DNA of 64,000 nucleotides from Bdellovibrionales bacterium (GTDB lineage: Bacteria > Bdellovibrionota > Bdellovibrionia > Bdellovibrionales > UBA1609). Position numbers and translations under genes: made by a program. The DNA lies in the NCBI GenBank assembly GCA_027317865.1, contig DAHVQG010000002.1, positions 224,001-288,000 on the forward strand. Reading direction: 5' to 3'. Within the stretch, counting starts at the first letter, position 1. Each line of letters starts with the position of its first letter. Shown here piece after piece: positions 1-64,000 of the stretch. The notes under the pieces are model-generated. The model was not told where the DNA came from and searched no databases. It was given only the letters and a program-made list of their open reading frames with translations.

Positions 1-1910
1 AGAGGCTGAAACCGGTCGGCCGGAGCCCAAAGAGTACTTGCGCCCGATTGCCCGACAATAATTTTCAACCACTTTGCGCCGGTCGATATATTTACAGTCG
101 ATTTCAACACCGTCACAATTTGACCCGGCGAGAGGGAGACATACGAAGCCGTCGCAAGCGCGCTTGGCAAAGTTTTAGGAGTCACCTCACCTTTGCCGAT
201 AACAAACGCAAGGTAGCTTTTTTTATTAGATGCCGTCGGCGGGAGCCTTTTAAGATCCGCCATTGGAACGAAAAAGTACGGCCCCTTACAAGCGTCGGCA
301 AGGGCCGGAGGTTTGAAGAATGGTTGAAAAAAATTAGCCGCTGCGTACACGACCGTCCCGGTGTGATCGATCATTTTGTACCACAATCGTCCGTACTTAT
401 CGGTTGCTGTCGAGACGAGTGCAAATGTCGGCGAATTTCGGCGCGCATCTCGGCGTGCAATATAGAGGACATTATTGTGACCGTAGCGCCTTGGTATACG
501 CGGTGAGTTTCGTACGCGTACAGCCCAAATTCCTTTTTTGAGTTTGAGCATTGCCACTGTACCCAGATGAGCGAACGACACGTATTTGGGTAATTCAATT
601 ACTCCCCAACCTTGTCGATCCGAGCCCGGCAATGTCGAAACAACTCGGACTCGCTCCCGTCCGAAGCCCGCGCTTGTGAGATATCCACAAGCGTATTTTG
701 GTTTCGCGAGTGGGCCATAATAAATTGTGCTTCGGCCCCGGCGCAAAAAGTGGTTCGGAACGATCAGAGTTCGGCTGGGCATTGTCCATGTGCCATATGG
801 GGTACTTGATGATTCTAATATTTTATCAAGAGCCGAATGGCGCTCCGGCACCATCTGGCGAGAAAATGCCGCTCTGAAATTTGCAACAATCTCGTTAAGA
901 GCGTCGCGCTCAACTGAGCCCTCAGGCAAATATTTGTGCCATATACTTGAATCGTTGCGAACAATCGACATCAAGTCGTCATAAAATTGCGCATTTGGCC
1001 TGCTTACATCGCAAAGCGGTTGGCCGTTGTAAGTATAGCTCCAATCCGTGACGGCAAGACTCGCCCAAATCGCCGGTTTTGAATATCCCTCTGAAAAACG
1101 ATAAGGAAAAGGATTAGTAGGTCGAATACAGGAGAATTCTGGCGACATGAGTTTATCACGTAACTCCTGGTAGCCGGACCAAATATAGTCAATACCCGCA
1201 TCAATCGAACGATAAACATTCAAAAGAATGGTTGGGTCCATCGCGCCGGGGTGAAATCGCGCGTTCATTTGCATAATGCCGATATCACCGCTTTTCGCAT
1301 ATATCATTTGTTCAACATTGGGCGCGGCTTTGACATAGCGACAGTCTGGAATAAGCGGCCTCAATGGATTGCGGTAAATTGGCGCTAAAACCGCACGAGT
1401 TTCGGGTCCGAACTCGCGTCGACCTCCGAAACCAGCGAGCGAATTCGAAATTTGGCTGCAGTTTTGACCATCTGCTTGGCGAAAGTGTATACCGCGGCTT
1501 TCGTGTTGAACAATGGCAAGCGCCAGAACCAGAAAAGTATAATAAGAGTAATTTCTATTTGACCCGGCTTTATATCCCCAAAGTGGCTGGTAATGAATTT
1601 TTGCATCAGCTTGGCGAATGATATGCCGAAAAATAAGTTCGAAATAATTTTGCAGGGGGCCGTCGTCAAATAGAGGGCCTATAGCCTTTACATCGGGAGT
1701 GAACGTCAAATAATTGAAGACGTTCGGATCAACAGATATAGGAGCGAGCCTGAGTGTAAACCCTTTAGACATCGAGGGAGTATTTACGTATGCCACCGCG
1801 TTATTGCATAACGCAAAATTTGTCAGTGTAAACGCAGCCAAAATGACTGTTTTTGTCACCCAGCTTTGTCGCAAACGGCTTATTTTTTCGCTGAACTTAA
1901 AAACGCCCAT
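1..1910 (-). CDS. Secreted lytic transglycosylase (SLT-like) protein with C-terminal SH3-like segments; 3' end runs off the window
   Basis: Not in the ORF track because there is no stop in the window. Manual translation from ATG 1910 is open to base 1: hydrophobic N-terminus, AIVQHES (catalytic Glu motif), GDIGIMQMN, NVYRSIDAGIDY; C-terminal LSPGQIVTVL...KWLKI...WAPA. Confidence 0.7.
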   Translation of the reverse strand, partial: MGVFKFSEKISRLRQSWVTKTVILAAFTLTNFALCNNAVAYVNTPSMSKGFTLRLAPISVDPNVFNYLTFTPDVKAIGPLFDDGPLQNYFELIFRHIIRQADAKIHYQPLWGYKAGSNRNYSYYTFLVLALAIVQHESRGIHFRQADGQNCSQISNSLAGFGGRREFGPETRAVLAPIYRNPLRPLIPDCRYVKAAPNVEQMIYAKSGDIGIMQMNARFHPGAMDPTILLNVYRSIDAGIDYIWSGYQELRDKLMSPEFSCIRPTNPFPYRFSEGYSKPAIWASLAVTDWSYTYNGQPLCDVSRPNAQFYDDLMSIVRNDSSIWHKYLPEGSVERDALNEIVANFRAAFSRQMVPERHSALDKILESSSTPYGTWTMPSRTLIVPNHFLRRGRSTIYYGPLAKPKYACGYLTSAGFGRERVRVVSTLPGSDRQGWGVIELPKYVSFAHLGTVAMLKLKKGIWAVRVRNSPRIPRRYGHNNVLYIARRDARRNSPTFALVSTATDKYGRLWYKMIDHTGTVVYAAANFFQPFFKPPALADACKGPYFFVPMADLKRLPPTASNKKSYLAFVIGKGEVTPKTLPSALATASYVSLSPGQIVTVLKSTVNISTGAKWLKIIVGQSGASTLWAPADRFQP

Positions 1911-1990
1911 TGACTTCAAGGTTATCTGCAAATACGACTCCGTTTATAGTTCATAAGATCTCGTAATTTCAGAGATAAAAAAGGAGCGCC

Positions 1991-2251
1991 ATGGGCGATT
2001 TTAGTATTTGGCATCTAATCATCATCGCGGGGATCGCTTTGTTACTTTTCGGCCCCAGCCGTTTACCAAAACTAGGTAAATCTCTTGGTGAAGCTATCCG
2101 TGACTTCAAAAAAGGTCTCAATGGTGACGAGATCGATGTCACAAGTACTTCGCAGCGCGACCAAATCCAAGCGCCTGATCAACAAACTGTTGGTAGAGAA
2201 CGACAAGCCAACTCTCAGCCGCAGACCGAACAAGATAAGCACAAAGTTTAA
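1991..2251 (+). CDS. tatA: Twin-arginine translocase subunit TatA/E
   Basis: TM helix then LLFGPSRLPKLGKSLGEAIRDFKK; SD AAGGAG upstream. Confidence 0.95.
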   Translation: MGDFSIWHLIIIAGIALLLFGPSRLPKLGKSLGEAIRDFKKGLNGDEIDVTSTSQRDQIQAPDQQTVGRERQANSQPQTEQDKHKV

Positions 2252-4314
2252 ATCGTGCGAACAGCATCGGCGATTGAGTGAGCATCAAGCCGATGTTTAC
2301 GATAAAGGTCGGCGGCTTTGTACGCACTTTGACCAAATTCGCCGGTTACACCCAAAGAGCGAACACTAAGATTCTGCCCTTCACAAAGTAACTTTTGAAT
2401 TAAAATGCCCCCCATACCACAGATCAACTGATGGTCTTCAACTGTGATCAGACTCCCGCCCGTGTTTCGCAGACAGGCACGAAGAGTTGAAAGGTCAGGG
2501 TTGTTGATGCAAGACGGATTGACGACGCATACACCGATCTTTTCTTTCTCAAGCTCGTAGGCAGCCTCAAGCGCTTGATGAAGTAGCGGCCCCGCCGCAA
2601 CAATTGTCGCCTTGCCCGAACACTTATCGGTATTGTCGAAAACGACTTGCGCGTGCCCGAGTTTGTACGGGTACTCAGCAGGTAAATAACTGCGCGGAAA
2701 GTTTTCTCGGCCCAAGAAAAAAATCTGACTTCGTGGCACCCGGCCAGCTTTGCGATCTTCAGCGAATTTCAGTATCGCTTGTTCAACAAGAGCTTCGGCT
2801 TCAGAACTTGAAGTCAAACTGTAAACATCGCTCATCGGAATAGCCGATGTCATTGCAAAATAGGTAAGCGCCTGATGAGAGGCTCCGTCCGCCGCATCTT
2901 GAAAACCCGTGTGTGAAAAAAAGGCGATCATCGGTGCTTCAGATAACGATGCCATAATGAGCGGCAACGCGCCTTTGGTCACTCCAAACTGCGCAAACGT
3001 ATCGACTACAGGAATATACCCTTCTTTTGAAAGCCCTGCGGCCATGCTGATCATATTCGATTCAGCTACGCCGACATCTTGCGAAGAATTGCGAAATTCT
3101 TTTTGAAAAGAGGCAAGCCCGGTTGAACCGGGCAAATCGGCGGAGATAGAAATAAGTGGCAAACCCGCCTTTTTTATTTTTATCAGCGCTCGCCCAACAC
3201 CCGCCTGCACTTTTTCAGTTATGGCTATTGCTTCTGCGGTTGTTGCGGCGCCCGCCGCTGACGCCTTTTTAGCTTTTGATTGCTCAACAAGTTTGTCGCA
3301 CCAATCGTAAAATTCTTTTGGAACTGACCCCGCCTCGTCCGCTTCTTTTTTGTACTGATAAATTTCGTCAATGAACGCCTTTAGTTCTTCGGGGTTTGAA
3401 AGCGGAAAACCGTGCCCACCAGACGCGGACTTTTCTGTTTTCACCGTGCCATAACCTTTTATGGTGTGCGCATGAATAGCAACGGGCGTTCTCGGATTTT
3501 GGCGCGCTTGTGCAATCGCCGTTTCGATGACATCCATACATTTTTGCAGATCGTGGCCGTTTTCAATTTCAATTACCCTCCAGCCCAATACACTTAAGGA
3601 TGCAAATGATGGCTGCATAGAAAACGCGTCTTGATCGATCCGACCCGAAAGTTTGGTATTGTTGTCGCTGATAATGAGAACGTAAGGATTCATTTTGTCA
3701 TGAGCCGCTAGCCCCGGAATGGCCGCAAGCGCTTCTCGAGCTTCGCCCTCCATGCACGCGCCGTCAGAAATAGTGGTTACAGTTACGCGATCACGCACGG
3801 CTATCCGGTCGCCGAAACAAAGGCCCTGCGACTGCGGTAAACAAGAACCCAAAGGACCATTACTCAGATACACGGCCTGCGGGAAGAGATGAACCTCGCC
3901 ATGACCAGTGAGGCGACTATCAAGGGCGCGAAAACTTCTTAGTGTTTCTAACGACAAATCGGCAAAACCATAATTCGCCTTGAGCGCGTAGAGACCGTTT
4001 TCACAGTGACCCGCATCGTTAATTAAGTGAAAAAGTTCGTGCCACGGCCGACGTTTCGCGCGAGCCTCGTGAAAAACAATCCCGTGAAGAGCTGACATAA
4101 GTTCCGCAAGCGCAGATGGTCCGCCAAAATGTGAAGCGGCCCCGCCCAGCACCGCTTGCATATCCATAAGAGCGACCATGGCGCGTGTCGCGTTTGGATC
4201 AGCAACTTGAATTTCTTCGCCAGAACGCAGATGGACGTTAACAAAATAACGAGGTTCAGTTTTAGGCGTATCCGCGAGTTTGGTTTTGATCTGCAGCGGT
4301 GTAATAGCTTCCAT
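2248..4314 (-). CDS. Transketolase-family TPP enzyme
   Basis: SHFGG, DAGH, LTGHG, SDGACMEG...DNN TPP motif, GVAESNM, DGASHQ, TVEDH. Confidence 0.85.
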   Translation of the reverse strand: MEAITPLQIKTKLADTPKTEPRYFVNVHLRSGEEIQVADPNATRAMVALMDMQAVLGGAASHFGGPSALAELMSALHGIVFHEARAKRRPWHELFHLINDAGHCENGLYALKANYGFADLSLETLRSFRALDSRLTGHGEVHLFPQAVYLSNGPLGSCLPQSQGLCFGDRIAVRDRVTVTTISDGACMEGEAREALAAIPGLAAHDKMNPYVLIISDNNTKLSGRIDQDAFSMQPSFASLSVLGWRVIEIENGHDLQKCMDVIETAIAQARQNPRTPVAIHAHTIKGYGTVKTEKSASGGHGFPLSNPEELKAFIDEIYQYKKEADEAGSVPKEFYDWCDKLVEQSKAKKASAAGAATTAEAIAITEKVQAGVGRALIKIKKAGLPLISISADLPGSTGLASFQKEFRNSSQDVGVAESNMISMAAGLSKEGYIPVVDTFAQFGVTKGALPLIMASLSEAPMIAFFSHTGFQDAADGASHQALTYFAMTSAIPMSDVYSLTSSSEAEALVEQAILKFAEDRKAGRVPRSQIFFLGRENFPRSYLPAEYPYKLGHAQVVFDNTDKCSGKATIVAAGPLLHQALEAAYELEKEKIGVCVVNPSCINNPDLSTLRACLRNTGGSLITVEDHQLICGMGGILIQKLLCEGQNLSVRSLGVTGEFGQSAYKAADLYRKHRLDAHSIADAVRTI

Positions 4315-4389
4315 GATTCATGCGTCGGCTCAACTTTGGCGACGCCTCCTCGCTTGATTAGTAAGTGCAAAGCACCTATACGTCAATAA

Positions 4390-5406
4390 ATGGAAAGCGA
4401 AACACACAAACAGCTTATTAAGTTACCTAAGGTTGAACTGCACCGGCACCTGGAGCTCTCAATTCGCCACTCCACCATCAAAGAACTGGCGCCGAATTTT
4501 GACATTGATCTTCCGGATGAGCAGACGTTTTTGGATCGTTTTGTTATTCGTGAGCCGATGCGAAATCTGGGCGATGTTTTGAATAAATTTTTAGATACTC
4601 AACTGCTTCTGGCCAGCGAAGAAATTTTGGACCGCATAACTTACGAAGCTTGCATTGACGCGTTTAACGAAGGCATCCGCGTCCTCGAGCTTCGCTACGC
4701 CCCCACATTTGTGCGCCATCGTCATGAAAGCATGAGTTTTCAGAAAATTCACAACGCAATTGTCAAGGGCATGCGCCGCGCTGAAAGCGAATGTGCCATT
4801 GCGGTTGGAATTATTTGTATAATCCAACGTATCCTCCCTGTTAAAGACGCAGAGGCGGTGACCGCGTTTGCTATTGAAAACAAAGACTCATTTATTGGGC
4901 TCGATCTAGCTGACAACGAAGATGGCTTTGACTCAAAACCATTTTCGCCGTTTTTTATGCGTGCGAAATCGGCCGGCCTTGGAATTACGGTTCACGCCGG
5001 CGAAGTCAATTTGCCCAGTTCTCCGCGAAATGTTAAAGACGCGATCGATTATTTGGGCGCGACCCGGATCGGGCACGGCGTGCGAATTTACGCCGACCCC
5101 GAGGTGATTCAGTATGTTCGCAACCGCGGAGTTGTTCTCGAACTTTGCCCAACGAGCAATTATTTGACTCAAGCAGTATCAGGCGGATTTTCGGATCTTC
5201 CGTACCGTCAGCTGTTTGACTCCGGAGTTCGCGTCACGTTCAATACAGATGATCCCGGCATTTTTGCGACTAACCTCGTTCACGAATATGAAATTTTGCG
5301 GGAGCATTGCGGGTTCACAATCGAAGATCTAAAACGCAGTAACGAAACTGCAAAATCCGCGAGTTTTATCTCCCAAAACAAAATTGCAAAAGTTTGGTCG
5401 CAATAA
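4390..5406 (+). CDS. add: Adenosine deaminase
   Basis: ELHRHLE, HAGE, RIGHG, CPTSN, NTDDP. Confidence 0.9.
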   Translation: MESETHKQLIKLPKVELHRHLELSIRHSTIKELAPNFDIDLPDEQTFLDRFVIREPMRNLGDVLNKFLDTQLLLASEEILDRITYEACIDAFNEGIRVLELRYAPTFVRHRHESMSFQKIHNAIVKGMRRAESECAIAVGIICIIQRILPVKDAEAVTAFAIENKDSFIGLDLADNEDGFDSKPFSPFFMRAKSAGLGITVHAGEVNLPSSPRNVKDAIDYLGATRIGHGVRIYADPEVIQYVRNRGVVLELCPTSNYLTQAVSGGFSDLPYRQLFDSGVRVTFNTDDPGIFATNLVHEYEILREHCGFTIEDLKRSNETAKSASFISQNKIAKVWSQ

Positions 5407-5408
5407 GG

Positions 5409-6059
5409 TCACTGCTTGCTAATCACCCGGCCGTCGGCAATTTTAACGACGTGGCTCGCCAGCGCTTCAATGTCTGCCGGATCGTGTGACACGAGAAGAG
5501 TCGGCACTTTGTACTCGTTAACAACCGCTTTTACGAGTTCGCGTGCGTCTTGACGAAGTTCTATATCAAGAGCTGAAAACGGCTCATCCAAAAATAAAAA
5601 TCTTGGATTTCGAATTAGGGCTCGAGCCAGAGCCACGCGTTGCCGTTCGCCGCCAGACAGCACCGATACTTTTCTTTTTAATATGGTTTCGATTTGCAGT
5701 CGCGTTGCCAATCGATCGAGTCGCGAGCGGGCCTCGTCCGGCGAAAGTCTCTGTGCTTTGGCGGCAAATAGAATGTTGTCTCCAGCTGTCATATGTGCAA
5801 AGAGTTCGTAATTTTGAAACACCACGGCCAAATTCCGCTTTTCGACCGGTAGTTTGGCCAGATCTTTTTCGCCCTCCGGTGTTGAAACCATCCAACTTAA
5901 ACCAGGGCAATCTTCAAGGCCAAGCAGAATCCGAATCACCGACGTTTTACCGGAACCGGATCGACCCGAAAGTGCCGTTATACCCTCATCGGCAATTTTT
6001 AATTCAGGAATTTCAATATTAAATCCATCATAGGCTTTTTTTAAATTTCGAATGATCAC
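5409..6059 (-). CDS. ABC transporter ATP-binding subunit (ThiQ-like)
   Basis: GRSGSGKT, LSGGERQRVALARAL, FLDEPFSALD, VSHD. Confidence 0.9.
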   Translation of the reverse strand: MIIRNLKKAYDGFNIEIPELKIADEGITALSGRSGSGKTSVIRILLGLEDCPGLSWMVSTPEGEKDLAKLPVEKRNLAVVFQNYELFAHMTAGDNILFAAKAQRLSPDEARSRLDRLATRLQIETILKRKVSVLSGGERQRVALARALIRNPRFLFLDEPFSALDIELRQDARELVKAVVNEYKVPTLLVSHDPADIEALASHVVKIADGRVISKQ

Positions 6060-6072
6060 TCGAATCTCCTAT

Positions 6073-7449
6073 TTAATTTTCAACGGCAAAAATGCGTCCC
6101 AACAAGTAACAAATGAAAAACACGAACCCGCCAGTCAGAAGCGAAAGCCAGGTCACGACTGTCGCAAGCTCCATCCGGTAGCCGCCCATCAAAGACTGCG
6201 CCGTAAGTGCGAGTGTGATATCTCTGCCGGCAATTAAAGTTGCAAATGCAAAATCGCCGCTTGCCCATACGGCCGCCAATCCGCAAACCCACATCAACTC
6301 ACGCGCGCGTTGGGGCCAAACAACTTGTCGAAAAATGAGCCAGGCACCCGCTCCTTCAATGCGCGCAATATCCATTTGCCCCTCGAGCGATTTTACCATC
6401 GAGCGCCCGCGCAAACGGTAGAGAGAAGGCAAAATCAAAACCGCAAAACCGACTGAAATCACAACAAGACGCTCGGGTATCGATAGAGTTTCGACCGGTA
6501 TCAAAAGATAAATAGCAAACCCGGTGAGCACGAGGCTCGGCGCAACGTAGCCGGCTAATATACGATCGACAATTTTATGAGAGGATAAAAGGAACACACT
6601 GACAAAAAACATCCCCGTAAGCAAACTGACCGCAAACGCCTCAAAAATCGTGCCCATAAACCGCGAAAAAATCTGTTCTTTCAATACATCTGCAGCAAGC
6701 AATTGTTTAATACCGACCGACAAGCCATGCAGCGACCCGGCGATTACGACAACCGATATAAAAAGTGTCGCAAATAACGCTTGGGGGAGAAAAACTCGTC
6801 GCAAAAACCGGGGTTGCCGTTCGTTTTGACTGTAGCCTACACTTAAAACAAGCGAAAACATAAATACCAGTGCCGCTTCAAACCCGGCTAAAAGTAATGC
6901 CCGTTTGATCGCAGCATGCTGAATGAATTCGCGATAAATTAAAACTTCAATCGTGGCCCCGGTCCGCGCGCCCAACACAAGTGGTATCGAAAAACTCGTG
7001 AAACACACGACAAAAAGAAAGAAGAATAAACCCGTGGCTTCGCCTTTTAATCCACGAACGCACTGCCATATGATCCGCCACTTCGACGCCCCTTCAATCG
7101 TCGCAATTTCGATGACACCACCTAATTTAGTTTCAAGTGCGCGAGCCAGCACAACCGCTATAATGCCAAAGTTAGCCAGAACGTGCGCAATCACCACGCC
7201 GTAAATCCCAAACGGAAAAGTCGTCAATGAGCCGACTATATTCAGAGTCGCAAGTATTACAAATAGCGCGGGCAATAGCCCTGGGAGCAAAAGTATCACC
7301 TCGCCCAAACGCCTCTGCATGCCCTGACGAAATCCGACGATTCCAAACGCGCCCAAAAAACCGACAAGAATTGCTATAGAAGCCGAGAGCAACGACTGTG
7401 CGAGTGAAAACGCAAAGACGCTCGAAAACTCATTCAGAAATTCTGCCAT
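6073..7449 (-). CDS. ABC transporter permease, two fused domains (ThiP-like)
   Basis: Multiple TM helices with two EAA-like loops (EIATIEGAS, DIARIEGAG). Confidence 0.85.
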   Translation of the reverse strand: MAEFLNEFSSVFAFSLAQSLLSASIAILVGFLGAFGIVGFRQGMQRRLGEVILLLPGLLPALFVILATLNIVGSLTTFPFGIYGVVIAHVLANFGIIAVVLARALETKLGGVIEIATIEGASKWRIIWQCVRGLKGEATGLFFFLFVVCFTSFSIPLVLGARTGATIEVLIYREFIQHAAIKRALLLAGFEAALVFMFSLVLSVGYSQNERQPRFLRRVFLPQALFATLFISVVVIAGSLHGLSVGIKQLLAADVLKEQIFSRFMGTIFEAFAVSLLTGMFFVSVFLLSSHKIVDRILAGYVAPSLVLTGFAIYLLIPVETLSIPERLVVISVGFAVLILPSLYRLRGRSMVKSLEGQMDIARIEGAGAWLIFRQVVWPQRARELMWVCGLAAVWASGDFAFATLIAGRDITLALTAQSLMGGYRMELATVVTWLSLLTGGFVFFICYLLGRIFAVEN

Positions 7450-8477
7450 GCCTGAATCAGTTCATTTTGTTTATGCGCAAACTTACCGAGCCCTTCGCGC
7501 CCCAAAACCTTAACTTTCGGCAAATCCCGAAAGGCTCCGCTTAGCGGCACACCGGCGATTACGGGGTACATAAAGTTTTTTTCAGCTAGTACCTTTTGAT
7601 TTTGAACCGTCAAAAGGTCGCGGACAAAATCTTTTGCCGTTGCGCAGTCCCAGCATGAATCAGGAACAAAAGCATATTCAATCTGCGCAGGCTGCCCTTC
7701 TTGAAACGGCATAAATTGATATCGATGATCTTTTTCAACCTGCCAATGATATACAAGAGAAGTCAGATAACTAAATGCGATTTTAGCTTGGCCGCTTTTA
7801 AATAATCCGTATGCCATTGACCATGTTGGCGCGACTGTTTCGGTCACTCGACGCAAAGACTGAAGCGCACCACGAACATTTGTTTGCGTTCGAAAAATCC
7901 AATACAACCACTCAAGCCCCGCCGAGCTAAGCCCTGGATCTTCTAGCACCAACGACTTTGCTGGCGCCATTTTTAAGAATTCCGCAAGGCTTTTAAACGG
8001 TTTTACTTCGCCCCGGCGATAAACAAAACCCATTGGCGACCAGTCGTACGGAACATAACGGGGGAAGACCATTGTATGAACTTCTTTTCGAAAGTTCTCA
8101 TTAGGCAACATCACTTCTTGGGTCGGAATCGATTTCGAAACGTTTTCCAGATCGAGCAGGTCGACACCCAAAACCACATCGACCCGGCGAGTTGGGTCGA
8201 GTTTCATTTTGTCGATAGCTGTTTGAGCGCCTCCCATATCGACGTAGTCAACCGTACAACCACACGTTTTCTCAAAATTCTTCTTTATTTCTTCACCGGG
8301 CCCAAACGAACTTATGAAACTTTTAGGCGCATAAACAATAAGGCGAATTTCGTGTTTTTGGGTTTCATGTTGCATGATCGTTTGTCTAAAAAAATAACCG
8401 ATGATTGCCGCAAAAATACCGACTACAATAAACATTAAAATCAGCGAAATTTTCGATATATTCAGCTTCGAATTCAT
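7434..8477 (-). CDS. Thiamine ABC transporter substrate-binding protein (ThiB/TbpA-like)
   Basis: SFISSFGPG, FEKTCGC, DVVLGVD, PYDW, WSMAYGLF, SYLTS resemble ThiB motifs. Confidence 0.75.
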   Translation of the reverse strand: MNSKLNISKISLILMFIVVGIFAAIIGYFFRQTIMQHETQKHEIRLIVYAPKSFISSFGPGEEIKKNFEKTCGCTVDYVDMGGAQTAIDKMKLDPTRRVDVVLGVDLLDLENVSKSIPTQEVMLPNENFRKEVHTMVFPRYVPYDWSPMGFVYRRGEVKPFKSLAEFLKMAPAKSLVLEDPGLSSAGLEWLYWIFRTQTNVRGALQSLRRVTETVAPTWSMAYGLFKSGQAKIAFSYLTSLVYHWQVEKDHRYQFMPFQEGQPAQIEYAFVPDSCWDCATAKDFVRDLLTVQNQKVLAEKNFMYPVIAGVPLSGAFRDLPKVKVLGREGLGKFAHKQNELIQAWQNF

Positions 8478-8498
8478 TTCAACCCTTCAGGCCAATTT

Positions 8499-8981
8499 TT
8501 ACCACCATAGTCCCCGCTGGCGCTTATAAAAGTAATAATCGAGACCGAAACAGCGGCCCGCGCCCACCCAGAACATAACGACAAACAAAGCAAGATAGGT
8601 TTGCTCGAGCACCGTCAAATTTGGGCCGCCAATGTAAATAAAATTAAGCGTTAGTAAAATTCCGAGTAAAGACGCCGGTCGGACAAAGAGCCCTATTAGA
8701 AAACAAATTCCAATAATGAACTCGCAGTAGGTAATGAAATAGGCAAAAATGCGCCAATCGGGGACGACAACGTATTGCAAGAAATTGGCGTACCAACCCG
8801 GCAGGTTGCGCTGTGGTAGGTTATCCATAATCATCGCGGCGAGCTTTGGCTGCGTTAAAAAATTACCGCTGAGTCGAATGAGCGCCGAACTCAAAAAATA
8901 ATACCCAAGAAAAATCCGCATTAGCGCGATCGGGTAAAGATGCCCGACATATTTTGCGCTTTCGAAAAATGAAACAAACAT
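8499..8981 (-). CDS. DoxX/DoxD-family membrane protein
   Basis: RIFLG, E..IG...LIGLFVR, GAGRCFGLD; start moved to ATG 8981 after a GGGGG SD. Confidence 0.8.
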   Translation of the reverse strand: MFVSFFESAKYVGHLYPIALMRIFLGYYFLSSALIRLSGNFLTQPKLAAMIMDNLPQRNLPGWYANFLQYVVVPDWRIFAYFITYCEFIIGICFLIGLFVRPASLLGILLTLNFIYIGGPNLTVLEQTYLALFVVMFWVGAGRCFGLDYYFYKRQRGLWW

Positions 8982-9007
8982 GAGGCACAACCCCCTGATT
9001 TCAGAGT

Positions 9008-9658
9008 TTAAATTACGCCAAGTTTCGGGCAAATGTCATTGAGAAAGCATCCGTCGCAATTTGGCTTGCGCGCCTTGCAGACACCCCTTCCGTGAAGAAT
9101 AAGCCAATGCGAAAAATTCACCCAATGCCTTTTCGGGATGAGGTCATTTAACTCCTCTTCAATAGCTTCGGCCGTTTTACCTTTCGAAAGTGCCAATCGA
9201 CAGCTAAGGCGGGTCACGTGGGTGTCAACGACAACTCCGGACGCGATACCAAACGCATTGCCCAAAACAACATTTGCGGTTTTTCGGCCAACACCGGGCA
9301 ACTCCACGAGCGCCTCTATCGTTGAGGGCACCTGGCCGCCGTGTTCAGTCACAATCGAACGGGCTGCGGCTATGATATTTCGGGCTTTATTTTTATAAAA
9401 ACCTGTCGAACGAATGTCCTGCTCCAGTTCGCTGTGTTTAGCGTCAGCAAACGCCTGTATTGACGGGTATTTTTTAAACAACGTTTTTGTCACAATGTTG
9501 ACACGTTCGTCGGTGCACTGTGCGCTCAGAATTGTTGCAACTAAAAGTTCACCGGGATTTGTATGATGAAGCGCACACTCGGGATGCGGCATTCTTTTCT
9601 GAAACCTTTTGATGATTTCACGAACACGCCTCCGTTTTTGGTCTAGGCTTTCTCGCAT
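9008..9658 (-). CDS. nth: Endonuclease III
   Basis: LLVATILSAQCTD, HhH LPGVGRKTANVVL, VDTHV, C-terminal 4Fe-4S CKARKPNCDGCFLNDIC. Confidence 0.97.
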   Translation of the reverse strand: MRESLDQKRRRVREIIKRFQKRMPHPECALHHTNPGELLVATILSAQCTDERVNIVTKTLFKKYPSIQAFADAKHSELEQDIRSTGFYKNKARNIIAAARSIVTEHGGQVPSTIEALVELPGVGRKTANVVLGNAFGIASGVVVDTHVTRLSCRLALSKGKTAEAIEEELNDLIPKRHWVNFSHWLILHGRGVCKARKPNCDGCFLNDICPKLGVI

Positions 9659-9778
9659 AATTCTCCTTGAGCATGATGCTTAAATTGTCACACGGACTCT
9701 CGACCAGTTGGTACTAGAAAGACGACGGCAACGTCCACAGAAATTGTTACACTTAAAAGGTGTTCAAAGGAGCCGATT

Positions 9779-10876
9779 ATGTCGAATGATGAACCGCGCG
9801 CGCCGCTTGAATCTGAGGTGCCTGAAGTCATTGGGTTTCTCGATCATTTGTTGCGCCCAGAGCGCAATTGGTCGATCGCCGCCGAATACCCCCAAGTTTT
9901 CACCGCCCCCAATCGCGAGAATTTGCGGATTATAAAGCACAACGGGCCGATCATTGCCCATGCGGCAACCAAGTTTTTAATTATCAAAACTCACTTTGGT
10001 TTATTCAAAGTAGCCGCCATAGGCAGCGTCGTAACAGACCCTAATCATCGAAATCTTGGGTATAGCCGCAGCATCATGAATAGTTGTTTACAAATTGCCG
10101 AAGAGGGCTGTGCCGACTTTGCCATCTTATGGAGCGACCTCTACGATTTTTACGGCAAACTAGGGTTTGAATTGGCAGGACGCGAGATAAGCTTTGTAAT
10201 CGACCAACTGCCAGATCTTGCAACCAAGTCTGATCTTTTGCCCATGCATGAATTGCGCATTGTTCAGTCGCCTAAGGTGGCTCCAGAGGCTATTCTCCGT
10301 CTTTACGGACAACACCCCTGCGGAACAGTTCGGACAGCCGAAGATATTCGGCGGCATTTGACTATTCCGAACTCGCGCGTCTACACAGCATGGGACCGCA
10401 GCAATCAACTTCGTGCTTACGCCGTCGAAGGTAAAGGCGGGGATCTTAAAGGCTATATTCATGAATGGGGTGGCGGCGTTTCTGCACTTTTGCCGCTTTT
10501 TGCCCACATTCGCCGCGAAGCCGGTCAACCCATTACCGTGATCGCTCCGTCACACGCCGAAAATCTCATCCGCCACCTAAAAGAATGGCCAACGCTTGTT
10601 CACGAGGGTTTTCTTGGTATGATTCGAATTATAAACAGGCGCAATTTATTTTTAAAAATCACCCGGCGCGCGAAACAATTAGGGCTCCACGATTTTGTGA
10701 TTGAATCCGAAGGCGATCAAGTCAGAGTCGGAACCGCCACAGATCTTGTGACTCTTTCAACGCCCGCCGAAATTACCCGACTCATCTTTGGCCCCCACCC
10801 TTTAGGGGCGCTGAACCCGGCGTACAAAGAGTTATTCCCGATCCCAATGTGGATCTGGGGATGGGATTCGGTATGA
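9779..10876 (+). CDS. GNAT-family N-acetyltransferase
   Basis: IGSVVTDPNHRNLGYS acetyl-CoA motif, FYGKLGFE. Confidence 0.8.
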   Translation: MSNDEPRAPLESEVPEVIGFLDHLLRPERNWSIAAEYPQVFTAPNRENLRIIKHNGPIIAHAATKFLIIKTHFGLFKVAAIGSVVTDPNHRNLGYSRSIMNSCLQIAEEGCADFAILWSDLYDFYGKLGFELAGREISFVIDQLPDLATKSDLLPMHELRIVQSPKVAPEAILRLYGQHPCGTVRTAEDIRRHLTIPNSRVYTAWDRSNQLRAYAVEGKGGDLKGYIHEWGGGVSALLPLFAHIRREAGQPITVIAPSHAENLIRHLKEWPTLVHEGFLGMIRIINRRNLFLKITRRAKQLGLHDFVIESEGDQVRVGTATDLVTLSTPAEITRLIFGPHPLGALNPAYKELFPIPMWIWGWDSV

Positions 10877-11712
10877 ACGGTTCGCTTGCGTTATTTAGTT
10901 TGCTGACTGCGGCTTTATTAACAGGTTGCATGGGAACTCATATAAAAGCTCGCAATGCACCACTCGGCAAAGAAGCATCCGCAAGTGCCGTTTTGAGCGC
11001 CTATGAACAAGCAACCAGCGGGATAAGCATTGCAAACGCAAAAGTGGGATCGTGCGCCACTTATGAATTAAATTATCGCATCAACGCCGACCCCGTGATT
11101 ATGTCCCAGTTGGTGAAATATAAATTGTTGGGAATAAGCGCGGCAGCGCAATCAGTTGTATTTAATGTTTTTGAAGACTCTTACGATTTCTTCCCGTCAG
11201 GAGCTATAAAAAATCAAGTTCATCGCCAACTGTCATTGGCATTTCAAACGAATTCGATCCGGCCCTTATTTACCGCACCGACCAGCCAATGCAACGGCAA
11301 GGTTCGCGACGACGGTGATGGAATAAAATATGACTGCGTACGATACTATAATCTTAAAACAGACGATGTGCCCGTCCCGGCGCCACTCGCTGTCCAAGAA
11401 AAACCCGACTGTCTTGGATTTGCCGGATGTAATATTCCGGTTCATCACATCAGCTTTGATGCCGTTAAATTTCTTCACGGTAAAGAAGTCAACAAGACGA
11501 CAGTGGACGCGCGATTTTCAACGGCTATACCGGATCTATTTTACTTACCACAACCCGACGGCTCCTACGTCTACACACAAGCATCGACCAGTTTTTGCAC
11601 AACAACTGTTGAGACGGGTCCGGACAATAGTAATTACATGGTGCGATTTTGCTCCGTGTTGCGCGATATGCAACCCGACGGCAACGGCGACTGTTTTCCG
11701 CCCACTCCCTAA
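10873..11712 (+). CDS. Hypothetical Cys-rich lipoprotein
   Basis: Lipobox LTGC; ATGA overlap with the GNAT stop. Confidence 0.65.
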   Translation: MNGSLALFSLLTAALLTGCMGTHIKARNAPLGKEASASAVLSAYEQATSGISIANAKVGSCATYELNYRINADPVIMSQLVKYKLLGISAAAQSVVFNVFEDSYDFFPSGAIKNQVHRQLSLAFQTNSIRPLFTAPTSQCNGKVRDDGDGIKYDCVRYYNLKTDDVPVPAPLAVQEKPDCLGFAGCNIPVHHISFDAVKFLHGKEVNKTTVDARFSTAIPDLFYLPQPDGSYVYTQASTSFCTTTVETGPDNSNYMVRFCSVLRDMQPDGNGDCFPPTP

Positions 11713-11819
11713 CAGTAGAGCCGCCAATGATCGGCACTTTGATCCACTTTATTAGGCCTGTTTAAATATCGAGATCAATTTATCCTGGCTGGCTAATCGA
11801 CGAAGTTCGAAATAGCCTG

Positions 11820-12647
11820 TTGCCAATGAGGGCCTGGCGACTAGGTAAAATTTTATTCGTAATTTTAATTTTTTTGCCGGCAACGGCATCAGCCAAGGTA
11901 CCGCTCGCCTCGCCGGCGTGGGATTTAGTACCAAGAATTTTCGATAAGTCGTTGGGTAATTTCATAGAAAATGATTATAAATCTCAAGAATGTCCGATTG
12001 GTTTTATCGAAAATTACATCGGCAAGATGGCTGAACAGATCGATCACATCGCGCGGACCCACTCGTCGCACGATGTTCATCTTCTCAGTTCAGATATTCC
12101 AGTCGCCTTCTCGCTCCCTAACGGCACAATTTATATCAGCGTGGAAATGCTAAAGCTGTTCGACTCCGAATCGGAACTAGCGAACATTGTTGCCCACGAA
12201 GTCGCGCACTCCGTCTATCGAACGTTTTCCTCTGGAATCGTCATTTTAACAGGAACCTATGGAGCGATATTGGCCACGCAACTTTTACTGAAGCAACCCA
12301 TTGACCGCACAATCTTAAATGGGCGTTTACTGGCGGCAACGGTAGCGCTCTTAGCTTACGATATTCGTGATGAGGCACGTGCTGATAAATTTGCAATATA
12401 TACAGCTGCCCGCGCCGGATACGATCCTTATGGCATGTACCGCGCATTCTCGGCTTTAAAACTCTGGTTCAATCTGTACCCTGAAGAAAAGCATTTTGAT
12501 ATATTTCACCCTCCGCTTAACTTAAGAATTCGCAATTCGTTGAAGTTCGCTCAACAACTCGCCCCCCGGCGAGAGCGAGAGTATCCAAATTCTTGGCGAT
12601 TTAATGTAATGAAACGAATGCTTTCTCTTTGCGTGCCGACTGATTAG
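11820..12647 (+). CDS. M48-family zinc metalloprotease
   Basis: AFSLPNGTI, HEVAH, E.RAD, AGYDP, HPPL..RI. Confidence 0.9.
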   Translation: MPMRAWRLGKILFVILIFLPATASAKVPLASPAWDLVPRIFDKSLGNFIENDYKSQECPIGFIENYIGKMAEQIDHIARTHSSHDVHLLSSDIPVAFSLPNGTIYISVEMLKLFDSESELANIVAHEVAHSVYRTFSSGIVILTGTYGAILATQLLLKQPIDRTILNGRLLAATVALLAYDIRDEARADKFAIYTAARAGYDPYGMYRAFSALKLWFNLYPEEKHFDIFHPPLNLRIRNSLKFAQQLAPRREREYPNSWRFNVMKRMLSLCVPTD

Positions 12648-12662
12648 AACAAGATTTGCCAA

Positions 12663-13349
12663 TTAGCTTTTCGATAAAAGCGAGCGATGAATATCCTTGG
12701 CCGCAATAAAGCGAAATCCACAACCAAATCGACCAGAAAATCGGCCCGTTGCGGTTGTCCAAATGACTTTGGCGTTAAAGGTATATTCGCTGTTTGTGTC
12801 GCTTAAGAAAATTTTGAGGCGAACGACATCGCCAACGGCTAAAAGACTGTTTGATTCAAACTCACAATAGGCGCCGCCTTTTGAAAGGTTGTACATACTC
12901 GTCAGAAGATTATCACCGTCGTCTAAAGATTCGATTTGCGCAATTTGGTTCGTGTTGAAACGCCGAAAAACTTGTTTCGGTACACGTTTTGCGACGAGCA
13001 GCTTGCGCACAAGCCCCACGACATTCCGATTGGTAACAGGGCGCACAAGCGTGTGCACGTCTGACATATATTTGACCTTCTGAACCGTTTCGCTACTCGA
13101 AGTATCGGTAATAACTACGATTGAAAAGGAGTAATGGGCATTGCGAAGACGATCGATCAAAAACAGGTCGTCATTCTCTAAATTCGATTTGACAACAACC
13201 ACCGCACTGAAAACAAGTTGCTCAATCTGAGCTTTTAAATCATCTTCATTACTTGCTTCAAAAATTTGATACGGCAATTCGCGTTCAATCATTTGTCGAA
13301 CTTCCGGCGCACCGTCCTGACGACTGCCGAAAACTAAGATTTTTTGCAT
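12663..13349 (-). CDS. Receiver-like domain plus PilZ domain protein
   Basis: C-terminal NLSKGG, AKVIW, GCGFRF PilZ pattern; N-terminal alpha/beta receiver-like region. Confidence 0.75.
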   Translation of the reverse strand: MQKILVFGSRQDGAPEVRQMIERELPYQIFEASNEDDLKAQIEQLVFSAVVVVKSNLENDDLFLIDRLRNAHYSFSIVVITDTSSSETVQKVKYMSDVHTLVRPVTNRNVVGLVRKLLVAKRVPKQVFRRFNTNQIAQIESLDDGDNLLTSMYNLSKGGAYCEFESNSLLAVGDVVRLKIFLSDTNSEYTFNAKVIWTTATGRFSGRFGCGFRFIAAKDIHRSLLSKS

Positions 13350-13522
13350 GTCCTTTTGCCTCCGCTTTTATAAAACCTTTCGGCAAAAGGTCGTGAAGCG
13401 CTTAAAAGACGCGGAAAATGTCTAATGTTTGACATTTGGGAGGCAAAATTTCGAGATGAGACGCAATGTTTTCGCAGATACGCCGTCTCAAAATAAGACG
13501 ACAATAATTTCGACGAAAAAAT

Positions 13523-13900
13523 TCAGTTACCGCACTGTGCGCTTGCGCCGTCAGTGGTCAATAGCTGCACATTGTACTGCGTCTGCCTTTGCGTACCTTT
13601 GCGGCCGCTCGAAACCAAGCAAAAACGCGCTATATATGAACCCGCTTGATATTGTGGGCACTCAGCTCCGAATGATTCAATTGGGGCCATAAGCAACGTG
13701 CGCCCATATGGCGCCTTTGTTCCTACGCCGACGATTTCATTCAATAAAACCGTATGACCAGTCAGCTCGACCGAATAGACCGGCGCGAGCAGGCCAGCGG
13801 TAGCACCTTTAAAAACTGGTGCGCCACAGCTGTAGATTGTTGATGCAAACGACGAAGCGCTTATTCCCAAGACGGCAATCAAAACAAACAATTTTCTCAT
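13523..13900 (-). CDS. Hypothetical small secreted protein
   Basis: Signal peptide MRKLFVLIAVLGISASSFA; SD GGAGGG; four Cys. Confidence 0.65.
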   Translation of the reverse strand: MRKLFVLIAVLGISASSFASTIYSCGAPVFKGATAGLLAPVYSVELTGHTVLLNEIVGVGTKAPYGRTLLMAPIESFGAECPQYQAGSYIARFCLVSSGRKGTQRQTQYNVQLLTTDGASAQCGN

Positions 13901-14020
13901 TTTCGCCCTCCGCGATTAGGGATCGCCGAATTATTCGCGATGAGCGCTAAAAACGCAAACTGATTCGCCAGGGTTGCAAATTTTATCAAACATTAATGCA
14001 ATCTGTTCTCGACTCGGGCA

Positions 14021-15148
14021 TTAAGGATACTTCAAACCCTGCTTGCCAACCCACTTGCCACGCGGACGATAAATCCGGTTATTGCCGTACTGTTCAAATA
14101 CGTGCGCAAGCCAACCGCTCACACGCGAAACCGCAAATATAGGCGTGAACAAATCAGTAGGTATGCCCATGCTGTAATACACGGTCGCGGAATAAAAATC
14201 GACATTGGGCAGAAGTCCTTTTTCCCTTTGAACAGTGTCATCAATCATAGCGGACATCTGATACCAATGCGGTTCGCCAATTTTCTTTGTGATTTCTTCG
14301 CTCATTTTGCGAAGTATCTTGGCGCGAGGATCTCCGTTTTTGTAAACACGGTGACCAAATCCCATTACCTTTTCTTTGTTCGCTAGCGCATTTTCGATCC
14401 ATTTTTTAGCCGCATCTACAGAACCGATTTTTTTCAACATGAGCATAACCTGCTCGTTAGCGCCGCCGTGTAGCGGCCCTTTTAGCGTGCCAATGGCGCT
14501 TGTGATGTCAGAATAAATATCGCTTAAAGACGACGCGGTCACACGGGCTGAAAATGCCGAACAATTAAGTTCATGATCGGCATGTAAAATTAAACAGACG
14601 TCAAAAATGTGCACGATGTCCGCATCCGGTTCTTTGCCGAATAACATGTGCAAGAAATTCCAGGCGATCGATTTTTCAGGATTGGCCGGCACAAAAGGTT
14701 GGCCCTTTCGCGTCCGTTCAAATAATGCAACAAGAGGCCCCATTTTCGCGACAAGGCGTTTGCCGATACGGCGCTGATTTTCAACATCGAGTTTTTGTGA
14801 ATCTTGATCCCATAGCGCAAGACTTGAAACTGCGGTTCTTAGCCATGCCATCGGATGAACATTTTGAGTTGGGAGCCCCTGCAAGTGTTTGACCAGATCA
14901 GGTGCCAGCGTCATCTCCGCGAGCAACTCTTTTCGAAACTGCTTAAGTTCGTCTTTGTTGGGGAGTTTGTCGTTCCATAGCAAGTAAATAACTTCTTCAA
15001 AGGTGGATTTGGCGGCAATATCTTCAATTGTATAACCGCGAAAGCACAACGTCGCATCGACGATCGAAGATATGCCGGTCGTGCATGCCACAACTCCTTC
15101 GAGACCTTTATCTATCGCGCCTTCATAGATTTCGACTGGAGCGGACAT
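14021..15148 (-). CDS. Citrate/2-methylcitrate synthase
   Basis: GLEGV, HADHELN, GPLHGGANE, MGFGHRVYKNGDPR, PNVDFY; SD GAGGAGGT before ATG 15148. Confidence 0.95.
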   Translation of the reverse strand: MSAPVEIYEGAIDKGLEGVVACTTGISSIVDATLCFRGYTIEDIAAKSTFEEVIYLLWNDKLPNKDELKQFRKELLAEMTLAPDLVKHLQGLPTQNVHPMAWLRTAVSSLALWDQDSQKLDVENQRRIGKRLVAKMGPLVALFERTRKGQPFVPANPEKSIAWNFLHMLFGKEPDADIVHIFDVCLILHADHELNCSAFSARVTASSLSDIYSDITSAIGTLKGPLHGGANEQVMLMLKKIGSVDAAKKWIENALANKEKVMGFGHRVYKNGDPRAKILRKMSEEITKKIGEPHWYQMSAMIDDTVQREKGLLPNVDFYSATVYYSMGIPTDLFTPIFAVSRVSGWLAHVFEQYGNNRIYRPRGKWVGKQGLKYP

Positions 15149-15241
15149 GTTAAATACCTCCTCGTATTTTGGTTCGTTGACTGACACTCACCTATTTGAT
15201 TTAGATCAATAGTGTAACGAATCAGCGCCCAATTCGGTAGA

Positions 15242-16135
15242 TTATTTTTTGGCTAGTTTTATTACCTTATCTTTCACTTCCGCGACGATAACAGTTTGGT
15301 CGCGTGGCGGCTCGACTCCGGCGGTAAATTCTTGTAACCGGTAAAAAATCTGATTGCGCAGCTCGTGGACTCCTTGGCTGGCAAACTCCAAAATAGCTTG
15401 ATAAAGGCGGTCTTCACCAAACTGATGGCCATCTAAATCCTTCGCCTCGACGACACCGGGCGTACAAAAAATAAGTTTGTCGCGCGGGTTCAATTCGACG
15501 GACTGCGCTCGAATCGGCGCATCAAACGCAACTTGAATTGCCGGCAATTCTGATTTCAACAGGCGAAGTTCGGAATTCGAGCTGTCATAGTGCAACGCCC
15601 TAATGCCACCCAGCTTAACGTAGTTAAGTGAAAATTGCCGGCGATCAAACACTCCATAAAATAGATCGGCAAAATCTTGAGGAGCGCTTGCGGGTTTAAT
15701 TTCACGCACAATTTTTTCAATGAGACTGGATGGGTCAGATTGTCTTCTCCCCTCCATACGTCCCGTCATCTTAAGCAAAATAGAAAGAAGTAGCGCCGAC
15801 ATGGCGTGCCCGGACCCCGCCGCAACAATGACACCAAATCGCGAACGATCTTCGTGTTCAAATATATCGAAATAGTCACCGCCGCGTTGAAAACTTGCTA
15901 AAAATTTTGATGAAAACTCAAAACCCTGAATTTGTGGAATTTCAGTCGGCACCAAGTGCTTTTGAATCAAATGAACCAGCCGCAACTCTTGATTGAGTTT
16001 GCCGATGAGCGATTCAAGCCGCTGGTTGGCTTGACTGAGTTCCCGCCGAAATACGGCGAGATCTTTTTCGCGCTCGGAGACTTCGAGTTCGAGCTCCACA
16101 ATTCGCGCTCGCAATTGTTCAATATTTTCTGCCAT
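15242..16135 (-). CDS. Coiled coil plus SpoIIE/PP2C-like domain protein with degenerate metal ligands
   Basis: IQKHLVP, GGDYFD, SGHAMSA, FGEDRL, DQTVIV. Confidence 0.8.
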   Translation of the reverse strand: MAENIEQLRARIVELELEVSEREKDLAVFRRELSQANQRLESLIGKLNQELRLVHLIQKHLVPTEIPQIQGFEFSSKFLASFQRGGDYFDIFEHEDRSRFGVIVAAGSGHAMSALLLSILLKMTGRMEGRRQSDPSSLIEKIVREIKPASAPQDFADLFYGVFDRRQFSLNYVKLGGIRALHYDSSNSELRLLKSELPAIQVAFDAPIRAQSVELNPRDKLIFCTPGVVEAKDLDGHQFGEDRLYQAILEFASQGVHELRNQIFYRLQEFTAGVEPPRDQTVIVAEVKDKVIKLAKK

Positions 16136-16237
16136 AAAACTATTGTCGAATCCGTGACATGCTTAGTCAACAGTTCGCAATGCTTGAAAATCGGCTGACG
16201 GTTACGTACGAAAAAGCTCGAGGGGGCGTGCAGCATA

Positions 16238-17020
16238 ATGTCTTTGGACTTTGATAACTCGCGATTGATTGATTCTCCGTTGAGCGCCCTGGTTTGGATT
16301 AATCAATCGCTTAGGTCAAACGACAGCACAAATTCAACCGATGCCGATTACCTTTTGCGGCCGGTCAACTTCATGTACTACGAACTTGCGAGTTTGACCT
16401 CGGGCCTGCCTGACGACGAACTTTTTGCGTCCCTCAATCACTATTTGTTCGATACCAAAAAATTTCAGATCGCGGCAGCACCGGTTTTACTCGACGAAAT
16501 CCTGGCGGATCGTCGGGGTTGCTATTCCGCAATTGCTTTACTGTACATGCATTTGGGTTGTCGGCTTGGTCTTAAAATCGATTTCTTGCGTTGGCCCAAC
16601 CGCGCCATTCTTAAATGGGAATGCCAAGGGAGATCTCGATACGTCAATCTTGAAGAGTGTGGCCGCTTTTTGACTGAAGATGAGCTTTTAAATATTTTAA
16701 ATAACGAGCGAAAGGATTCGATCGCCTCGCTCAGTTTACAAGAATCCGTCGTCCAGTATCTTACCTACCTCTCTTTTTATTACCGGCAATATGCGGACAC
16801 CGATCGTCTACATAAAACTTTCGGAATGATCCTTTCATTTGAACCAGACAACATGCGGATTTTAGCCGAACGCGCACTCTTGCGGCGCGATCTTGGTCTT
16901 TTGAAAGACGCCCTCCAAGACATGAAACGATATTTCTCATTTAACGAAAAAGTGAATTCTAATTCGGATCTCGCACTCGTTTACGAGGAGCTCAAATCAC
17001 GGGTTTCGCCGCCCTTGTGA
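16238..17020 (+). CDS. SirB1/transglutaminase-like plus TPR protein
   Basis: LLDEILADRRG...LLYMHLG.RLGL pattern; C-terminal ERALL...ALQDMKRY. Confidence 0.7.
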   Translation: MSLDFDNSRLIDSPLSALVWINQSLRSNDSTNSTDADYLLRPVNFMYYELASLTSGLPDDELFASLNHYLFDTKKFQIAAAPVLLDEILADRRGCYSAIALLYMHLGCRLGLKIDFLRWPNRAILKWECQGRSRYVNLEECGRFLTEDELLNILNNERKDSIASLSLQESVVQYLTYLSFYYRQYADTDRLHKTFGMILSFEPDNMRILAERALLRRDLGLLKDALQDMKRYFSFNEKVNSNSDLALVYEELKSRVSPPL

Positions 17021-17637
17021 GCGGCCCCGGTCGTGACATACACATCGTATCGCACCGATTTGCCAATCAAAGAGTGACTGGGCTTTTGTCCGGCAAGCCA
17101 TGGCGCATGTTTAGGTCGTTTTACAATGACCCGAAATTGCGCCACATTAAGTGCGGCCAAGAGCAGCTGCCGTTCATCCTCTTGTGTCGGCGGCGGCTCA
17201 AGCAGTTGTAAAAGGCGCGTTTCTTTACTGGCGGCTGCCGACTTTTTCTTCTCCGGAAACATCGGGTCCAAGTATACGATATCAGGGCGTAGGCGGTCGG
17301 GCTCCGATCCAGCTTGATTCGACAATTGCTTTAGCCAAGTCACCGCTTCGGCGTGAATTAAATTAAAATTACTTGGCTGGCGAATCCCGCTAAATGCGCG
17401 AAACAATTTTTCGTTTCGCTCGATCGCCACAACTCGACAGCCGAGGGCGATCAGGTGCATGCTGTCACGGCACAAACCGGCGGTCGCATCGATAACAAAT
17501 GGTTTTTGTTTATTTTTAGCCGGGCGCCCCAAGGCTTTAGATAAAAGATCGGTTTTGACGCCGACGAGGCGGCGATGCTTAAACTCTACGGATACTTTTA
17601 GGGTTTTATCGCCGTCCAAAACTTCTAGATACATCAT
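16981..17637 (-). CDS. rsmJ: RsmJ-like class I SAM methyltransferase
   Basis: VIDATAGLCRD, IERN, DIVYLDPMFP, RVIVKRP, RYDVY; ATGA overlap with the upstream stop. Confidence 0.85.
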   Translation of the reverse strand: MMYLEVLDGDKTLKVSVEFKHRRLVGVKTDLLSKALGRPAKNKQKPFVIDATAGLCRDSMHLIALGCRVVAIERNEKLFRAFSGIRQPSNFNLIHAEAVTWLKQLSNQAGSEPDRLRPDIVYLDPMFPEKKKSAAASKETRLLQLLEPPPTQEDERQLLLAALNVAQFRVIVKRPKHAPWLAGQKPSHSLIGKSVRYDVYVTTGAAHKGGETRDLSSS

Positions 17638-18734
17638 AAAATTGCGAATCCGATCACAATGATCCCGCAAATTAAGTGAACGATAAGAGTTTCTTTTAAA
17701 ATGTTCGGAAGAGACGAGGCAAGTGGTGAACTTGTTCGCCAAATTCTAATTGCTAGACCTAAATTTAAAATCAGCATTAGAGCTGCCGCAAGCACCCACC
17801 ACGGCCAATGCATCGCAACTAAGAAAAGCGTGAAACAAAGTCCTGCCAAGACAAACAAACATGCTACGAAACGCTTTGAGCGATCAAAACCAAATTCGAC
17901 CGCAAGTGTGCGCAGTCCCGCCACGTCATCCACTACAACACTTATAAGATGCCGAATTTCAACATACGAAACGGCAAGTATTCCAAAACCGCTGCCCAAT
18001 AAAGCACATCTACCAAAGGGCAGCGGATCATGCGCAACAATATTTGCACCAAAAGTTAGCAGCGGTCCCAATGCGAAAAATAAAGACAAATCACCGGCGA
18101 TCCAATTCGCACTCGTTCGCCTTAAGCCACTTTCAAGCTCCCGACCACGGCGAAGTGCCGAATAACCTATTATTCCAATTCCGCCACCTAAAGCAGAAAG
18201 CCACACTAAGTTCAATGAATTAACGAGGACGGGCAAAGAAAAAATAACGGCCAAGACAAGGAGCGCGCGAGACAAGCGGCGGACAGTCACCGCACGAATC
18301 CAACCGTTTTGTATAACGCGACTTCCGCCTTTTTCGTTGAGCCTGTCAATACCGCTTAGATGATCGACAAAGTCATTGCGGCAGTAGATCGCGCCGTGCA
18401 AAAACAGAAGCGACAAAAGCGCGAAGCTCGCGTGCTCAATCAAAATACCGGATTTTTCAAAAAATACGGTAACCACCGGCAACAATGTGAGCCCCACCAA
18501 ATCAAGCCGCATAAGCCGCGCGAGAACTTTGAGTAACGACGGCTTTTTTACTTCATCGCGATTTAAAATCTGAAACGTTATTTTCTCTTCACGCGAATTA
18601 ATATGGAGCGACTGAATAGGCAACGCCACCTGAGCGTTTGGGAGTTCACCTAATAAATATTTTTGAAAATCGGGATGAGTTCGATCAATAGTCAGAAATG
18701 AAGGCTTTGTTTTCGGCGGGTCTTGTAGACTCAT
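17634..18734 (-). CDS. UbiA/MenA-like prenyltransferase paralog
   Basis: NDFVDHLSGID motif, GSRVIQNG, RTLAVEFG; multiple TMs. Confidence 0.75.
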   Translation of the reverse strand: MSLQDPPKTKPSFLTIDRTHPDFQKYLLGELPNAQVALPIQSLHINSREEKITFQILNRDEVKKPSLLKVLARLMRLDLVGLTLLPVVTVFFEKSGILIEHASFALLSLLFLHGAIYCRNDFVDHLSGIDRLNEKGGSRVIQNGWIRAVTVRRLSRALLVLAVIFSLPVLVNSLNLVWLSALGGGIGIIGYSALRRGRELESGLRRTSANWIAGDLSLFFALGPLLTFGANIVAHDPLPFGRCALLGSGFGILAVSYVEIRHLISVVVDDVAGLRTLAVEFGFDRSKRFVACLFVLAGLCFTLFLVAMHWPWWVLAAALMLILNLGLAIRIWRTSSPLASSLPNILKETLIVHLICGIIVIGFAIL

Positions 18735-18739
18735 GAAAT

Positions 18740-19672
18740 TTAAACTTTTCGCCAATACAAAATACCCGGCAATGATTTAAAATCGGAAACGACTCCTTGA
18801 ACATCGCCCGGCAGAATTTGCGCCAGTTGTTCGCAGTGGTGTTCAAATAGCTCGATCACTTTTCGGTTATGCTCATCAAACTGCTCAAGTTTCGAAAAAA
18901 AGCTTTCTTCTCCAACGACGCTATAGACTTCTTGCTTTGTCTTGCAGTCGCGAAACCGAGCCTTTTGTTGTTCGCTCATGTCGCGAGTGAGAAACGTCGC
19001 AAATGAATTCATATACCCCGATTGCAAATCACCTAAAATTGCTTTGCCTTCATAATTACGTATATCGAAATCCAAAAGATCGTCGCTTCGCTGAAAGAGC
19101 AAGCCGAGTAAACTGCCCATCTCCTCCAAACAACGATGTAGATCAGCCACGTCGTTATGAGCCGCAATAAACGGCGAGCGGATGCACCATTTAAAAAGTG
19201 AGGCCGTTTTTAGATCGTGAACGCGGTCAAGTTGCAAAAGACTCACGTCCCAGTCTTCGATCAATGAATCCTGAATCCATTCGCCTTCAAGCAAATCCGA
19301 GATGACCTCGGCCGTGTATTGAATCAGTGCCAAATTGCCATGCCGAGAAAGATTCACCATTACGCGCGCGAGAAGATAGTCGCCTGCCAATACCGCATAT
19401 TCGGGCGTATACTTGAGCCATGCCGCCGTTTTTTCACGGCGAAGCGGCGAGCGGTCGATCAGGTCATCGTGCAAAAGCGAAGCGTTGTGAATGAATTCAA
19501 TCGTTTGCGCGAGCAGATGTACGGTTTGATCCGGCAAGCGCAAGTGCCCCGATATCCTTTGAATCAATTTAGCCCGAAAACCCTTACCATGCGAAAAAAG
19601 ATCGTCGTAAAGTGCATTCAGCTTTGGTAAATAGCTTGGAAAGTCGTCTGGAGCGTAAACTTTAAGGTTCAT
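18740..19672 (-). CDS. Polyprenyl diphosphate synthase
   Basis: GKGFRA, HNASLLHDDLID..RR, AVLAGDYL, KTASLF, FQRSDDLLD. Confidence 0.93.
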   Translation of the reverse strand: MNLKVYAPDDFPSYLPKLNALYDDLFSHGKGFRAKLIQRISGHLRLPDQTVHLLAQTIEFIHNASLLHDDLIDRSPLRREKTAAWLKYTPEYAVLAGDYLLARVMVNLSRHGNLALIQYTAEVISDLLEGEWIQDSLIEDWDVSLLQLDRVHDLKTASLFKWCIRSPFIAAHNDVADLHRCLEEMGSLLGLLFQRSDDLLDFDIRNYEGKAILGDLQSGYMNSFATFLTRDMSEQQKARFRDCKTKQEVYSVVGEESFFSKLEQFDEHNRKVIELFEHHCEQLAQILPGDVQGVVSDFKSLPGILYWRKV

Positions 19673-19743
19673 ACCGACAAAGAGCGTTACTGACTCGCAA
19701 CAAGCGTGTCAAGAAACAAGCGACGGATTTAGCTACAGGATAA

Positions 19744-20157
19744 TTGATGGCACAGTTACTTTTTGAAAAAAGCATCACCGTCCATTTTGGTGATACCGAC
19801 CCCCAAGGGATATTGTATTTTGCCCGGGCATTTGAGTTGGCCCACGAAACCATTGAAGATTTTTGGGCAGCCAATTCACTTGGATGGGCCTTTTGGTTTC
19901 AAAACTCTGATTTTACCGTGCCGTTGCGCCATGCCGAAGCCGATTTTCAAAAGCCGGCACGAGCGGGCGAAATTTGCTCAGCGCAACTCTACTTAGTTCG
20001 TGTCGGCAATACATCGGTCGAATTTCAGGTTGAACTATATGACTCATCCGGAAGCCTTTTAACTACAGTGAAAACGATTCACGTTTTTGTCGATCGACGT
20101 TCCTTAAAAAAAATGAACGTTCCGGATCGTATACGCGAACAACTGGAGCGAAATTGA
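19744..20157 (+). CDS. 4HBT-type hotdog thioesterase, probable DHNA-CoA thioesterase
   Basis: VHFGDTDPQGILYFARA; lies in the men cluster. Confidence 0.8.
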   Translation: MMAQLLFEKSITVHFGDTDPQGILYFARAFELAHETIEDFWAANSLGWAFWFQNSDFTVPLRHAEADFQKPARAGEICSAQLYLVRVGNTSVEFQVELYDSSGSLLTTVKTIHVFVDRRSLKKMNVPDRIREQLERN

Positions 20158-20158
20158 A

Positions 20159-21316
20159 CTACGGCAGCCCCAGTTGTTTTTTTAATTCGGCGATTCGAAC
20201 TTTGCCAAGTTCCGTTTTTGGAATTTCACGCACAAAATAAACCGATTGAATTTTTGCAACAGGCAACACTTGAACATTAAATTCATTCACAAAAGATTCG
20301 TGTCCGCGAAAGCAATCAAGCGGTAACACGAGCGTAATCTCATGGCCGCGCCTGGCATCTAATGTGGGTAAAATCGCAAAATCGATCGCGCGCCGATGAT
20401 TTGATAAAATACGAAAAAACAATTGCGTGAGCTCGAGCAAGTTGACTGCCTCACCTGAAACTTTCACTATATCGCCAACTCGCCCTTTAGGAGTGAGCCA
20501 AATACGCTCTGGATCGCGCTCGTCAAAACTGAGTTCAGCGCGATCTTTCATGACGTACCACTCCCCTGCCCGCCACAATACGTCAGTCGCTTCGGTTGTA
20601 ATATCCGCACGAACCGAAAACAACGCTGAACTCTGAATTGCCAGCCGGTCATCTTCCATCAGCTTAACCTCTATATGCGGCAAAACACGAAGCTCGGGAT
20701 AAGCGTCACCAGAAAGAGAACTCAGTTCAGCAGTTGCAATTTGCGAACAAACTTCTGTCGCGCCAAAAGTCGGCAAAACCGGAAAACCCAACTCACGAGC
20801 CTGAAAATAAAGCTCTTCAGAAAGAGCCGCACTGCCAACAATAACCGCACGTAGCGAGTGCGGAGCTTTACGGCCTAATTTTACTAAATCAAATACTTGT
20901 GTGGGTACGATAGCCGCCAGCGTCGCCTGCGATTCGTTAACCCAAGAATGAAATTTATCGGCACCCCACTTATCAAAACTTCGATCGATCACCGTTTGAT
21001 GGCCCAAAAACGCACGCGCCAAAATGCTCAACCCGCCCGCATGAAACACCGGAAGAGTTAATATCCACTTGTCATTCATTGTAACGTCAAGATGCCGATT
21101 GACCGCTTCGGCGCCGATCAAAATCGCGGTTTTTTTTAAACCATATAAAGTAATCGAGCCAATTGATGTCGTGCCCGAAGAGCCCAACCAAATAACGCCG
21201 CCCATTTTAGGCAGGCGATCCAGATGAACCCGCGATTTCAGTTCCGCCGGCAAACGTGGGTTGAGCAGAACGTATGATTCAGAAGAGGACCAGTCAATTA
21301 GCTGAGCTCGATCCAC
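20159..21316 (-). CDS. menE: o-succinylbenzoate-CoA ligase
   Basis: SSGTTS AMP-binding motif, LPVFHAGG, IVPTQ, FGATE.CSQ, PKTELGK; start set at GTG 21316. Confidence 0.85.
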   Translation of the reverse strand: MDRAQLIDWSSSESYVLLNPRLPAELKSRVHLDRLPKMGGVIWLGSSGTTSIGSITLYGLKKTAILIGAEAVNRHLDVTMNDKWILTLPVFHAGGLSILARAFLGHQTVIDRSFDKWGADKFHSWVNESQATLAAIVPTQVFDLVKLGRKAPHSLRAVIVGSAALSEELYFQARELGFPVLPTFGATEVCSQIATAELSSLSGDAYPELRVLPHIEVKLMEDDRLAIQSSALFSVRADITTEATDVLWRAGEWYVMKDRAELSFDERDPERIWLTPKGRVGDIVKVSGEAVNLLELTQLFFRILSNHRRAIDFAILPTLDARRGHEITLVLPLDCFRGHESFVNEFNVQVLPVAKIQSVYFVREIPKTELGKVRIAELKKQLGLP

Positions 21317-22311
21317 TTTTGACTCTCCAAAAGACGATCGAAACCAAATCCGTGCCCGTCCGGCGGCACAATGTGCGGACCGTCGTTTTTTATCGCCTCT
21401 TGAAATGTCGGCGATTGATAAACGTCGTGTTGCTGCAACCCACACGAAAGAAGTCTTTCACCAAGAAGCGGCGCCACCTTCTGCGCGCTGTAGTAGGCCG
21501 CCATCTGCCCGAGCGGGAAGTCCAAATATTGCGTGACCACGAACTTTTTCTTTTGATTATGTTCCGAGCGTACAATTTGCATTTCATCTTCAACGGCCGG
21601 TTTGACGATCAAAATACTGGCACCCTCGGCGGCGAGTTTTACTTGAAGTGGCGCAAAATCAAGAGCTAGTGGAATATTCCAATGCTCGCTGACTTCACGC
21701 CATTCTCGATGATCATAGGCAAACGGATCTTCAAAAAATTCGACCCGCGATCTTAACCACCCTTGATTTTTTTCAAACCAGTAAACAAAACGCTCGCGTC
21801 CGAGACTCATGTTAAAATCAAGCCGAAAACGCAAACGATGGCTCGAACGCGCGCACAGTTGGTCAAGCCGCTCGGTCTCCGCTTGTAAATCCCAACCCAT
21901 TTTTACTTTAATCTCGGTATAGCCGGCGGCTTCGAGTTGGGCGACTCGCACCAGATCAAACCGCAAAATATCGTGAATTAAAAAATGATTCTTTATTCGC
22001 ACACACTCAGTCCCCGTTCGATTTGAATCTTCGTCAAAAAGACTGCGCTCCTCGCTTCGAGCAACCGCATCGATTCGGGCAAAATGAAGAGAGCGCTCTC
22101 CAATCGCGCTTGGATTAAGTCCGACTAAATCTTTAAGTTCGCGCTCAAGGGGACGGTCACCCATTTCAGCAAACGGGCATAAATCGCTAAAGCCTGTTTT
22201 ACCGTCGTCAAAGCGCACTCGCAAAATTGCGCCGTTACGAAACTTCGTTTTGGCGCGGCTGTTAATCACGCTTCGCGGGACGAGTTGATATGATGAATAC
22301 CAAATTTTCAT
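21298..22311 (-). CDS. menC: o-succinylbenzoate synthase
   Basis: Enolase superfamily IKVKMG, RLDFN, FFEDP, LALD, VKP; men context. Confidence 0.85.
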   Translation of the reverse strand: MKIWYSSYQLVPRSVINSRAKTKFRNGAILRVRFDDGKTGFSDLCPFAEMGDRPLERELKDLVGLNPSAIGERSLHFARIDAVARSEERSLFDEDSNRTGTECVRIKNHFLIHDILRFDLVRVAQLEAAGYTEIKVKMGWDLQAETERLDQLCARSSHRLRFRLDFNMSLGRERFVYWFEKNQGWLRSRVEFFEDPFAYDHREWREVSEHWNIPLALDFAPLQVKLAAEGASILIVKPAVEDEMQIVRSEHNQKKKFVVTQYLDFPLGQMAAYYSAQKVAPLLGERLLSCGLQQHDVYQSPTFQEAIKNDGPHIVPPDGHGFGFDRLLESQKWIELS

Positions 22312-23204
22312 TTGGTTAAGAATATTAGCGAAAGAATAGCACCATAGCCAGCATGGAGTGCCGCTGCATGCGCTAAATATTGATTATATGCCTCAGAAGG
22401 CTCCGTAGCATACACTTCGCGCACAATTTTAAGCGCAAGTGGTAGAAGCACAAAGGGAGCCAACATCAAAAATCCCGGCCACATCTTCATCCAATAAACC
22501 TGCAACGCGAAAGGCAAAAAGGTGAGTACCAAAATTTCAGCACGGGCAAATTTGACACCAAAGCGAACGGCTAAAGTTTTCTTCTGAACTTTTTCGTCTT
22601 GATGAACGTCGCGCAAATTATTAATGGCAATCAAAACTGTCGAAAGAAAACCGATTTGTAAGCCCAGAATAAGTGCTGAAAAACTATAGGTGCCGGTTTG
22701 CAAGAAAAATACGCCCCCCACGGCGATGAGACCAAAAAATAAAATCACAAAAAGATCGCCGAGCCCCAAGTAAGCAAGTGGAAATGGCCCTCCGGTATAA
22801 CTGTATGCCATTAATATTGATACGATGCCGATAGCTAAAATATAAGAACCCCCATGCGCGACGAGCGGAATACCCGCGGCAACCGCTATGGCGATCATGA
22901 CCGCAGCGGCTTGGCGCACGCGAACGCGGGAGACAAGTTGACTTTGCGTCACGCGCTGAGGACCAATGCGTTCGTGTGTGTCAGCACCTTTTTCAAAATC
23001 CAAATAATCGTTAATAAAATTAGTCGCAATTTGAATAGCCAATGCCGAGATCAGTGCAAATAAAAAAATCCAAAGCAAAAAGGGCGCCGTCGTTTTAGCA
23101 AGAGCTGTCGCCACCACTACGGGCACAATCGCTGCCGTCAGAGTTTTCGGCCGGCTCGCTTGCAACCAGACTTTGCCACTTTTCGCTATCGCATCTAAAC
23201 GCAT
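22308..23204 (-). CDS. menA: DHNA polyprenyltransferase
   Basis: RPKTL, NDYLDFEKGAD, YTGGPFPLAY.GLG, NNLRD...D....K.TLAVRFG. Confidence 0.95.
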   Translation of the reverse strand: MRLDAIAKSGKVWLQASRPKTLTAAIVPVVVATALAKTTAPFLLWIFLFALISALAIQIATNFINDYLDFEKGADTHERIGPQRVTQSQLVSRVRVRQAAAVMIAIAVAAGIPLVAHGGSYILAIGIVSILMAYSYTGGPFPLAYLGLGDLFVILFFGLIAVGGVFFLQTGTYSFSALILGLQIGFLSTVLIAINNLRDVHQDEKVQKKTLAVRFGVKFARAEILVLTFLPFALQVYWMKMWPGFLMLAPFVLLPLALKIVREVYATEPSEAYNQYLAHAAALHAGYGAILSLIFLTK

Positions 23205-23211
23205 GTCGGCT

Positions 23212-24042
23212 CTATGGGAGTCGCGGGAATTTTCTAAAGTCGGGCTTGCGTTTTTCAACAAAGGCATTCTTACCTTCTTTAGCTTCTTCTGAAAGGTAGT
23301 ACAATAACGTGGCATTCCCGGCAAAATCGAGAAGACCCATCTGACCGTCACAATCGGCGTTCATCGCGGACTTCAAACAACGAAGTGCCATTGGCGACAA
23401 CGCCATCATTTCGCGACACCATTTGAGGGTTTCTGTTTCAAGATTTTCGTAGGGCACAACCGTGTTGACAAGACCCATATCAAGGGCTTCTTTGGCGCCG
23501 TATTGCCGACACAAAAACCAAATCTCCCGGGCCTTTTTTTGACCCACAATGCGGGAGAGGTAACTTGAGCCAAGCCCTCCGTCAAAACTGCCAACTCGCG
23601 GACCCGTTTGACCAAAGCGCGCATTGTCGGCGGCAATTGTTAAATCGCAGACCACATGCAAAACATGGCCTCCGCCAATTGCGTAACCTGCGACCATAGC
23701 AACAACAGGCTTTGGTAAATAACGAATCATTTTTTGTAAATCTAAAACATTGAGCCGCGGCACGCCGTCATCTCCGACATATCCACCGTTGCCGCGAACT
23801 CGTTGATCGCCACCTGAGCAAAAAGCTTCGCGGCCTTCGCCAGTTAATATGACCACCCCCACTCCCGAATCATCGCGACAAATTGCAAATGCGTCTTTCA
23901 TTTCTTCAACGGTCAACGGGCGAAATGCATTGCGGACTTCGGGACGATTAATAGTAACTTTCGCAATCCCATCTTCAGTTCGTTCGAATTTGATATCGGT
24001 ATATTTTTTGACTGGTGTCCAAGTCTGCACGATGCCCTCCAT
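23212..24042 (-). CDS. menB: 1,4-dihydroxy-2-naphthoyl-CoA synthase
   Basis: [37 protein letters not shown]. Confidence 0.98.
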
Positions 24043-24109
24043 TCACGCGCATAAAAGCGCAATATTATTCTCTATAGCTTATTTCTATAGCTCAGCTTGA
24101 AACACGCTC

Positions 24110-24853
24110 TTACACCAAGTCGAGCTTTTGAACAAGTTGCCGCCCCAACTCTTCGGGATTGTCAAAAATGAGCCGATGCCCGGCATTTTTGATTATGCTC
24201 AAGTCCTCAATAAATCCCGCCGTTTTTAGATCTTCAAACAACTTTCGATAATTTGTGTCGTGTTCGCCCGCAAACCAATGCAGTTTCGGCTTAAGTGCAT
24301 TCAACTTTTCGGGGGCAAAGTCGTGCCGAGCTAGCGACCAGTTCACGAGCGCAAGAGCTAGCCCTTCACGATTCAAATCGCGGTCATCGCGAACCGGGTT
24401 TTTCGAGTGTACAAACACGGGTTGTGCGTTCCAGAGATTTACAACGTCTTGCCAAGGTAATTTAAGAAATTTTTCGGCCCACAACGCATCTGAACTTTGA
24501 CGCGCGATCCTTTGTTCTTCGGAGCGTAAACCAGGATGAGACGAAATCAGAACAACTTCATCCCACAGTCCCGGCTTATCGTAAATTGCCTGCAAAGCAA
24601 GGCGCCCCCCGAGCGAATAGCCCATTAAAATATTGCGCTCAAGATGCCGGTTTTTTTGTGAGTTGTTAAACCGTTTGGCCCATTCAGCCGCGCTTCGTTC
24701 TTTCACATTTGGCATTTTTGAAAAAAGACCGACTGTTTGAAATTTCACTTGAGGCGCAAGTTCTTTAAGCTTTCGTCTCACCGGGCCCCAGTCTTGCGGC
24801 TGCCCTAAAAATCCGTGAATTGCAACAATTCGTGTTGAAACCGGCTCAGACAT
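24110..24853 (-). CDS. menH: SHCHC synthase (alpha/beta hydrolase)
   Basis: HGFLG, GYSLGGR, SHPGL, WNAQPVF, AGH. Confidence 0.88.
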   Translation of the reverse strand: MSEPVSTRIVAIHGFLGQPQDWGPVRRKLKELAPQVKFQTVGLFSKMPNVKERSAAEWAKRFNNSQKNRHLERNILMGYSLGGRLALQAIYDKPGLWDEVVLISSHPGLRSEEQRIARQSSDALWAEKFLKLPWQDVVNLWNAQPVFVHSKNPVRDDRDLNREGLALALVNWSLARHDFAPEKLNALKPKLHWFAGEHDTNYRKLFEDLKTAGFIEDLSIIKNAGHRLIFDNPEELGRQLVQKLDLV

Positions 24854-24856
24854 TAT

Positions 24857-26485
24857 TCACCCTTGAGTCGCGGAGCGACTCCACTGCCGCCAAAATTCTG
24901 CGCTTTCTGTTTCATCCGATAAAAGTTCAATTATCGTACGCTGGCCGAGGTTCGAAAAAACCCGCTCGGCGAATACGTTCGCGCACCGCAAATATTCAAA
25001 ACCAAACATTTCAGCCCAATGAGAAAACGCAAAACGATGTGAGTTCAGAAATTTATCACTTCGAAAAAGCCGCGAAAAAATCTGCCCGCCGTAATTGTTA
25101 ATGACAACAATTCGAAGCTTTTCGTCGGGGCTTGCGATGGCCAACGCATTGAGATCGTAAAGCGCGCTTAAATCGCCAAGAATAAGCCAACTTTCTTTCT
25201 TTGCTGTGGTGGCCACACCCAAAAATGTACTGATGAGGCCATCTATACCATTAGCTCCGCGATTGGCGAAAATTTCTGGATGAGCAACCTCATAGGATGC
25301 GGCAAGATCCCATTCGCGGATGGGCAGACTATTACCCAAGAAAACCAATGCTGTTGACGGTATCAACTCACTTAGGCGCCTCACCATTGCAACTTCTGAA
25401 TGCTTAAAGTTTGAAATTAAATTTTCGAGCCGGTTCATGCCTTTCTCATCGTCTTGCAATGCATTTTCGCGCGAGACATCGTCGGCATGTTGTCGAGTTA
25501 TTGTCTCGCGGCTTTGAAAGCTAAAAAAACTTGCAAAATTAATTGCCGGCGTCTTTTCGCGTGCCAAACCCGAAAACGGCAAATCATGAACTGACAGAAC
25601 CGGAACATGCTGCAAACTTAAATCAAGATCGCGCCACAAACGGAACGTTGGAACAGAACCCATGCGCAAAACACCGTCAAATGAACGTTCGAATTCTTTG
25701 GCACTTAGGCCGTCTGAACCGGACCGTAGTTTTAAGTGAGCAAGCCGAGGGTCTTCTCTAATCCCCGATGGCGCTTCAAGGTAAACCGGCGCTTTTAACG
25801 ATAATAAAAACTCCAGCGTCGCGCCTCTAGTTTGCGGCAAAAGGCCGCCAACGATGACTAGCGGTCTTTTCACATGAGAAAAAAATCGCTCAATCCGAGA
25901 AGACTCGATATCGCTTAGATTATTTTCACATGGGCCGGCCACACTTTTCGCCTGGTTCAATTTTTGTCGGCCATAAGAAAAGTCCAGGGTTTCAACCGAT
26001 CCGTCAATCAACGGTTCAGAGAAGCAAATATTTATGTGTGTTACACCCGCTTGCGCGATATTAAGCGTGGCAAAATCAAATGGCGCTTCGATGTCATATA
26101 CGATTTTTGTGTACGCCGAAAAAATTCCAACCTGTTCAATTGCTTGAGGAGCTGCCGAACCACGATATGCGCGTGGTCGGTCGGCTGTAATTAAAACCAA
26201 CGGTTGACCTGAGTAATAAGCTTCAATAACCGCCGGTAATAATTCGGCAACAGCTGTACCGGACGTTGTAATGACGGCCGCCGCTTCGCCACTTTGCTTA
26301 GCCATTCCCAACGCAAAAAAACCGGCGGATCGTTCATCAAAAAAACTTTTCTGAAATATCCCGCGGGAGTGATCCAGAACTTCTATGAGTGGGGCATTTC
26401 TCGCTCCTGCACAAAAACAAAACCGACTCACGCCAATCGACACAAGTCTTTCAATTAAAACTTGCGCCATTTCAATATTTTTCAT
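24857..26485 (-). CDS. menD: SEPHCHC synthase
   Basis: GARNAPL, DERSAGF, TTSGTA, TADRP, NRGANGIDG, GDLS..YD, NNYGG.IF. Confidence 0.96.
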   Translation of the reverse strand: MKNIEMAQVLIERLVSIGVSRFCFCAGARNAPLIEVLDHSRGIFQKSFFDERSAGFFALGMAKQSGEAAAVITTSGTAVAELLPAVIEAYYSGQPLVLITADRPRAYRGSAAPQAIEQVGIFSAYTKIVYDIEAPFDFATLNIAQAGVTHINICFSEPLIDGSVETLDFSYGRQKLNQAKSVAGPCENNLSDIESSRIERFFSHVKRPLVIVGGLLPQTRGATLEFLLSLKAPVYLEAPSGIREDPRLAHLKLRSGSDGLSAKEFERSFDGVLRMGSVPTFRLWRDLDLSLQHVPVLSVHDLPFSGLAREKTPAINFASFFSFQSRETITRQHADDVSRENALQDDEKGMNRLENLISNFKHSEVAMVRRLSELIPSTALVFLGNSLPIREWDLAASYEVAHPEIFANRGANGIDGLISTFLGVATTAKKESWLILGDLSALYDLNALAIASPDEKLRIVVINNYGGQIFSRLFRSDKFLNSHRFAFSHWAEMFGFEYLRCANVFAERVFSNLGQRTIIELLSDETESAEFWRQWSRSATQG

Positions 26486-26506
26486 TTGAAGCCCCAAAGC
26501 ATAACC

Positions 26507-27604
26507 TCACAGGCCCAGCAACGCGCGCACAGAATTGCGCTTAATTTCAAGTTCTTGCCACTCATTTTCAAACTGGCTTTGTTCCACCACGCCGCAGCCC
26601 GTTCCCAACAAAAGCTCATCGCCACGCCACTGGATATTGCGTATAGCAACTAGCGCCTGGGAACTCCCTGCAGATTGGAGAAACCCAAACGGTGCGCCAA
26701 ATCTTAAGCGATTTTCTGTTCCATCGCATTTTTTCAAAAACCGCCAATCGGCATTATTGGGTGAAACCCCGAGCGCAGCTGTGGGATGCAAAAGCGCACA
26801 CATTTCAGTAAACGAATTTTCTGCAGTCGGCGGCCGGTCGAATTCTACGCTGATATCCGTTCGAAGGTGCGATATGGGGCCCAAATCCCAGACATAAGTG
26901 GGCGAAACTTTAAGGTCGCCAAACGGCTTTAATTTTTCTTTTAGACCTTTAATGACGAGATCGTGCTCAAACATTTCTTTCGGATCATTGACCAGCGATT
27001 TAGTCGCCTCAAGCGCCGAAGAACGTGTGCCCGCAAGAGCCATTGTTTCGAGTACGCCTTCACGGACGTTATAGTTGAACAGTTTTTCGGGAGTTGCGCC
27101 TAAAACACCTTCTTCAGGAGTCCAGAACCCATACGGTATTGGTTTTTTCGCCTGTAAAAGCAGGCTGCGGATGGCTTTGGCGCGCATCGAGGCCGTGAGA
27201 GTCACTTTCGCGTGGGCAAATACGACTGGTACAGCTTTTCGAATTATGTTTTGCCGAATTGCATTTTGTACGAGTTCAAATTTTTCTGCAAATTCCGAAC
27301 GCCCGGGGGGCTGCCAACGAATGTCAAGCTGCGGTTGATTTGAAAATTCAGAAAGTAACGTGGCTAAGTGGTCACGACGGGTGATTGCCATATTTTCAAA
27401 CCGAGCCCACGGTTTTGCATCCTCAAGATAAAAATCGGGCACGTAAAATGCGGCATCGTTACTGTTAGGAGTGTTACTGTTTGCCAAGTTAAACCGCTCG
27501 GGTTCACCCCAAGCCACAAGACACTTTTCAAGTCCAAGCCCCAAAAGCGCTCCAAACCGTAAAAACAAGCCCGCTTCTGAAATTGTTAGGTCTCGGTTCG
27601 TCAT
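26507..27604 (-). CDS. menF: Isochorismate synthase
   Basis: GATPE, ALAGT, KE..EH, HLRT, LHPTAALG, AIR, G.GVV..S....EW.E...K. Confidence 0.85.
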   Translation of the reverse strand: MTNRDLTISEAGLFLRFGALLGLGLEKCLVAWGEPERFNLANSNTPNSNDAAFYVPDFYLEDAKPWARFENMAITRRDHLATLLSEFSNQPQLDIRWQPPGRSEFAEKFELVQNAIRQNIIRKAVPVVFAHAKVTLTASMRAKAIRSLLLQAKKPIPYGFWTPEEGVLGATPEKLFNYNVREGVLETMALAGTRSSALEATKSLVNDPKEMFEHDLVIKGLKEKLKPFGDLKVSPTYVWDLGPISHLRTDISVEFDRPPTAENSFTEMCALLHPTAALGVSPNNADWRFLKKCDGTENRLRFGAPFGFLQSAGSSQALVAIRNIQWRGDELLLGTGCGVVEQSQFENEWQELEIKRNSVRALLGL

Positions 27605-27702
27605 TCGATCCTCATTTGCGCGATGCGACGCACAACTTGCGGGTATTTCATAGCTGAAAAAGAATAGAGAAGTAAGAACTTTTGCGCTATCTTCCACCGA
27701 AA

Positions 27703-28506
27703 ATGAGTCAAGACACAAAACCGATCCGCGTGGGCGGAGTTGAAATTGGGGGCTCTGCCTTCGTTGTAATGGCCGGACCATGTTCCGTTGAGTCCTTGCC
27801 GCAATTTGCGCAGACAGCCGACGTTGTTAAAAAGGCGGGTGCCGTCATTTTGCGCGGCGGAATGTTCAAGTTGCGCACAAATCCCGACAGCTTTCAGGGA
27901 ATGGGACAAGATGCGTTTTCGATCGTTCGTGAAGTCAAAGCGCGTACTGGGCTACAATTTGTTTCTGAAATCACAGATCCAAGACAGGTCAGCGATTTCA
28001 CGGGACTCGTTGATATGTTTCAAGTCGGGTCCCGCAACATGCATAATTACGCTCTTCTAAAGGAACTGGGACAAGTTCAAACGCCCGTCTTACTTAAACG
28101 CGGATTTTCGGGCTTGATTAGTGAATGGTTACAATCAGCCGAATACATTATCAAATATGGCAACCCAAACGTTGTTTTGTGCGAGCGTGGTATTCGCACT
28201 TTTGAAACCGCAACTCGTAACACGTTTGATCTCAACGCTATTGCGTATGTGAAAGAACATACGAGTTTTCCGGTCATTGCTGACCCCTCACACGCAACAG
28301 GCGCCGCATCTCTTGTCACTCCAATGGCGCTCGCGGCGGCCGCGGCCGGTGCAGACGGAATAATTGTTGAAGTGCACCCCGATCCAACAATTGCGCTATC
28401 CGACGGATTTCAAGCGCTGACACCTGATATGTTTCGAAATTTGATGGCCCGACTTGAACGAGTTCTTGCGGCGCTCGATCGCGGCTTGGCGAAAGTGAAT
28501 TCATGA
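27703..28506 (+). CDS. aroF: DAHP synthase, type I-beta, no N-terminal regulatory domain
   Basis: [50 protein letters not shown]. Confidence 0.93.
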
Positions 28507-29258
28507 AAACAGAGTCTATGAACTCCGCTGGGTTCATCCGAACGGGACCGGCTTCTGACGAAATTAAAAATCTATTTTCGTCAATTGCAAGCAAGTACGA
28601 CTTGGCAAACGACATTATTACGTTTGGAATGGCCCGCCGCTGGCGCCGCAATCTAGTTCGATGGAGCAGCGAAGGTTTGTCAGCGATTCAACGCGTTCTT
28701 GATTGCGCGACTGGTACCGGAGATATCGCGTTTGAGTTTGCGCGCACTTTTCAAAACGCTGAAGTCATAGGTTGTGATTTTTGTGAACCGATGCTTAAGG
28801 TTGCAAGCAATAAAATAACCCGGAAATTTACCGACGCCGCTGAACACATTCGATTTGAGCTCGCCGATACGATGTCACTCCCTTATAGAGACGCGCAATT
28901 TGACGTTTCGTCGATTGCCTATGGCATTCGAAATGTAAAAGATGTCCCGCAAGCCCTAGCAGAAATGGCGCGAGTCACTCGACCCGGCGGTTACGTGATG
29001 ATCCTTGAAACAGGCGTTGTCGAAAATAGATTCTTGCGCGCCTTTGTGCATTTACACTTTCAAGCCGTTGTCCCCTTTTTAGGCGGCCTCATTTCAGGGC
29101 GACAATCCGCCTACCAATACCTGCAAAAATCATCGAGTGAATTCCCATCGGGAGATACATTCTGCGATGTTCTTCGTTCTGTTAACCGGTTTTCAAAAGT
29201 GGAATATCGACCGCTTTTGGGCGGCGCAAGTTACATTTATCGCGCACAAGTTCGTTAA
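28503..29258 (+). CDS. menG: Demethylmenaquinone methyltransferase
   Basis: [36 protein letters not shown]. Confidence 0.92.
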
Positions 29259-29713
29259 TGCGGTCGTTCGCCGCGATTGATTGAATAACGATATTCAATA
29301 TAGGCGCCCAATAGCTTATCTCGCGAATTTATGTTCGGAGAGTTAAGCTCTCCGTCTAGTTTCGCTAATATTTTTGCCGCGCCATTATCGAACAGCGCGA
29401 ACCGAAAAAGAAGATCAACCGCGTGCTTCGATTGATCAAGACCATCTCCGATCACATTTTTTTCAGCAATTCGCGCCAGAACATTCACCATATCTTCATC
29501 TGGAATTTGAAACTTAATGCAAAACCGCGCCTTTTTAGCCCAATCCTTGGGAATTATAATATTCGTATTCACCGGCCTTTCTTCCGGCGCATCTTCGATT
29601 GGGATCTCACGCACCAAAGTCGCTCCGCAACCTTCGGCATAGACGGTCGTGCGTATTCCAATGAATGTCATAAGTGCAATCGCAAGAATCATCATTTTTC
29701 GATAAATTTGCAT
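29255..29713 (-). CDS. Hypothetical secreted protein
   Basis: 152-aa ORF with signal peptide ending VYA. Confidence 0.55.
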   Translation of the reverse strand: MQIYRKMMILAIALMTFIGIRTTVYAEGCGATLVREIPIEDAPEERPVNTNIIIPKDWAKKARFCIKFQIPDEDMVNVLARIAEKNVIGDGLDQSKHAVDLLFRFALFDNGAAKILAKLDGELNSPNINSRDKLLGAYIEYRYSINRGERPH

Positions 29714-29895
29714 CGGTACAATTATAATCGGCGCATCTATTTAGAAAAAATGAAATCCGTGAATTTGAAATATTTTATTGTTTGTACAATTTCATGGCGT
29801 TAAACGACGTGTTCACAATTTTGACAGCCATGAATCTATTTCGCGTTGATCATTAAATTCTTGTGGAGAAGCCGAATTTCCTTACAATTGTCGCC

Positions 29896-30408
29896 ATGAA
29901 AAAATCAATTATTTTGAGTGCCCTACTGTTGTCTTTCACATGTTTTTCAAATTCTTCTGCGATTGCAGCCGCACCGATTGTTTCTAGTTTGCCGAGTGGT
30001 TCTATAGAAGGCGCCATCGAAAAGAGCGGATGCAATATCTCTGGTTCACCGTGTGTTTTGCCCGGTGATCGTGTGAAAAATGTAAAAATGGAGAATGGTT
30101 TTATTTCGGCGCAATTTTTAATTAACATCCCTTCGGTTGGCGGTTTTCACGATTGGTTTGCACCCGGTTATAACGAGAAAGTTTGGGCTAAAAAATATGC
30201 CGGCCAATTTATTAAAAACCTGTGCCAAGCTTTTGCCGGAGAGCCCCAAGTACCAATGATAAAAATCTTGAAAACCAATGATTGCTGCGGAAGCGGTTCG
30301 TTTTCTGTCAGCGACTACCCGATTGATCATGTTACGAGTTACAGTTCAGACTCATTTAATTTTACAATGAAAGCGGCGGTTCGGTGCTTACGCGAGAACA
30401 GTAATTAG
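29896..30408 (+). CDS. Hypothetical secreted Cys-containing protein
   Basis: Signal peptide MKKSIILSALLLSFTCFSNSSA. Confidence 0.55.
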   Translation: MKKSIILSALLLSFTCFSNSSAIAAAPIVSSLPSGSIEGAIEKSGCNISGSPCVLPGDRVKNVKMENGFISAQFLINIPSVGGFHDWFAPGYNEKVWAKKYAGQFIKNLCQAFAGEPQVPMIKILKTNDCCGSGSFSVSDYPIDHVTSYSSDSFNFTMKAAVRCLRENSN

Positions 30409-31409
30409 TTTCGATCGAGGCGGCGCCATAAAATATGGTCGGCCAAAACGAGATGAGCCATGGCTTCGATAACGGGCAAAGCTCGGAATAAAATGCATGG
30501 ATCATGACGGCCACGCTTTGCAATATCTAAAATTGATGACGTCGGCTTGAATGCGACTTTTAGCGAAATCAATTCCCCCGTTGAAATGCCCCCACGAATA
30601 CCCCCATAAACAGACTCATCGCTGATTACGTGGACTTCTTTTCCGTGTTTTGACGCGAGTGAAAATCCGCCGCCCAATTCGACACCCGTAACGGCGCCGA
30701 TAGACATCATGGCGCCCGCTAAATCTGATTTCAGTTTATGAAAAACTGGCTGGCCAAGACCACCCGGTGCATTTTCAATCTGTAATTCAGCTATTCCACC
30801 TACGCTGTCACCTTCTTCACGCAACTTGGTCATCATAGTTGCAACGTCATTCCACCGGCCTTCATTTATATAAAAGCGTGCGCTATCACTTAGGCATAGA
30901 TCTGAGTCTACTATCGCAATCTCACCGATTTGCCTCGGCAATGCATGAACAATCAGTTCAGGCGCCACATCGCTCAAAAACATTTGCGCAAATGCCCCAC
31001 CGATAACGCGCGCCAAAGTCTCGCGACCTGACGCACGTCCACCCCCGCGATGATCGACATAATCAAACTTCATTTTCCAAACATCGTCGGCATGCCCCCG
31101 CCGTGGCTCAGTCTTTATTTTCTCGTAATCGATTGATTTTGCATCGTGATTACGAACGATCACGACAATCGGCGTGCCTAGAGTTTTGTGGTCAAAAACT
31201 CCGCTTAAAATCTCGAAATCATCCGATTCATTTCGCGACGAGGTAACCAAATGCTGACCGGGCCGACGGCGTTTGAGCGCACTTTGTAATATTGAAGGAT
31301 CAAACGTTACACCAGACGGACACCCTTCAATAATCGCCCCCAGCGCTGGACCGTGGCTTTCACCAAAGCTCGTAATTTGAAAAAGATGGCCGAATCGATT
31401 TGCACTCAT
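30405..31409 (-). CDS. aroC: Chorismate synthase
   Basis: FGESHG, RRRPG, GGGRASGRET, GGIRGGISTG, KPTSS, GRHDPC. Confidence 0.97.
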   Translation of the reverse strand: MSANRFGHLFQITSFGESHGPALGAIIEGCPSGVTFDPSILQSALKRRRPGQHLVTSSRNESDDFEILSGVFDHKTLGTPIVVIVRNHDAKSIDYEKIKTEPRRGHADDVWKMKFDYVDHRGGGRASGRETLARVIGGAFAQMFLSDVAPELIVHALPRQIGEIAIVDSDLCLSDSARFYINEGRWNDVATMMTKLREEGDSVGGIAELQIENAPGGLGQPVFHKLKSDLAGAMMSIGAVTGVELGGGFSLASKHGKEVHVISDESVYGGIRGGISTGELISLKVAFKPTSSILDIAKRGRHDPCILFRALPVIEAMAHLVLADHILWRRLDRN

Positions 31410-33217
31410 AGCTCACGCGCCCAAAATTCGCGTTGCGCTTCTGCTTGAAGCAAAAATACCTGCCGGCCGGAAAAATACCGCGCGCCAACCCGCAAAGCAT
31501 ATTCGAGCCCGGGCGAATCTTCAGTGTAATTGAGGTCGTAAACAAATTGCGGTCGCCAATCATCCGGGGGCCATTGGCTTGTTGCCATTCGCGATCGGGG
31601 GACTGCCCATATCAAACTTTGCGGCGAATTCATAGTTGTCGCTGCGACTTCTTGCTCAGGAGTCATCCAAATTGGCTTGGCTTGACGTGCAGAAAAAAAT
31701 CGTGCCTGCGGAAAAAGCGCGCGAAGCACAAGCCGTGTCCCACTGCCGCCCCATACAACTGTGTCATCCGTGAGCGACAGGTTATGAAACGCACGTGCCA
31801 ATCCAATTAGATCCGTATTTGTAGCGCACCACCCGGCCGAGGTTTTAACAATCGTGTTTATAGCCCCAACATCGGCGGCCTTTTTGTCTGTGTGATCGCA
31901 TACGCGTAGTGCCGCAATTTTTAACGGAGACGTTACCGCAGCGGCACGAAGCCCTATTCGCTCCAATATTCCAAGATTGAGCGACTGCAGCTCATCTTCT
32001 TCAAGCGGTATGGCCAAAGTCCCCATCGCATGTCGTTTAAAAAACTCACTCTGTTCCGCAGGGGTGCGGCTGTGGGCCACCGGTTGGCCAAGGATGGCCG
32101 CAAATGTATCGGCGTTTTTGGTGTAGCGAAGAAAATCAAACACAAGCGGTTGATCGAGAAGGCCGTCACCCTCGCGCGTGAAATTCAAATGCATTTTCGA
32201 ACTTTGCGCAAGACGATACCATTGCCATCTGCCGGTTTTTGAAATGGGCAAAAACGACCGCGCCTTTTGGTTTTCGATAAAAAATCGATGGCCGACCCAA
32301 AGCTCGGTCAAATCGCGAATCAGAATCGCTAATTTATGATGATCGGCCTTTTGTGAAAGAAGACGCGCGGCCGCCTCGTCCACTGTTTCATTTTCTCGGC
32401 GCTCGTGTAGCGACACAATTGTGTTATGTAATAGCGGCGATGGGCCAAGTTCAATAGCCCAATCGGTTGCATACGGGCCGCTAAAGTCAATTAACTCTTT
32501 AGACGTCTCTTCTTTTCGAAAACTTACGAGCACTTTTTCGGCTGGGAGCATCTTGACCGCCGAACGAATTTGCTCCTCGCTTAGTAAATCATCGCGAAAT
32601 TCAAAATACCGCACCCCCAATTGCAGATGGCGGGAGAAAAACAGCTCTTGGCGTGCCGAGTTTTCTAAAACCCATGGGGTAACAGCAATCGAGGTTAGAA
32701 GATGCGCTGGAGATAACCCGATCAGCGCTGGCTCAAATTCATTTTGTTGATCCCAACCTTCGCCGAGCGTAATTTGTCGATGTGCCCACTGGCGATAACG
32801 CGCTTCACGCTCTAAATAACGACCGCGAAATTCTTCAAGCGGATTTTTATCCGGCTCAAGCCGTGGGCGATTTAAAAATATGCGGCCACACGAATCTGAT
32901 TCCCGGCGTATCCACCACGCCTCGACGTCTTTGGGTAAGGGCCCCATAAAGCCTGCGCCTAAAGCCAAAAACAAATCTTGCGTTGCATGCCGGTACTCTC
33001 TGTATAATTCTTGAAAAACCGAAATTTCAATTTCACGAAACCGTCCTTCATTTTCGATTAGATCTTCGAGCAATCGACCCTGACGCCGGCAGATTTCTTC
33101 ATCCAAATCGAGAAAAGCGGCGCGCGAATCAAGACCGCGCTCAAAAAAATAATTTTTAAGCCGCGACAAAAATAGTGTTTTACCAGTTCCACGATGGCCG
33201 ACCAAAACTGTAATCAT
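31406..33217 (-). CDS. Fused shikimate kinase / type I 3-dehydroquinase / shikimate dehydrogenase
   Basis: N: GHRGTGKT, DLDEEI, FREIE. Middle: EFRDD, VSFR, IVSLH, HKLA. C: LGQPVAHSRTP, VTSPLK, GAINT, NTD, DLNY, QAEAQ. Confidence 0.8.
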   Translation of the reverse strand: MITVLVGHRGTGKTLFLSRLKNYFFERGLDSRAAFLDLDEEICRRQGRLLEDLIENEGRFREIEISVFQELYREYRHATQDLFLALGAGFMGPLPKDVEAWWIRRESDSCGRIFLNRPRLEPDKNPLEEFRGRYLEREARYRQWAHRQITLGEGWDQQNEFEPALIGLSPAHLLTSIAVTPWVLENSARQELFFSRHLQLGVRYFEFRDDLLSEEQIRSAVKMLPAEKVLVSFRKEETSKELIDFSGPYATDWAIELGPSPLLHNTIVSLHERRENETVDEAAARLLSQKADHHKLAILIRDLTELWVGHRFFIENQKARSFLPISKTGRWQWYRLAQSSKMHLNFTREGDGLLDQPLVFDFLRYTKNADTFAAILGQPVAHSRTPAEQSEFFKRHAMGTLAIPLEEDELQSLNLGILERIGLRAAAVTSPLKIAALRVCDHTDKKAADVGAINTIVKTSAGWCATNTDLIGLARAFHNLSLTDDTVVWGGSGTRLVLRALFPQARFFSARQAKPIWMTPEQEVAATTMNSPQSLIWAVPRSRMATSQWPPDDWRPQFVYDLNYTEDSPGLEYALRVGARYFSGRQVFLLQAEAQREFWAREL

Positions 33218-34419
33218 TTTGATCTCGCCGCAATAAGCGCAAATTCGGGGAAGCTCTTTGACACAACTCTCATATCCCCTACTTGTATCGGAAAACCCGC
33301 CCAGCGCGCAACCTCTGCGGCCATGGCCATTCGATGATCGTGATCAGGGTCAAATACCCAGATATTTCCAGAAGTTGACCGCGTTTGATGTGGCTCAATC
33401 AATACCGTTTCGCCATCGGGTGAATCACTGGTTGAAACTGTTGCGCCCATCCACTCGATGAGTTCGCGCGTGCGCTCGAGCCGAGATGACTCTTTGAATT
33501 TCAGATGGCCTATCCCTGAGATCCGGCTAGGCGTGCCGGCAAGCGCGCACAAAACGCCGAGTATCGGAAACAAATCCGGGCAGTTTGAAATGTTGGTTGT
33601 TAGACCGCGAACAAGGTCCGATTGTTCGACCATGAGCGAATCGTTCTCGTATCGCAACGACCCACCCATTTGACTCAACAGTTTTACAAATATCGCATCT
33701 GGCTGCAAACTTCGTGTCGGAAAATGTTGTATTTCTGCACGGCCCGCAACGACAGCAAGAGCTGTAACCGCGAATGCCGAACTCAAATCGGGTTCACACA
33801 AATAAGGCTCCGCACGCTGAATTTTTTGCCCGGCTGCAATTACAAATTCAGGCCCATGTCCGTACACTCGCATCCCAAAATCTCGCACCATTTGAAGGGT
33901 CATTCGAAAATAGCTCTCTGACACTATTTTTTTTGAAATCGACACCGGAAGTTGAAACGGCAATCCCCATGCACTCAAAAACACAGCCGACGCAAACTGA
34001 CTCGATCGCTGCGTGCTTATATGAAGCCCATCCCCCGATAAACGCCAACCGCTTGATCGGATTCTAAGTGAATTCTCCCGCAATTCAGCATCGACGCCGA
34101 GTTGATTGAGAATCGAAATCAACTCCGTTTGCGGTCGAGAAAAAAGCCGTTTGCTACCATTGATCTCGTGAACGCCCGGCACTCTAGCCGCGCGAAGAGC
34201 CATGAACCGCAAAACTGTACCGGCGTCCCCACATTCAATTGGCGTTCGTCTTTCAAGGTTTAGCTGAGCAAGCGCTTGACGCATAAATACCACGTCATCC
34301 GCTTGGCTTTCGCCGATTATTTTAATAGTTGGCTGAAAACTTTGGATGACAAGCGCGCGATTCAATATGGATTTTGAGCTTGCAAGTTCTCCACTAAAAT
34401 AAAACGGTTTCATTTGCAC
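33214..34419 (-). CDS. aroA: EPSP synthase
   Basis: SKSILNR, GDAGTVLRF, SSQFASA, DLSSA, SLQPD, PDLFP, KESSR, DHRMAMA, KSFPEF. Confidence 0.95.
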   Translation of the reverse strand: MQMKPFYFSGELASSKSILNRALVIQSFQPTIKIIGESQADDVVFMRQALAQLNLERRTPIECGDAGTVLRFMALRAARVPGVHEINGSKRLFSRPQTELISILNQLGVDAELRENSLRIRSSGWRLSGDGLHISTQRSSQFASAVFLSAWGLPFQLPVSISKKIVSESYFRMTLQMVRDFGMRVYGHGPEFVIAAGQKIQRAEPYLCEPDLSSAFAVTALAVVAGRAEIQHFPTRSLQPDAIFVKLLSQMGGSLRYENDSLMVEQSDLVRGLTTNISNCPDLFPILGVLCALAGTPSRISGIGHLKFKESSRLERTRELIEWMGATVSTSDSPDGETVLIEPHQTRSTSGNIWVFDPDHDHRMAMAAEVARWAGFPIQVGDMRVVSKSFPEFALIAARSK

Positions 34420-35423
34420 CAGCCAATAATCTTTGCAAATCTATAAATTTCTAATGCACGGACTTCTTTTGTTATTGGCCGCCCTGGTTTTTTAAGAAAT
34501 ACAAAGCGGACACGGCCGCCGCTTGCCGCCTTTTTGTCGTTTGCCACGGCTTCTAAAAGTTCTCTTTTTGAAATTTTAGGTCGTGATGTCGCTGGATTTT
34601 TATCTAAAAATGCTAACGCTAAATTTAATTCCCTTTTGGACATTAGCCCTTTTTGTTCGCTAAACCGCATGGCAAATTCGAGCCCAATCCGAACAGCCTC
34701 CCCATGACTCAAATGTCTCGGCCCACCGCAAAGCTCAATCGCGTGACCGTAGGTATGACCCAAATTTAAAATCATACGCCGCCCTGAATTTTCATATAAA
34801 TCCATTTCAACAACGTGCATCTTTGCGCGGGCGAGCTCCGGCAAAAGACTCCAAAGAAGTTTCGCATCAAGAACAGGAGCCGAATTTATTTTATGATATA
34901 GTGCCCCTCCCGTAAGAAGCGCCATCTTCTGTGCCTCACCAAAACCTGAAATTAAATTTTTCTCAGGCTCGCCAAAAAGCATTTCTTTAATAAAAAATAC
35001 GGCGCGCGCGGGGTAAAAGGTCCCGATTTGATTCTTAAATTTGCCGACATTCATCGCGGTTTTTCCACCGTGCGCGGAATCGACTGCAGCAAGCCACGTT
35101 GAGGGAATGTGCACAAGTCTTATACCACGTTTAATGACACTTGCTAAAAAACCAGCCCCATCACCGATCGACCCTCCGCCGACAGCAACTATTGCACAGT
35201 CGTGGCGGGAAATATTCGCTGTCATTGGCAATATAACTCCAACAAGTTTCGGCAGATTTGCCAGATCTTTAAATGACTCACCACCTTTAACGGCGAGCGT
35301 GTAACTAAAACGCTTAAGCCATTTTACAAAGTAGGGTTTATTCAAAAGTTTTCGGTCGTAGACAATGATCAGGCGCCGCGCGGAGGCGGCTGCCATGAGT
35401 TCGCTCTTCGATGGCAAATTCAA
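34410..35423 (-). CDS. aroB: 3-dehydroquinate synthase
   Basis: GGE..K, GGGSIGD..GF, PSTWLAAVDSAHGGKT, KNQIG.F, LNLGHTYGHAIE, HGEAV, DKK. Confidence 0.95.
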   Translation of the reverse strand: MNLPSKSELMAAASARRLIIVYDRKLLNKPYFVKWLKRFSYTLAVKGGESFKDLANLPKLVGVILPMTANISRHDCAIVAVGGGSIGDGAGFLASVIKRGIRLVHIPSTWLAAVDSAHGGKTAMNVGKFKNQIGTFYPARAVFFIKEMLFGEPEKNLISGFGEAQKMALLTGGALYHKINSAPVLDAKLLWSLLPELARAKMHVVEMDLYENSGRRMILNLGHTYGHAIELCGGPRHLSHGEAVRIGLEFAMRFSEQKGLMSKRELNLALAFLDKNPATSRPKISKRELLEAVANDKKAASGGRVRFVFLKKPGRPITKEVRALEIYRFAKIIGWCK

Positions 35424-35445
35424 TTTGTTTATAATACGGTATTTT

Positions 35446-37074
35446 TTATTTATAATAGACGCTCCCGAAATAGTCGACGCCGAACGGGCTAACCTGGTAT
35501 CCCCTGACGTCCTTGCGCAAAGCTTTAAAAATCGTACTATAAGCGATTGGCACCCAAGGAATTTGTTGATGAAATATCTGCTGCGCCCGCTGGTAAAATC
35601 GGGTGCGAATTCGCACGTTCGTGGTTACTCGGGCACGATCCACTTCGAACGAAAATCGGCGGTCGCACCAGTGCGCGCGATTATCGCCGGATGAAATACT
35701 GTCGCACGACAGAAGCGTATTGAGAAAATTATCCGGATCACCATTATCACCCGTCCACCCTTGCAAGCTGAACGGCAACTCACCGGCCCGCGATTTCTTT
35801 AAAAATGTGACCCACCCGAGAGTCTTCACGTTGACGTCGATTCCCACTTTGTCGAGATCTCGCTTAATGAGTTCGGCCATTTTTAAGGGATTCGGATTGT
35901 ACGGACGCGCCACGTGCGGGCACCATAGTGTTACTTTAAATCCTTTGGGCAAGCCCAATTGCTTCAACAACTTGCGTGCTTCTTCGGGGTCGTAATGATA
36001 GTCGCGAATTTTACGGTCGAACGACCACATAGTGGGTGGAATCGGATTTTTCGCAACCTCGGCCTGATTGTCATAAATGGCTTTAATGTATGACTCCCGA
36101 TTGAGCGCATAATAGACGGCTTTTCGAAATTTAAGCGAGGCAAACGGCATTTTTCTCACATTGAATGTTAAATAACTCAAGTTTAAACCTGGCGACGCCA
36201 GAAGTTTAAGCTTGGGGTTTCGGCGGATTATGTCGATGGCGTCAGGCGGCAAATTGCCGTCAATTTGGCAGCGGCCGGTAATTAAATCATGTAAGCGCGC
36301 GCGCGGACTTGTTACGATTCGAAAAACAAGATGTTCTATTTTGGGCTTGCCCAGAAAATAATCGGGATTTGCCGTGTACCGAATGAGGCGCCCCCTTAAA
36401 TACGATTGAAAAATAAACGGCCCCGTACCGACGGGCTTCGAATCTATGTCTGCAAGACGGTGTTGTCGAATCAATTGGTCCGCATATTGTTTAGACAAAA
36501 TGCTCGCAAAATCCATGGCGAGATCGGCAAGAAATGGCGCTTCGGGTTGAGTCAAAACAAATCTCACGGTCAAATTATTTATTTTCTCAATTCGCGCGAT
36601 TAGAGAGGGCATTTGTTCAGCTTCAAAATCGGGATACACTCCGCCCCCGACATCATGAAACGGATTCTTTGTCGAAAGCATACGATGAAAAGTAAATATA
36701 ACGTCGTCCGCGTCGAAATCACGGGTCGGGGTGAAGTAGGGGGTTTTTTGAAACTTCACTCCTTTTCGCAGGTGAAAAGTTATGACTTTACCGTCCGGAG
36801 ATATTTGCCACGACTGTGCAAGACTTGGCTCAATTTGCATGGTGCTGTTATTGAGTTTAACCAATCGATTATAAATCTGCTGTGAACTTGCATTAAAGGT
36901 CGCGCCGTCAGTGGCAAGCTCCGGATTAAATGTCTGGGGACTTGCAACAGCACAGTAAACTAATGTCTGACCACGCGAGGGTGACTTTTTACCGTATGAA
37001 GCGGAAGTCCAAACACAAAAAGTAAGGATCAACCACAACAACCCAATTCCATTTCGAATATCTTGCCGTATCAT
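35446..37074 (-). CDS. Dipeptide ABC transporter substrate-binding protein (DppA-like)
   Basis: P.LAQSW..S.DG...[34 protein letters not shown]. Confidence 0.9.
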
Positions 37075-37787
37075 GTTGTTTTTCTCCAGTCGATTGGCTC
37101 AATACCGTGCTTTTTGAGATATGCGTTGGATTTTGAAAAGTGGCGAGAACCAAAAAAGCCACGATGTGCAGAAAGAGGCGACGGATGCGGAGCCTCTAAA
37201 ACCAGATGCCGCTTGCGATCAATAAGTGCGCCTTTTTTTTGCGCGAAACTTCCCCAGAGAATGAAGACGATGTGTTGACGATGCTCGTTGAGATATTGAA
37301 CCGCAAAATCAGTAAATTCCTCCCATCCTTTTTTTTGATGAGAACCCGCCTTGCCCGCTTCAACGGATAAGGTTGCATTAAGAAGAAGAACACCCTGTTT
37401 GGCCCAACCACTGAGACAGCCGTTTTTTGGCAATTCAATGCCCAAATCACTTTTCAATTCTTTAAAAATATTTTCTAGCGACGGCGGCAACGCAACACCT
37501 TCTTTGACTGAGAAACAGAGCCCGTGTGCTTGACCCGGACCATGATAGGGATCTTGCCCTAAAATGACCACTTTGACTTCATCCAACGGCGTGAGATTGA
37601 AAGCAGCGAAATACTCCGAAGGTTTAGGATAAATTCGTTTGTTGGATCGCAACTCGTTAAGCAGAAAGGCGCGCAAATCCTGCATATAAGGCTTTTGAAT
37701 TTCACCTTGGAGGGCTGCCCGCCACTGGGGTTCAAGCTTGATCCGAGCGGCCGCTTCACTCAATTGTTCGCTTACGCCAGAGCCCAT
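37071..37787 (-). CDS. ung: Uracil-DNA glycosylase family 1
   Basis: [33 protein letters not shown]. Confidence 0.98.
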
Positions 37788-37834
37788 CTTCACTTGCGTC
37801 CTTCCTAGCAAATGGTTTAACTTTTATTCCAACA

Positions 37835-38689
37835 ATGCGGCTTAGACAAGGTGAACGCATGACGCTTCATAAACTCACGGGTGCTGGCAATTGCTTCTTG
37901 TTGATCGACTTATTACAAACGCGATCACATAAGCGCGGTAAAAATCGCTTTGTTCCAAAGGGTAAACGAAGACAATTGGCAAAAAAACTCTGCGACCTGC
38001 ACACCGGCATTGGCGCCGATGGACTCCTTTTTCTCGAATCTTCAAAGATTGCCGATCTTAAGTGGGATTTTTACAACGCTGACGGTTCAAATGCCGAAAT
38101 GTGCGGAAACGCTGCCCGTTGCGTTGGAGCATATCTGCTCCAACAATATGAACGCGTCTTATGCACAACCATTTCCACTCGAAGCGGCGTCATTGAGGTT
38201 GAACCGCTTGCTAAGAAAGGTGCGTTTCGAGTCACAATGCCGACCATTCGCGAAATTGAATTAGGCCGCGAATTCGATTTTGTAGACTCTGGAGTACCGC
38301 ACGCAGTCGTTTGTATTAAATTCCGCTCGCTTTTTGAAAATGTAAAAGATCTAGAAAAAATAGTGGATAAAATTCGGAGCCTTCGGCGTTTTAAAAAGCG
38401 CGGGGTTAACGTCACATTTTACCTTGCACCACAAGGCAGGCAAAAAAAGCGCAGCACGAGCCGTAACATTAACTCGCTCACTTTTGAGCGCGGCGTTGGC
38501 GGCTTTACCCAAGCTTGCGGAACCGGCGCTGTTGCCGCCGCAACCTCATTCGCCGCTCATAGTGCTTTGACCCGAGGGAGGGTCAACGTGCGCGTGCCGG
38601 GTGGCCAACTCGTCGTTGAACTCGGCCAAACTCGCCCCATCTTGTCGGGGCCGGCATCTTATATCGCAGAAATTCACGTTAACATCTAA
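37835..38689 (+). CDS. dapF: Diaminopimelate epimerase
   Basis: GAGN.F, GIGADG, NADGS.AEMCGN, GVPH, ERGVG..TQACGTG. Confidence 0.93.
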   Translation: MRLRQGERMTLHKLTGAGNCFLLIDLLQTRSHKRGKNRFVPKGKRRQLAKKLCDLHTGIGADGLLFLESSKIADLKWDFYNADGSNAEMCGNAARCVGAYLLQQYERVLCTTISTRSGVIEVEPLAKKGAFRVTMPTIREIELGREFDFVDSGVPHAVVCIKFRSLFENVKDLEKIVDKIRSLRRFKKRGVNVTFYLAPQGRQKKRSTSRNINSLTFERGVGGFTQACGTGAVAAATSFAAHSALTRGRVNVRVPGGQLVVELGQTRPILSGPASYIAEIHVNI

Positions 38690-38739
38690 AACTTCTTTCA
38701 CTTTATTTTGTCGGCGAAATGGCCTATTTTGACTGAGCC

Positions 38740-39888
38740 ATGAGCCTGGATAAAACTAAACTTTGTAATCAGCTAAAAGTTGTCGAGCAGATAAAGGAGT
38801 CGTCCGACTCGGTGACGCTAGTACTTGATATTCCCGAAAAACTTCGAGACAAATTTCGCTATTCGGCCGGGCAATTTGTCACTTTCTTTCTTGATATTGA
38901 TGGCCAAGAACTTCACCGTAGCTATTCGCTTTGCACAAGCCCGGACTTTGATCAAAAATTCGCCGTCACAGTTAAACGCGTCCCGGGCGGCAGAGGCTCA
39001 ACATTTCTGACTGAAAACGTTCACGTTGGCGATGAACTCTGGACCACTCCACCGGCGGGCCGTTTTACTCTCCCCGAGAAAATTGCGGAGCAAAAACTCG
39101 TATTTTTTGCGGCGGGCAGCGGCATCACCCCTATCTTTTCACTCATAAAATCGGCGCTTAAAAAGACAACTTTGCCCTGCCTTTTGTTCTATCAAAATCG
39201 TACCGAAGACGCGGTTATTTTTCGCAGTCAACTCGACGAGCTTGAGAAAACTTCGCAAGGGAGATTTACTGTAACACACGTTTTGTCGAATCCCGACTCC
39301 GAATGGAAGGGGCTTCGGGGGCGCGCACATCACAATATGATTCGCGAATTTTTGATTCGTCATCAGGTCGGCATTCGCTCTCTTTATTTTTTATGCGGCC
39401 CCACCGGTTTTATGGAAACGGTTGAAACAGCACTTAAATCGATGTCGGTAGACCCGCTAAAAATTATTAGTGAAAATTTTGCGACATCACCTTCGCCTGC
39501 AGAAGGCCCCGAGACAACGCCGCCGTCGACGGTCACCGCAGCGGCAAAAACAAACGCTCCTGATTTGACCGGAATGGTCACAATTGGCGATCCGTCAGAT
39601 GTTGGCTCGCCAGAAGTAATCGAGGTTCGTTGGGAGGGCGAAACTAAAACAGTACCGTACAAAGGCAACGCTTCGATTCTTGAAACTCTTCTTGATGCCG
39701 ACCTTAACCCTCCGTATTCATGCATGGACGGAGCGTGCATGGCTTGCATGGCCAAAGTTGAGAAAGGACTCGTTTATCAAGCTGATCCTGGAATTTTGTG
39801 CGATGATAATATCGAGGCTAAAGAATGTCTGACCTGCCAATCGCGGCCGGCCTCGAAAATCGTGCGCGTCAACTACGACGCGTTTTAG
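38740..39888 (+). CDS. FAD/NAD-binding oxidoreductase with C-terminal 2Fe-2S ferredoxin (PaaE/KshB-like)
   Basis: RSYSL, AAGSGITP, LCGP.GFM, YSCMDGACMAC...CLTC. Confidence 0.9.
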   Translation: MSLDKTKLCNQLKVVEQIKESSDSVTLVLDIPEKLRDKFRYSAGQFVTFFLDIDGQELHRSYSLCTSPDFDQKFAVTVKRVPGGRGSTFLTENVHVGDELWTTPPAGRFTLPEKIAEQKLVFFAAGSGITPIFSLIKSALKKTTLPCLLFYQNRTEDAVIFRSQLDELEKTSQGRFTVTHVLSNPDSEWKGLRGRAHHNMIREFLIRHQVGIRSLYFLCGPTGFMETVETALKSMSVDPLKIISENFATSPSPAEGPETTPPSTVTAAAKTNAPDLTGMVTIGDPSDVGSPEVIEVRWEGETKTVPYKGNASILETLLDADLNPPYSCMDGACMACMAKVEKGLVYQADPGILCDDNIEAKECLTCQSRPASKIVRVNYDAF

Positions 39889-39890
39889 AT

Positions 39891-41054
39891 CTACTGGATA
39901 ATCGTTCGAAAATTGCGGGTCGGCAATGTGGCCGGGGGACCAGATCCCGTATTTTGTTGAGCCATCTCAATTATTAAACCAATGCGCCCAAGCTCGCGAC
40001 CGTGAGCAGTTTCGATTTGGACGCGCCAATCCCCTGGGCTATAGTGATCCTTGTACACGAACGTTCGAAAACCTTGTGCACGGCCGCCGGTGATCGTGCC
40101 CGCAATGCGATCTTGCGTTTGCCAACCGCGCCTCGTGTATTTGAGCCAGTGAAAAATAATCTGATCTTTAAAATTTCGTGGAGCAAATATTCGCGCATAA
40201 CAAAAAACGCGATCGCCGGGATCTGCAACAAAGGTTTGGTCGCCGTGCTGCCAAAACTTCCACCACGGCCGGTCGTATGATAAAACTAAATGCGTTTGGC
40301 CATCGGTTTTAACGGTCTGAACATTGTGAAATATCCCGACGTACTGAACGGATAACGGAATCGGCGGCAATATTCGCAAAAAGTAAAGCGCAACCAGACT
40401 TACGGCAACTATCCCCGTCGGCAGGAGAATTGCGCGTTTAAGATACGCACCCCCTTGCCCCGCCTTAGCCGCCAAAGTTCGGTACAAAGTATAGAAAAAA
40501 AGCAAACCTATAATTAAACCGGCAAAAAACGCCGTGTAACCGATAAATTCAAGAATGAGCGCGATCATAATGAAAAGAAACGAAAAAATTGCGACCGAGT
40601 AGAGCCCGAACTTTATCTGTAGATTGCGTTTATGAAACCGGGGCGATTCGTTCAAAACTAAAAGCCCAAAAATAATAAGAATAAAAATCGCCGACGTGGC
40701 AAGCGAACTGCTTTTGAAATAAAAAAGAGTGTAAATGTTAAGAAGTGTTCCAAGAAAAAAGTTAAGCGCTTCTGAGTTATAGTGCCAATATTTCGCAAGC
40801 CGCCCGGAGGGGTGCCAGACATCCATCTCTTCAAGAGTTTTAAATTTCAATATTTGAAGCACAATAAGTAAATAGGCGAATTGTTGAATGAGCGCTTTGA
40901 CGCTGTCGATTCTCCGAAGCATGACCGCATCGAAAATAAACCCGCCAACAAAAAATGCAGGCGCCAAATAGCGGCTATGCCGCTTCTTAAATTCTAAGGC
41001 TTGGTTTTTCAGTTTTACAGCACGCTCAAAAAGGCGCGATGGAGTAAGACTCAT
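39891..41054 (-). CDS. DUF2914-like membrane protein
   Basis: FFVGGFIFD start, multiple TMs, IPPIPLS-like segment, GGRAQGFRT, GDWRVQIET..GRELGR. Confidence 0.7.
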   Translation of the reverse strand: MSLTPSRLFERAVKLKNQALEFKKRHSRYLAPAFFVGGFIFDAVMLRRIDSVKALIQQFAYLLIVLQILKFKTLEEMDVWHPSGRLAKYWHYNSEALNFFLGTLLNIYTLFYFKSSSLATSAIFILIIFGLLVLNESPRFHKRNLQIKFGLYSVAIFSFLFIMIALILEFIGYTAFFAGLIIGLLFFYTLYRTLAAKAGQGGAYLKRAILLPTGIVAVSLVALYFLRILPPIPLSVQYVGIFHNVQTVKTDGQTHLVLSYDRPWWKFWQHGDQTFVADPGDRVFCYARIFAPRNFKDQIIFHWLKYTRRGWQTQDRIAGTITGGRAQGFRTFVYKDHYSPGDWRVQIETAHGRELGRIGLIIEMAQQNTGSGPPATLPTRNFRTIIQ

Positions 41055-41097
41055 TGGTTGATTCTCACCGTGGGCAATTTGTGTTATCCTTAGCAGG

Positions 41098-41814
41098 ATG
41101 TCACAGAATCAAGCTAACCCAAAGACAATTGGTTCACTCAAGACCTTGATCGTTGAACCACGCTCCGAGCGCACCAAACCCGGTCCAGCCGTTATACTTT
41201 TTCACGGTTATGGCGCTGATGCCGCCGACCTTTTGCCACTTTCAGATTTAATGGCGCTGCGAGAAAACATTACTTGGATCTTCCCTGAAGCTCCGCTTCA
41301 AGTGATTTCGGCTCCGGGCATGTACGGTAGAGCCTGGTATTCACTCGACTCAAATCTGCTCGAGCGTTCGCTTCGTACCGGTGAGCCGGCCGATTTAAGC
41401 ACCATCCTGCCAAAGGGATTGGATGCGGCCCGAACGGCTGCCCTGAGTTTATATAACGAATTAATTCCGAAGCACAGCGCGATTATTTTGGGAGGTTTCA
41501 GTCAGGGCGCGACACTTGCCACGGAACTCGCGTTAACCGCTCCGGTTAAACCTGCGGGTCTTGTGATAATGTCCGGAACCGTTATTTGCGAATCACGCTG
41601 GCGCAAACTTTCATCAACCGCACGGGGCATTCCGTTCTTTCAGTGCCACGGTAAAAACGACCCGCTTCTGGGTTATCAATTCGCGGAGAAATTATTTTCG
41701 CTTCTGCAAAGCGCCGGTCTTCATGGCGAGTTCATGCCATTTTCAGGTGGTCACGAAATTCCGCCTAAAGCGATAGAAAAGATCGCAAAATTCATCAATC
41801 ATACGCTGCGGTAA
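41098..41814 (+). CDS. Phospholipase/carboxylesterase (alpha/beta hydrolase)
   Basis: HGYG, FPEAP, GGFSQGA, HGKNDP, GGHEI. Confidence 0.9.
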   Translation: MSQNQANPKTIGSLKTLIVEPRSERTKPGPAVILFHGYGADAADLLPLSDLMALRENITWIFPEAPLQVISAPGMYGRAWYSLDSNLLERSLRTGEPADLSTILPKGLDAARTAALSLYNELIPKHSAIILGGFSQGATLATELALTAPVKPAGLVIMSGTVICESRWRKLSSTARGIPFFQCHGKNDPLLGYQFAEKLFSLLQSAGLHGEFMPFSGGHEIPPKAIEKIAKFINHTLR

Positions 41815-42380
41815 AATTGCTCCAGGGGCGGCCTTTCGGTTTTTTGCGGAATGACTCGCGGGTACCCGATGTGAATGACGCCCGCGATTTCATGAGTATC
41901 AGACGAAATATTTAAAAGCGAATAAAGCTCTGAAGCTTGAATGAGTTGCCCAGTTGACCATTTCATCCCCACATTTTCACTCCACAAATAAAGCGCCATG
42001 TTTTGAAGCGCACAAGCCAGTGAAGCGTAATCTTCGCGTTCGGTCGCAACACGTTTTTTAATTCCCGCAATAAGTAGAACTGGAGCTTCGAGAATTTTCA
42101 CGCGAGCGGCCTCGGCCGCCTTTACACTCAAAGGCGATTTTTGCGACTTTAATTTCACGTAGAGATCGGCAATTTCATTTCTCGTTTTGCCTTGCACGCG
42201 AATAAAAAACCACGGCCATGTCAGGTGATGATTGGGCGCGTGAATAGCTGACTCAAGAGCCGACTGAAGAATCTCATCTGATACTTTTTTATCTGAATAT
42301 GAATGAATTGTGCGACGGCTTTTTATAATTTCAAAAACTTCCACGACCTCGACCAAAGCAGAACTAGACTTTTCAGTCAA
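41799..42380 (-). CDS. Nitroreductase (YdjA-like)
   Basis: IKSRRTI, APNHHLTWPW, ALQN, GMKWSTG, IGYP; exact start uncertain. Confidence 0.88.
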   Translation of the reverse strand: MTEKSSSALVEVVEVFEIIKSRRTIHSYSDKKVSDEILQSALESAIHAPNHHLTWPWFFIRVQGKTRNEIADLYVKLKSQKSPLSVKAAEAARVKILEAPVLLIAGIKKRVATEREDYASLACALQNMALYLWSENVGMKWSTGQLIQASELYSLLNISSDTHEIAGVIHIGYPRVIPQKTERPPLEQFYRSV

Positions 42381-42404
42381 TTAACATCCAGCGAAAATGT
42401 AGAG

Positions 42405-43388
42405 ATGAGAAATAGCTTACAAACAGTTATGATAATCCTTGCCGCAGCCTTTCTCATCGCGGGCTGCAGCTCGAACAATAAGGGCGGCAACAACTCAAAT
42501 CGCTCCCCCGCTTCAAACGGAGGAGCACCCGTCGGGGCCGTCGCCAATTCCTCCTGTTACAACGGGCGTTGTTTGCAAACAATGCCCTTTAGTCAAATAG
42601 TCGATCCTCAAGATTACATTTACAAAAATCCAAACTCATTCCCCTACCCGTCTTTGCGCCCACAATATCAGGTGCCCACTCACATGATAGATCTTGCATA
42701 CGTGAATGCTTCTTGGCCGCTGTCAAAAAGTTTTACCGTCGGCGACTTTATGGACTATAACCACGGCCGCTATGCTATTTTTTCACCGGCTGTCGTCAAT
42801 ATCATGCAAGACATCCAAAACGACGCGAATACCCCGATTTGGATTACCAGCGGATATCGAAGCCCCACCCATAACGCACAAGTTGGAGGCGTAGCCTGGT
42901 CCCGACATCAGTACGGTGACGCAGTTGATTTTACTAGTCCTTCGCCTAATTATTCGTTTCTTCAAAGTCTTTGCCTGAAATACGACGCCAGCTTCACACT
43001 TATATATACAAATCACATTCACTGTGATTGGCGAAAGTATCCACTTGATCCGGCGTTTTACGGCTCAAATGCGATTCATTTGAACTCTTTGGTTAAGACC
43101 ACAGTTGTACCGCCATACGGACACTACGGCACGGTAAAGGTACCCGCTCAAATCGTGCCACTTATTTCAAGAGACGGCCGATTCGTTCGATTTAGTGTCA
43201 CAATAAAAGACGTCGATCTTGAGGGCCACCTAATTTACAAGTGGCAAGTAACAACCGCACTCGAAAAAAAACTGGCATCAAGCCATTCGTCGATCGAACT
43301 GCCGATTGCCCAAGCCCCGTACAAAATCGACGTGGTTGTTGGCGGATTCATTCATTTACAAAAAACCTGGCCGGCTCAAACAAATTAA
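42405..43388 (+). CDS. Lipoprotein with peptidase M15A (D-Ala-D-Ala carboxypeptidase-like) domain
   Basis: Lipobox IAGC; ITSGYRS..HN..VGG...SRH..G.A.D; HIHCD. Confidence 0.85.
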   Translation: MRNSLQTVMIILAAAFLIAGCSSNNKGGNNSNRSPASNGGAPVGAVANSSCYNGRCLQTMPFSQIVDPQDYIYKNPNSFPYPSLRPQYQVPTHMIDLAYVNASWPLSKSFTVGDFMDYNHGRYAIFSPAVVNIMQDIQNDANTPIWITSGYRSPTHNAQVGGVAWSRHQYGDAVDFTSPSPNYSFLQSLCLKYDASFTLIYTNHIHCDWRKYPLDPAFYGSNAIHLNSLVKTTVVPPYGHYGTVKVPAQIVPLISRDGRFVRFSVTIKDVDLEGHLIYKWQVTTALEKKLASSHSSIELPIAQAPYKIDVVVGGFIHLQKTWPAQTN

Positions 43389-43404
43389 TTTAGACTCGCT
43401 GAGA

Positions 43405-43836
43405 ATGTTTATTAAATTTCATAACTCCAGATATTTAATTGTTTTGGATCGCAACCAACCCCTTTTACAATCACTGACCGAACTCGCCCAGAAGCACAAT
43501 ATTTTAGGGGGGTCACTGAACGGTATCGGCGCCTTGAAAAATGTCGAGCTTGGTTATTACGAACTCCACAAAAAAGAGTACGTTCGAAAATTTTTTAACA
43601 ATGAAGACTTTGAACTTCTTACGCTTAGCGGAAACGTAAGTTGGCGCGACGGGGCCCCTTATATTCATGCCCACACGGCTTTGGGCCGGTCTGACTTTTC
43701 GGTTATAGGAGGCCATTTATTTGAAGCCCAAGTCGCAGTTACGGCTGAGATCTATTTAACTCCATTTGGCGTGATGCCTGAGCGCACCCCCCAGCCCGAA
43801 TTAGGCCTGCAAACAATTACTCACTGCCGACTGTAA
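43405..43836 (+). CDS. PPC/DUF296 domain protein
   Basis: GIGAL, ELLTLSGN, HAH, GGHL, VTAEI. Confidence 0.88.
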   Translation: MFIKFHNSRYLIVLDRNQPLLQSLTELAQKHNILGGSLNGIGALKNVELGYYELHKKEYVRKFFNNEDFELLTLSGNVSWRDGAPYIHAHTALGRSDFSVIGGHLFEAQVAVTAEIYLTPFGVMPERTPQPELGLQTITHCRL

Positions 43837-44018
43837 ACTCGATTTATAGTGGGTTTGGTTAATTTTCTGGTCCACAATCCACTTTGCAATTTTTTGTACC
43901 TATGTTACATGATTGTTAAGTTAAATGTCCCTGTTCCGAGAGAGTTTTGCGTCTGTTTCTCTAGTTCCGAGATCACCGACCTTCTCTTGAGCCAGGTTAC
44001 CCTGAGGAGGTTTAATCA

Positions 44019-44339
44019 ATGGGTAAAAAGCTATATGTAGGGAATCTTCCCTATTCCACCGACGATGCCGTCTTACAAAACTTTTTTGAAGGCGCAGGCG
44101 CAGTTGCCTCGGCGCGCGTGATCATGGATCGCGCCACCGGCCGCTCGAAAGGTTTTGGTTTCGTCGAAATGAATTCAGACGAAGACGCACAAAAAGCCAT
44201 TAGCGAATTAGATGGCAAAGAAATCGACGGACGAAAAGTTCGCGTTTCTGAAGCTAAACCGCAAGAACCACGCGAAAATCGTGGCTTTGGCGGTGGTGGC
44301 AACCGAGGATTCAGCGGTGGCCGCGGCGGTCGCTACTAA
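44019..44339 (+). CDS. RRM RNA-binding protein
   Basis: RNP2 LYVGNL, RNP1 KGFGFVEM, Gly/Arg-rich tail; SD GAGGAGG. Confidence 0.96.
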   Translation: MGKKLYVGNLPYSTDDAVLQNFFEGAGAVASARVIMDRATGRSKGFGFVEMNSDEDAQKAISELDGKEIDGRKVRVSEAKPQEPRENRGFGGGGNRGFSGGRGGRY

Positions 44340-44385
44340 TCCAGTTATCACTACTGGCAATTAAAAGTTTTATTTTGCACTTTTG

Positions 44386-44416
44386 GGCCGTCGAAATATA
44401 AAGCGACGGCCTTTTT
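44386..44416 (+). terminator. Rho-independent terminator of the RRM gene
   Basis: GGCCGTCG-10 nt loop-CGACGGCC followed by TTTTT. Confidence 0.8.
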
Positions 44417-44457
44417 GTTAATTTGCTACTTTGACTCTCAGCTGGGAGTTTTGTGAA

Positions 44458-45363
44458 TTGAAAATACTGGTTGCTGGCGGCACGGGCTTTCTTGGCTCAA
44501 ATCTCGTAAAAAAGCTAATTGAACGTCATCACGAAATCGTATTACTCACAAGAAGACCGGCCTACGGCCAGAAAACTTCTACTTATCAAGTTGTACATTG
44601 GCCCCTCACTCATGACTCCGATTTGACAATTGCCCGACAATGTCAGGCGATAGTGAACCTTGCGGGCGAATCGATCGCGGGTCACTACTGGAGCGAAAAC
44701 AGAAAAAATCTCATTCGCCTCTCGCGAATTCAGTTTACGCGCGATCTCGTCGATGCCGTTGCCACTTCGGCCGAACTGAAAATATTCTTGTCAGGGTCGG
44801 CTACCGGATTTTATGGCGACAGAAAGTCAGAATTATTAACTGAAGAATCACCCCGAGGCACCGGTTTTCTGGCTGATGTCTGTCGCGCGTGGGAGGCAGA
44901 AGCGAATGTTTTAAGAGTAAATTCAAATATTCGAGTCGTAAATCTTCGCACCGGCACTGTACTTGCGCGGGGATGCGGATTTTTAGGCGAAATAGAACGT
45001 CTTTATCGCCTGCATCTCGGCGGGCCCGCAGGTTCAGGAGATCAGTTTATAAGTTGGATTCATTTGTCGGATTGGTTAAATGCTGTTCTTTTTATTTTAG
45101 AAAATGCCACAATTTCTGGCCCCGTGAATCTGGTCGCACCCGAACCAATTACAAACGGCGCGTTTAGCCGCTTTTATCGAACAATTTTAAATAAACCCTT
45201 TCAGGTGCCGGCCCCTGAAATCGTACTGAAGCTCATCCTCGGCGAACAGTCTGCGCTTTTGCTTGAAAGTCAAAACGCACGGCCAAAAAAATTAGACGAA
45301 TACGGATTTCGTTTTGAGTATCCTTCGCTTCGAGACGCTTTAGAAGAGATATATAAATCGTAG
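44458..45363 (+). CDS. TIGR01777-family NAD-dependent epimerase/oxidoreductase
   Basis: GGTGFLG, VNLAGESI, SATGFYG, FLADVC..WE, SWIH..D, GPVN..AP. Confidence 0.92.
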   Translation: MKILVAGGTGFLGSNLVKKLIERHHEIVLLTRRPAYGQKTSTYQVVHWPLTHDSDLTIARQCQAIVNLAGESIAGHYWSENRKNLIRLSRIQFTRDLVDAVATSAELKIFLSGSATGFYGDRKSELLTEESPRGTGFLADVCRAWEAEANVLRVNSNIRVVNLRTGTVLARGCGFLGEIERLYRLHLGGPAGSGDQFISWIHLSDWLNAVLFILENATISGPVNLVAPEPITNGAFSRFYRTILNKPFQVPAPEIVLKLILGEQSALLLESQNARPKKLDEYGFRFEYPSLRDALEEIYKS

Positions 45364-45510
45364 CTTCTTTAAACCCTAGCGATGAGCGGGAGGGACGTGA
45401 ATAACGTACCTTTTGACTTTCGCGAGGGGGGAGGGGGAAAGTGCCCATCGCCAGAGCTTAAGAAGTGACCGAGCCAACGTTCTAGTTCAACCGACGAACC
45501 ACGTGAACCA
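45364..45510 (-). ncRNA. Candidate structured small RNA, unassigned family; ends approximate
   Basis: Arms 45364-45387 and 45443-45465 form a ~23-bp stem whose four mismatches are all G-U on the minus strand; two inner hairpins and C-rich single-stranded segments. Confidence 0.5.
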
Positions 45511-45720
45511 GTAAAGCAAATATCTCGCCACAAAGATTACCTATCTATTACCCGCTAATTCGATATTACGGGCCTCGATTTTGAAATACGGGACGCTTGT
45601 CGTCACTCGATGCGCACAAATTGTGAACGCTTGAGGTTCACTAGTTCCGCTAAAAATACTTTCAAACAGTGTCTATTTTTTCGACAGACTATTGCCCGCA
45701 TTTTGCAACGTTATAGTTAA

Positions 45721-46017
45721 ATGCAGACCATGCTCGAGGCCATCGCTCAATTACGTCGCCAAGGTTACAAACACGATTTTACACTTGAAGAATTGCGCCA
45801 ATTTGACCCCGAGCAATTTGGCCACGATTACGTTGTCGATCAAACTTACCGTTTTGATGAACTGTCTGATCCCGAAGATCAGTCGACCCTTTACGCCGTT
45901 TCTTCAAGGGACGGCCGCACCCATGGGATTTTAGTCAATGGCTATGGTTTATATTCAGATCCCGTTGTCACGGGCCTTCTTGATCACCTTGAAGCCAGAC
46001 GGAACGAGCGCAACTGA
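45721..46017 (+). CDS. Conserved hypothetical protein
   Basis: YRFDELSDPEDQSTLYAV...GILVNGYG; resembles a small family often mislabelled PRPP synthetase. Confidence 0.7.
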   Translation: MQTMLEAIAQLRRQGYKHDFTLEELRQFDPEQFGHDYVVDQTYRFDELSDPEDQSTLYAVSSRDGRTHGILVNGYGLYSDPVVTGLLDHLEARRNERN

Positions 46018-46140
46018 GCCTGAGCCGCAAGAGTCATACAGTCGCCCTCGTGCTGACAAATACATCGCGTCGCTTTTGGCGCGCCGAAGTGGTCAACTTG
46101 GGCAATTTCTGTTAGAATGTGTCGAATATAAATGTCTCTT

Positions 46141-46493
46141 GGGGGCGTAACGGCTTCGACGTGGGTCGTGAAGCTTAAGGAGCATGCCGGGGCGATCGGA
46201 CCTCGTTAAAAACTGGTCAAACTGTTAATTGGCAACACCAATTTTCAACTTGCTGCCTAATTAGGTTCAGCACGCCGACTGTGGGAGTGGTGGCGGCTCA
46301 TAGAAGGCGTCATTTAGTCACCTCGATTGTTCGTGGCTTCTCTGCGCGAGCGGTTTAAATTTTTCAGAGGATGGCCATTTGCGAGTTTGTTTGTGGACGC
46401 GCAACTGGCAACATAAATCACAAACTAAGCATGTAGTTTGGCCTTAATGTGAATCACCTGCGGACCCGGGTTCAACTCCCGGCGCCTCCACCA
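46141..46493 (+). ncRNA. ssrA: tmRNA
   Basis: 5' GGGGGCGTAACGGCTTCGAC; 3' CCCGGGTTCAACTCCCGGCGCCTCCACCA; acceptor stem with G3-U; tag frame 46231-46260 GNTNFQLAA-stop; CTAAGCATGTAG element; 353 nt. Confidence 0.97.
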
Positions 46494-48158
46494 ATTTCGA
46501 CCCCTTGTCAATTCGACAAGGAGATCGAACTCTTTTCTGTAAGAAAATTCGAGACTTCCGCCTTTTAAAATCGGGTTCGATAAGACAACTTTGGCAAGTC
46601 TCGCCTTGTCGAGCAGATTTGTACCCAACTGCATGAAATCGCGCGACTTTTGCAGGAGTTCTATAACTCTCAGACTCGTAGTCAAAGTCTCCTGACTTGC
46701 TTTGGTATGGGCGACGATCTCAATGTCAATTTCGCCAAGAACTTTTCGCTTTTGATCGACGAAGCAATTGAATTCTTCTTCGGTCACAGCGCCTTTTTCG
46801 ACAAGCGTTTTTATATCCTGACAGCGTTTTTCGATGGCTGCCTTTTTCGCTTCAAGCACGGAACTTTGCTCCGCCGAAAAAACACTCAATGCGCTTGCCG
46901 ACGTTTTCACGTTCTCAATAAACGCGGCCGTTGTTTTCGGTGTGAATTTTGAGAATGGCTCGAAAGCTTCAACGACTCTGCTCAGGATTTCTTCCTGGCG
47001 AACGTTGATACGTCGCTCGGGGCAATCATGGCTTGCACAATGGTAATAAATATAAACTTTGCCGCTCGCTTTCTTGTGAACCTCTCCGGTAACAGAATTT
47101 CCGCAAACGCCGCACTTCATAAAATTCATAAACGGTTTTGCTATTTCATGAGAAAGCGACACTCTGGTACTCTCGGCTCGAATCGATTTCACGCGCTGAC
47201 AGCGATCAAAGAGGTCTTTTGATATAATGGGCGCGTGTTTTTCGTTCCCGGTCATAACGGTCGCACCATTTTTTGTGCGGGCTCCGTAATAAAACGGATT
47301 GCAAATCATTTTCTCGATGCAACGATCAGTAATTGGTTGGAATTCCTTTTTTTTAGAAATCTCGCCACCCACGTCCTCGCGCACCCGTTTTAATACTACG
47401 ACGGCTTTGCCTTTAAGAAATTCGGCAAGAGCTTTGTAGGAATAATTCCCGGTGGAATACAATTCGAATGCCTCGGCGATATAGCGCGCTACTTTTTCAT
47501 CAAGTTCAATCTTGGCCCGGCCGTTATCATCGCGCACATTTTTATATCCCACTGGAGCCATACTGTTCCAATAGCCGTCTTCCCATCTTTGATCCATGCC
47601 CTTCTTAATTTCGATTCTCAAGTTGTCGATATAATGCTTGGCCAAAACCACTCCCAGATAAAATCGAAGTTTTTCGCCGGGCGACGAATCTCGATTCACA
47701 ACGAGGTTGTCTCGCGTGAAGTGAAAGCAAACGCCGGCTTCAACTAAATCTTCGATCATCACGGCGGCTCGAAGCCCGCGACAGGCACGATCAATTTTAT
47801 CAAAAATCACGTTTCTAATACCGTTCATGGACACGTATTCGAGCATTTCAAAAAACTTTTTTCGATCGAGTTCTTTAGATGCCGACTCGGTAACCGACCA
47901 GCTATTTACGCATTTGAGCCCAAGGCTCTTAATATACTCGGCTGATTTATCTCTTTGTGCTTCAAGTGAATAGCCCTCTCGTTGTCCTTCCGATGAAACT
48001 CGGAAAAACTCAACAGCTAGATTTGGAGCTGCCGCAGTCTTTAACAGTTTGAGCACTGGCAAGGTTGGTCGCCGTTCAATTTTTTTCCGTTCATCTTTCA
48101 GAAGAATTTTTGCGATCTGCGCCCTTTCTTCGTCAGGAAGCTCTTTTGCGTTGTTCAA
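46425..48158 (-). CDS. Large serine recombinase (integrase)
   Basis: FRVSSEGQ catalytic Ser, SLEAQ, ESAS, DKIDRACR, APVGY, NPFYYG, HAPIISKDLFDRCQ, Zn ribbon CGVCG..YYHC; likely TTG start 48158 after AAAGGAG. Confidence 0.93.
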   Translation of the reverse strand: MNNAKELPDEERAQIAKILLKDERKKIERRPTLPVLKLLKTAAAPNLAVEFFRVSSEGQREGYSLEAQRDKSAEYIKSLGLKCVNSWSVTESASKELDRKKFFEMLEYVSMNGIRNVIFDKIDRACRGLRAAVMIEDLVEAGVCFHFTRDNLVVNRDSSPGEKLRFYLGVVLAKHYIDNLRIEIKKGMDQRWEDGYWNSMAPVGYKNVRDDNGRAKIELDEKVARYIAEAFELYSTGNYSYKALAEFLKGKAVVVLKRVREDVGGEISKKKEFQPITDRCIEKMICNPFYYGARTKNGATVMTGNEKHAPIISKDLFDRCQRVKSIRAESTRVSLSHEIAKPFMNFMKCGVCGNSVTGEVHKKASGKVYIYYHCASHDCPERRINVRQEEILSRVVEAFEPFSKFTPKTTAAFIENVKTSASALSVFSAEQSSVLEAKKAAIEKRCQDIKTLVEKGAVTEEEFNCFVDQKRKVLGEIDIEIVAHTKASQETLTTSLRVIELLQKSRDFMQLGTNLLDKARLAKVVLSNPILKGGSLEFSYRKEFDLLVELTRGRNWWRRRELNPGPQVIHIKAKLHA

Positions 48159-48162
48159 TTGA

Positions 48163-48522
48163 CTAACTCCTTTCATCAACAAAACTTTTGAGATCGCTCT
48201 CAAAATCAGAGAGTTTTCTAATTTCAATATCCATCATCAAATCAATAAATCGTTTCAGGCTCGACAGGTTAGTTGATTTTTTGCTCCGTAAATATGTAGC
48301 TCGCGATTTGTTTCTCTTGCAGCTTTTGCAGACTGTATCCTGGCGTTTTCCCTTCGAATAAAATTCAGACGCCGGAAGACTTTGTAAGCATGTAGTACAA
48401 GATTTTTTAACTATAGTCCGCGTCGCTTCGATCGAATCGGGAGATTTCAACCCATTTTTGGTTGTGATGATAAGGCCCCTAAAAAATTGTAGGACAATAA
48501 TCCGCCCCGAGGAGCGAGGCAA
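48163..48522 (-). CDS. Small basic protein with CxxC...CxxC zinc finger; start uncertain
   Basis: KSCTTCLQSLPASEFYSKGKRQDTVCKSCKR; stop adjoins the recombinase SD. Confidence 0.6.
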   Translation of the reverse strand: MPRSSGRIIVLQFFRGLIITTKNGLKSPDSIEATRTIVKKSCTTCLQSLPASEFYSKGKRQDTVCKSCKRNKSRATYLRSKKSTNLSSLKRFIDLMMDIEIRKLSDFESDLKSFVDERS

Positions 48523-48572
48523 ATACGCCTCGCACCTCCCGTTTGTTCACAATTAGTCGCCACTGTGAAATG

Positions 48573-48986
48573 TCATACCGACGATGGTTCAGTCGATCGC
48601 CTTGATCTCGGTTTTCTCACCTTGGATGTTTTAATGAACTCGCTAATTGAGGAGGCGAGCGCCTCGTCCGATTCAGATTTATCGATTAGCGAACGTAAAT
48701 AGGCTCGCTTGTCGAAGAATTTCTTTTCAAGCCAGGAGCGATCGTTCGCAATGTATCGATCGAAGAAACGCTCGATTATCGCATTTACAAGCTTCGACTC
48801 GTTTACCTTAAATTGACTGCCCGATTGCCGAATTCGCGCCACTTCGCTTGTCAGTTGCGAAATCAGGTCATCCGATATTGCGAGCCGCTTGGGCTCACCA
48901 GTGTTGGAAGAACTGTCGCTCACACGCGGGCTCGTTAATTTTATCGCAGTCTGTCGGCGATGATACACTGTTTGATTTTTGAGCAC
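48573..48986 (-). CDS. Hypothetical protein, possibly DNA-binding
   Basis: 137-aa helical basic ORF (VNESKLVNAIIERFF); GTG start. Confidence 0.55.
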   Translation of the reverse strand: MLKNQTVYHRRQTAIKLTSPRVSDSSSNTGEPKRLAISDDLISQLTSEVARIRQSGSQFKVNESKLVNAIIERFFDRYIANDRSWLEKKFFDKRAYLRSLIDKSESDEALASSISEFIKTSKVRKPRSRRSTEPSSV

Positions 48987-49152
48987 TGTTTGTATCTTTG
49001 CACTGTGGCAGGTCTAACGCCGGCACTTCATATGGATCTGGATCATAGCACGGGCTGGGTGCAAACTTTCGCAGACAAAACATCAACATTAAAAGGCCCA
49101 GCACTAACGAAGTGAACATGAAAAACAACCCCGTCCGATTATATTTATTCAC
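48895..49152 (-). CDS. Hypothetical small membrane-anchored protein
   Basis: GTGA coupling to the upstream gene; single TM. Confidence 0.45.
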   Translation of the reverse strand: MNKYNRTGLFFMFTSLVLGLLMLMFCLRKFAPSPCYDPDPYEVPALDLPQCKDTNSAQKSNSVSSPTDCDKINEPACERQFFQHW

Positions 49153-49517
49153 TTCGAATCATCTGGGAGAAGAAAGATATTCTGTCCGTTTGCCGTCGTT
49201 GAAATCGGATCGCTACCGTAAAAGCCGGATACGCCGAACTTTTCGAGATTAAAAAGCGTGTCGCGCCGAACGTCAGCGTCTCGCTTCTCAAGCCCTTGAT
49301 AGGTTGCATAGCCGGCAATGCCGCCTATCGCGGCCGATATTAGAGCGCTTGTGAGCACGGCTTGACCCTTGTTTTGACTGTCGTGCAGGGCATTGGCGCC
49401 AATGGCACCAACAGCCGCGCCAGTTCCGATACCAAGTAGTGACGACTCCGTCACAGTGGCGCAACCTTGCAGAATACCGAAAAGTAATAGAAAACAACCC
49501 ACGCACATTCGATTAAT
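49149..49517 (-). CDS. Glycine-zipper lipoprotein; start ATT 49517 or ATG 49508
   Basis: Lipobox LQGC; GIGTGAAVGAIG...AAIGGIAGY; SD AAAGGAGG. Confidence 0.7.
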   Translation of the reverse strand: MNRMCVGCFLLLFGILQGCATVTESSLLGIGTGAAVGAIGANALHDSQNKGQAVLTSALISAAIGGIAGYATYQGLEKRDADVRRDTLFNLEKFGVSGFYGSDPISTTANGQNIFLLPDDSK

Positions 49518-49869
49518 ACATCCTCCTTTTAACTCTTGATTTCACGAGAACTTTGTCTCCAACCAAAGAATAATTTTATTTATCAAAATGACTCCTAAAT
49601 TGATCGTTTCATATGATTGTTACTTCGTATAAAAGCGGCGGTTATAGATGCGCGACCGCAGCTCCATAATACCGACACTCATATCTGGATTACTTCGCTT
49701 ATATTTATCAACTCAATGCTAAAGACTTGTACGCACTATCTCTTGTATGACGATTTAACGACCGTAAATATCATCATCATTAAACATACTTTCAAAAACT
49801 CGATATTCTTCTGACTCCCCCGGAAAATCAAAAATAGTGTCCAGTAGTTTCAATTACTTGCGAAGCTCT

Positions 49870-49902
49870 GGCCCCAACTCCAGTTGGGGCCTAGTTGGGG
49901 CC
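49870..49902. repeat. Perfect inverted repeat plus direct repeat (oriT candidate)
   Basis: GGCCCCAACT-CC-AGTTGGGGCC-T-AGTTGGGGCC, next to the nuclease gene stop. Confidence 0.7.
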
Positions 49903-49903
49903 G

Positions 49904-50653
49904 CTATCGGAGAAGAAATGTGGCATTTTTTCGATTTGTAAACGGCAGAGGTGATGCACCACTTCGAACAACATCCATCGTGCATGTGTAGATTTTGGGT
50001 TCAAACTGGGATTCGAATTCAGAGTCGACTCTACGGATAGATTTCTCAATTCTGGCGTCACCGCAAACATATAATGCCGCGACGATATCGTGTGAAAAGT
50101 AATACTCCGTAAGTTTTTTGCCATACCGGACGCCGCTCTTTTCAGATGCCTCAAATTCAAGGGCCAAGCGAAACGATTTTTCCTGGCCCCTCAGTACCAA
50201 GACTGCATCCGCGTTAACAGTGCCAAACGGCCCATACTCCAAAGAAGTAGTCAGTTCTCCGCAAGCTTGGAGCATATTTTCTGATATGTAATCTTCAAAC
50301 ATAGCCGATTTTTCTAGCCGCGTTCGAATATCAGTCAGGGCAACGTCATGCAAATAGGAGTCGCTTTTGAAGTAAGCTTGCGTTATTTCAAATCGATAAT
50401 CTTTGCGAACTACGTTGAATCCTTTTTCGGTTAGACCATATATCAGTTCAAGTGAGCCGCCGCTAGGTATGCCGATTTTTGACAGATATCCATCCCGCAC
50501 AAGCCGCCCCAACCGGTATTGAACGGTTGGCCGTTTTGTCGACTCGAATAATCGGCACCGTATTTGGTCGTAGCTAATGGCCCGCTGCTCGAACGCAAAT
50601 TTCATAACCTTCCGGTCGCGCTCGGTAATCTGGACAGGACCCGTGCGCCGCAT
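49904..50653 (-). CDS. Replication-relaxation (Replic_Relax)-like protein: winged HTH plus PD-(D/E)XK-like domain
   Basis: ITERDR, RLGRLVRDGYL, YGLTEKG, HDVAL, ADAVL, LALEFEASEK...YGKKLTEY. Confidence 0.7.
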   Translation of the reverse strand: MRRTGPVQITERDRKVMKFAFEQRAISYDQIRCRLFESTKRPTVQYRLGRLVRDGYLSKIGIPSGGSLELIYGLTEKGFNVVRKDYRFEITQAYFKSDSYLHDVALTDIRTRLEKSAMFEDYISENMLQACGELTTSLEYGPFGTVNADAVLVLRGQEKSFRLALEFEASEKSGVRYGKKLTEYYFSHDIVAALYVCGDARIEKSIRRVDSEFESQFEPKIYTCTMDVVRSGASPLPFTNRKNATFLLR

Positions 50654-50654
50654 T

Positions 50655-52160
50655 TTACTTAGCCCGACCCTTCACGGTATTTTTACTGAACTCATTCGCG
50701 TCTTGAGATTTGGCTGCACTGAGTTCAAGCATTGGTTGAAAATTCCAGCTTTTGTCGTCAGAAATCGTTTTCGCTATCGCCTGAATTTTTAGCTCCAGTG
50801 CCTCTTCCGAAAGAAATGGCGCCTGAACTTCGACAAATTTGTTCCCGCCGGCCCAAACAGCGCGACCTTTGATGTCGGGTAGCGAATACGCTTTGATATT
50901 TCCAAGCGCCGTGGTGGACCCTGCGAGCGTTGACATTTTAAACACCATTCGACCAGATAGATTTTCAAGCGTTTTGGTATCAAGCGACTCTTTAATAGGT
51001 TTTTGAGTGGCGATTACCAAATGAATTGCTGCCGCCCTTGATAATTTCGCAAGTTCATCTGTCAATTCGCGAGCGCGCGCCACGAGATCAGCTTTGGATT
51101 TACTGACCGTCGTTTTACCGAATAAGACCGAGGCTTCATCGATTGCGACCACGATAAGATCCTTTTTATGGATCGATGGCTCAATTTTTTTGACGCCTTT
51201 TTCTTCCATAAATTGAAAACGCCTTTTCATTTCGTCTCGAACTGCGGTGAGCATTTTTACAGCGCCAACTTCGTCTTTGGCGATTCTCACGTTCGGCAAA
51301 TGGCCGAATTCTTTGAGTTCGACTCCGTGTTTTAGGTCGATCAAGTAAAACTGAATGTGCCGCCACTGACCAAGGCAAACGAGCAGCTGACATTCAAACA
51401 CGCTTTTGCCGCCGCCGGACGTGCCGGCAATTAACAAGTGCGGTAGGTCGCGAATGTCTTGCGTTACTGTCCCGTTGACAGAAGCTCCAACCAAAAATGT
51501 AAACGGCGATTTGAGATCCTTTTCCAGGTCTTCATACAAGAACATTTTTCCGAGTTCCCGCTTGCAGAGCGAGATCTCAATAGTTCTGCGATCAGGCGAT
51601 GGTTCAATTTGTTCGACCATTTGACCAAATGCATATTCGAGATCGGATTTTTTACCTTCAAATCGATCCACCCCCACACCGATTGATCGAACAATAACTT
51701 TGCAGCGTTCGTCGTCCTTTGGTACGACCGCGAGAATTTTTGGCTGCTCACCCTTTGCGTTGCTCAAGCCAACGGAGTTGAAATTATTTTGAAGTTTTCT
51801 TCTTTCCACGAACGCTCTCAAGCCAAGTGCGCAAAGACTTGTGTATGTGACACCTGTGAGTAGTACCAAAAAGTGCGACCATTTTGGCCAGTGTTTTAGC
51901 CATGCCGTAAACTTCGCTGTAAATAGATTTGGCCAAATCCAGTGCAGTGCCTTCAAATATGCATAATCGCCATACGTCGCTGCAAATATGAGAAGAACAA
52001 GTGACGTTGAAAATATAATGAATTCGCTCGAACGAAACTTTATCCGCTTAAGACCCGCCCACGCCATTGAACCCGTCAGCGCAATGACAATGCCGACAGC
52101 GACCACAAACCGTTCAAGACTGTCGTTTTTGGCAACTATACCGTTATTCGGTGGTTTCAT
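50655..52160 (-). CDS. FtsK/SpoIIIE-family ATPase with N-terminal TMs (TcpA-like coupling protein)
   Basis: LPHLLIAGTSGGGKS, LIDLK.GVE, EMKRR, VVAIDEA, RAAAIHLVIATQKP, GRA. Confidence 0.9.
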   Translation of the reverse strand: MKPPNNGIVAKNDSLERFVVAVGIVIALTGSMAWAGLKRIKFRSSEFIIFSTSLVLLIFAATYGDYAYLKALHWIWPNLFTAKFTAWLKHWPKWSHFLVLLTGVTYTSLCALGLRAFVERRKLQNNFNSVGLSNAKGEQPKILAVVPKDDERCKVIVRSIGVGVDRFEGKKSDLEYAFGQMVEQIEPSPDRRTIEISLCKRELGKMFLYEDLEKDLKSPFTFLVGASVNGTVTQDIRDLPHLLIAGTSGGGKSVFECQLLVCLGQWRHIQFYLIDLKHGVELKEFGHLPNVRIAKDEVGAVKMLTAVRDEMKRRFQFMEEKGVKKIEPSIHKKDLIVVAIDEASVLFGKTTVSKSKADLVARARELTDELAKLSRAAAIHLVIATQKPIKESLDTKTLENLSGRMVFKMSTLAGSTTALGNIKAYSLPDIKGRAVWAGGNKFVEVQAPFLSEEALELKIQAIAKTISDDKSWNFQPMLELSAAKSQDANEFSKNTVKGRAK

Positions 52161-53064
52161 AGTAACTACTCGATAGTGAAATGATGAGATCCGATCCGGA
52201 GTCGATCGTTACGTAGCTCGGAGTTTGGCCGAGTTTATTTGCCTGCTCATTTGCTTCCATCTGCGCCACATTCGATAGCCCATTGTAAAAGCCGTTTCTA
52301 AGATTCGCCTTTGGCGTTGGCAAGATCGACTGCCCCAGAGATTCCTTTTGTATCATGACGTCAGACATTCCGCTGATCATCGAAAGACCGATGACAGATG
52401 CCATCCGATCGCCCGTATTGCCGTGATAATCACCAATCACGCCCGGCCGATAGTCCTTGGAGCTTAAGGCCCGCGCACTGATTTTGAATTCATTGCCGTC
52501 CGGTAAAAGCCCATGATCGAAATTGATGTAGACGCGATCGCCGTGACCGGGGTAGCTCGACTGCCCAAATAGAATAGTCTGCGGCGGAAGGCTACCGCCG
52601 CCGAATTTGTGAGCGGCGCCATATGGTAGAACAACTTGCACGCCCTCCGGGTAGCGGGTGTCAATGCCCGAAGCGAACTTCCCAATAAAATTTGATCCAA
52701 TCGGTAATTTTTCGTATGACTCGCCAGGAGTAATCACTTGTTTTGCCCGGTAGCGCAGGTGTAACGGCTGAAGCATTGTCCTAGGCGATTTAGGTGCATG
52801 GCTCAATACGCCGCCGACTTTAGCAACTGTAGCAGCCAGTTGCGCGGCATTGGTTCCGGCGCCTTTTTGAATCAACGACACGTTACTCTGCCTAATCGCG
52901 GTCGCAACGGGTGACTTTCGAATCGAAGGCAGAAGTGAGATAACAATACCGAGAACGGTCAATGCAAACGCCGCAAGGATCGTATGTTTTCGGTTCAATA
53001 CTTTTTTGCCGCCCTCATTCCTAAAGAAAAAATCCCGACTACGCTCACGAATATTTATTTTCAA
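52144..53064 (-). CDS. VirB10/TrbI-like T4SS protein
   Basis: Single TM then beta-rich domain (LPIGS.F.G, DRVYINFD..L.PDG, YVTIDSG); TTGA coupling gives start 53064. Confidence 0.65.
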   Translation of the reverse strand: MKINIRERSRDFFFRNEGGKKVLNRKHTILAAFALTVLGIVISLLPSIRKSPVATAIRQSNVSLIQKGAGTNAAQLAATVAKVGGVLSHAPKSPRTMLQPLHLRYRAKQVITPGESYEKLPIGSNFIGKFASGIDTRYPEGVQVVLPYGAAHKFGGGSLPPQTILFGQSSYPGHGDRVYINFDHGLLPDGNEFKISARALSSKDYRPGVIGDYHGNTGDRMASVIGLSMISGMSDVMIQKESLGQSILPTPKANLRNGFYNGLSNVAQMEANEQANKLGQTPSYVTIDSGSDLIISLSSSYYETTE

Positions 53065-53786
53065 AAATACCGCCAAGGGATACTTCGCTCCGCGAACGTA
53101 TTCATGAAGCGCAACTTGAGCGTGAGGTTCGTCCTTTGCTTTCTTGTAAACAGCAGTCGAACTCGCGCCGACTGCCCATGCTGTACGATGCCGCTTTGAA
53201 CGACAAACTCTTGAAGCGGTAACCGATTTGAGTGATAGCTGAGATCAACTTGAAGACCCGACAGCGATACCGCATTCGTCGAGATGTTCCTAACGGTGAG
53301 GTCTATGAGGTAAAAGGATCGGCCACGAAACTGCTCGATCCGATCAACCTTTACGCCGAGCAGGTGACCCACACGAAATGCGACATGGGGGTTAGAAACT
53401 ACATGAATCGGCGAAACCAAAATGGCCGGCTTCATAGGGTCCGATGAATTTTTGTCCTCCCAATACACATGGACAAGATCGTCATATCTCTCACTCGATG
53501 GACGTAGTAAAAATCCATAAGTGTGTTTTGCACTATACACAAATAAGTTTGTTGCGACGGCACCGCGCGGTTGTACGGCGATGTCTTTGTCTGTGAACTC
53601 GATGCCGTAATAATTCGAATTACCGAGAACCACTTTTTTTGGTTTTTCTTGAAACCTCAATACGGTCGAACGGCCCATTCGTAAATAGATCGGGATCATT
53701 TTTGACCCGTTTGCTTCGACAGTTCGCACATTACCGGCATACGCATGGCATCCGAGAAATAATGCCAACCAAATTAGCCACCGCAA
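53061..53786 (-). CDS. VirB9/TrbG-like secreted T4SS protein
   Basis: Signal peptide; STVLRF, VVLGN, TNLFVYS..HTYGF; lies between the virB8- and virB10-like genes. Confidence 0.6.
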   Translation of the reverse strand: MRWLIWLALFLGCHAYAGNVRTVEANGSKMIPIYLRMGRSTVLRFQEKPKKVVLGNSNYYGIEFTDKDIAVQPRGAVATNLFVYSAKHTYGFLLRPSSERYDDLVHVYWEDKNSSDPMKPAILVSPIHVVSNPHVAFRVGHLLGVKVDRIEQFRGRSFYLIDLTVRNISTNAVSLSGLQVDLSYHSNRLPLQEFVVQSGIVQHGQSARVRLLFTRKQRTNLTLKLRFMNTFAERSIPWRYF

Positions 53787-54383
53787 TTATTTTCCTTGGT
53801 AAACAATTTCGCCGGCTACGTAAAGACCGAGAGGATTCCACTGAGTGCGATCGCCTTGTACGAGTTGAAATGACACTTGAGTGGGGACGACAAGCGGAAC
53901 ATTATCAACTCTCAATACAACATCAAACGTTGCAACCGTACTATCTTTTGTGATTTGAATGCCAAGTCCGGCCACACTTTGTTTAACCTTCTTACCCATA
54001 AAATCCTTGTCTTTTTCTTGACTGAGTTCGGCGATTTCTTGGGCACGGAAATTATCCGTCACAAGCGGTGCAATATCTTCGCCGATGTGATTCGGGTCGA
54101 GTGTATCCCACTGGTATGCAAGTCCCACATACTCTTCAACAAAACGTTTTATGTTGTCTTCACCGAGCGGAACCGGCCGTCTAGTACCTTGAACAAATGT
54201 GTAATCGGCGCCTTGCTGAATCGCGACAATGGGATTTCGATTTGACAGCGTCAGACATAAGATAACGAGGAGCGCGCACAAACCCGCGACGACTGCGCCC
54301 CCAACTTTGTACAAAAATAAAATTCGATTGAGTGCCACCCATTGGTTAATGGGTTTGCCATTTTCAATTGCTTTGAGTAACAA
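53787..54383 (-). CDS. VirB8/TrbF-like T4SS protein
   Basis: Single TM, FVEEYV, C-terminal RTQWNPLGLYV. Confidence 0.7.
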   Translation of the reverse strand: MLLKAIENGKPINQWVALNRILFLYKVGGAVVAGLCALLVILCLTLSNRNPIVAIQQGADYTFVQGTRRPVPLGEDNIKRFVEEYVGLAYQWDTLDPNHIGEDIAPLVTDNFRAQEIAELSQEKDKDFMGKKVKQSVAGLGIQITKDSTVATFDVVLRVDNVPLVVPTQVSFQLVQGDRTQWNPLGLYVAGEIVYQGK

Positions 54384-54384
54384 A

Positions 54385-55332
54385 TTATCTCCTTCTTTTG
54401 TTTATATTCTTAGCTTCTTGAGGTAGCCCGACTTGGGAGTACCAGTTTGAAAAATTCCTGACATGTGGCTTCATTCGGTCAGCCATGATCTGTGCGCGTC
54501 CACTGATGGGGTTAGTCAAAGGTTTAGCCGCAAAGTTCGATGCTGCAAGAGTCCCACCCACGGCCTTTCGACCCAAAACCCTTGATGAAAGCATCGCCGC
54601 CTTCGTCGCCATGAGTCCGGGTGCAGCCGCAAGGCCAGCCGCCGCCGATTGCAATCCATCGCCCAGAAGCGATTTTGCAAATAGAGGAATGAGAAGCATC
54701 GAAACACCGATCAGTAAGTTCATCACCATCGACAAAATGTAGTCGTCAACTCCAACGACCTTTGGATTCATTGCAAGCTTTAATAAAAGTGCGCCGAGGA
54801 GGGTCCATAAAACCTTCCATGTGGCGACACTCACCAGACCCCGATATAAATTGCCCGTGATGCGAGCCGTGGACTTGGGCACGTAGCAAAGAATCATAAG
54901 CGGCGCGCACACAAACAATATTGCCCAAACAAAATTCATGAGCGTAATCGACGCGAAAAATCCGATATAAGCGATGAGGTAAGCGCCAATTGCAAAAATA
55001 TAAATAACGCTTGCTCTAAGATCAAATAGGCTACCTGACTTACCCTGTGAGTTCGGGCCAAGGTGCTTGATTGCGGTCCATAAAGCGTGCGTGTGGTCGA
55101 TGTGTGCCGTTATTTGATCACCCAGCATACCGATCGTGTTAACTACAGTCGCAAAAGAAACGAGAAGCAGGATCGAAATAACCGTTCGCTTGAGTATATC
55201 GTTGACGTTGGGCGAGCTTTTTAAGAATTCAAAAACTATCAAAAGCGTGACCACAGCCGGGAGCAGTATCCAATAAACTTGAACCATCTCGCCGTGGAGA
55301 CTTTTCGCATATACGAATAAATTTTCAAACAT
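54385..55332 (-). CDS. VirB6/TrbL-like polytopic membrane protein
   Basis: About 6 TMs, APLMIL..VP, Ala/Gly-rich tail. Confidence 0.65.
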   Translation of the reverse strand: MFENLFVYAKSLHGEMVQVYWILLPAVVTLLIVFEFLKSSPNVNDILKRTVISILLLVSFATVVNTIGMLGDQITAHIDHTHALWTAIKHLGPNSQGKSGSLFDLRASVIYIFAIGAYLIAYIGFFASITLMNFVWAILFVCAPLMILCYVPKSTARITGNLYRGLVSVATWKVLWTLLGALLLKLAMNPKVVGVDDYILSMVMNLLIGVSMLLIPLFAKSLLGDGLQSAAAGLAAAPGLMATKAAMLSSRVLGRKAVGGTLAASNFAAKPLTNPISGRAQIMADRMKPHVRNFSNWYSQVGLPQEAKNINKRRR

Positions 55333-55334
55333 TT

Positions 55335-56021
55335 CTAAAATCTCGATAAGCTTGTATCAAGCTTGAAATTCTGAAATCCACCGTCGAGATCGCGATCCAC
55401 TTTTTGAAAATCAGTTACCTGATCCTTGTCGGCTTTGTTATTCATGGCCAGCTGTTCGCTCTCAAGTTTCAGCATTTGAGTATTGAGGCGAATAAGCTGG
55501 CTGAGACTTCGCAAAATCTCAGCACTCGTTTCTGCCTGCATCCGAGCGGCACCCTTGGGTGAAGCCTGGCGGGCTTGTACCAGTATCTTTATCGAATTTG
55601 CTTCTTGTTCCGACGAATACTGCTTAAATGAGTCGACCATGCGTAGTGACTCAGCGACACTTTGATCGTTAAGAAGCTCTAATGCCGCAGCTCTACTCTT
55701 CGGCACTCGACCATAAATCGACGAGATCATGTCAACGGCTTGTTTGAAATTTTGTAGATCAGCCAATATTCGATCATCATGCACTGGAAGAGTCGAGAGA
55801 AGTCCGATCGAATTTTCGAGACCGGAATTTATAACGTGCATGTAATCGGACATGTCACGCCCTTGCTGGACCATTGTTTCGAATTCCTGGTAGTCTTGGA
55901 TATTCTGAGCCAGTATCTTTAATAAGATCGGAATGTCACCTCCGAAGAAATCCGCCCTGGCGGGCGGACTTATGAATAATAGCGTAAACGCTGTAACTGC
56001 CGTCCAGCGAAGTATTTTAAT
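55335..56021 (-). CDS. VirB5/TrbJ-like secreted helical protein; probable non-canonical ATT start
   Basis: Frame is open 49 codons upstream of the track ATG and encodes a signal peptide IKILRWTAVTAFTLLFISPPARA-DFFGGD; SD AAAGGAGG at 56026-56033. Confidence 0.65.
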   Translation of the reverse strand: MKILRWTAVTAFTLLFISPPARADFFGGDIPILLKILAQNIQDYQEFETMVQQGRDMSDYMHVINSGLENSIGLLSTLPVHDDRILADLQNFKQAVDMISSIYGRVPKSRAAALELLNDQSVAESLRMVDSFKQYSSEQEANSIKILVQARQASPKGAARMQAETSAEILRSLSQLIRLNTQMLKLESEQLAMNNKADKDQVTDFQKVDRDLDGGFQNFKLDTSLSRF

Positions 56022-56045
56022 ACGACCTCCTTTGAATCAGTTCGA

Positions 56046-58487
56046 TTAAGCGCTCTTCTTCTGTTCATCTTTTTCACTCGCCAGCTTTTTTAGAATCTCG
56101 ATTTTTTTCAGCTCCGGATGCCTTCTTTCAAGCTCTTGAATTCGCGCTTTATCGCCGGCGTCGCTGGTGCAGATCCAGTATGAAAGTGGCTCGGAGGTCA
56201 ACCGTAAAACGATTTGATTTTCATCCTGTAGAAAAAAGAATTCACTATACGCACCTTTTACGACTTCTAAGCTCTTTATCGCTTCAACCTGCGCGTCGGT
56301 GAAATCAAATGTTTCTTGAAAATCCTTCCAGTCAATTTTTCGTTGCTTTAGAATAATGACGCTTGTCGAGTTTGGCATAAGCGCATCGCGGATCTCGGGA
56401 TCAGCCAAAAAATCGCGATAGTTCTGGCTAATGCACCAAATACCGGCGTTGTACTTTCGCCACGTTCTGTAGCAGGTAATAACAAACTGCTTTGATAGCT
56501 CGCCGCTTTTAAAAAACCGCTCGGCCTCGTCACAAATGAGTAGATATGGTCGCGCGAGATCCGATGCCGCTGCATCCTGAATGTACGATGTCAAAAGTAA
56601 TAGCAAAATGTCTTTAAGGTCCGGATGGTTCGTGAGTCCATTTACCTCGATGGTGACAAGATCCTTTGACAAATTGATTGTACTTGGTCCATCGAGCATT
56701 CTACCGTAAGCCGTTTCACCACACCACGAAAATAGAATCTGCGCGAATTTTTGCATTTCTGGATCGTTATGCTTTTCTAGTGCGGTTTTCAGATCCGACA
56801 GAAATGGAACACGCGCGGCCGACCCTTTGTATACGGCAAAAATCGCTTCTTCGAGCATGGCCTTTTCACGTTTTCCTAAAGATTTTTGGTTCGGGTCTTT
56901 AAGAATAAGTTCTAAAATTGCGAGTATCAATTTAACCCGCGCCGGAGATGGCGTGGCTTCGCCGTTTGGAAGATCAAACACATTAATCCGAATGCCGCTT
57001 TCTAAGTTCAAGTCGACAAATTCGCCGTCTAATACTTCGAGCAATTTTTGCGAACTTGCGCCATTATCGATCCAAAAAAGCCGGGGCGTCGGTTTTTGAC
57101 CGTAAAACATGAGCATCAGCTGCGAGATCGTGAAGCTCTTGCCGCTGCCTGTTCCGCCGAAAATCAGACCGTTCCACGCGGGCAATTCCTGCGCAAACGG
57201 TGAAAACGAAAATAGACCGCCGTCACGGTTTGGGATGAGGCACACTGGGCTTTGGTTCCCGCGCCAGTTACCATAGAGCGGGAGAAGATGTGCAACATTA
57301 CTACTCTTCATTTTGTAGTGGCGAAGGCCGCTACACGCACCGGGTAGGGCGTCGATAAAAACGTCAAAACCTGGCAGCGTTTCTACGATCCCTTCAGATT
57401 GACCCATCTGTCGAAACGCTTTTAGAACTTCGTCCGATTTCTCTTCGAGCTCCTCTTGCGATTTAGCCCAAATGATTACGGTAAAATCCATCGATACGAG
57501 TCGCTCACTTCCGTCGAGTAATTCACGTAGCAAGGATTCGATATCGTTTAGTTTTGACTCGCTTTCGAGGTCAGAAACATTTTCTGATCCGCCGGCCATC
57601 GAATTGGCCACGCGACGCTTGAGTTCTAGGCGCTGCCGTTCGCGTATTTGATCCAAAATTTTTATATTCTGGCTCATCCAAAAGTGAAACGGTAACGACA
57701 AAGTCAAATTGTTAATTATAGAGCTATATGTCGAACCTTCAGGAAGCGTTTTCAAGGTGACTGTGCGGAAAAAATAATCGCCAACTCGCAAATGACCACG
57801 ATGGACTTCAATATCTGAAAGTGTCAACTGTTCAATTATTGACGGAGCGAGTGGGTCCCCGGATTCACGCATCGACGGTAATGGGTAGTGTTCTGCGCGA
57901 TCAAGGTTTAGGTATTGAAATACAAGACTAAACCACTCCTCGGGCTCAAGTTTTGCCGGCTTTAGCCCCGAATGTATCAGCGAAGATTCAATTTGCTTTA
58001 ACGCTCGATCGAATTTTTCTCTATGAGCTGTATATTCTGACTCTGCAATGGGTTCGTATTTTTTTTGCGACTCCCAAAAACGGCGCTTTTTATAAGAATA
58101 TGGTTTGCTTCGAATAAAAAGATAGAATTCCGGCACGAAGTAATTTTTTTGCGCTTCATTTCTCTTTAGAAACGATATCCGAGCCTCGGCAATTGGCCGA
58201 TAAATCTCTGGGGCTTCACTTGAAATCGCTGCATGTTCGGTGAGCAGGGCGCTTACATTTGGGGTCACGCGATAAAAGATCTGAAGCTTGAGCCCTTCTT
58301 CCGTACCAATTAACAGATTTTCGACTTTTCTTGTAAAGGTATTGATTTCGTCGGGTGTGCGGCACGAAATATCGACTCCTGTTAGCCGAAATGCACCGCC
58401 AAGTGAGCCGTCAGAATACACCATTAAATCTTGATCGAAGTGCCAAAACGGCAGGCGATCCGCGAGACCCGCAATATTATTTTTCAT
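56046..58487 (-). CDS. virB4: VirB4/TraC-like T4SS ATPase
   Basis: About 813 aa; NGLIFGGTGSGKS, IDNGAS, INVFD, LLICDEA, WRKYNAG...ISQ. Confidence 0.9.
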   Translation of the reverse strand: MKNNIAGLADRLPFWHFDQDLMVYSDGSLGGAFRLTGVDISCRTPDEINTFTRKVENLLIGTEEGLKLQIFYRVTPNVSALLTEHAAISSEAPEIYRPIAEARISFLKRNEAQKNYFVPEFYLFIRSKPYSYKKRRFWESQKKYEPIAESEYTAHREKFDRALKQIESSLIHSGLKPAKLEPEEWFSLVFQYLNLDRAEHYPLPSMRESGDPLAPSIIEQLTLSDIEVHRGHLRVGDYFFRTVTLKTLPEGSTYSSIINNLTLSLPFHFWMSQNIKILDQIRERQRLELKRRVANSMAGGSENVSDLESESKLNDIESLLRELLDGSERLVSMDFTVIIWAKSQEELEEKSDEVLKAFRQMGQSEGIVETLPGFDVFIDALPGACSGLRHYKMKSSNVAHLLPLYGNWRGNQSPVCLIPNRDGGLFSFSPFAQELPAWNGLIFGGTGSGKSFTISQLMLMFYGQKPTPRLFWIDNGASSQKLLEVLDGEFVDLNLESGIRINVFDLPNGEATPSPARVKLILAILELILKDPNQKSLGKREKAMLEEAIFAVYKGSAARVPFLSDLKTALEKHNDPEMQKFAQILFSWCGETAYGRMLDGPSTINLSKDLVTIEVNGLTNHPDLKDILLLLLTSYIQDAAASDLARPYLLICDEAERFFKSGELSKQFVITCYRTWRKYNAGIWCISQNYRDFLADPEIRDALMPNSTSVIILKQRKIDWKDFQETFDFTDAQVEAIKSLEVVKGAYSEFFFLQDENQIVLRLTSEPLSYWICTSDAGDKARIQELERRHPELKKIEILKKLASEKDEQKKSA

Positions 58488-58782
58488 AGATATTGGTTCG
58501 TAGCCTTTCTTGAAATTCAGGTTGCGCGCCTGCGGCATAATGGCCCGGCGTTAAGTAAAATCGCAACAGGTGGAGTAAAAATCCATCAGGTTTATTGCGC
58601 TTTCCTAGATATAGTACGAGCAGCATCGCAACTGGCACACATACGACAATCGGTAAAGGTAGGTGAAGAACATTGAGAATCGAGAGAGCAATCAAAGCCG
58701 CGATGAGATCGAGGGCCTCCATGCCCCCGATCTTCACTCTAACGTCAAGCCCACGGTGAACTGCGGACCTATTCAACTCCAC
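58477..58782 (-). CDS. VirB3-like protein
   Basis: KIGGMEALD, two TMs, KRNKPDGFL; directly upstream of virB4. Confidence 0.7.
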   Translation of the reverse strand: MELNRSAVHRGLDVRVKIGGMEALDLIAALIALSILNVLHLPLPIVVCVPVAMLLVLYLGKRNKPDGFLLHLLRFYLTPGHYAAGAQPEFQERLRTNIYEK

Positions 58783-59112
58783 CTAATAACCTCCGCCAAC
58801 AGCACCTTGCAGCCAGTGAATTATAATCGGCGCGAGACATCCGACGATGCATGCAATGATAATTAGTATCATTCGACCTTTTGCACCCTGATCACCAGAA
58901 ACCGCAAGAATAGCGGCATAGACAAGGCCCAAGATAGAAATCGCTGGCAATACGACAGTGATGAGCTTGCCTGTTAAACCTGCAACACGCCCCGACAGTT
59001 CATCGGCGCCAACGCCGCCATAGCTTTGTGCGAATGCGAAATGCGGGTAAAGAGTCATCAAAGCAAATACGCCGATCAAAACGCACGCCAATGCAATAGT
59101 TGACTTTTTCAC
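58783..59112 (-). CDS. VirB2/TrbC-like pilin
   Basis: Signal peptide ending AFA, two hydrophobic helices separated by GDQGAKGR. Confidence 0.75.
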   Translation of the reverse strand: MKKSTIALACVLIGVFALMTLYPHFAFAQSYGGVGADELSGRVAGLTGKLITVVLPAISILGLVYAAILAVSGDQGAKGRMILIIIACIVGCLAPIIIHWLQGAVGGGY

Positions 59113-59450
59113 TCGGTAACGTCTGGCACAAGAACGAGTCGCTGCGGCAAATATCGGCCAATCTTCATGTACACGTGACCATTCGTCTCGCCACTTGAAT
59201 ATCCATTACCTACAGGTACACGATGAGAAAATTTACCGTTAATATCAACTGGCGAATGAACGACGTAATCGATTCGATCTTCATTGGCCTCTTTCGGTCG
59301 AAGATAGAGAATGGTGCGAGGCGCATCGAGCACAAGTCGATATTCGCCAAATTCAGGGACATAAAATGCAACACCGGCATTATATTTTTCGCCGCTTTCA
59401 GGGTCTAACCAAAACAACTCTTCTTTTTTTGTTTTTTTAATTTTTTCCAT
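59109..59450 (-). CDS. Hypothetical beta-rich protein
   Basis: SD GAGG before ATG 59450; GTGA coupling to the pilin gene. Confidence 0.6.
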   Translation of the reverse strand: MEKIKKTKKEELFWLDPESGEKYNAGVAFYVPEFGEYRLVLDAPRTILYLRPKEANEDRIDYVVHSPVDINGKFSHRVPVGNGYSSGETNGHVYMKIGRYLPQRLVLVPDVTE

Positions 59451-59509
59451 TTTAGAAATCCTCAAATTATTTGTAATTGACCGACAGTAAATCCATTCCG
59501 AGATTTTAC

Positions 59510-59851
59510 TTACGCCGCGACGAGTTCCTCTCCTGAATCTTTTCTCAGGGCTGAAACCAGTTCACTTCGCAAATTATCGAGTGCATGGCTAAAAATCTTT
59601 ATTGTTAAATCGATCGGCAGTTCAATTTGTGCGGCGATTGAAGAAAACGACAAGCCCTCCCAGAATCTCAAATAAACAACCAAACGTTCTTCGCGAGACA
59701 GTTTGGCGACACGGTCGCGCACGAGTGCGGCCTGGCGGTCTTTTCGTTGGTCGTAGCGCCAATGTTTTTTTCGTTCATAATCAGCGAAAACTCTATTATC
59801 CATCTCACGCTCAATCATTTTTGGACTCCAATATTGAAGTTTCGTGTTCAC
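59510..59851 (-). CDS. Sigma-70 region 4-like HTH protein
   Basis: LSREERLVVYLRFWEGLSFSSIA...ALDNLR. Confidence 0.8.
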   Translation of the reverse strand: MNTKLQYWSPKMIEREMDNRVFADYERKKHWRYDQRKDRQAALVRDRVAKLSREERLVVYLRFWEGLSFSSIAAQIELPIDLTIKIFSHALDNLRSELVSALRKDSGEELVAA

Positions 59852-59979
59852 CAGAACCGTCCGTATAACCCGTATTTGATTCGAGCTTCATCGCGTGCCT
59901 TTCTTAATCGTTCCTCATCAACTTTTATTTCAAAAAGTATATAGTGGACCCGCTTAAAAATTTGGCGGAGCTTATCCAT
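59848..59979 (-). CDS. 43-aa small protein not in the ORF track
   Basis: MDKLRQIFKRVHYILFEIKVDEERLRKARDEARIKYGLYGRFW; SD GAGG; overlaps the upstream stop and the downstream GTG (GTGA). Confidence 0.6.
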   Translation of the reverse strand: MDKLRQIFKRVHYILFEIKVDEERLRKARDEARIKYGLYGRFW

Positions 59980-60451
59980 TGGATGCCTCTTTTGAAAATG
60001 GGATTACATTCGAGGTTTGCCTCTCGACAGTTTCATCGGGGCGCCGAAAACTAACGACGTTTTCAATGCTGACAACGCGAGCTTCTGGCTTGCCATTACC
60101 GCCGTTTTCTAGAAATTCCTGACACTCGATACAAAAAGTGCAGTCCGGCTGTGCATCGAGACGCCTGGGATCAATTTCTTCTTCGCATCCTTCACACACA
60201 CCGAAAATCCCCATGTCGATTCGTCTGAGTGCTCGCGCCAATTTGCCAGCTTGCCTTTCGATATGTCGAAACATACCCATTCGTTGATTGCGATCGCTCA
60301 GTTCTTTTGCTTCATCGAGTGGGTCGGGTAAAATTAATGGGTCTTCGACAATCGCGCGCAATTCGGATTCGAGACCCTCCCACATTTGGTGGAGGGCGCG
60401 CTGTCGCTCCAAGATATTGTCTTTGAATTTTTGTAGCTGTTCGTTTGTCAC
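59972..60451 (-). CDS. TraR/DksA C4-type zinc finger protein
   Basis: DPLDEA (DxxDxA), ALRRIDMG.FGVCEGC, RLDAQP...CIECQ; GTG start after GAGGAGGAG. Confidence 0.9.
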   Translation of the reverse strand: MTNEQLQKFKDNILERQRALHQMWEGLESELRAIVEDPLILPDPLDEAKELSDRNQRMGMFRHIERQAGKLARALRRIDMGIFGVCEGCEEEIDPRRLDAQPDCTFCIECQEFLENGGNGKPEARVVSIENVVSFRRPDETVERQTSNVIPFSKEASNG

Positions 60452-60881
60452 GTTTTTCTCCTCCTCGTGGGGGGAAAAATTAGCCCCACGACTTTCTGTT
60501 ACTGCAAGAGGAGTCAGCGATCGTGCCAACAGACGAAAAGTAATTGGATTGATTAAGAAAAAATGGATTTTGCTCGAACGTGGCCGAACTTAAAAATGAA
60601 CGCAGTTACGTCCACGAATTTTGAATTTCAATGTGTTATCGCAAACATGATGAAAAGACGTATCTACGTCCATTCGATCACTCAAATTTAGTGCGGAATA
60701 ATTTGGAGAATTAGTTCACGTCGAACAGGACTCGACGCCGGCGGGCCATAATGACTGCTTCATTTCCGGCCGGCACCGGCCCGCATTGATTTAAAGTGCC
60801 TGCATTTTGGGCCGGGCTTTCCGTCGGCTGCGGCTCATATTCGCACCTTTTAATACGGCTTACGATCGTAGAGGCTACTAT

Positions 60882-62933
60882 CTAATTCGTGGGCAACTCC
60901 AAAATGTTTACGCCTATGTCAGTACCGTCAAGCGTGCCACTGCTTGAGTACGGAAGGCCGAGACCGCTTACCCCTATGCCGTGATATAAACTCAAAGGGC
61001 TCAGAGCATATCCGGTGTCTGAAGTGGCTGATCCATAATTCGTAAAACCCACTGCACTATCATTCACTGGTTTGAAATTTCCGGCTGGAACGGTGCTGTC
61101 CTTATTGCCGACAAGCACGTTGTTGACGAACACGGAGTGCGTGCATTGTGGCGGAATCGCATTTGCGAAATGAGATAACGTTGGGCCGGCACCGATGCCG
61201 TACTGGGTAGAATCAAAGATGTTATTGCTCCATACACAATTATTGAGTGCCATATTAACGGTACCAGCGCCAAACCAAATAGTTTCTGGCGCTCCACTAC
61301 TAGCCGTGTCTATGAAACTATTGTGGTCAAAAATCAAATCTCCACCATTGCCTCCCCCGTGCTCGTCGACTCCGGCGAGATTTGAGCCAATCAAGCTAAT
61401 CGCTGTACTAGTCGTTCCGTCGCTTACTGTCTGGATAAATATATTATTACGAAACAAAATACGTTCTGCGGGTTGTGTATCATGGGCGCCCATCGACGCA
61501 TTGTCTTGCATCAATACATTAAAGCCCCCGAACATTGCGTTTGTAAATACATTGTCCGATATCGTGAAATCAGCGAGGTGATACCAAGGATTCGTGCCGG
61601 CCTGATCTCGAGAGGTCAGTACAAATGCTGAGCGCGGCTGACCTGGGGCGCCAGCGTTAGTCAAATAGTTGGAGCTAAACAATACGCGCTGACCGGTTTT
61701 GAATTCAACCATGTTTTTACCTGTGGAGATTGCCGTAACATTAACTGACCCTGCGGTAGTACCAATGGCTGCAGAACTCATTTGGTAAGTTCCCGCTCCA
61801 CCAGGTGTACCCGAAAGTTGGGAAATTATTTTTACGCGTGCCGGAATGTAACTATTAGCATCTTTTGGCGCCATCGTGGGTTGGATAAATCCGTTCGTCA
61901 CTGAGTTTATCGTCAGAATCGATGAGCCGTTGACCACTGAACCTGTACCAACAAAATATGGTTTGTAATAGTCGTTATTTGTGATTGTAATGTCACTCGG
62001 CTCGCTGGGGAACGGTAACGTAGTATCCGAACCGCCAAACAGAGTGGTTTCACCACCTGCTTGTAGATAGTTGTTGTGGATTTTATATGGACCTAAGGAG
62101 TTGATAACGAGGATTGCATTATTGTCGCCGGTCGCTGGATCGAACGCCGTAATGTAGGACCCCACCACCTCCATAAAATTGCCGTCCATGTCTACCGCGT
62201 GGCGCACACCGTATGTGGGGCTTCCAGTGATGTAACATCTGTCGATCGTAATGTTAGATGCAAGCGTTGAGGGCGAAATGTCTTTATTGTTGAAATTGAT
62301 GTCGTAAAAATTTTCACTATTCATTTTCGCATTGGCATCCGTTAACTCAATATCAAGTCCCACTAACCGGTAATATGAAGCACTTATTCCTCTTTTGATG
62401 ATTGGCCCTCCGCCAGTGGATGTGGAGCGTATCGACGCCATATCAGAAACGTCTGAGGGGCTAACTCGCATTCCGGCGGTTGGTAGACCAGATCCGCCGA
62501 TCTCAGGGGCGTCGGAGGAGATAATATAGATCCATCCAGATCCTGAGCGAGTCGGCAGCGTGAAAGAACTAGATGTCGTGTACGTCGTGCCAGCCTGAAG
62601 TACGATCACATCGCCCAGGTTCCCCGTTGCCGAAGCAGCATCATTGAGCGCCTGTTGCAGCGTCATGCTAGAGTCATGTCCATAGCCAGGAGTATAATAC
62701 GAACCGCGATTTGTATTTGCTGGCAACGGCGGAGAAGAGGTTGTCGAGAATTGCTGGGGTAGTGTGGGCAACGTAGCGCCAAACCACATCTCATTAGAGG
62801 TTCCGCTTGAAGTTGAAGCAGACGTAATTGAAGAGGATGTAAAACCACTAGAGCAATTTTGAAACAGAAACAAAACCGTCAAAAAAGTTAAAACAACTAA
62901 TGAAATACGTTTTAAGCTCCATTTTTGATCCAT
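60882..62933 (-). CDS. Lipoprotein with right-handed beta-helix (pectin lyase-like) repeats
   Basis: LFQNC lipobox, Ser/Thr linker, LQQALNDA..GDVIVL.AG, repeated ITITNN/ILFRNN/IFDHNS/WSNNIF strands. Confidence 0.75.
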   Translation of the reverse strand: MDQKWSLKRISLVVLTFLTVLFLFQNCSSGFTSSSITSASTSSGTSNEMWFGATLPTLPQQFSTTSSPPLPANTNRGSYYTPGYGHDSSMTLQQALNDAASATGNLGDVIVLQAGTTYTTSSSFTLPTRSGSGWIYIISSDAPEIGGSGLPTAGMRVSPSDVSDMASIRSTSTGGGPIIKRGISASYYRLVGLDIELTDANAKMNSENFYDINFNNKDISPSTLASNITIDRCYITGSPTYGVRHAVDMDGNFMEVVGSYITAFDPATGDNNAILVINSLGPYKIHNNYLQAGGETTLFGGSDTTLPFPSEPSDITITNNDYYKPYFVGTGSVVNGSSILTINSVTNGFIQPTMAPKDANSYIPARVKIISQLSGTPGGAGTYQMSSAAIGTTAGSVNVTAISTGKNMVEFKTGQRVLFSSNYLTNAGAPGQPRSAFVLTSRDQAGTNPWYHLADFTISDNVFTNAMFGGFNVLMQDNASMGAHDTQPAERILFRNNIFIQTVSDGTTSTAISLIGSNLAGVDEHGGGNGGDLIFDHNSFIDTASSGAPETIWFGAGTVNMALNNCVWSNNIFDSTQYGIGAGPTLSHFANAIPPQCTHSVFVNNVLVGNKDSTVPAGNFKPVNDSAVGFTNYGSATSDTGYALSPLSLYHGIGVSGLGLPYSSSGTLDGTDIGVNILELPTN

Positions 62934-62964
62934 AATATTATTACACCCGATCGACTAAAACGAC

Positions 62965-64000
62965 TTAGCCTCCGTTTGTCGGATAAGCATACATTGTTAC
63001 ATTTGTCACAGTACCGTTTTGAAAAATACATGGGGCTTGCGAGAACGGGTCGCCTTCACCTTGGTAAGACCCTATATTTGGCATGTAGATGCACGCCTCG
63101 TTAGACTCGCATAATCCGTTATTATTGCCATTTGGGTTATGAACGTAATCAAAATTTATTTCCATAGCATTGGGTAAAAATATATGACCCTCTGGATCAG
63201 TAACAGCGGTATTTCCGTTTACAGCTTGCGGACAAGTGGCGCCTGGCACAAATACCTGGTTTTGGCTATCGCCATTCAAACTGGCGTTTCGAAGCACAGT
63301 ATCGCTTTTCGACAAACGCCAATCCCAAATGCGACAATTCCCACTTGAACATCGTCCGTAATTTGTCGTAGAGGGGAATGCTCCGCCGTCAACCCCCCAA
63401 CCTCTCAAAATTGTTGAAAAGTCGAACCAGTCAAGCGCCGAGGTGTACGCTTCAAGCCCATTTGTATTCGTCGAATTTGAGGTGTCTGTAGTTGTAACCT
63501 TCCCGATGAACGAACTGGCCAGGGTATAAGGTGTGTAAAGGTAGGCCGTCGAAAGATTGCCGCCACCGCCCCAATTTGTCGTCGAACCACCAGACCCATT
63601 TGTTCCGGCACCTGAACTGCCGCCGCTCGTACAAGTGGTGGTAACAAAGCCCGGAGACGCGCCCGCGCTATTTAGCGTGCAGTTTGCAGTGGAATTGTTA
63701 CCGATCAAAACGTAGTTATAAAATGCATTACCTGTGCTGCTGGCGTCCGCCTCAATTCCAGTTTGATCGTCAGTGACAGCCGAATTGTAGATCGCCGAAT
63801 TAGTCGAACCATCCAAAAAAATTCCAATTTTTGAATTCGTAGCAGCAACGTTAACGAAGGTGTTGTTGTTCGCCCCGCTTGCCGGATGAATTGCATAAAG
63901 ATTAATATTTGCGAATGTACCGCCAACTAGTGTGTCGCCTGATGAGTAACTGTGCCAACCATAATCGCCCGAATTCGTCACAGTTGCCTGTACGATGATG
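62965..64000 (-). CDS. C-terminal part of a large Asn/Ser/Thr/Gly-rich extracellular beta-helix protein; 5' end outside the window
   Basis: Frame open to the window edge; NNNTF/SNxx repeats, GRCSSGNCRIWDWRL, NGLCESNEACIY.PNIG.YQG. Confidence 0.7.
   Translation of the reverse strand, partial: IIVQATVTNSGDYGWHSYSSGDTLVGGTFANINLYAIHPASGANNNTFVNVAATNSKIGIFLDGSTNSAIYNSAVTDDQTGIEADASSTGNAFYNYVLIGNNSTANCTLNSAGASPGFVTTTCTSGGSSGAGTNGSGGSTTNWGGGGNLSTAYLYTPYTLASSFIGKVTTTDTSNSTNTNGLEAYTSALDWFDFSTILRGWGVDGGAFPSTTNYGRCSSGNCRIWDWRLSKSDTVLRNASLNGDSQNQVFVPGATCPQAVNGNTAVTDPEGHIFLPNAMEINFDYVHNPNGNNNGLCESNEACIYMPNIGSYQGEGDPFSQAPCIFQNGTVTNVTMYAYPTNGG

Follow-up and report, generated by a model that had tools for sequence, protein, structure and literature searches.

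The coupling proteins closest to the ATPase described here are those of the TcpA family, i.e., pCW3 TcpA and its homologues in Tn916 and ICEBs1, which share with it a length of about 500 aa, a pair of TM helices at the N-terminus, an FtsK_SpoIIIE motor and a gene position beside a non-HUH relaxase. Reviews hold TcpA to be confined to Firmicutes MPF_FA systems, mostly with MOB_T or MOB_M relaxases, and VirD4 to be used by all Gram-negative T4SSs. The closest described channels are those of the VirB/VirD4 systems (MPF_T; e.g., R388 Trw and pTi VirB), which have the gene order B2-B3-B4-B5-B6-B8-B9-B10. MOB_C relaxases are an established class of restriction-endonuclease-like enzymes whose prototypes, TraX of pAD1 and MobC of CloDF13, belong to the Pfam family Replic_Relax (called MobC by CONJscan); according to a review, members of the class are experimentally proven relaxases. 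The streptococcal MOB_C elements described in one study have VirD4-type coupling proteins as partners, and the IMEs of class 8 combine, in a compact order, a coupling protein, a MOB_C relaxase, small genes and a serine integrase in monoderm mobilizable elements that have VirD4 and lack a T4SS of their own. Finally, the Bacillota plasmids pLW1071 and pMU3262 and the phage RBClin15 encode an ATPase followed by a Replic_Relax-family protein, a pair that stands apart from any diderm T4SS operon and is interpreted as having a replication or segregation function.

The locus considered here pairs a DNA-transfer channel of Gram-negative style with an FtsK/TcpA motor of Gram-positive style and a candidate relaxase that resembles restriction enzymes. 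It lies in a 64,000-nt stretch of DNA (the window) from a Bdellovibrio-like bacterium, in which a sequence-only reading had seen an ICE with an FtsK/TcpA-type ATPase, a nuclease and a minimal diderm T4SS. The gene run is intact, with DksA/TraR, sigma-70-region-4, VirB2-3-4-5-6-8-9-10-like, FtsK/SpoIIIE ATPase and Replic_Relax genes, small genes and a serine recombinase; all the ORFs named in that reading are present where it had placed them, their family assignments hold, and the whole run is on the minus strand.

An ICE integrated at ssrA

The mobile element at ssrA (tmRNA) is an ICE carrying a module for transfer and integration. Its target, a full-length ssrA gene, lies at 46141..46493 on the plus strand (ARAGORN; Rfam RF00023, 174.5 bits, model positions 1-374), and junction comparisons place the attL crossover zone (ATTTC) at 46494..46498, just 3' of the CCA end of the tmRNA. 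Host-specific differences from the sister species end at 46459, and contigs of run X4 diverge from the window at 46497/46498. Past attL, one of these contigs has letters identical to G000:C33:32795-32824, so that ssrA is fused directly to C33:32824, and an attR-like remnant is found at C33:32825-32829. The ssrA site is thus empty in a conspecific population from another sample. In the second species of the genus, the same site holds a near-identical module (14,741 nt at 99.1% identity), whereas the chromosomal flank shows only 66-73% identity.

The ssrA-proximal end of the element is formed by the gene for a large serine recombinase (46425..48227), an integrase/excisionase core whose class is confirmed by its Resolvase (2.7e-15), Recombinase (7.7e-9) and zinc-ribbon (Zn_ribbon_recom, 1e-6) domains. 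This gene abuts ssrA, and its frame crosses attL, with the final 24 codons on the far side and antisense to ssrA. The proposed integration by a serine recombinase is therefore borne out by the domains, the attL-crossing frame, the empty site and the congener copy. The proposed limits, 46425..60530, had to be revised: the ICE begins at about 46499 and extends past the end of the window. Its size, about 47 kb, is provisional, with a right end that lies on another contig; both rest on a branched assembly graph. It thus unites a terminal site-specific recombinase, defined junctions, an empty site and a conjugation module, the link to the right end being provisional.

The cargo region starts at 60846..64000 with two proteins, of 683 aa and 753 aa, that belong to no family (ORF and family scans), and it runs on past the window as far as contig C22 reaches; the stretch 60846-66701 is absent from this locus in the sister species. 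The two species differ by rearrangements of the cargo, and IS91 and IS66 copies are present. These features, and an ORF at the VirB5 position that is devoid of a standard start codon, might suggest a decaying or defective relic that has lost transfer. We consider this very improbable, as the module ORFs are all open in both species at the above identity, and the same site is occupied in one species and empty in the conspecific population.

The transfer channel and its regulators

The channel genes follow the MPF_T order, and the likeness extends to a VirB8 fold, a VirB10/TrbI domain and a VirB2 pilin. The VirB2/TrbC-type pilin (58783..59112) matches TrbC at 2.6e-4, and TrbC or T4SS_pilin is found in 14 of 15 relatives. 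The VirB10/TrbI-like protein (52144..53076) has one TM helix and scores 42.1 bits with PF03743 (TrbI), above the cut-off. The VirB9-like protein (53061..53786) carries a signal peptide and matches CagX (4.7e-5) and the NCBIfam VirB9 model (3.6e-6); the CagX score of 23.7 bits is below the cut-off, CagX matches 9 of 17 relatives, and the best PDB match of the VirB9 profile is TrwF/VirB9 (E 0.028). The claim of a diderm T4SS with VirB9 and VirB10 stands. The VirB8-like bitopic protein (53787..54383) has no family match by sequence; its AF2 model (pLDDT 84.5) retrieves VirB8/TrwG/CagV structures in Foldseek at E 2e-5 to 6e-5, with 47 matches at E<=0.001.

The VirB6/TrbL-like polytopic membrane protein (54385..55332) is recognized by its hydrophobic segments, with TrbL found in 6 of 16 relatives, and the VirB3/TraL-like protein (58477..58782) by its two-TM hairpin topology, its relatives matching DUF3487 weakly in 8 of 16 cases and TraL in 1 of 16. 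The protein at the VirB5 position (55335..55874) is placed by position and size; neither it nor its relatives (Pfam, 0/16) match any family. These relatives are 220-264 aa long, and an in-frame signal-like stretch precedes the ORF, suggesting that the true start probably lies upstream at a codon other than ATG, GTG or TTG; the protein would then gain a signal peptide. VirB5 and VirB3, assigned by position and topology, are candidates. Among the MPF_T parts beside VirB4, VirB8 is identified by fold, VirB9 and VirB6 have weak sequence matches and VirB3 is placed by its topology.

The VirB4 ATPase itself (56046..58538; P-loop_TraG 1.5e-24, TraC_F_IV 2e-17) has its nearest plasmid homologues in Myxococcus and Thermus, at 23-25% identity. 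It differs from MPF_T in scoring best with the F-type TraC model of NCBIfam (302 bits, cut-off 567), with VirB4_CagE at 198 bits also below its cut-off. Assignment to the MPF_F (F-type) class was rejected on the sub-cut-off TraC-F-type score, and none of the F-specific families TraW, TraU, TraN, TraH and TraF was found among the module ORFs. In contrast to MPF_T, no VirD4, VirB11 or VirB1 was seen among the scanned ORFs of the element, and VirB7 was not identified; a conserved, syntenic glycine-zipper lipoprotein, o119b (49149..49508; lipobox LQGC; Gly-zipper families in 14/16 relatives), is a candidate VirB7-like or exclusion lipoprotein.

Upstream of the pilin gene lie o118 (59109..59465), a conserved and syntenic 118-aa soluble protein of no known family (Pfam 0/11), a small sigma-70 region-4 protein (59510..59851; PF04545, 2.5e-6) that is syntenic in many relatives and is likely a regulator of the transfer operon, and a DksA/TraR-type C4 zinc-finger protein (59972..60529; PF01258 5.6e-11, NCBIfam DksA_like 1.2e-17).

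A TcpA/FtsK-type ATPase as the candidate coupling protein

The gene for the ATPase (50655..52160) overlaps the end of the VirB10 gene by 17 nt. Its product combines an FtsK_SpoIIIE motor (PF01580, 2.7e-21, 76.5 bits) with two TM helices at the N-terminus. The best match in a PDB search is pCW3 TcpA (6o1z, E 2.2e-23); FtsK scores 1.4e-18, and there are no TrwB or VirD4 chains among the 9 PDB matches. VirD4 identity was also rejected at the family level, since none of the VirD4 families matches at E<=0.01; this is an FtsK_SpoIIIE-type motor closer to TcpA/FtsK than to VirD4/TrwB. The identity to TcpA is only 24-31%. A profile of the Bdellovibrionota ATPases matches TcpA-like proteins at 199-222 bits almost end to end, chromosomal FtsK at 84-113 bits with a match limited to the motor core, and the shorter (383-385 aa) ATPases of the Bacillota pairs at 112-199 bits, a low similarity. 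In the tree, the Bdellovibrionota ATPases form a clade with 98/97 support, and the fork that joins them with TcpA, the Bacillota pair proteins and FtsK has long branches and is unresolved.

VirD4, an HUH relaxase, VirB11 and VirB1, none of which had been visible to the sequence-only reading, are likewise missing among the element ORFs scanned. Nor did the scanned ORFs in the remainder of the element, or the genome (99.2% complete), yield a VirD4 or a relaxase of the MOB_P/F/Q/H types. PF02534 (T4SS-DNA_transf), PF03432, PF08751, PF03389 and PF07514 have no match in the genome, and PF10412 (TrwB_AAD_bind) has two, both of P-loop length (37-39 residues) and on other contigs; by PF02534 and PF10412 the genome shows no VirD4-family coupling protein. 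The TcpA/FtsK-type ATPase is thus the sole candidate for the coupling ATPase of the element.

An FtsK-like motor could also be imagined to pump dsDNA as Streptomyces TraB does, with the PD-(D/E)XK enzyme making a double-strand or non-covalent cut without single-strand piloting, a speculation that we judge improbable. The passage of dsDNA through a VirB-type channel may be doubted, and ssDNA and dsDNA transfer are indistinguishable from sequence. A closer similarity of the ATPase to TcpA and FtsK, compared with VirD4, and the restriction-endonuclease-like nature of MOB_C enzymes would fit dsDNA transfer, and according to a review the TcpA structure led to the proposal that the intermediate is double-stranded; in the literature, however, conjugation by TcpA systems is still mostly regarded as transfer of ssDNA.

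The relaxase candidate and adjoining small genes

The next gene (49904..50653) starts 2 nt past the ATPase stop and encodes an N-terminal wHTH and a candidate nuclease domain. It scores a modest 37.4 bits with PF13814, above the gathering cut-off of 25.3, which places this relaxase candidate in the MOB_C superfamily (wHTH + PD-(D/E)XK), although only 9 of its 16 homologues reach PF13814 at E<=0.01. Since it scores 28 bits with MobC_subf of NCBIfam (E 1.2e-6) against a cut-off of 200, it is a distant member outside that subfamily, very distant from the MOB_C prototypes. In its AF2 model (pLDDT 94.4), the wHTH (structure match Z ~10) took up the VIA list; the nuclease fold has weak top Foldseek rows, BsaWI (E 0.007) and FokI (E 0.0097), with none at E<=0.001. 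H102, D103, E125, D149, E166, K172 and Y184 are invariant in 16 homologues, and D149, E166, E168 and K172 vary little or not at all, as would fit the conserved acidic and lysine residues of the restriction-endonuclease-like domain of MOB_C. There are no PLSDB plasmid matches at E<=1e-3.

Of the non-standard conjugation class that had been proposed, the pairing of this type of ATPase with a diderm T4SS stands. The wHTH plus PD-(D/E)XK nuclease does not hold as a novelty, being of the Replic_Relax/MOB_C type; as that class is established, the relaxase part is not new. The same applies to the order of the FtsK and nuclease genes, for which plasmids and phage-plasmids of Bacillota provide precedents.

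Immediately after the relaxase stop codon lies a hairpin with a repeated arm (GGCCCCAACT / AGTTGGGGCC x2; 49870..49902), a candidate terminator or oriT. Toward ssrA follow, beyond o119b, o137 (48573..48986), a conserved 137-aa protein of no known family that is syntenic in nearly all relatives (meaningful Pfam matches in 0/16) and may be a relaxosome accessory or regulator, and a 119-aa ORF (48163..48522) with no family match, possibly a recombination directionality factor.

Distribution across Bdellovibrionota

The ATPase is present in 103 of 401 Bdellovibrionota genomes and in none of 301 sampled Myxococcota, and the same 14-gene order recurs across Bdellovibrionota. Across 67 non-duplicate loci, Replic_Relax adjoins the ATPase in 58 of 61 and VirB10 adjoins it in 55 of 62, and the VirB2-B10 set is complete in 41 of 52. 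In 52 of the 67 loci the large gene that follows downstream was scanned; it encodes a serine recombinase in 25 and a tyrosine recombinase in 17, many of them adjoining tRNA or tmRNA genes.

In some Bdellovibrionota loci (L040, L044, L053 and L104), the ATPase/Replic_Relax pair has no adjacent T4SS. Together with the pairs of pMU3262 and pLW1071, the latter with a separate MobQ relaxase and VirD4-like protein beside it, and with the FtsK/SpoIIIE-replication-relaxation operon of RBClin15, interpreted in a paper as serving replication/segregation, this might suggest that the pair is a replication/segregation module of the excised element. The T4SS would then either need no coupling protein of its own or serve another end, for example protein delivery during predation. 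Such a reading seems unlikely to us: the pair is fused by overlapping genes into the T4SS operon in those 55 of 62 loci, the genome has no other detected coupling protein or relaxase, members of MOB_C are, according to the review, proven relaxases, TcpA is an accepted coupling protein, and the loci without a T4SS also fit mobilizable elements with their own coupling protein and relaxase.

Proposed mechanism and implications

The best explanation, and in our estimate a probable one, is an ICE with TcpA/FtsK-type coupling, a MOB_C-type relaxase and a minimal VirB-like channel, from which we infer transfer, nicking and coupling. The serine recombinase would excise the element as a circle, and the MOB_C-type protein, with its wHTH and PD-(D/E)XK-like domain, would bind and cut a putative oriT. 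A membrane-anchored, hexameric TcpA/FtsK-type ATPase, translationally coupled to VirB10, would replace VirD4 as substrate receptor and DNA motor. The DNA would leave by a minimal envelope-spanning channel without VirB11 or VirB1, built of VirB3/4/6/8 at the inner membrane, VirB9/10 at the outer membrane, and the VirB2 pilin with a VirB5-like protein, the glycine-zipper lipoprotein perhaps acting as a VirB7 analogue at the outer membrane. Control of the operon would probably lie with the sigma-70-region-4 and DksA/TraR proteins encoded upstream, together with a repressor of the XRE type located at the far end.

The monoderm MPF_FA association of TcpA does not extend to Bdellovibrionota, where the ATPase is encoded with VirB9/VirB10-like genes. 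Similarly, streptococcal class 8 IMEs resemble this element in their compact layout, whereas here the diderm T4SS is complete and the ATPase is of the FtsK type. The combination of a diderm T4SS, a TcpA/FtsK motor and a MOB_C-like relaxase is common in the phylum and missing from current conjugation classifications, and the occurrence of a candidate coupling ATPase of this type with a diderm T4SS, as the sequence-only reading had surmised, runs counter to the field's reviews.

Gene content of the run

The minus strand at 46425-60529 forms a compact run of ORFs, and Pfam and NCBIfam families, hydropathy and the fold of the VirB8 candidate are all consistent with the sequence-only reading, which had described it as regulatory genes followed by a VirB2-VirB10-like set, an FtsK-like ATPase, a nuclease and a large serine recombinase. 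The run encodes a DksA/TraR zinc-finger protein, a sigma-70 region-4 protein, a VirB2 pilin with a weak TrbC match, a VirB4 protein (best NCBIfam match the F-type TraC at 302 bits, next VirB4_CagE at 198 bits, both under their own cut-offs), a VirB9 protein with a weak CagX match and a VirB10/TrbI protein (52144-53076, minus strand; 42.1 bits, exceeding the cut-off). Beyond these lie an FtsK_SpoIIIE ATPase (50655-52160, minus strand; 76.5 bits), a Replic_Relax protein (49904-50653, minus strand; PF13814 at 37.4 bits against a cut-off of 25.3, NCBIfam MobC_subf at E 1.2e-6) and a large serine recombinase with Resolvase, Recombinase and Zn_ribbon_recom domains in Pfam. The ATPase and Replic_Relax genes are fused into one operon with the channel genes. 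Hydropathy is consistent with these assignments: the pilin combines a signal peptide with two hydrophobic segments; at the VirB3 position stands a two-helix hairpin, at VirB6 a polytopic protein and at VirB8 and VirB10 bitopic ones; and the ATPase has two helices at its N-terminus. Likewise, the 119-aa glycine-zipper ORF at 49149-49508 (minus strand), assigned as a lipoprotein, has a lipobox.

Several channel components are better recognized through their relatives or their folds. TrbC or T4SS_pilin is found in 14/15 VirB2 relatives, TrbL in 6/16 VirB6 relatives, CagX in 9/17 VirB9 relatives and, weakly, DUF3487 in 8/16 VirB3 relatives; the VirB9-candidate profile has R388 TrwF as its top PDB match, at an E of only 0.028. 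The VirB8 candidate lacks a sequence match in Pfam/NCBIfam and in profile-versus-PDB searches, and the Pfam VirB8 family appears in just two of 15 relatives at E<=1. Its AlphaFold2 model (pLDDT 84.5) gives 47 Foldseek matches at E<=0.001 among solved structures, including R388 TrwG in the assembled T4SS, CagV, Bartonella TrwG and Brucella VirB8 (E 2e-5 to 6e-5), and the earlier expectation of a T4SS-like VirB8 thus holds at the level of structure. No family matched any of 16 relatives of the VirB5-position protein, and a profile-versus-PDB search gave nothing meaningful for it; an in-frame signal-peptide-like stretch (55875-56045) precedes the first ATG/GTG/TTG of its gene, the true start of which probably lies upstream at a non-standard codon that would add a signal peptide. 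A Myxococcus plasmid with the nearest VirB4 was set aside, as its gene context did not reveal the system described here.

The ATPase and the Replic_Relax protein

The best solved relatives of the ATPase are the TcpA chains of pCW3 (6o1z, 6o1x and 6o1w, E 2e-23), after which come FtsK (1.4e-18) and then EssC/EccC, with no TrwB/VirD4 chain among its nine PDB matches. A profile of the Bdellovibrionota ATPases aligns with TcpA-like proteins over nearly its own entire length at 199-222 bits, and with chromosomal FtsK over the motor core only, at 84-113 bits. In the plasmid database PLSDB, the ATPase finds its best full-length matches (24-31% identity) among FtsK/SpoIIIE-domain proteins encoded on Bacillota plasmids, including Clostridium perfringens plasmids in which the gene comes after tcpM. 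A maximum-likelihood tree of 33 rows unites the Bdellovibrionota ATPases as a single clade (98/97) with two deep branches, the placement of which relative to TcpA and FtsK is a fork. A protein atlas ranks Bdellovibrionota clusters first, ahead of TcpA-like clusters from Bacillota and a single one from Campylobacterota, an order that serves as a lead only.

The neighboring Replic_Relax protein, which found no match in PLSDB, is modeled with a pLDDT of 94.4. It begins with a winged helix (residues about 5-91, Z about 10), and its C-terminal domain has H102, D103, E125, D149, E166, K172 and Y184 invariant across 16 homologues; the restriction enzymes BsaWI and FokI top its Foldseek results, as weak matches. 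PF13814 is the MobC of CONJscan, and the 2025 nomenclature review lists MOB_C as restriction-endonuclease-like relaxases of Gram-negative and Gram-positive elements, such as TraX of pAD1 and MobC of CloDF13. Therefore, judged by family and predicted fold, the candidate DNA-processing enzyme of the element belongs, distantly, to an established class, MOB_C. Directly past its stop codon, a hairpin with 10-nt arms, one of which is duplicated (49870-49902), could be a terminator or a candidate oriT.

The pair is not wholly new either, as the Bacillota plasmids pMU3262 and pLW1071 carry the same arrangement, in which a replication-relaxation gene comes after an FtsK/SpoIIIE gene. In a paper on a Bacillus phage-plasmid, such an operon is interpreted as having a replication or segregation function, and this might be extended to the pair considered here. 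In the Bdellovibrionota, VirB10 adjoins the ATPase in 55/62 loci, and a replication or segregation role is unlikely for the pair that sits in this position. The Geobacillus plasmid pLW1071 (L124) has the FtsK/SpoIIIE and replication-relaxation pair and, separately, a MobQ and VirD4-like pair (19392-21279 and 28472-32557), which would make it a useful system for probing the function of the former.

Distribution and conserved gene order

Relatives of the ATPase at E<=1e-20 occur in 103/401 sampled genomes of the phylum (90 of the 337 high-quality genomes and 81 of the 203 genera), many of which hold several copies, while none of 301 sampled Myxococcota genomes matches it at E<=1e-22. Searching a single genome for each species with a 6-sequence ATPase alignment, an alignment of 16 ATPases being too diverse, yielded 59 loci. 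Among the 52 with strong matches, 50 have record titles naming Bdellovibrionota lineages and two are unspecific, the closest being a 99% identical locus from a Bdellovibrionales bacterium; the remaining seven, from other phyla, are weak matches unaccompanied by other module genes.

Family profiles from the first loci were applied to all loci, with adjacency counted over 67 non-duplicate loci. The synteny that was to be looked for in Bdellovibrionota is indeed present, with nearly every locus in the order sigma4, o118 (a conserved family-less protein), VirB2, B3, B4, B5, B6, B8, B9, B10, ATPase, Replic_Relax, lipoprotein and o137 (another such protein). The complete VirB2-B10 set is present in 41/52 loci, several of the misses being cargo insertions or contig ends, and Replic_Relax adjoins the ATPase in 58/61. 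The next large downstream gene was examined with Pfam in 52 of the 67 loci: in 25 it encodes a large serine recombinase and in 17 a tyrosine integrase, while the other 10 have something different or nothing at all.

Two variants of this layout were observed. Four loci (L040, L044, L053 and L104) have the ATPase-Replic_Relax pair only, with no adjoining T4SS, and in three of them a Mom-family protein comes after the pair; these may be mobilizable elements with their own coupling protein and relaxase. Elsewhere (L039:2971-8004 and L045:2601-8115, also L038 and L052), about 5 kb of variable cargo separates VirB4 from the VirB5-position gene, its products including NYN, TPR, FRG and DUF4268 proteins, a DNA methylase and one protein that matches Transgly in part.

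Attachment site, extent and mobility of the element

A full-length tmRNA gene (46141-46493, plus strand) overlaps the 3' end of the recombinase ORF by 69 nt. Over 46425-46498 the recombinase frame spans the attachment site, such that of its 600 residues 576 are encoded by the element and the final 24 lie antisense in the host tmRNA gene; if the element circularizes as predicted, the frame would instead stop 31 residues beyond the junction, giving 607 aa. Among relatives, 20/25 loci (L036-L101) have a tRNA or tmRNA gene on the opposite strand that overlaps the serine recombinase ORF at its 3' end, and hence the tRNA-targeting site seems to lie inside the end of the recombinase gene.

A second species of the same genus (G040) carries a near-identical copy: 14,741 nt corresponding to 46105-60845 are 99.1% identical, and the chromosome to the left of the shared stretch is just 66-73% identical to that of the window, with host-specific differences ending at 46459, within the tmRNA gene. 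In run X4, from another sample of what may be the window's source study, contigs carry an almost exact copy of the left flank and depart from the window at 46497/46498. One of them goes on with 30 letters that are unique in the genome, at 32795-32824 (minus strand) of contig C33, and this junction is an empty attB. The sequence just before this flank in the window's genome, ...CCTCCACCATTTTC, repeats in degenerate form the 3' end of the tmRNA, which at attL is ...CCTCCACCAATTTC; the 95% identity of G040 to C33 begins exactly at 32829. That the element is a defective relic is, beside the near-identical copy and the empty site, highly improbable. A second X4 contig exits the tmRNA gene at 46497 into sequence without any match in the window's genome, and in that sample the site may be occupied by a different element.

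The final 77 nt of the window's contig (C22) are the reverse complement of C33:37042-37118, so that the simplest path follows window coordinates 46499-89699 and then C33:37041-32829, about 47.4 kb. This size is provisional because the assembly graph branches there: C33 itself continues, and the last 55 nt of contig C11 also match it. Other approaches to the borders gave little. A genome-wide search for the 3' end of ssrA in direct repeat found short matches at chance level only; self-comparison of the island found no repeats at the rearrangement points; the same-family genomes G048 and G016 offered no usable homology for the right flank, and the contig of a congener (G325) stops 1.4 kb past ssrA. 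Runs X2 and X3, equal in size and one data set filed twice, were discarded as proof of host or borders, having only short, 100% identical contigs scattered across the element.

The rest of the element encodes proteins without a family, two-component and sigma-54 regulators, a solute-binding protein, a YcaO protein, an RHS-repeat protein, a CheB/CheR-histidine kinase hybrid and an IS91 transposase, and its far end an XRE-type regulator, a small resolvase/invertase and a trypsin-like protease. Cargo from 60846-64000 onward (284846-313699 of C22) is rearranged between the two species: in G040, the equivalent of 66702-77632 (window coordinates) lies in reverse orientation and directly adjoins 60845, while 60846-66701 and 77633-88938 are absent from the locus, which instead contains an IS66 copy with 100% identity to C33:38067-40552.

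None of these products is a relaxase or coupling protein, in agreement with the earlier expectation that the element beyond the window would hold no canonical relaxase or VirD4. The 99.2% complete draft genome has no match to T4SS-DNA_transf, Relaxase, TrwC, MobA_MobL or TraI_2, absence from a draft not being proof, and TrwB_AAD_bind gives two P-loop-length stretches only, on other contigs. The genome also has a second, divergent family element in pieces, with homologues of VirB4, B5 and B6 on contig C12 and of Replic_Relax and o137 on C14, and a lone Replic_Relax paralogue at 117248-118006 of C42.

A probable transfer mechanism and its implications

The element is probably a self-transmissible ICE, with each functional step drawn from families, folds and gene order. 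The serine recombinase would excise it; the MOB_C-like enzyme would cut at oriT; the TcpA/FtsK-type ATPase, docking at VirB10, would couple and pump the DNA; and the DNA would exit via a minimal VirB-like channel dispensing with VirB11 and VirB1. The review relays a suggestion that TcpA may move dsDNA, and transfer of dsDNA, as a variant of this mechanism with the same machinery, is quite unlikely.

Current syntheses place a VirD4 receptor in every Gram-negative T4SS and TcpA-type motors in a subset of Firmicutes systems, and the review similarly limits TcpA to a subset of MPF_FA systems. A full-text literature search, with most subscription journals outside its reach, returned nothing on a Bdellovibrionota conjugative T4SS or on Bdellovibrio VirB4 with FtsK, and for TcpA-like proteins in diderms only the nomenclature review, the supplementary tables of ICE surveys (e.g., PMC3158045), which may list Bdellovibrio systems, lying outside the search. 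Titles on Bacteriovorax mobile elements or conjugal transfer point to nothing related, and the 'T4CP2' literature was set aside as not bearing on the question, the label denoting, in a paper that uses it, coupling proteins of IncX3, IncN, IncC and IncF plasmids.

Of the hybrid conjugation class that had been proposed, the joining of a monoderm-type coupling and processing pair to a diderm channel thus stands, phylum-wide; the novelty of the relaxase does not, as MOB_C was already known. The stronger claim, of a phylum-wide, unclassified diderm conjugation class in Bdellovibrionota in which a TcpA/FtsK-type translocase, paired with a MOB_C nuclease, has replaced VirD4 and DNA would be moved double-stranded or without a covalent pilot protein, unlike relaxase-piloted ssDNA, is doubtful.

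As a conserved and recently mobile ICE family present in about a quarter of sampled Bdellovibrionota genomes, these elements break the VirD4-only rule for Gram-negative T4SSs. Detection schemes that need VirD4, or that tie TcpA-type proteins to monoderms, may miss them or call them non-conjugative T4SSs. The family also offers a diderm system for asking which form of DNA, ssDNA or dsDNA, an FtsK-like motor drives through a T4SS, and it is likely a principal means by which predatory bacteria exchange genes.

Follow-up and report, generated by a model that had tools for sequence, protein, structure and literature searches.

A conjugative element at the 3' end of a Bdellovibrionales tmRNA gene carries a serine integrase whose reading frame ends in host DNA

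In the Bdellovibrionales genome studied here, the gene for a large serine integrase has no stop codon of its own and reads, antisense, into the host tmRNA gene (ssrA) beside which its integrative conjugative element (ICE) lies, and at least the last 11 residues of the integrase, together with the stop codon, are encoded by the host. The mechanism that we propose is that the ICE used this integrase to enter the extreme 3' end of the tmRNA gene, and that in this integrase family the attachment site coincides with the final codons of the integrase gene. The conserved part of the protein would end at two tryptophan codons, TGGTGG, the antisense of the CCACCA at the end of the target, with no stop codon of the element's own at that point. 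After integration the frame would run on through host DNA, as the antisense of the tmRNA, to the first in-frame stop, supplied by the motif CTAAGCATGTAG, and the 11-20 residues so appended would be dictated by the host and would change on excision, as judged from the bracketing of the junction and not from an attP sequence. The tail would be a tolerated, disordered appendage, a by-product of keeping the attachment site at the end of the integrase gene for targeting the conserved end of an RNA gene. From the sequence comparisons and structure prediction set out below, we consider it probable that this ICE serine integrase has a host-dictated, non-regulatory tail of this kind. The window analysed is a stretch of 64,000 nucleotides (positions 224001-288000 of contig C22 of the genome, here G000), and the coordinates of its features are collected in Table 1.

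Table 1. Features of the tmRNA gene, the integrase gene and the conjugative element (positions are those of the window)
Feature	Position	Strand	Basis
Putative sigma-70-like promoter of ssrA, TGGTCA-17-TAGAAT with TG	46090-46118	+	consensus match only
tmRNA gene (ssrA), tag peptide GNTNFQLAA	46141-46493	+	ARAGORN; Rfam
Large serine recombinase (integrase) of the element, longest ORF 600 aa	46425-48227	-	ORF listing, Pfam, homologues, fold
Antisense overlap, 69 nt: last 22 integrase codons and TAG / tmRNA 3' end	46425-46493	both	ORF listing and sequence reading
Part of the tail certainly host-encoded in the integrated state, QVIHIKAKLHA and stop	46425-46460	-	differences from G006
Bracket for the recombination crossover / element-host junction (attL)	46460-46494		G006 comparison and element-free relatives
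Predicted stem-loop directly 3' of the tmRNA, within the integrase coding region	46496-46529	+	-16.8 kcal/mol, z -3.5
Integrative conjugative element (ICE)	46494-64000 and beyond the window		integrase and conjugation genes
Conjugation module	49904-59112	-	Pfam
Replic_Relax relaxase	49904-50653	-	Pfam 3.6e-09
FtsK/SpoIIIE coupling protein	50655-52160	-	Pfam 2.7e-21
TrbI/VirB10	52144-53076	-	Pfam 1.1e-10
CagX/VirB9-like	53061-53786	-	below Pfam cut-off
TraC/VirB4 ATPase	56046-58538	-	Pfam TraC/TraG P-loop 1.5e-24
TrbC/VirB2-like pilin	58783-59112	-	below Pfam cut-off

ARAGORN finds one tmRNA gene in the 64-kb window, and Rfam matches it at full length (model positions 1-374), scoring 174.5 bits where the gathering score is 47; the putative promoter ends about 22 nt 5' of the tmRNA start. 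On the opposite strand, as the first-pass annotation of this DNA had stated, the recombinase frame meets no stop before ssrA: by ORF listing and sequence, none is in frame until the TAG at 46425-46427, which is complementary to the CTA of the conserved tmRNA motif ACTAAGCATGTAG. The sequence likewise bears out that the last 22 codons and the TAG are antisense to the tmRNA end, over exactly 69 nt, and that the first tryptophan codon (46491-46493) lies antisense to the terminal CCA. The second tryptophan codon occupies 46488-46490, and the C terminus as a whole reads ...RGRNWWRRRELNPGPQVIHIKAKLHA. The overlap is not a matter of chance, because members of the integrase family repeatedly show this read-through, and in the same frame.

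By its domains and its fold the overlapping ORF is a large serine recombinase. Pfam places Resolvase (PF00239, 2.7e-15), Recombinase (PF07508, 7.7e-09) and Zn_ribbon_recom (PF13408, 1e-06) in that order, and 26 homologues show no variation at the catalytic residues R53, V54, S55 and Q59, at the zinc-ribbon cysteines C349, C352, C374 and C379 or at W556, with W557 at least 90% conserved among them. The protein stands in the public collection as a form of 577 residues that starts at 48158, and an AlphaFold2 model of this form, built on the alignment of 26 sequences (mean pLDDT 77), has the coiled-coil helices (429-454 and 460-510) typical of a serine-integrase zinc-ribbon domain. Foldseek matches it to full-length serine integrases: 9y66_A (E 1.8e-17), Bxb1 9iu2_A (8e-13), PhiC31 9rah_A (1.5e-11) and 4kis_C (4.6e-10). 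The last secondary-structure element of the model is a helix at 542-552, and residues 552-577, which take in the two tryptophans and the entire tail, have pLDDT below 50; the tail is accordingly predicted to be disordered, and such low values are compatible with a short linear motif. The best NCBIfam models are XisF (75.7 bits, cut-off 375) and CcrB (63 bits, cut-off 900), and because both scores fall far under the curated cut-offs the integrase belongs to neither family. Large serine recombinases of the CcrB and XisF types have the same domain order as the present one and differ from it in their targets.

The element to which this integrase belongs is, on its gene content, an ICE: integrase, relaxase, coupling ATPase and T4SS genes stand in one block, with the integrase at the tmRNA-proximal end. 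It spans at least 43 kb from the tmRNA, up to the end of C22, and its far end was not found; past the window its cargo includes sigma-54 regulators, a YcaO-like protein, an RHS-repeat protein and an IS91-type transposase. Neither Pfam nor NCBIfam matches the two ORFs beside the integrase gene (48163-48522 and 48573-48986). The element is also present in a second species of the genus (G006), again at the tmRNA gene, where 14,352 alignment columns downstream of the tmRNA are 99.36% identical to G000, another 10,931 columns, in inverted orientation, show 99.96% identity, and the two integrases are 99% identical. The inverted cargo segment of 10.9 kb (G000:C22:284845-301632, window 60845 onward, against G006:C4), whose blocks overlap by 13 nt at the joint, holds sigma-54 two-component genes and genes for a solute-binding protein, the YcaO-like protein and the RHS-repeat protein. 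The last 77 nt of C22 (313623-313699) recur unchanged inside contig C33 (37042-37118) on the opposite strand, and at this shared repeat the assembly of the element breaks; C33:38067-40552 matches, at 100% identity, DNA close to the end of the G006 contig.

The junction between element and host can be bracketed by comparing the two species, whose tmRNA genes are only 93% identical and which upstream of the tmRNA share a sole blastn match, of 143 nt at 84.6%. From 46100 to 46459 they differ in 41 columns (16 before the tmRNA, 25 inside it), the last of these at 46437, 46440, 46458 and 46459; no column differs from 46460 to 46516, and five differ from 46517 to 47967, seven more at 47994-48000 being the edge of the compared G006 locus. 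Four differences in 23 nt, set against 99.4-99.7% identity elsewhere, imply that 46437-46459 is host DNA and so place the junction rightward of 46459. In three genomes of the genus that lack the element (G005, G001 and G004) the tmRNA end is shared and divergence begins directly after the CCA. On these comparisons the junction is within the 35 nt from 46460 to 46494, that is, within the 69-nt overlap, and an attachment repeat spanning all 69 nt, which the first-pass annotation had named as a way for both states to have the same tail, is at odds with that bracket. The base changes at 46458/59 turn a glutamine into an arginine, and the 99%-identical locus L044 reads ...PGPRVIH...; one element yields integrases with different tails in two hosts. 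Other near-identical pairs of elements able to narrow the crossover were sought, and only G000 with L044 qualifies. A contig of run X2 holds a tmRNA of the G000 type (46078-46493, with three other letters, all before the gene) followed by 229 unlike letters past 46493. We give it little weight, since it may represent another island or a graph join through 33 nt common to the tmRNAs of other organisms, and absence of integrase coverage in X2 does not show that the element is absent there.

Recovery of the distal attachment site and translation of the excised form had been proposed at the outset as a check: attL is bracketed as above, and attR was found in neither G000 nor G006, so that the excised tail was not reconstructed. 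The window holds no repeat of the tmRNA end and the G000 genome no significant second copy of it, and a search of G000 and G006 for its last 19 nt with up to three mismatches gave nothing beyond chance. Matching k-mers of at least 11 nt are at chance level, one of them being a tRNA. The 30-nt flank of the X2 contig, absent from G000 and from five genomes of the genus, yielded no attR either. One candidate, a 13-mer on the minus strand at C33:28861-28873 that is reachable through the 77-nt overlap of C22 and C33, was rejected as unsupported: it has no dyad symmetry with the integrase-side arm (10/24, control mean 9.6), is absent from G006 and has ordinary genes as neighbours. The sole match to an inverted copy of the integrase-side arm, on C41, is due to chance. 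The genomes of eight relatives hold no 18-20-nt repeats of the tDNA end (a single exact 18-mer, in G044, falls inside a penicillin-binding-protein gene), the long contigs of three relatives hold no suffix repeat of at least 9 nt within 34-80 kb, and a metagenome scan for the junction gave 0 matches. The missing attR is explained by contigs that end in repeats, namely the IS91-type transposase and the 77-nt overlap.

Two models of the crossover site are suggested by these results, and both place it within the overlap. A short core near CCACCA is favoured by the lack of tDNA repeats and suffix repeats among the relatives just described and by the invariance of CACCA, which is kept in 24 of 24 aligned integrase ends, including eight with no tDNA nearby. 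A site in the T-loop is favoured by the 20-bp repeat of the Dehalococcoides islands discussed below and by tmRNA fragments of 21 and 26 nt in G001. These fragments of the tmRNA 3' end (L099, G001:C68, 2537-2562 for the 26-nt and 4231-4251 for the 21-nt fragment) lie 1.7 kb apart on a contig of 5.6 kb with no integrase beside them; they may stem from other islands, and they mark the tmRNA end as an insertion site used repeatedly in the genus. Another genome of the order has, 3 kb downstream of its full tmRNA gene, a second and partial copy (G027:C1:1447846-1447982, query positions 213-353) that has the look of a small island with a long fragment displaced.

The same read-through recurs among relatives of the integrase. 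Of 170 homologous proteins the best 120 were listed and 26 (44-63% identity) were read closely; all 26 keep the C-terminal block ...KPFD.L..LT..RNWW, and most continue after WW with RRRESNPRP... or something similar, which is the antisense of the T-arm and acceptor stem. A C-terminus pattern parsed 57 of the best 120 of the 170 (the other 63, being unparsed, are uninformative), and in these 57 the tail after WW has 0-76 residues and carries the T-arm antisense signature in 35. At 44 related loci, which include MAGs of Bdellovibrionales, Oligoflexales and Pseudobdellovibrionaceae, ARAGORN finds a tDNA in 25, comprising 10 tmRNA and 15 tRNA genes (four each for Ala and Gln, two each for Met, Leu and Asn, and one for Pro). 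The integrase-proximal tDNA is convergent with the integrase gene in all 25, and the integrase-frame ORF overlaps it in 23, by 10-236 nt and, in eight loci, by 66 nt; the value of 236 nt comes from L049, a truncated match of uncertain frame. The exceptions are L045 and L085, and at L053 Rfam adds a tmRNA that starts 279 nt beyond the ORF stop. Homologues with the read-through are 25-63% identical to the present integrase, those from Bdellovibrionota at 39-63% and those from Saccharibacteria and Elusimicrobia at 25-31%, and the latter also run into tRNA-Gln or tRNA-Asn genes with a tryptophan on the CCA. With homologues across that whole range reading into a convergent tDNA in 23 of 25 loci, a private loss of the stop codon in this one genome is excluded.

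Several relatives depart from the common arrangement. At L053 (4477-4860) the integrase is separated from the tmRNA by an AT-rich spacer of 365 nt, and its end abuts an acceptor-like block of 11 nt that matches the tmRNA end at 10 of 11 positions, which suggests tandem or remnant insertions. The L045 tail (about 4640-4701), WSGRLGSNQRP, resembles the antisense of a tRNA 3' half, while the tRNA-Pro found by ARAGORN starts 89 nt past the stop; by this resemblance the tail is probably a displaced tRNA fragment. Five relatives (P0012, P0013, P0016, L069 and L071) have mutually similar tails after WW that are not tDNA-like (a Q-N-P ... S ... N motif) and at which Rfam recognises no RNA gene, and this shared tail may reflect a different conserved target or element-borne sequence. 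In the L069 genome, about 200 nt flanking the integrase end recur 12.8 kb away at about 88% identity (L123/L124, C11 457267-457286 and 470062-470081), both copies ending at CCACCA; the second copy runs on as a 29-nt inverted repeat (79%) whose 14-nt spacer has its midpoint at the start of CCACCA, lies beside an IS91-like transposase and could represent either a vacant target site or the end of a transposon.

Because the junction lies inside the ORF, the C termini encoded by the integrated and the excised form must differ, and to this extent the state-dependent tails proposed in the first-pass annotation stand, with the Q/R difference between hosts in their favour; the further proposal that the exchange sets stability or directionality found no support in tails that vary from 0 to 76 residues, are predicted to be disordered and show no evident degron. 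We think it unlikely that the tail swap is a selected switch in which host and element tails alter the stability or directionality of the integrase, like a built-in directionality factor or degron, even though two isoforms must exist and the stop-less design is retained across distant relatives. Tail length and sequence simply mirror the target RNA gene, with no conserved feature beyond what that gene imposes: at tRNA-Ala targets the conserved W is followed by 1-3 residues (one at L047 and L055, which end KWS and WWR), and tmRNA targets give tails of about 20 residues because the conserved tmRNA motif supplies the stop. The LAA-type motif is a C-terminal degradation tag, and the present tail, ending KLHA, does not match it, nor do relatives that end ALHS or ALHT (others end LRV or LHV). 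The integrase must moreover act from both the circular and the integrated form, so that both tails must be tolerated, which favours a passive by-product and is compatible with modulation. On the other side, no directionality factor or partner recombinase is recognised beside the integrase gene with Pfam or NCBIfam, the same idea was raised for the recombinase DsiB in the available part of McMurdie et al. (PMC3146451), and the part of the report on mycobacteriophage BPs available to us presents an integration-dependent change of a C terminus as established (PMC4557955). A stop-less gene kept from Bdellovibrionota to Saccharibacteria and Elusimicrobia could be selected rather than tolerated. Quite unlikely, in our view, is the broader proposition that a stop-less clade (Bdellovibrionota and Oligoflexia, with distant members in Saccharibacteria, Elusimicrobiota and Melainabacteria) targets the CCA ends of tRNA and tmRNA genes and that its tail swap sets directionality or lifetime without a separate factor.

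It seems highly unlikely that the overlap matters through RNA, with convergent transcription from the strong ssrA promoter into the integrase gene, or pairing of integrase mRNA with tmRNA, holding integrase expression low while the element is integrated. The promoter-like site at 46090-46118, the lack of a consensus plus-strand terminator between the tmRNA end and 47249, and the geometry by which 69 nt of integrase mRNA are antisense to an abundant RNA would all suit such an effect, but a stable stem-loop with a U-rich tail (46496-46529) could stop the read-through. This predicted stem-loop is possibly an ssrA terminator contributed by the element; it is not conserved in the family, and 24 aligned sequences give 0 predicted pairs downstream of the CCA. 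Scarcely plausible is a fixed, decaying remnant with an integrase out of use and a meaningless read-through, for which one could cite the attR not found in G000 or G006 and the rearrangement of the far part of the element between them, but the element is 99.4-100% identical between two species whose tmRNA genes differ by 7%, the integrase ORF is intact with its invariant R-V-S catalytic motif and four zinc-ribbon cysteines, the conjugation module is complete, and contigs ending in repeats account for the missing attR.

Read as a by-product of where the attachment site lies, the tail still has practical consequences. Gene calling will yield integrase ORFs that extend into tDNAs and have host-dependent tails, and protein clusters of these integrases will therefore contain artefactual C termini. 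Elements of this sort may escape island finders that look for long displaced fragments of a tDNA. A whole family of serine integrases uses tRNA and tmRNA genes, conjugative elements have moved recently between species, and an integrase that recognises the universally conserved end of an RNA gene could serve as a broad-host-range integration tool. A tail swap with a function, if there were one, would amount to a new means of controlling the directionality of a serine integrase, which the present data do not show.

Attachment sites inside genes are known from other systems. In SSV1-type archaeal integrases, attP lies inside the integrase gene and integration splits this tyrosine integrase gene in two. 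The attachment site within the integrase ORF and the alteration of the gene by recombination are common to those integrases and the present one; here, in contrast, only a short C-terminal tail is exchanged. Integration-dependent immunity in mycobacteriophage BPs and its relatives is a second case. In BPs, as here, attP lies within a coding gene and integration alters the C terminus of the product. The BPs gene is reportedly that of the repressor, recombination is by a tyrosine integrase, and the tail that is lost has been proven to act as a degradation tag. In the present element, by contrast, the gene is that of the serine integrase itself. Islands of tyrosine integrases resemble the present element in targeting the 3' part of a tDNA, in restoring the gene and in having the integrase beside the intact tDNA, and differ from it in recombinase family and in leaving long displaced tDNA fragments, of which none was found here; the Islander paper, in its available part, describes serine integrases as not known to target tDNAs (PMC4383910). 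In the literature on serine recombinases at tmRNA and tRNA genes and on Bdellovibrio ICEs, we found no such overlap other than that of DsiB, and a tycheposon preprint and a TIGER/Islander note, in the parts accessible, mention serine recombinases without an overlap of integrase and tDNA.

The closest precedent is that of the ssrA-specific islands of Dehalococcoides with their 540-residue serine recombinase DsiB (McMurdie et al., 2011; PMC3146451), for which the following rests on the portion of the paper at hand. There, as here, a large serine recombinase gene is convergent with ssrA and adjoins it at attL, the ORF overlaps attL/ssrA and the stop lies only outside the island. The authors had already proposed that the protein may differ between the circular and the integrated form; they describe the C termini of DsiB as divergent and suggest that it is perhaps fully functional only on the circular element. 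The likeness is one of gene arrangement, by description; the model of CcrB, with which the paper compares DsiB, gives the present integrase 63 bits against a cut-off of 900. The Dehalococcoides islands are non-conjugative and carry a small serine recombinase, DsiA, and homologues of RecF, ParB and Mom, whereas the present element is an ICE with a T4SS in which the next genes are those of the relaxase, coupling protein and T4SS. A 20-bp repeat of the ssrA end delimits those islands, where no repeat was found here, and they are ssrA-specific, unlike the relatives of the present integrase, which also use tRNA genes. As far as this portion of the paper goes, the arrangement itself is already described once, in DsiB, with the same speculation (PMC3146451). 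What is added here is modest: the arrangement is also found in conjugative elements and across a broad family of serine integrases with both tmRNA and tRNA genes as targets.
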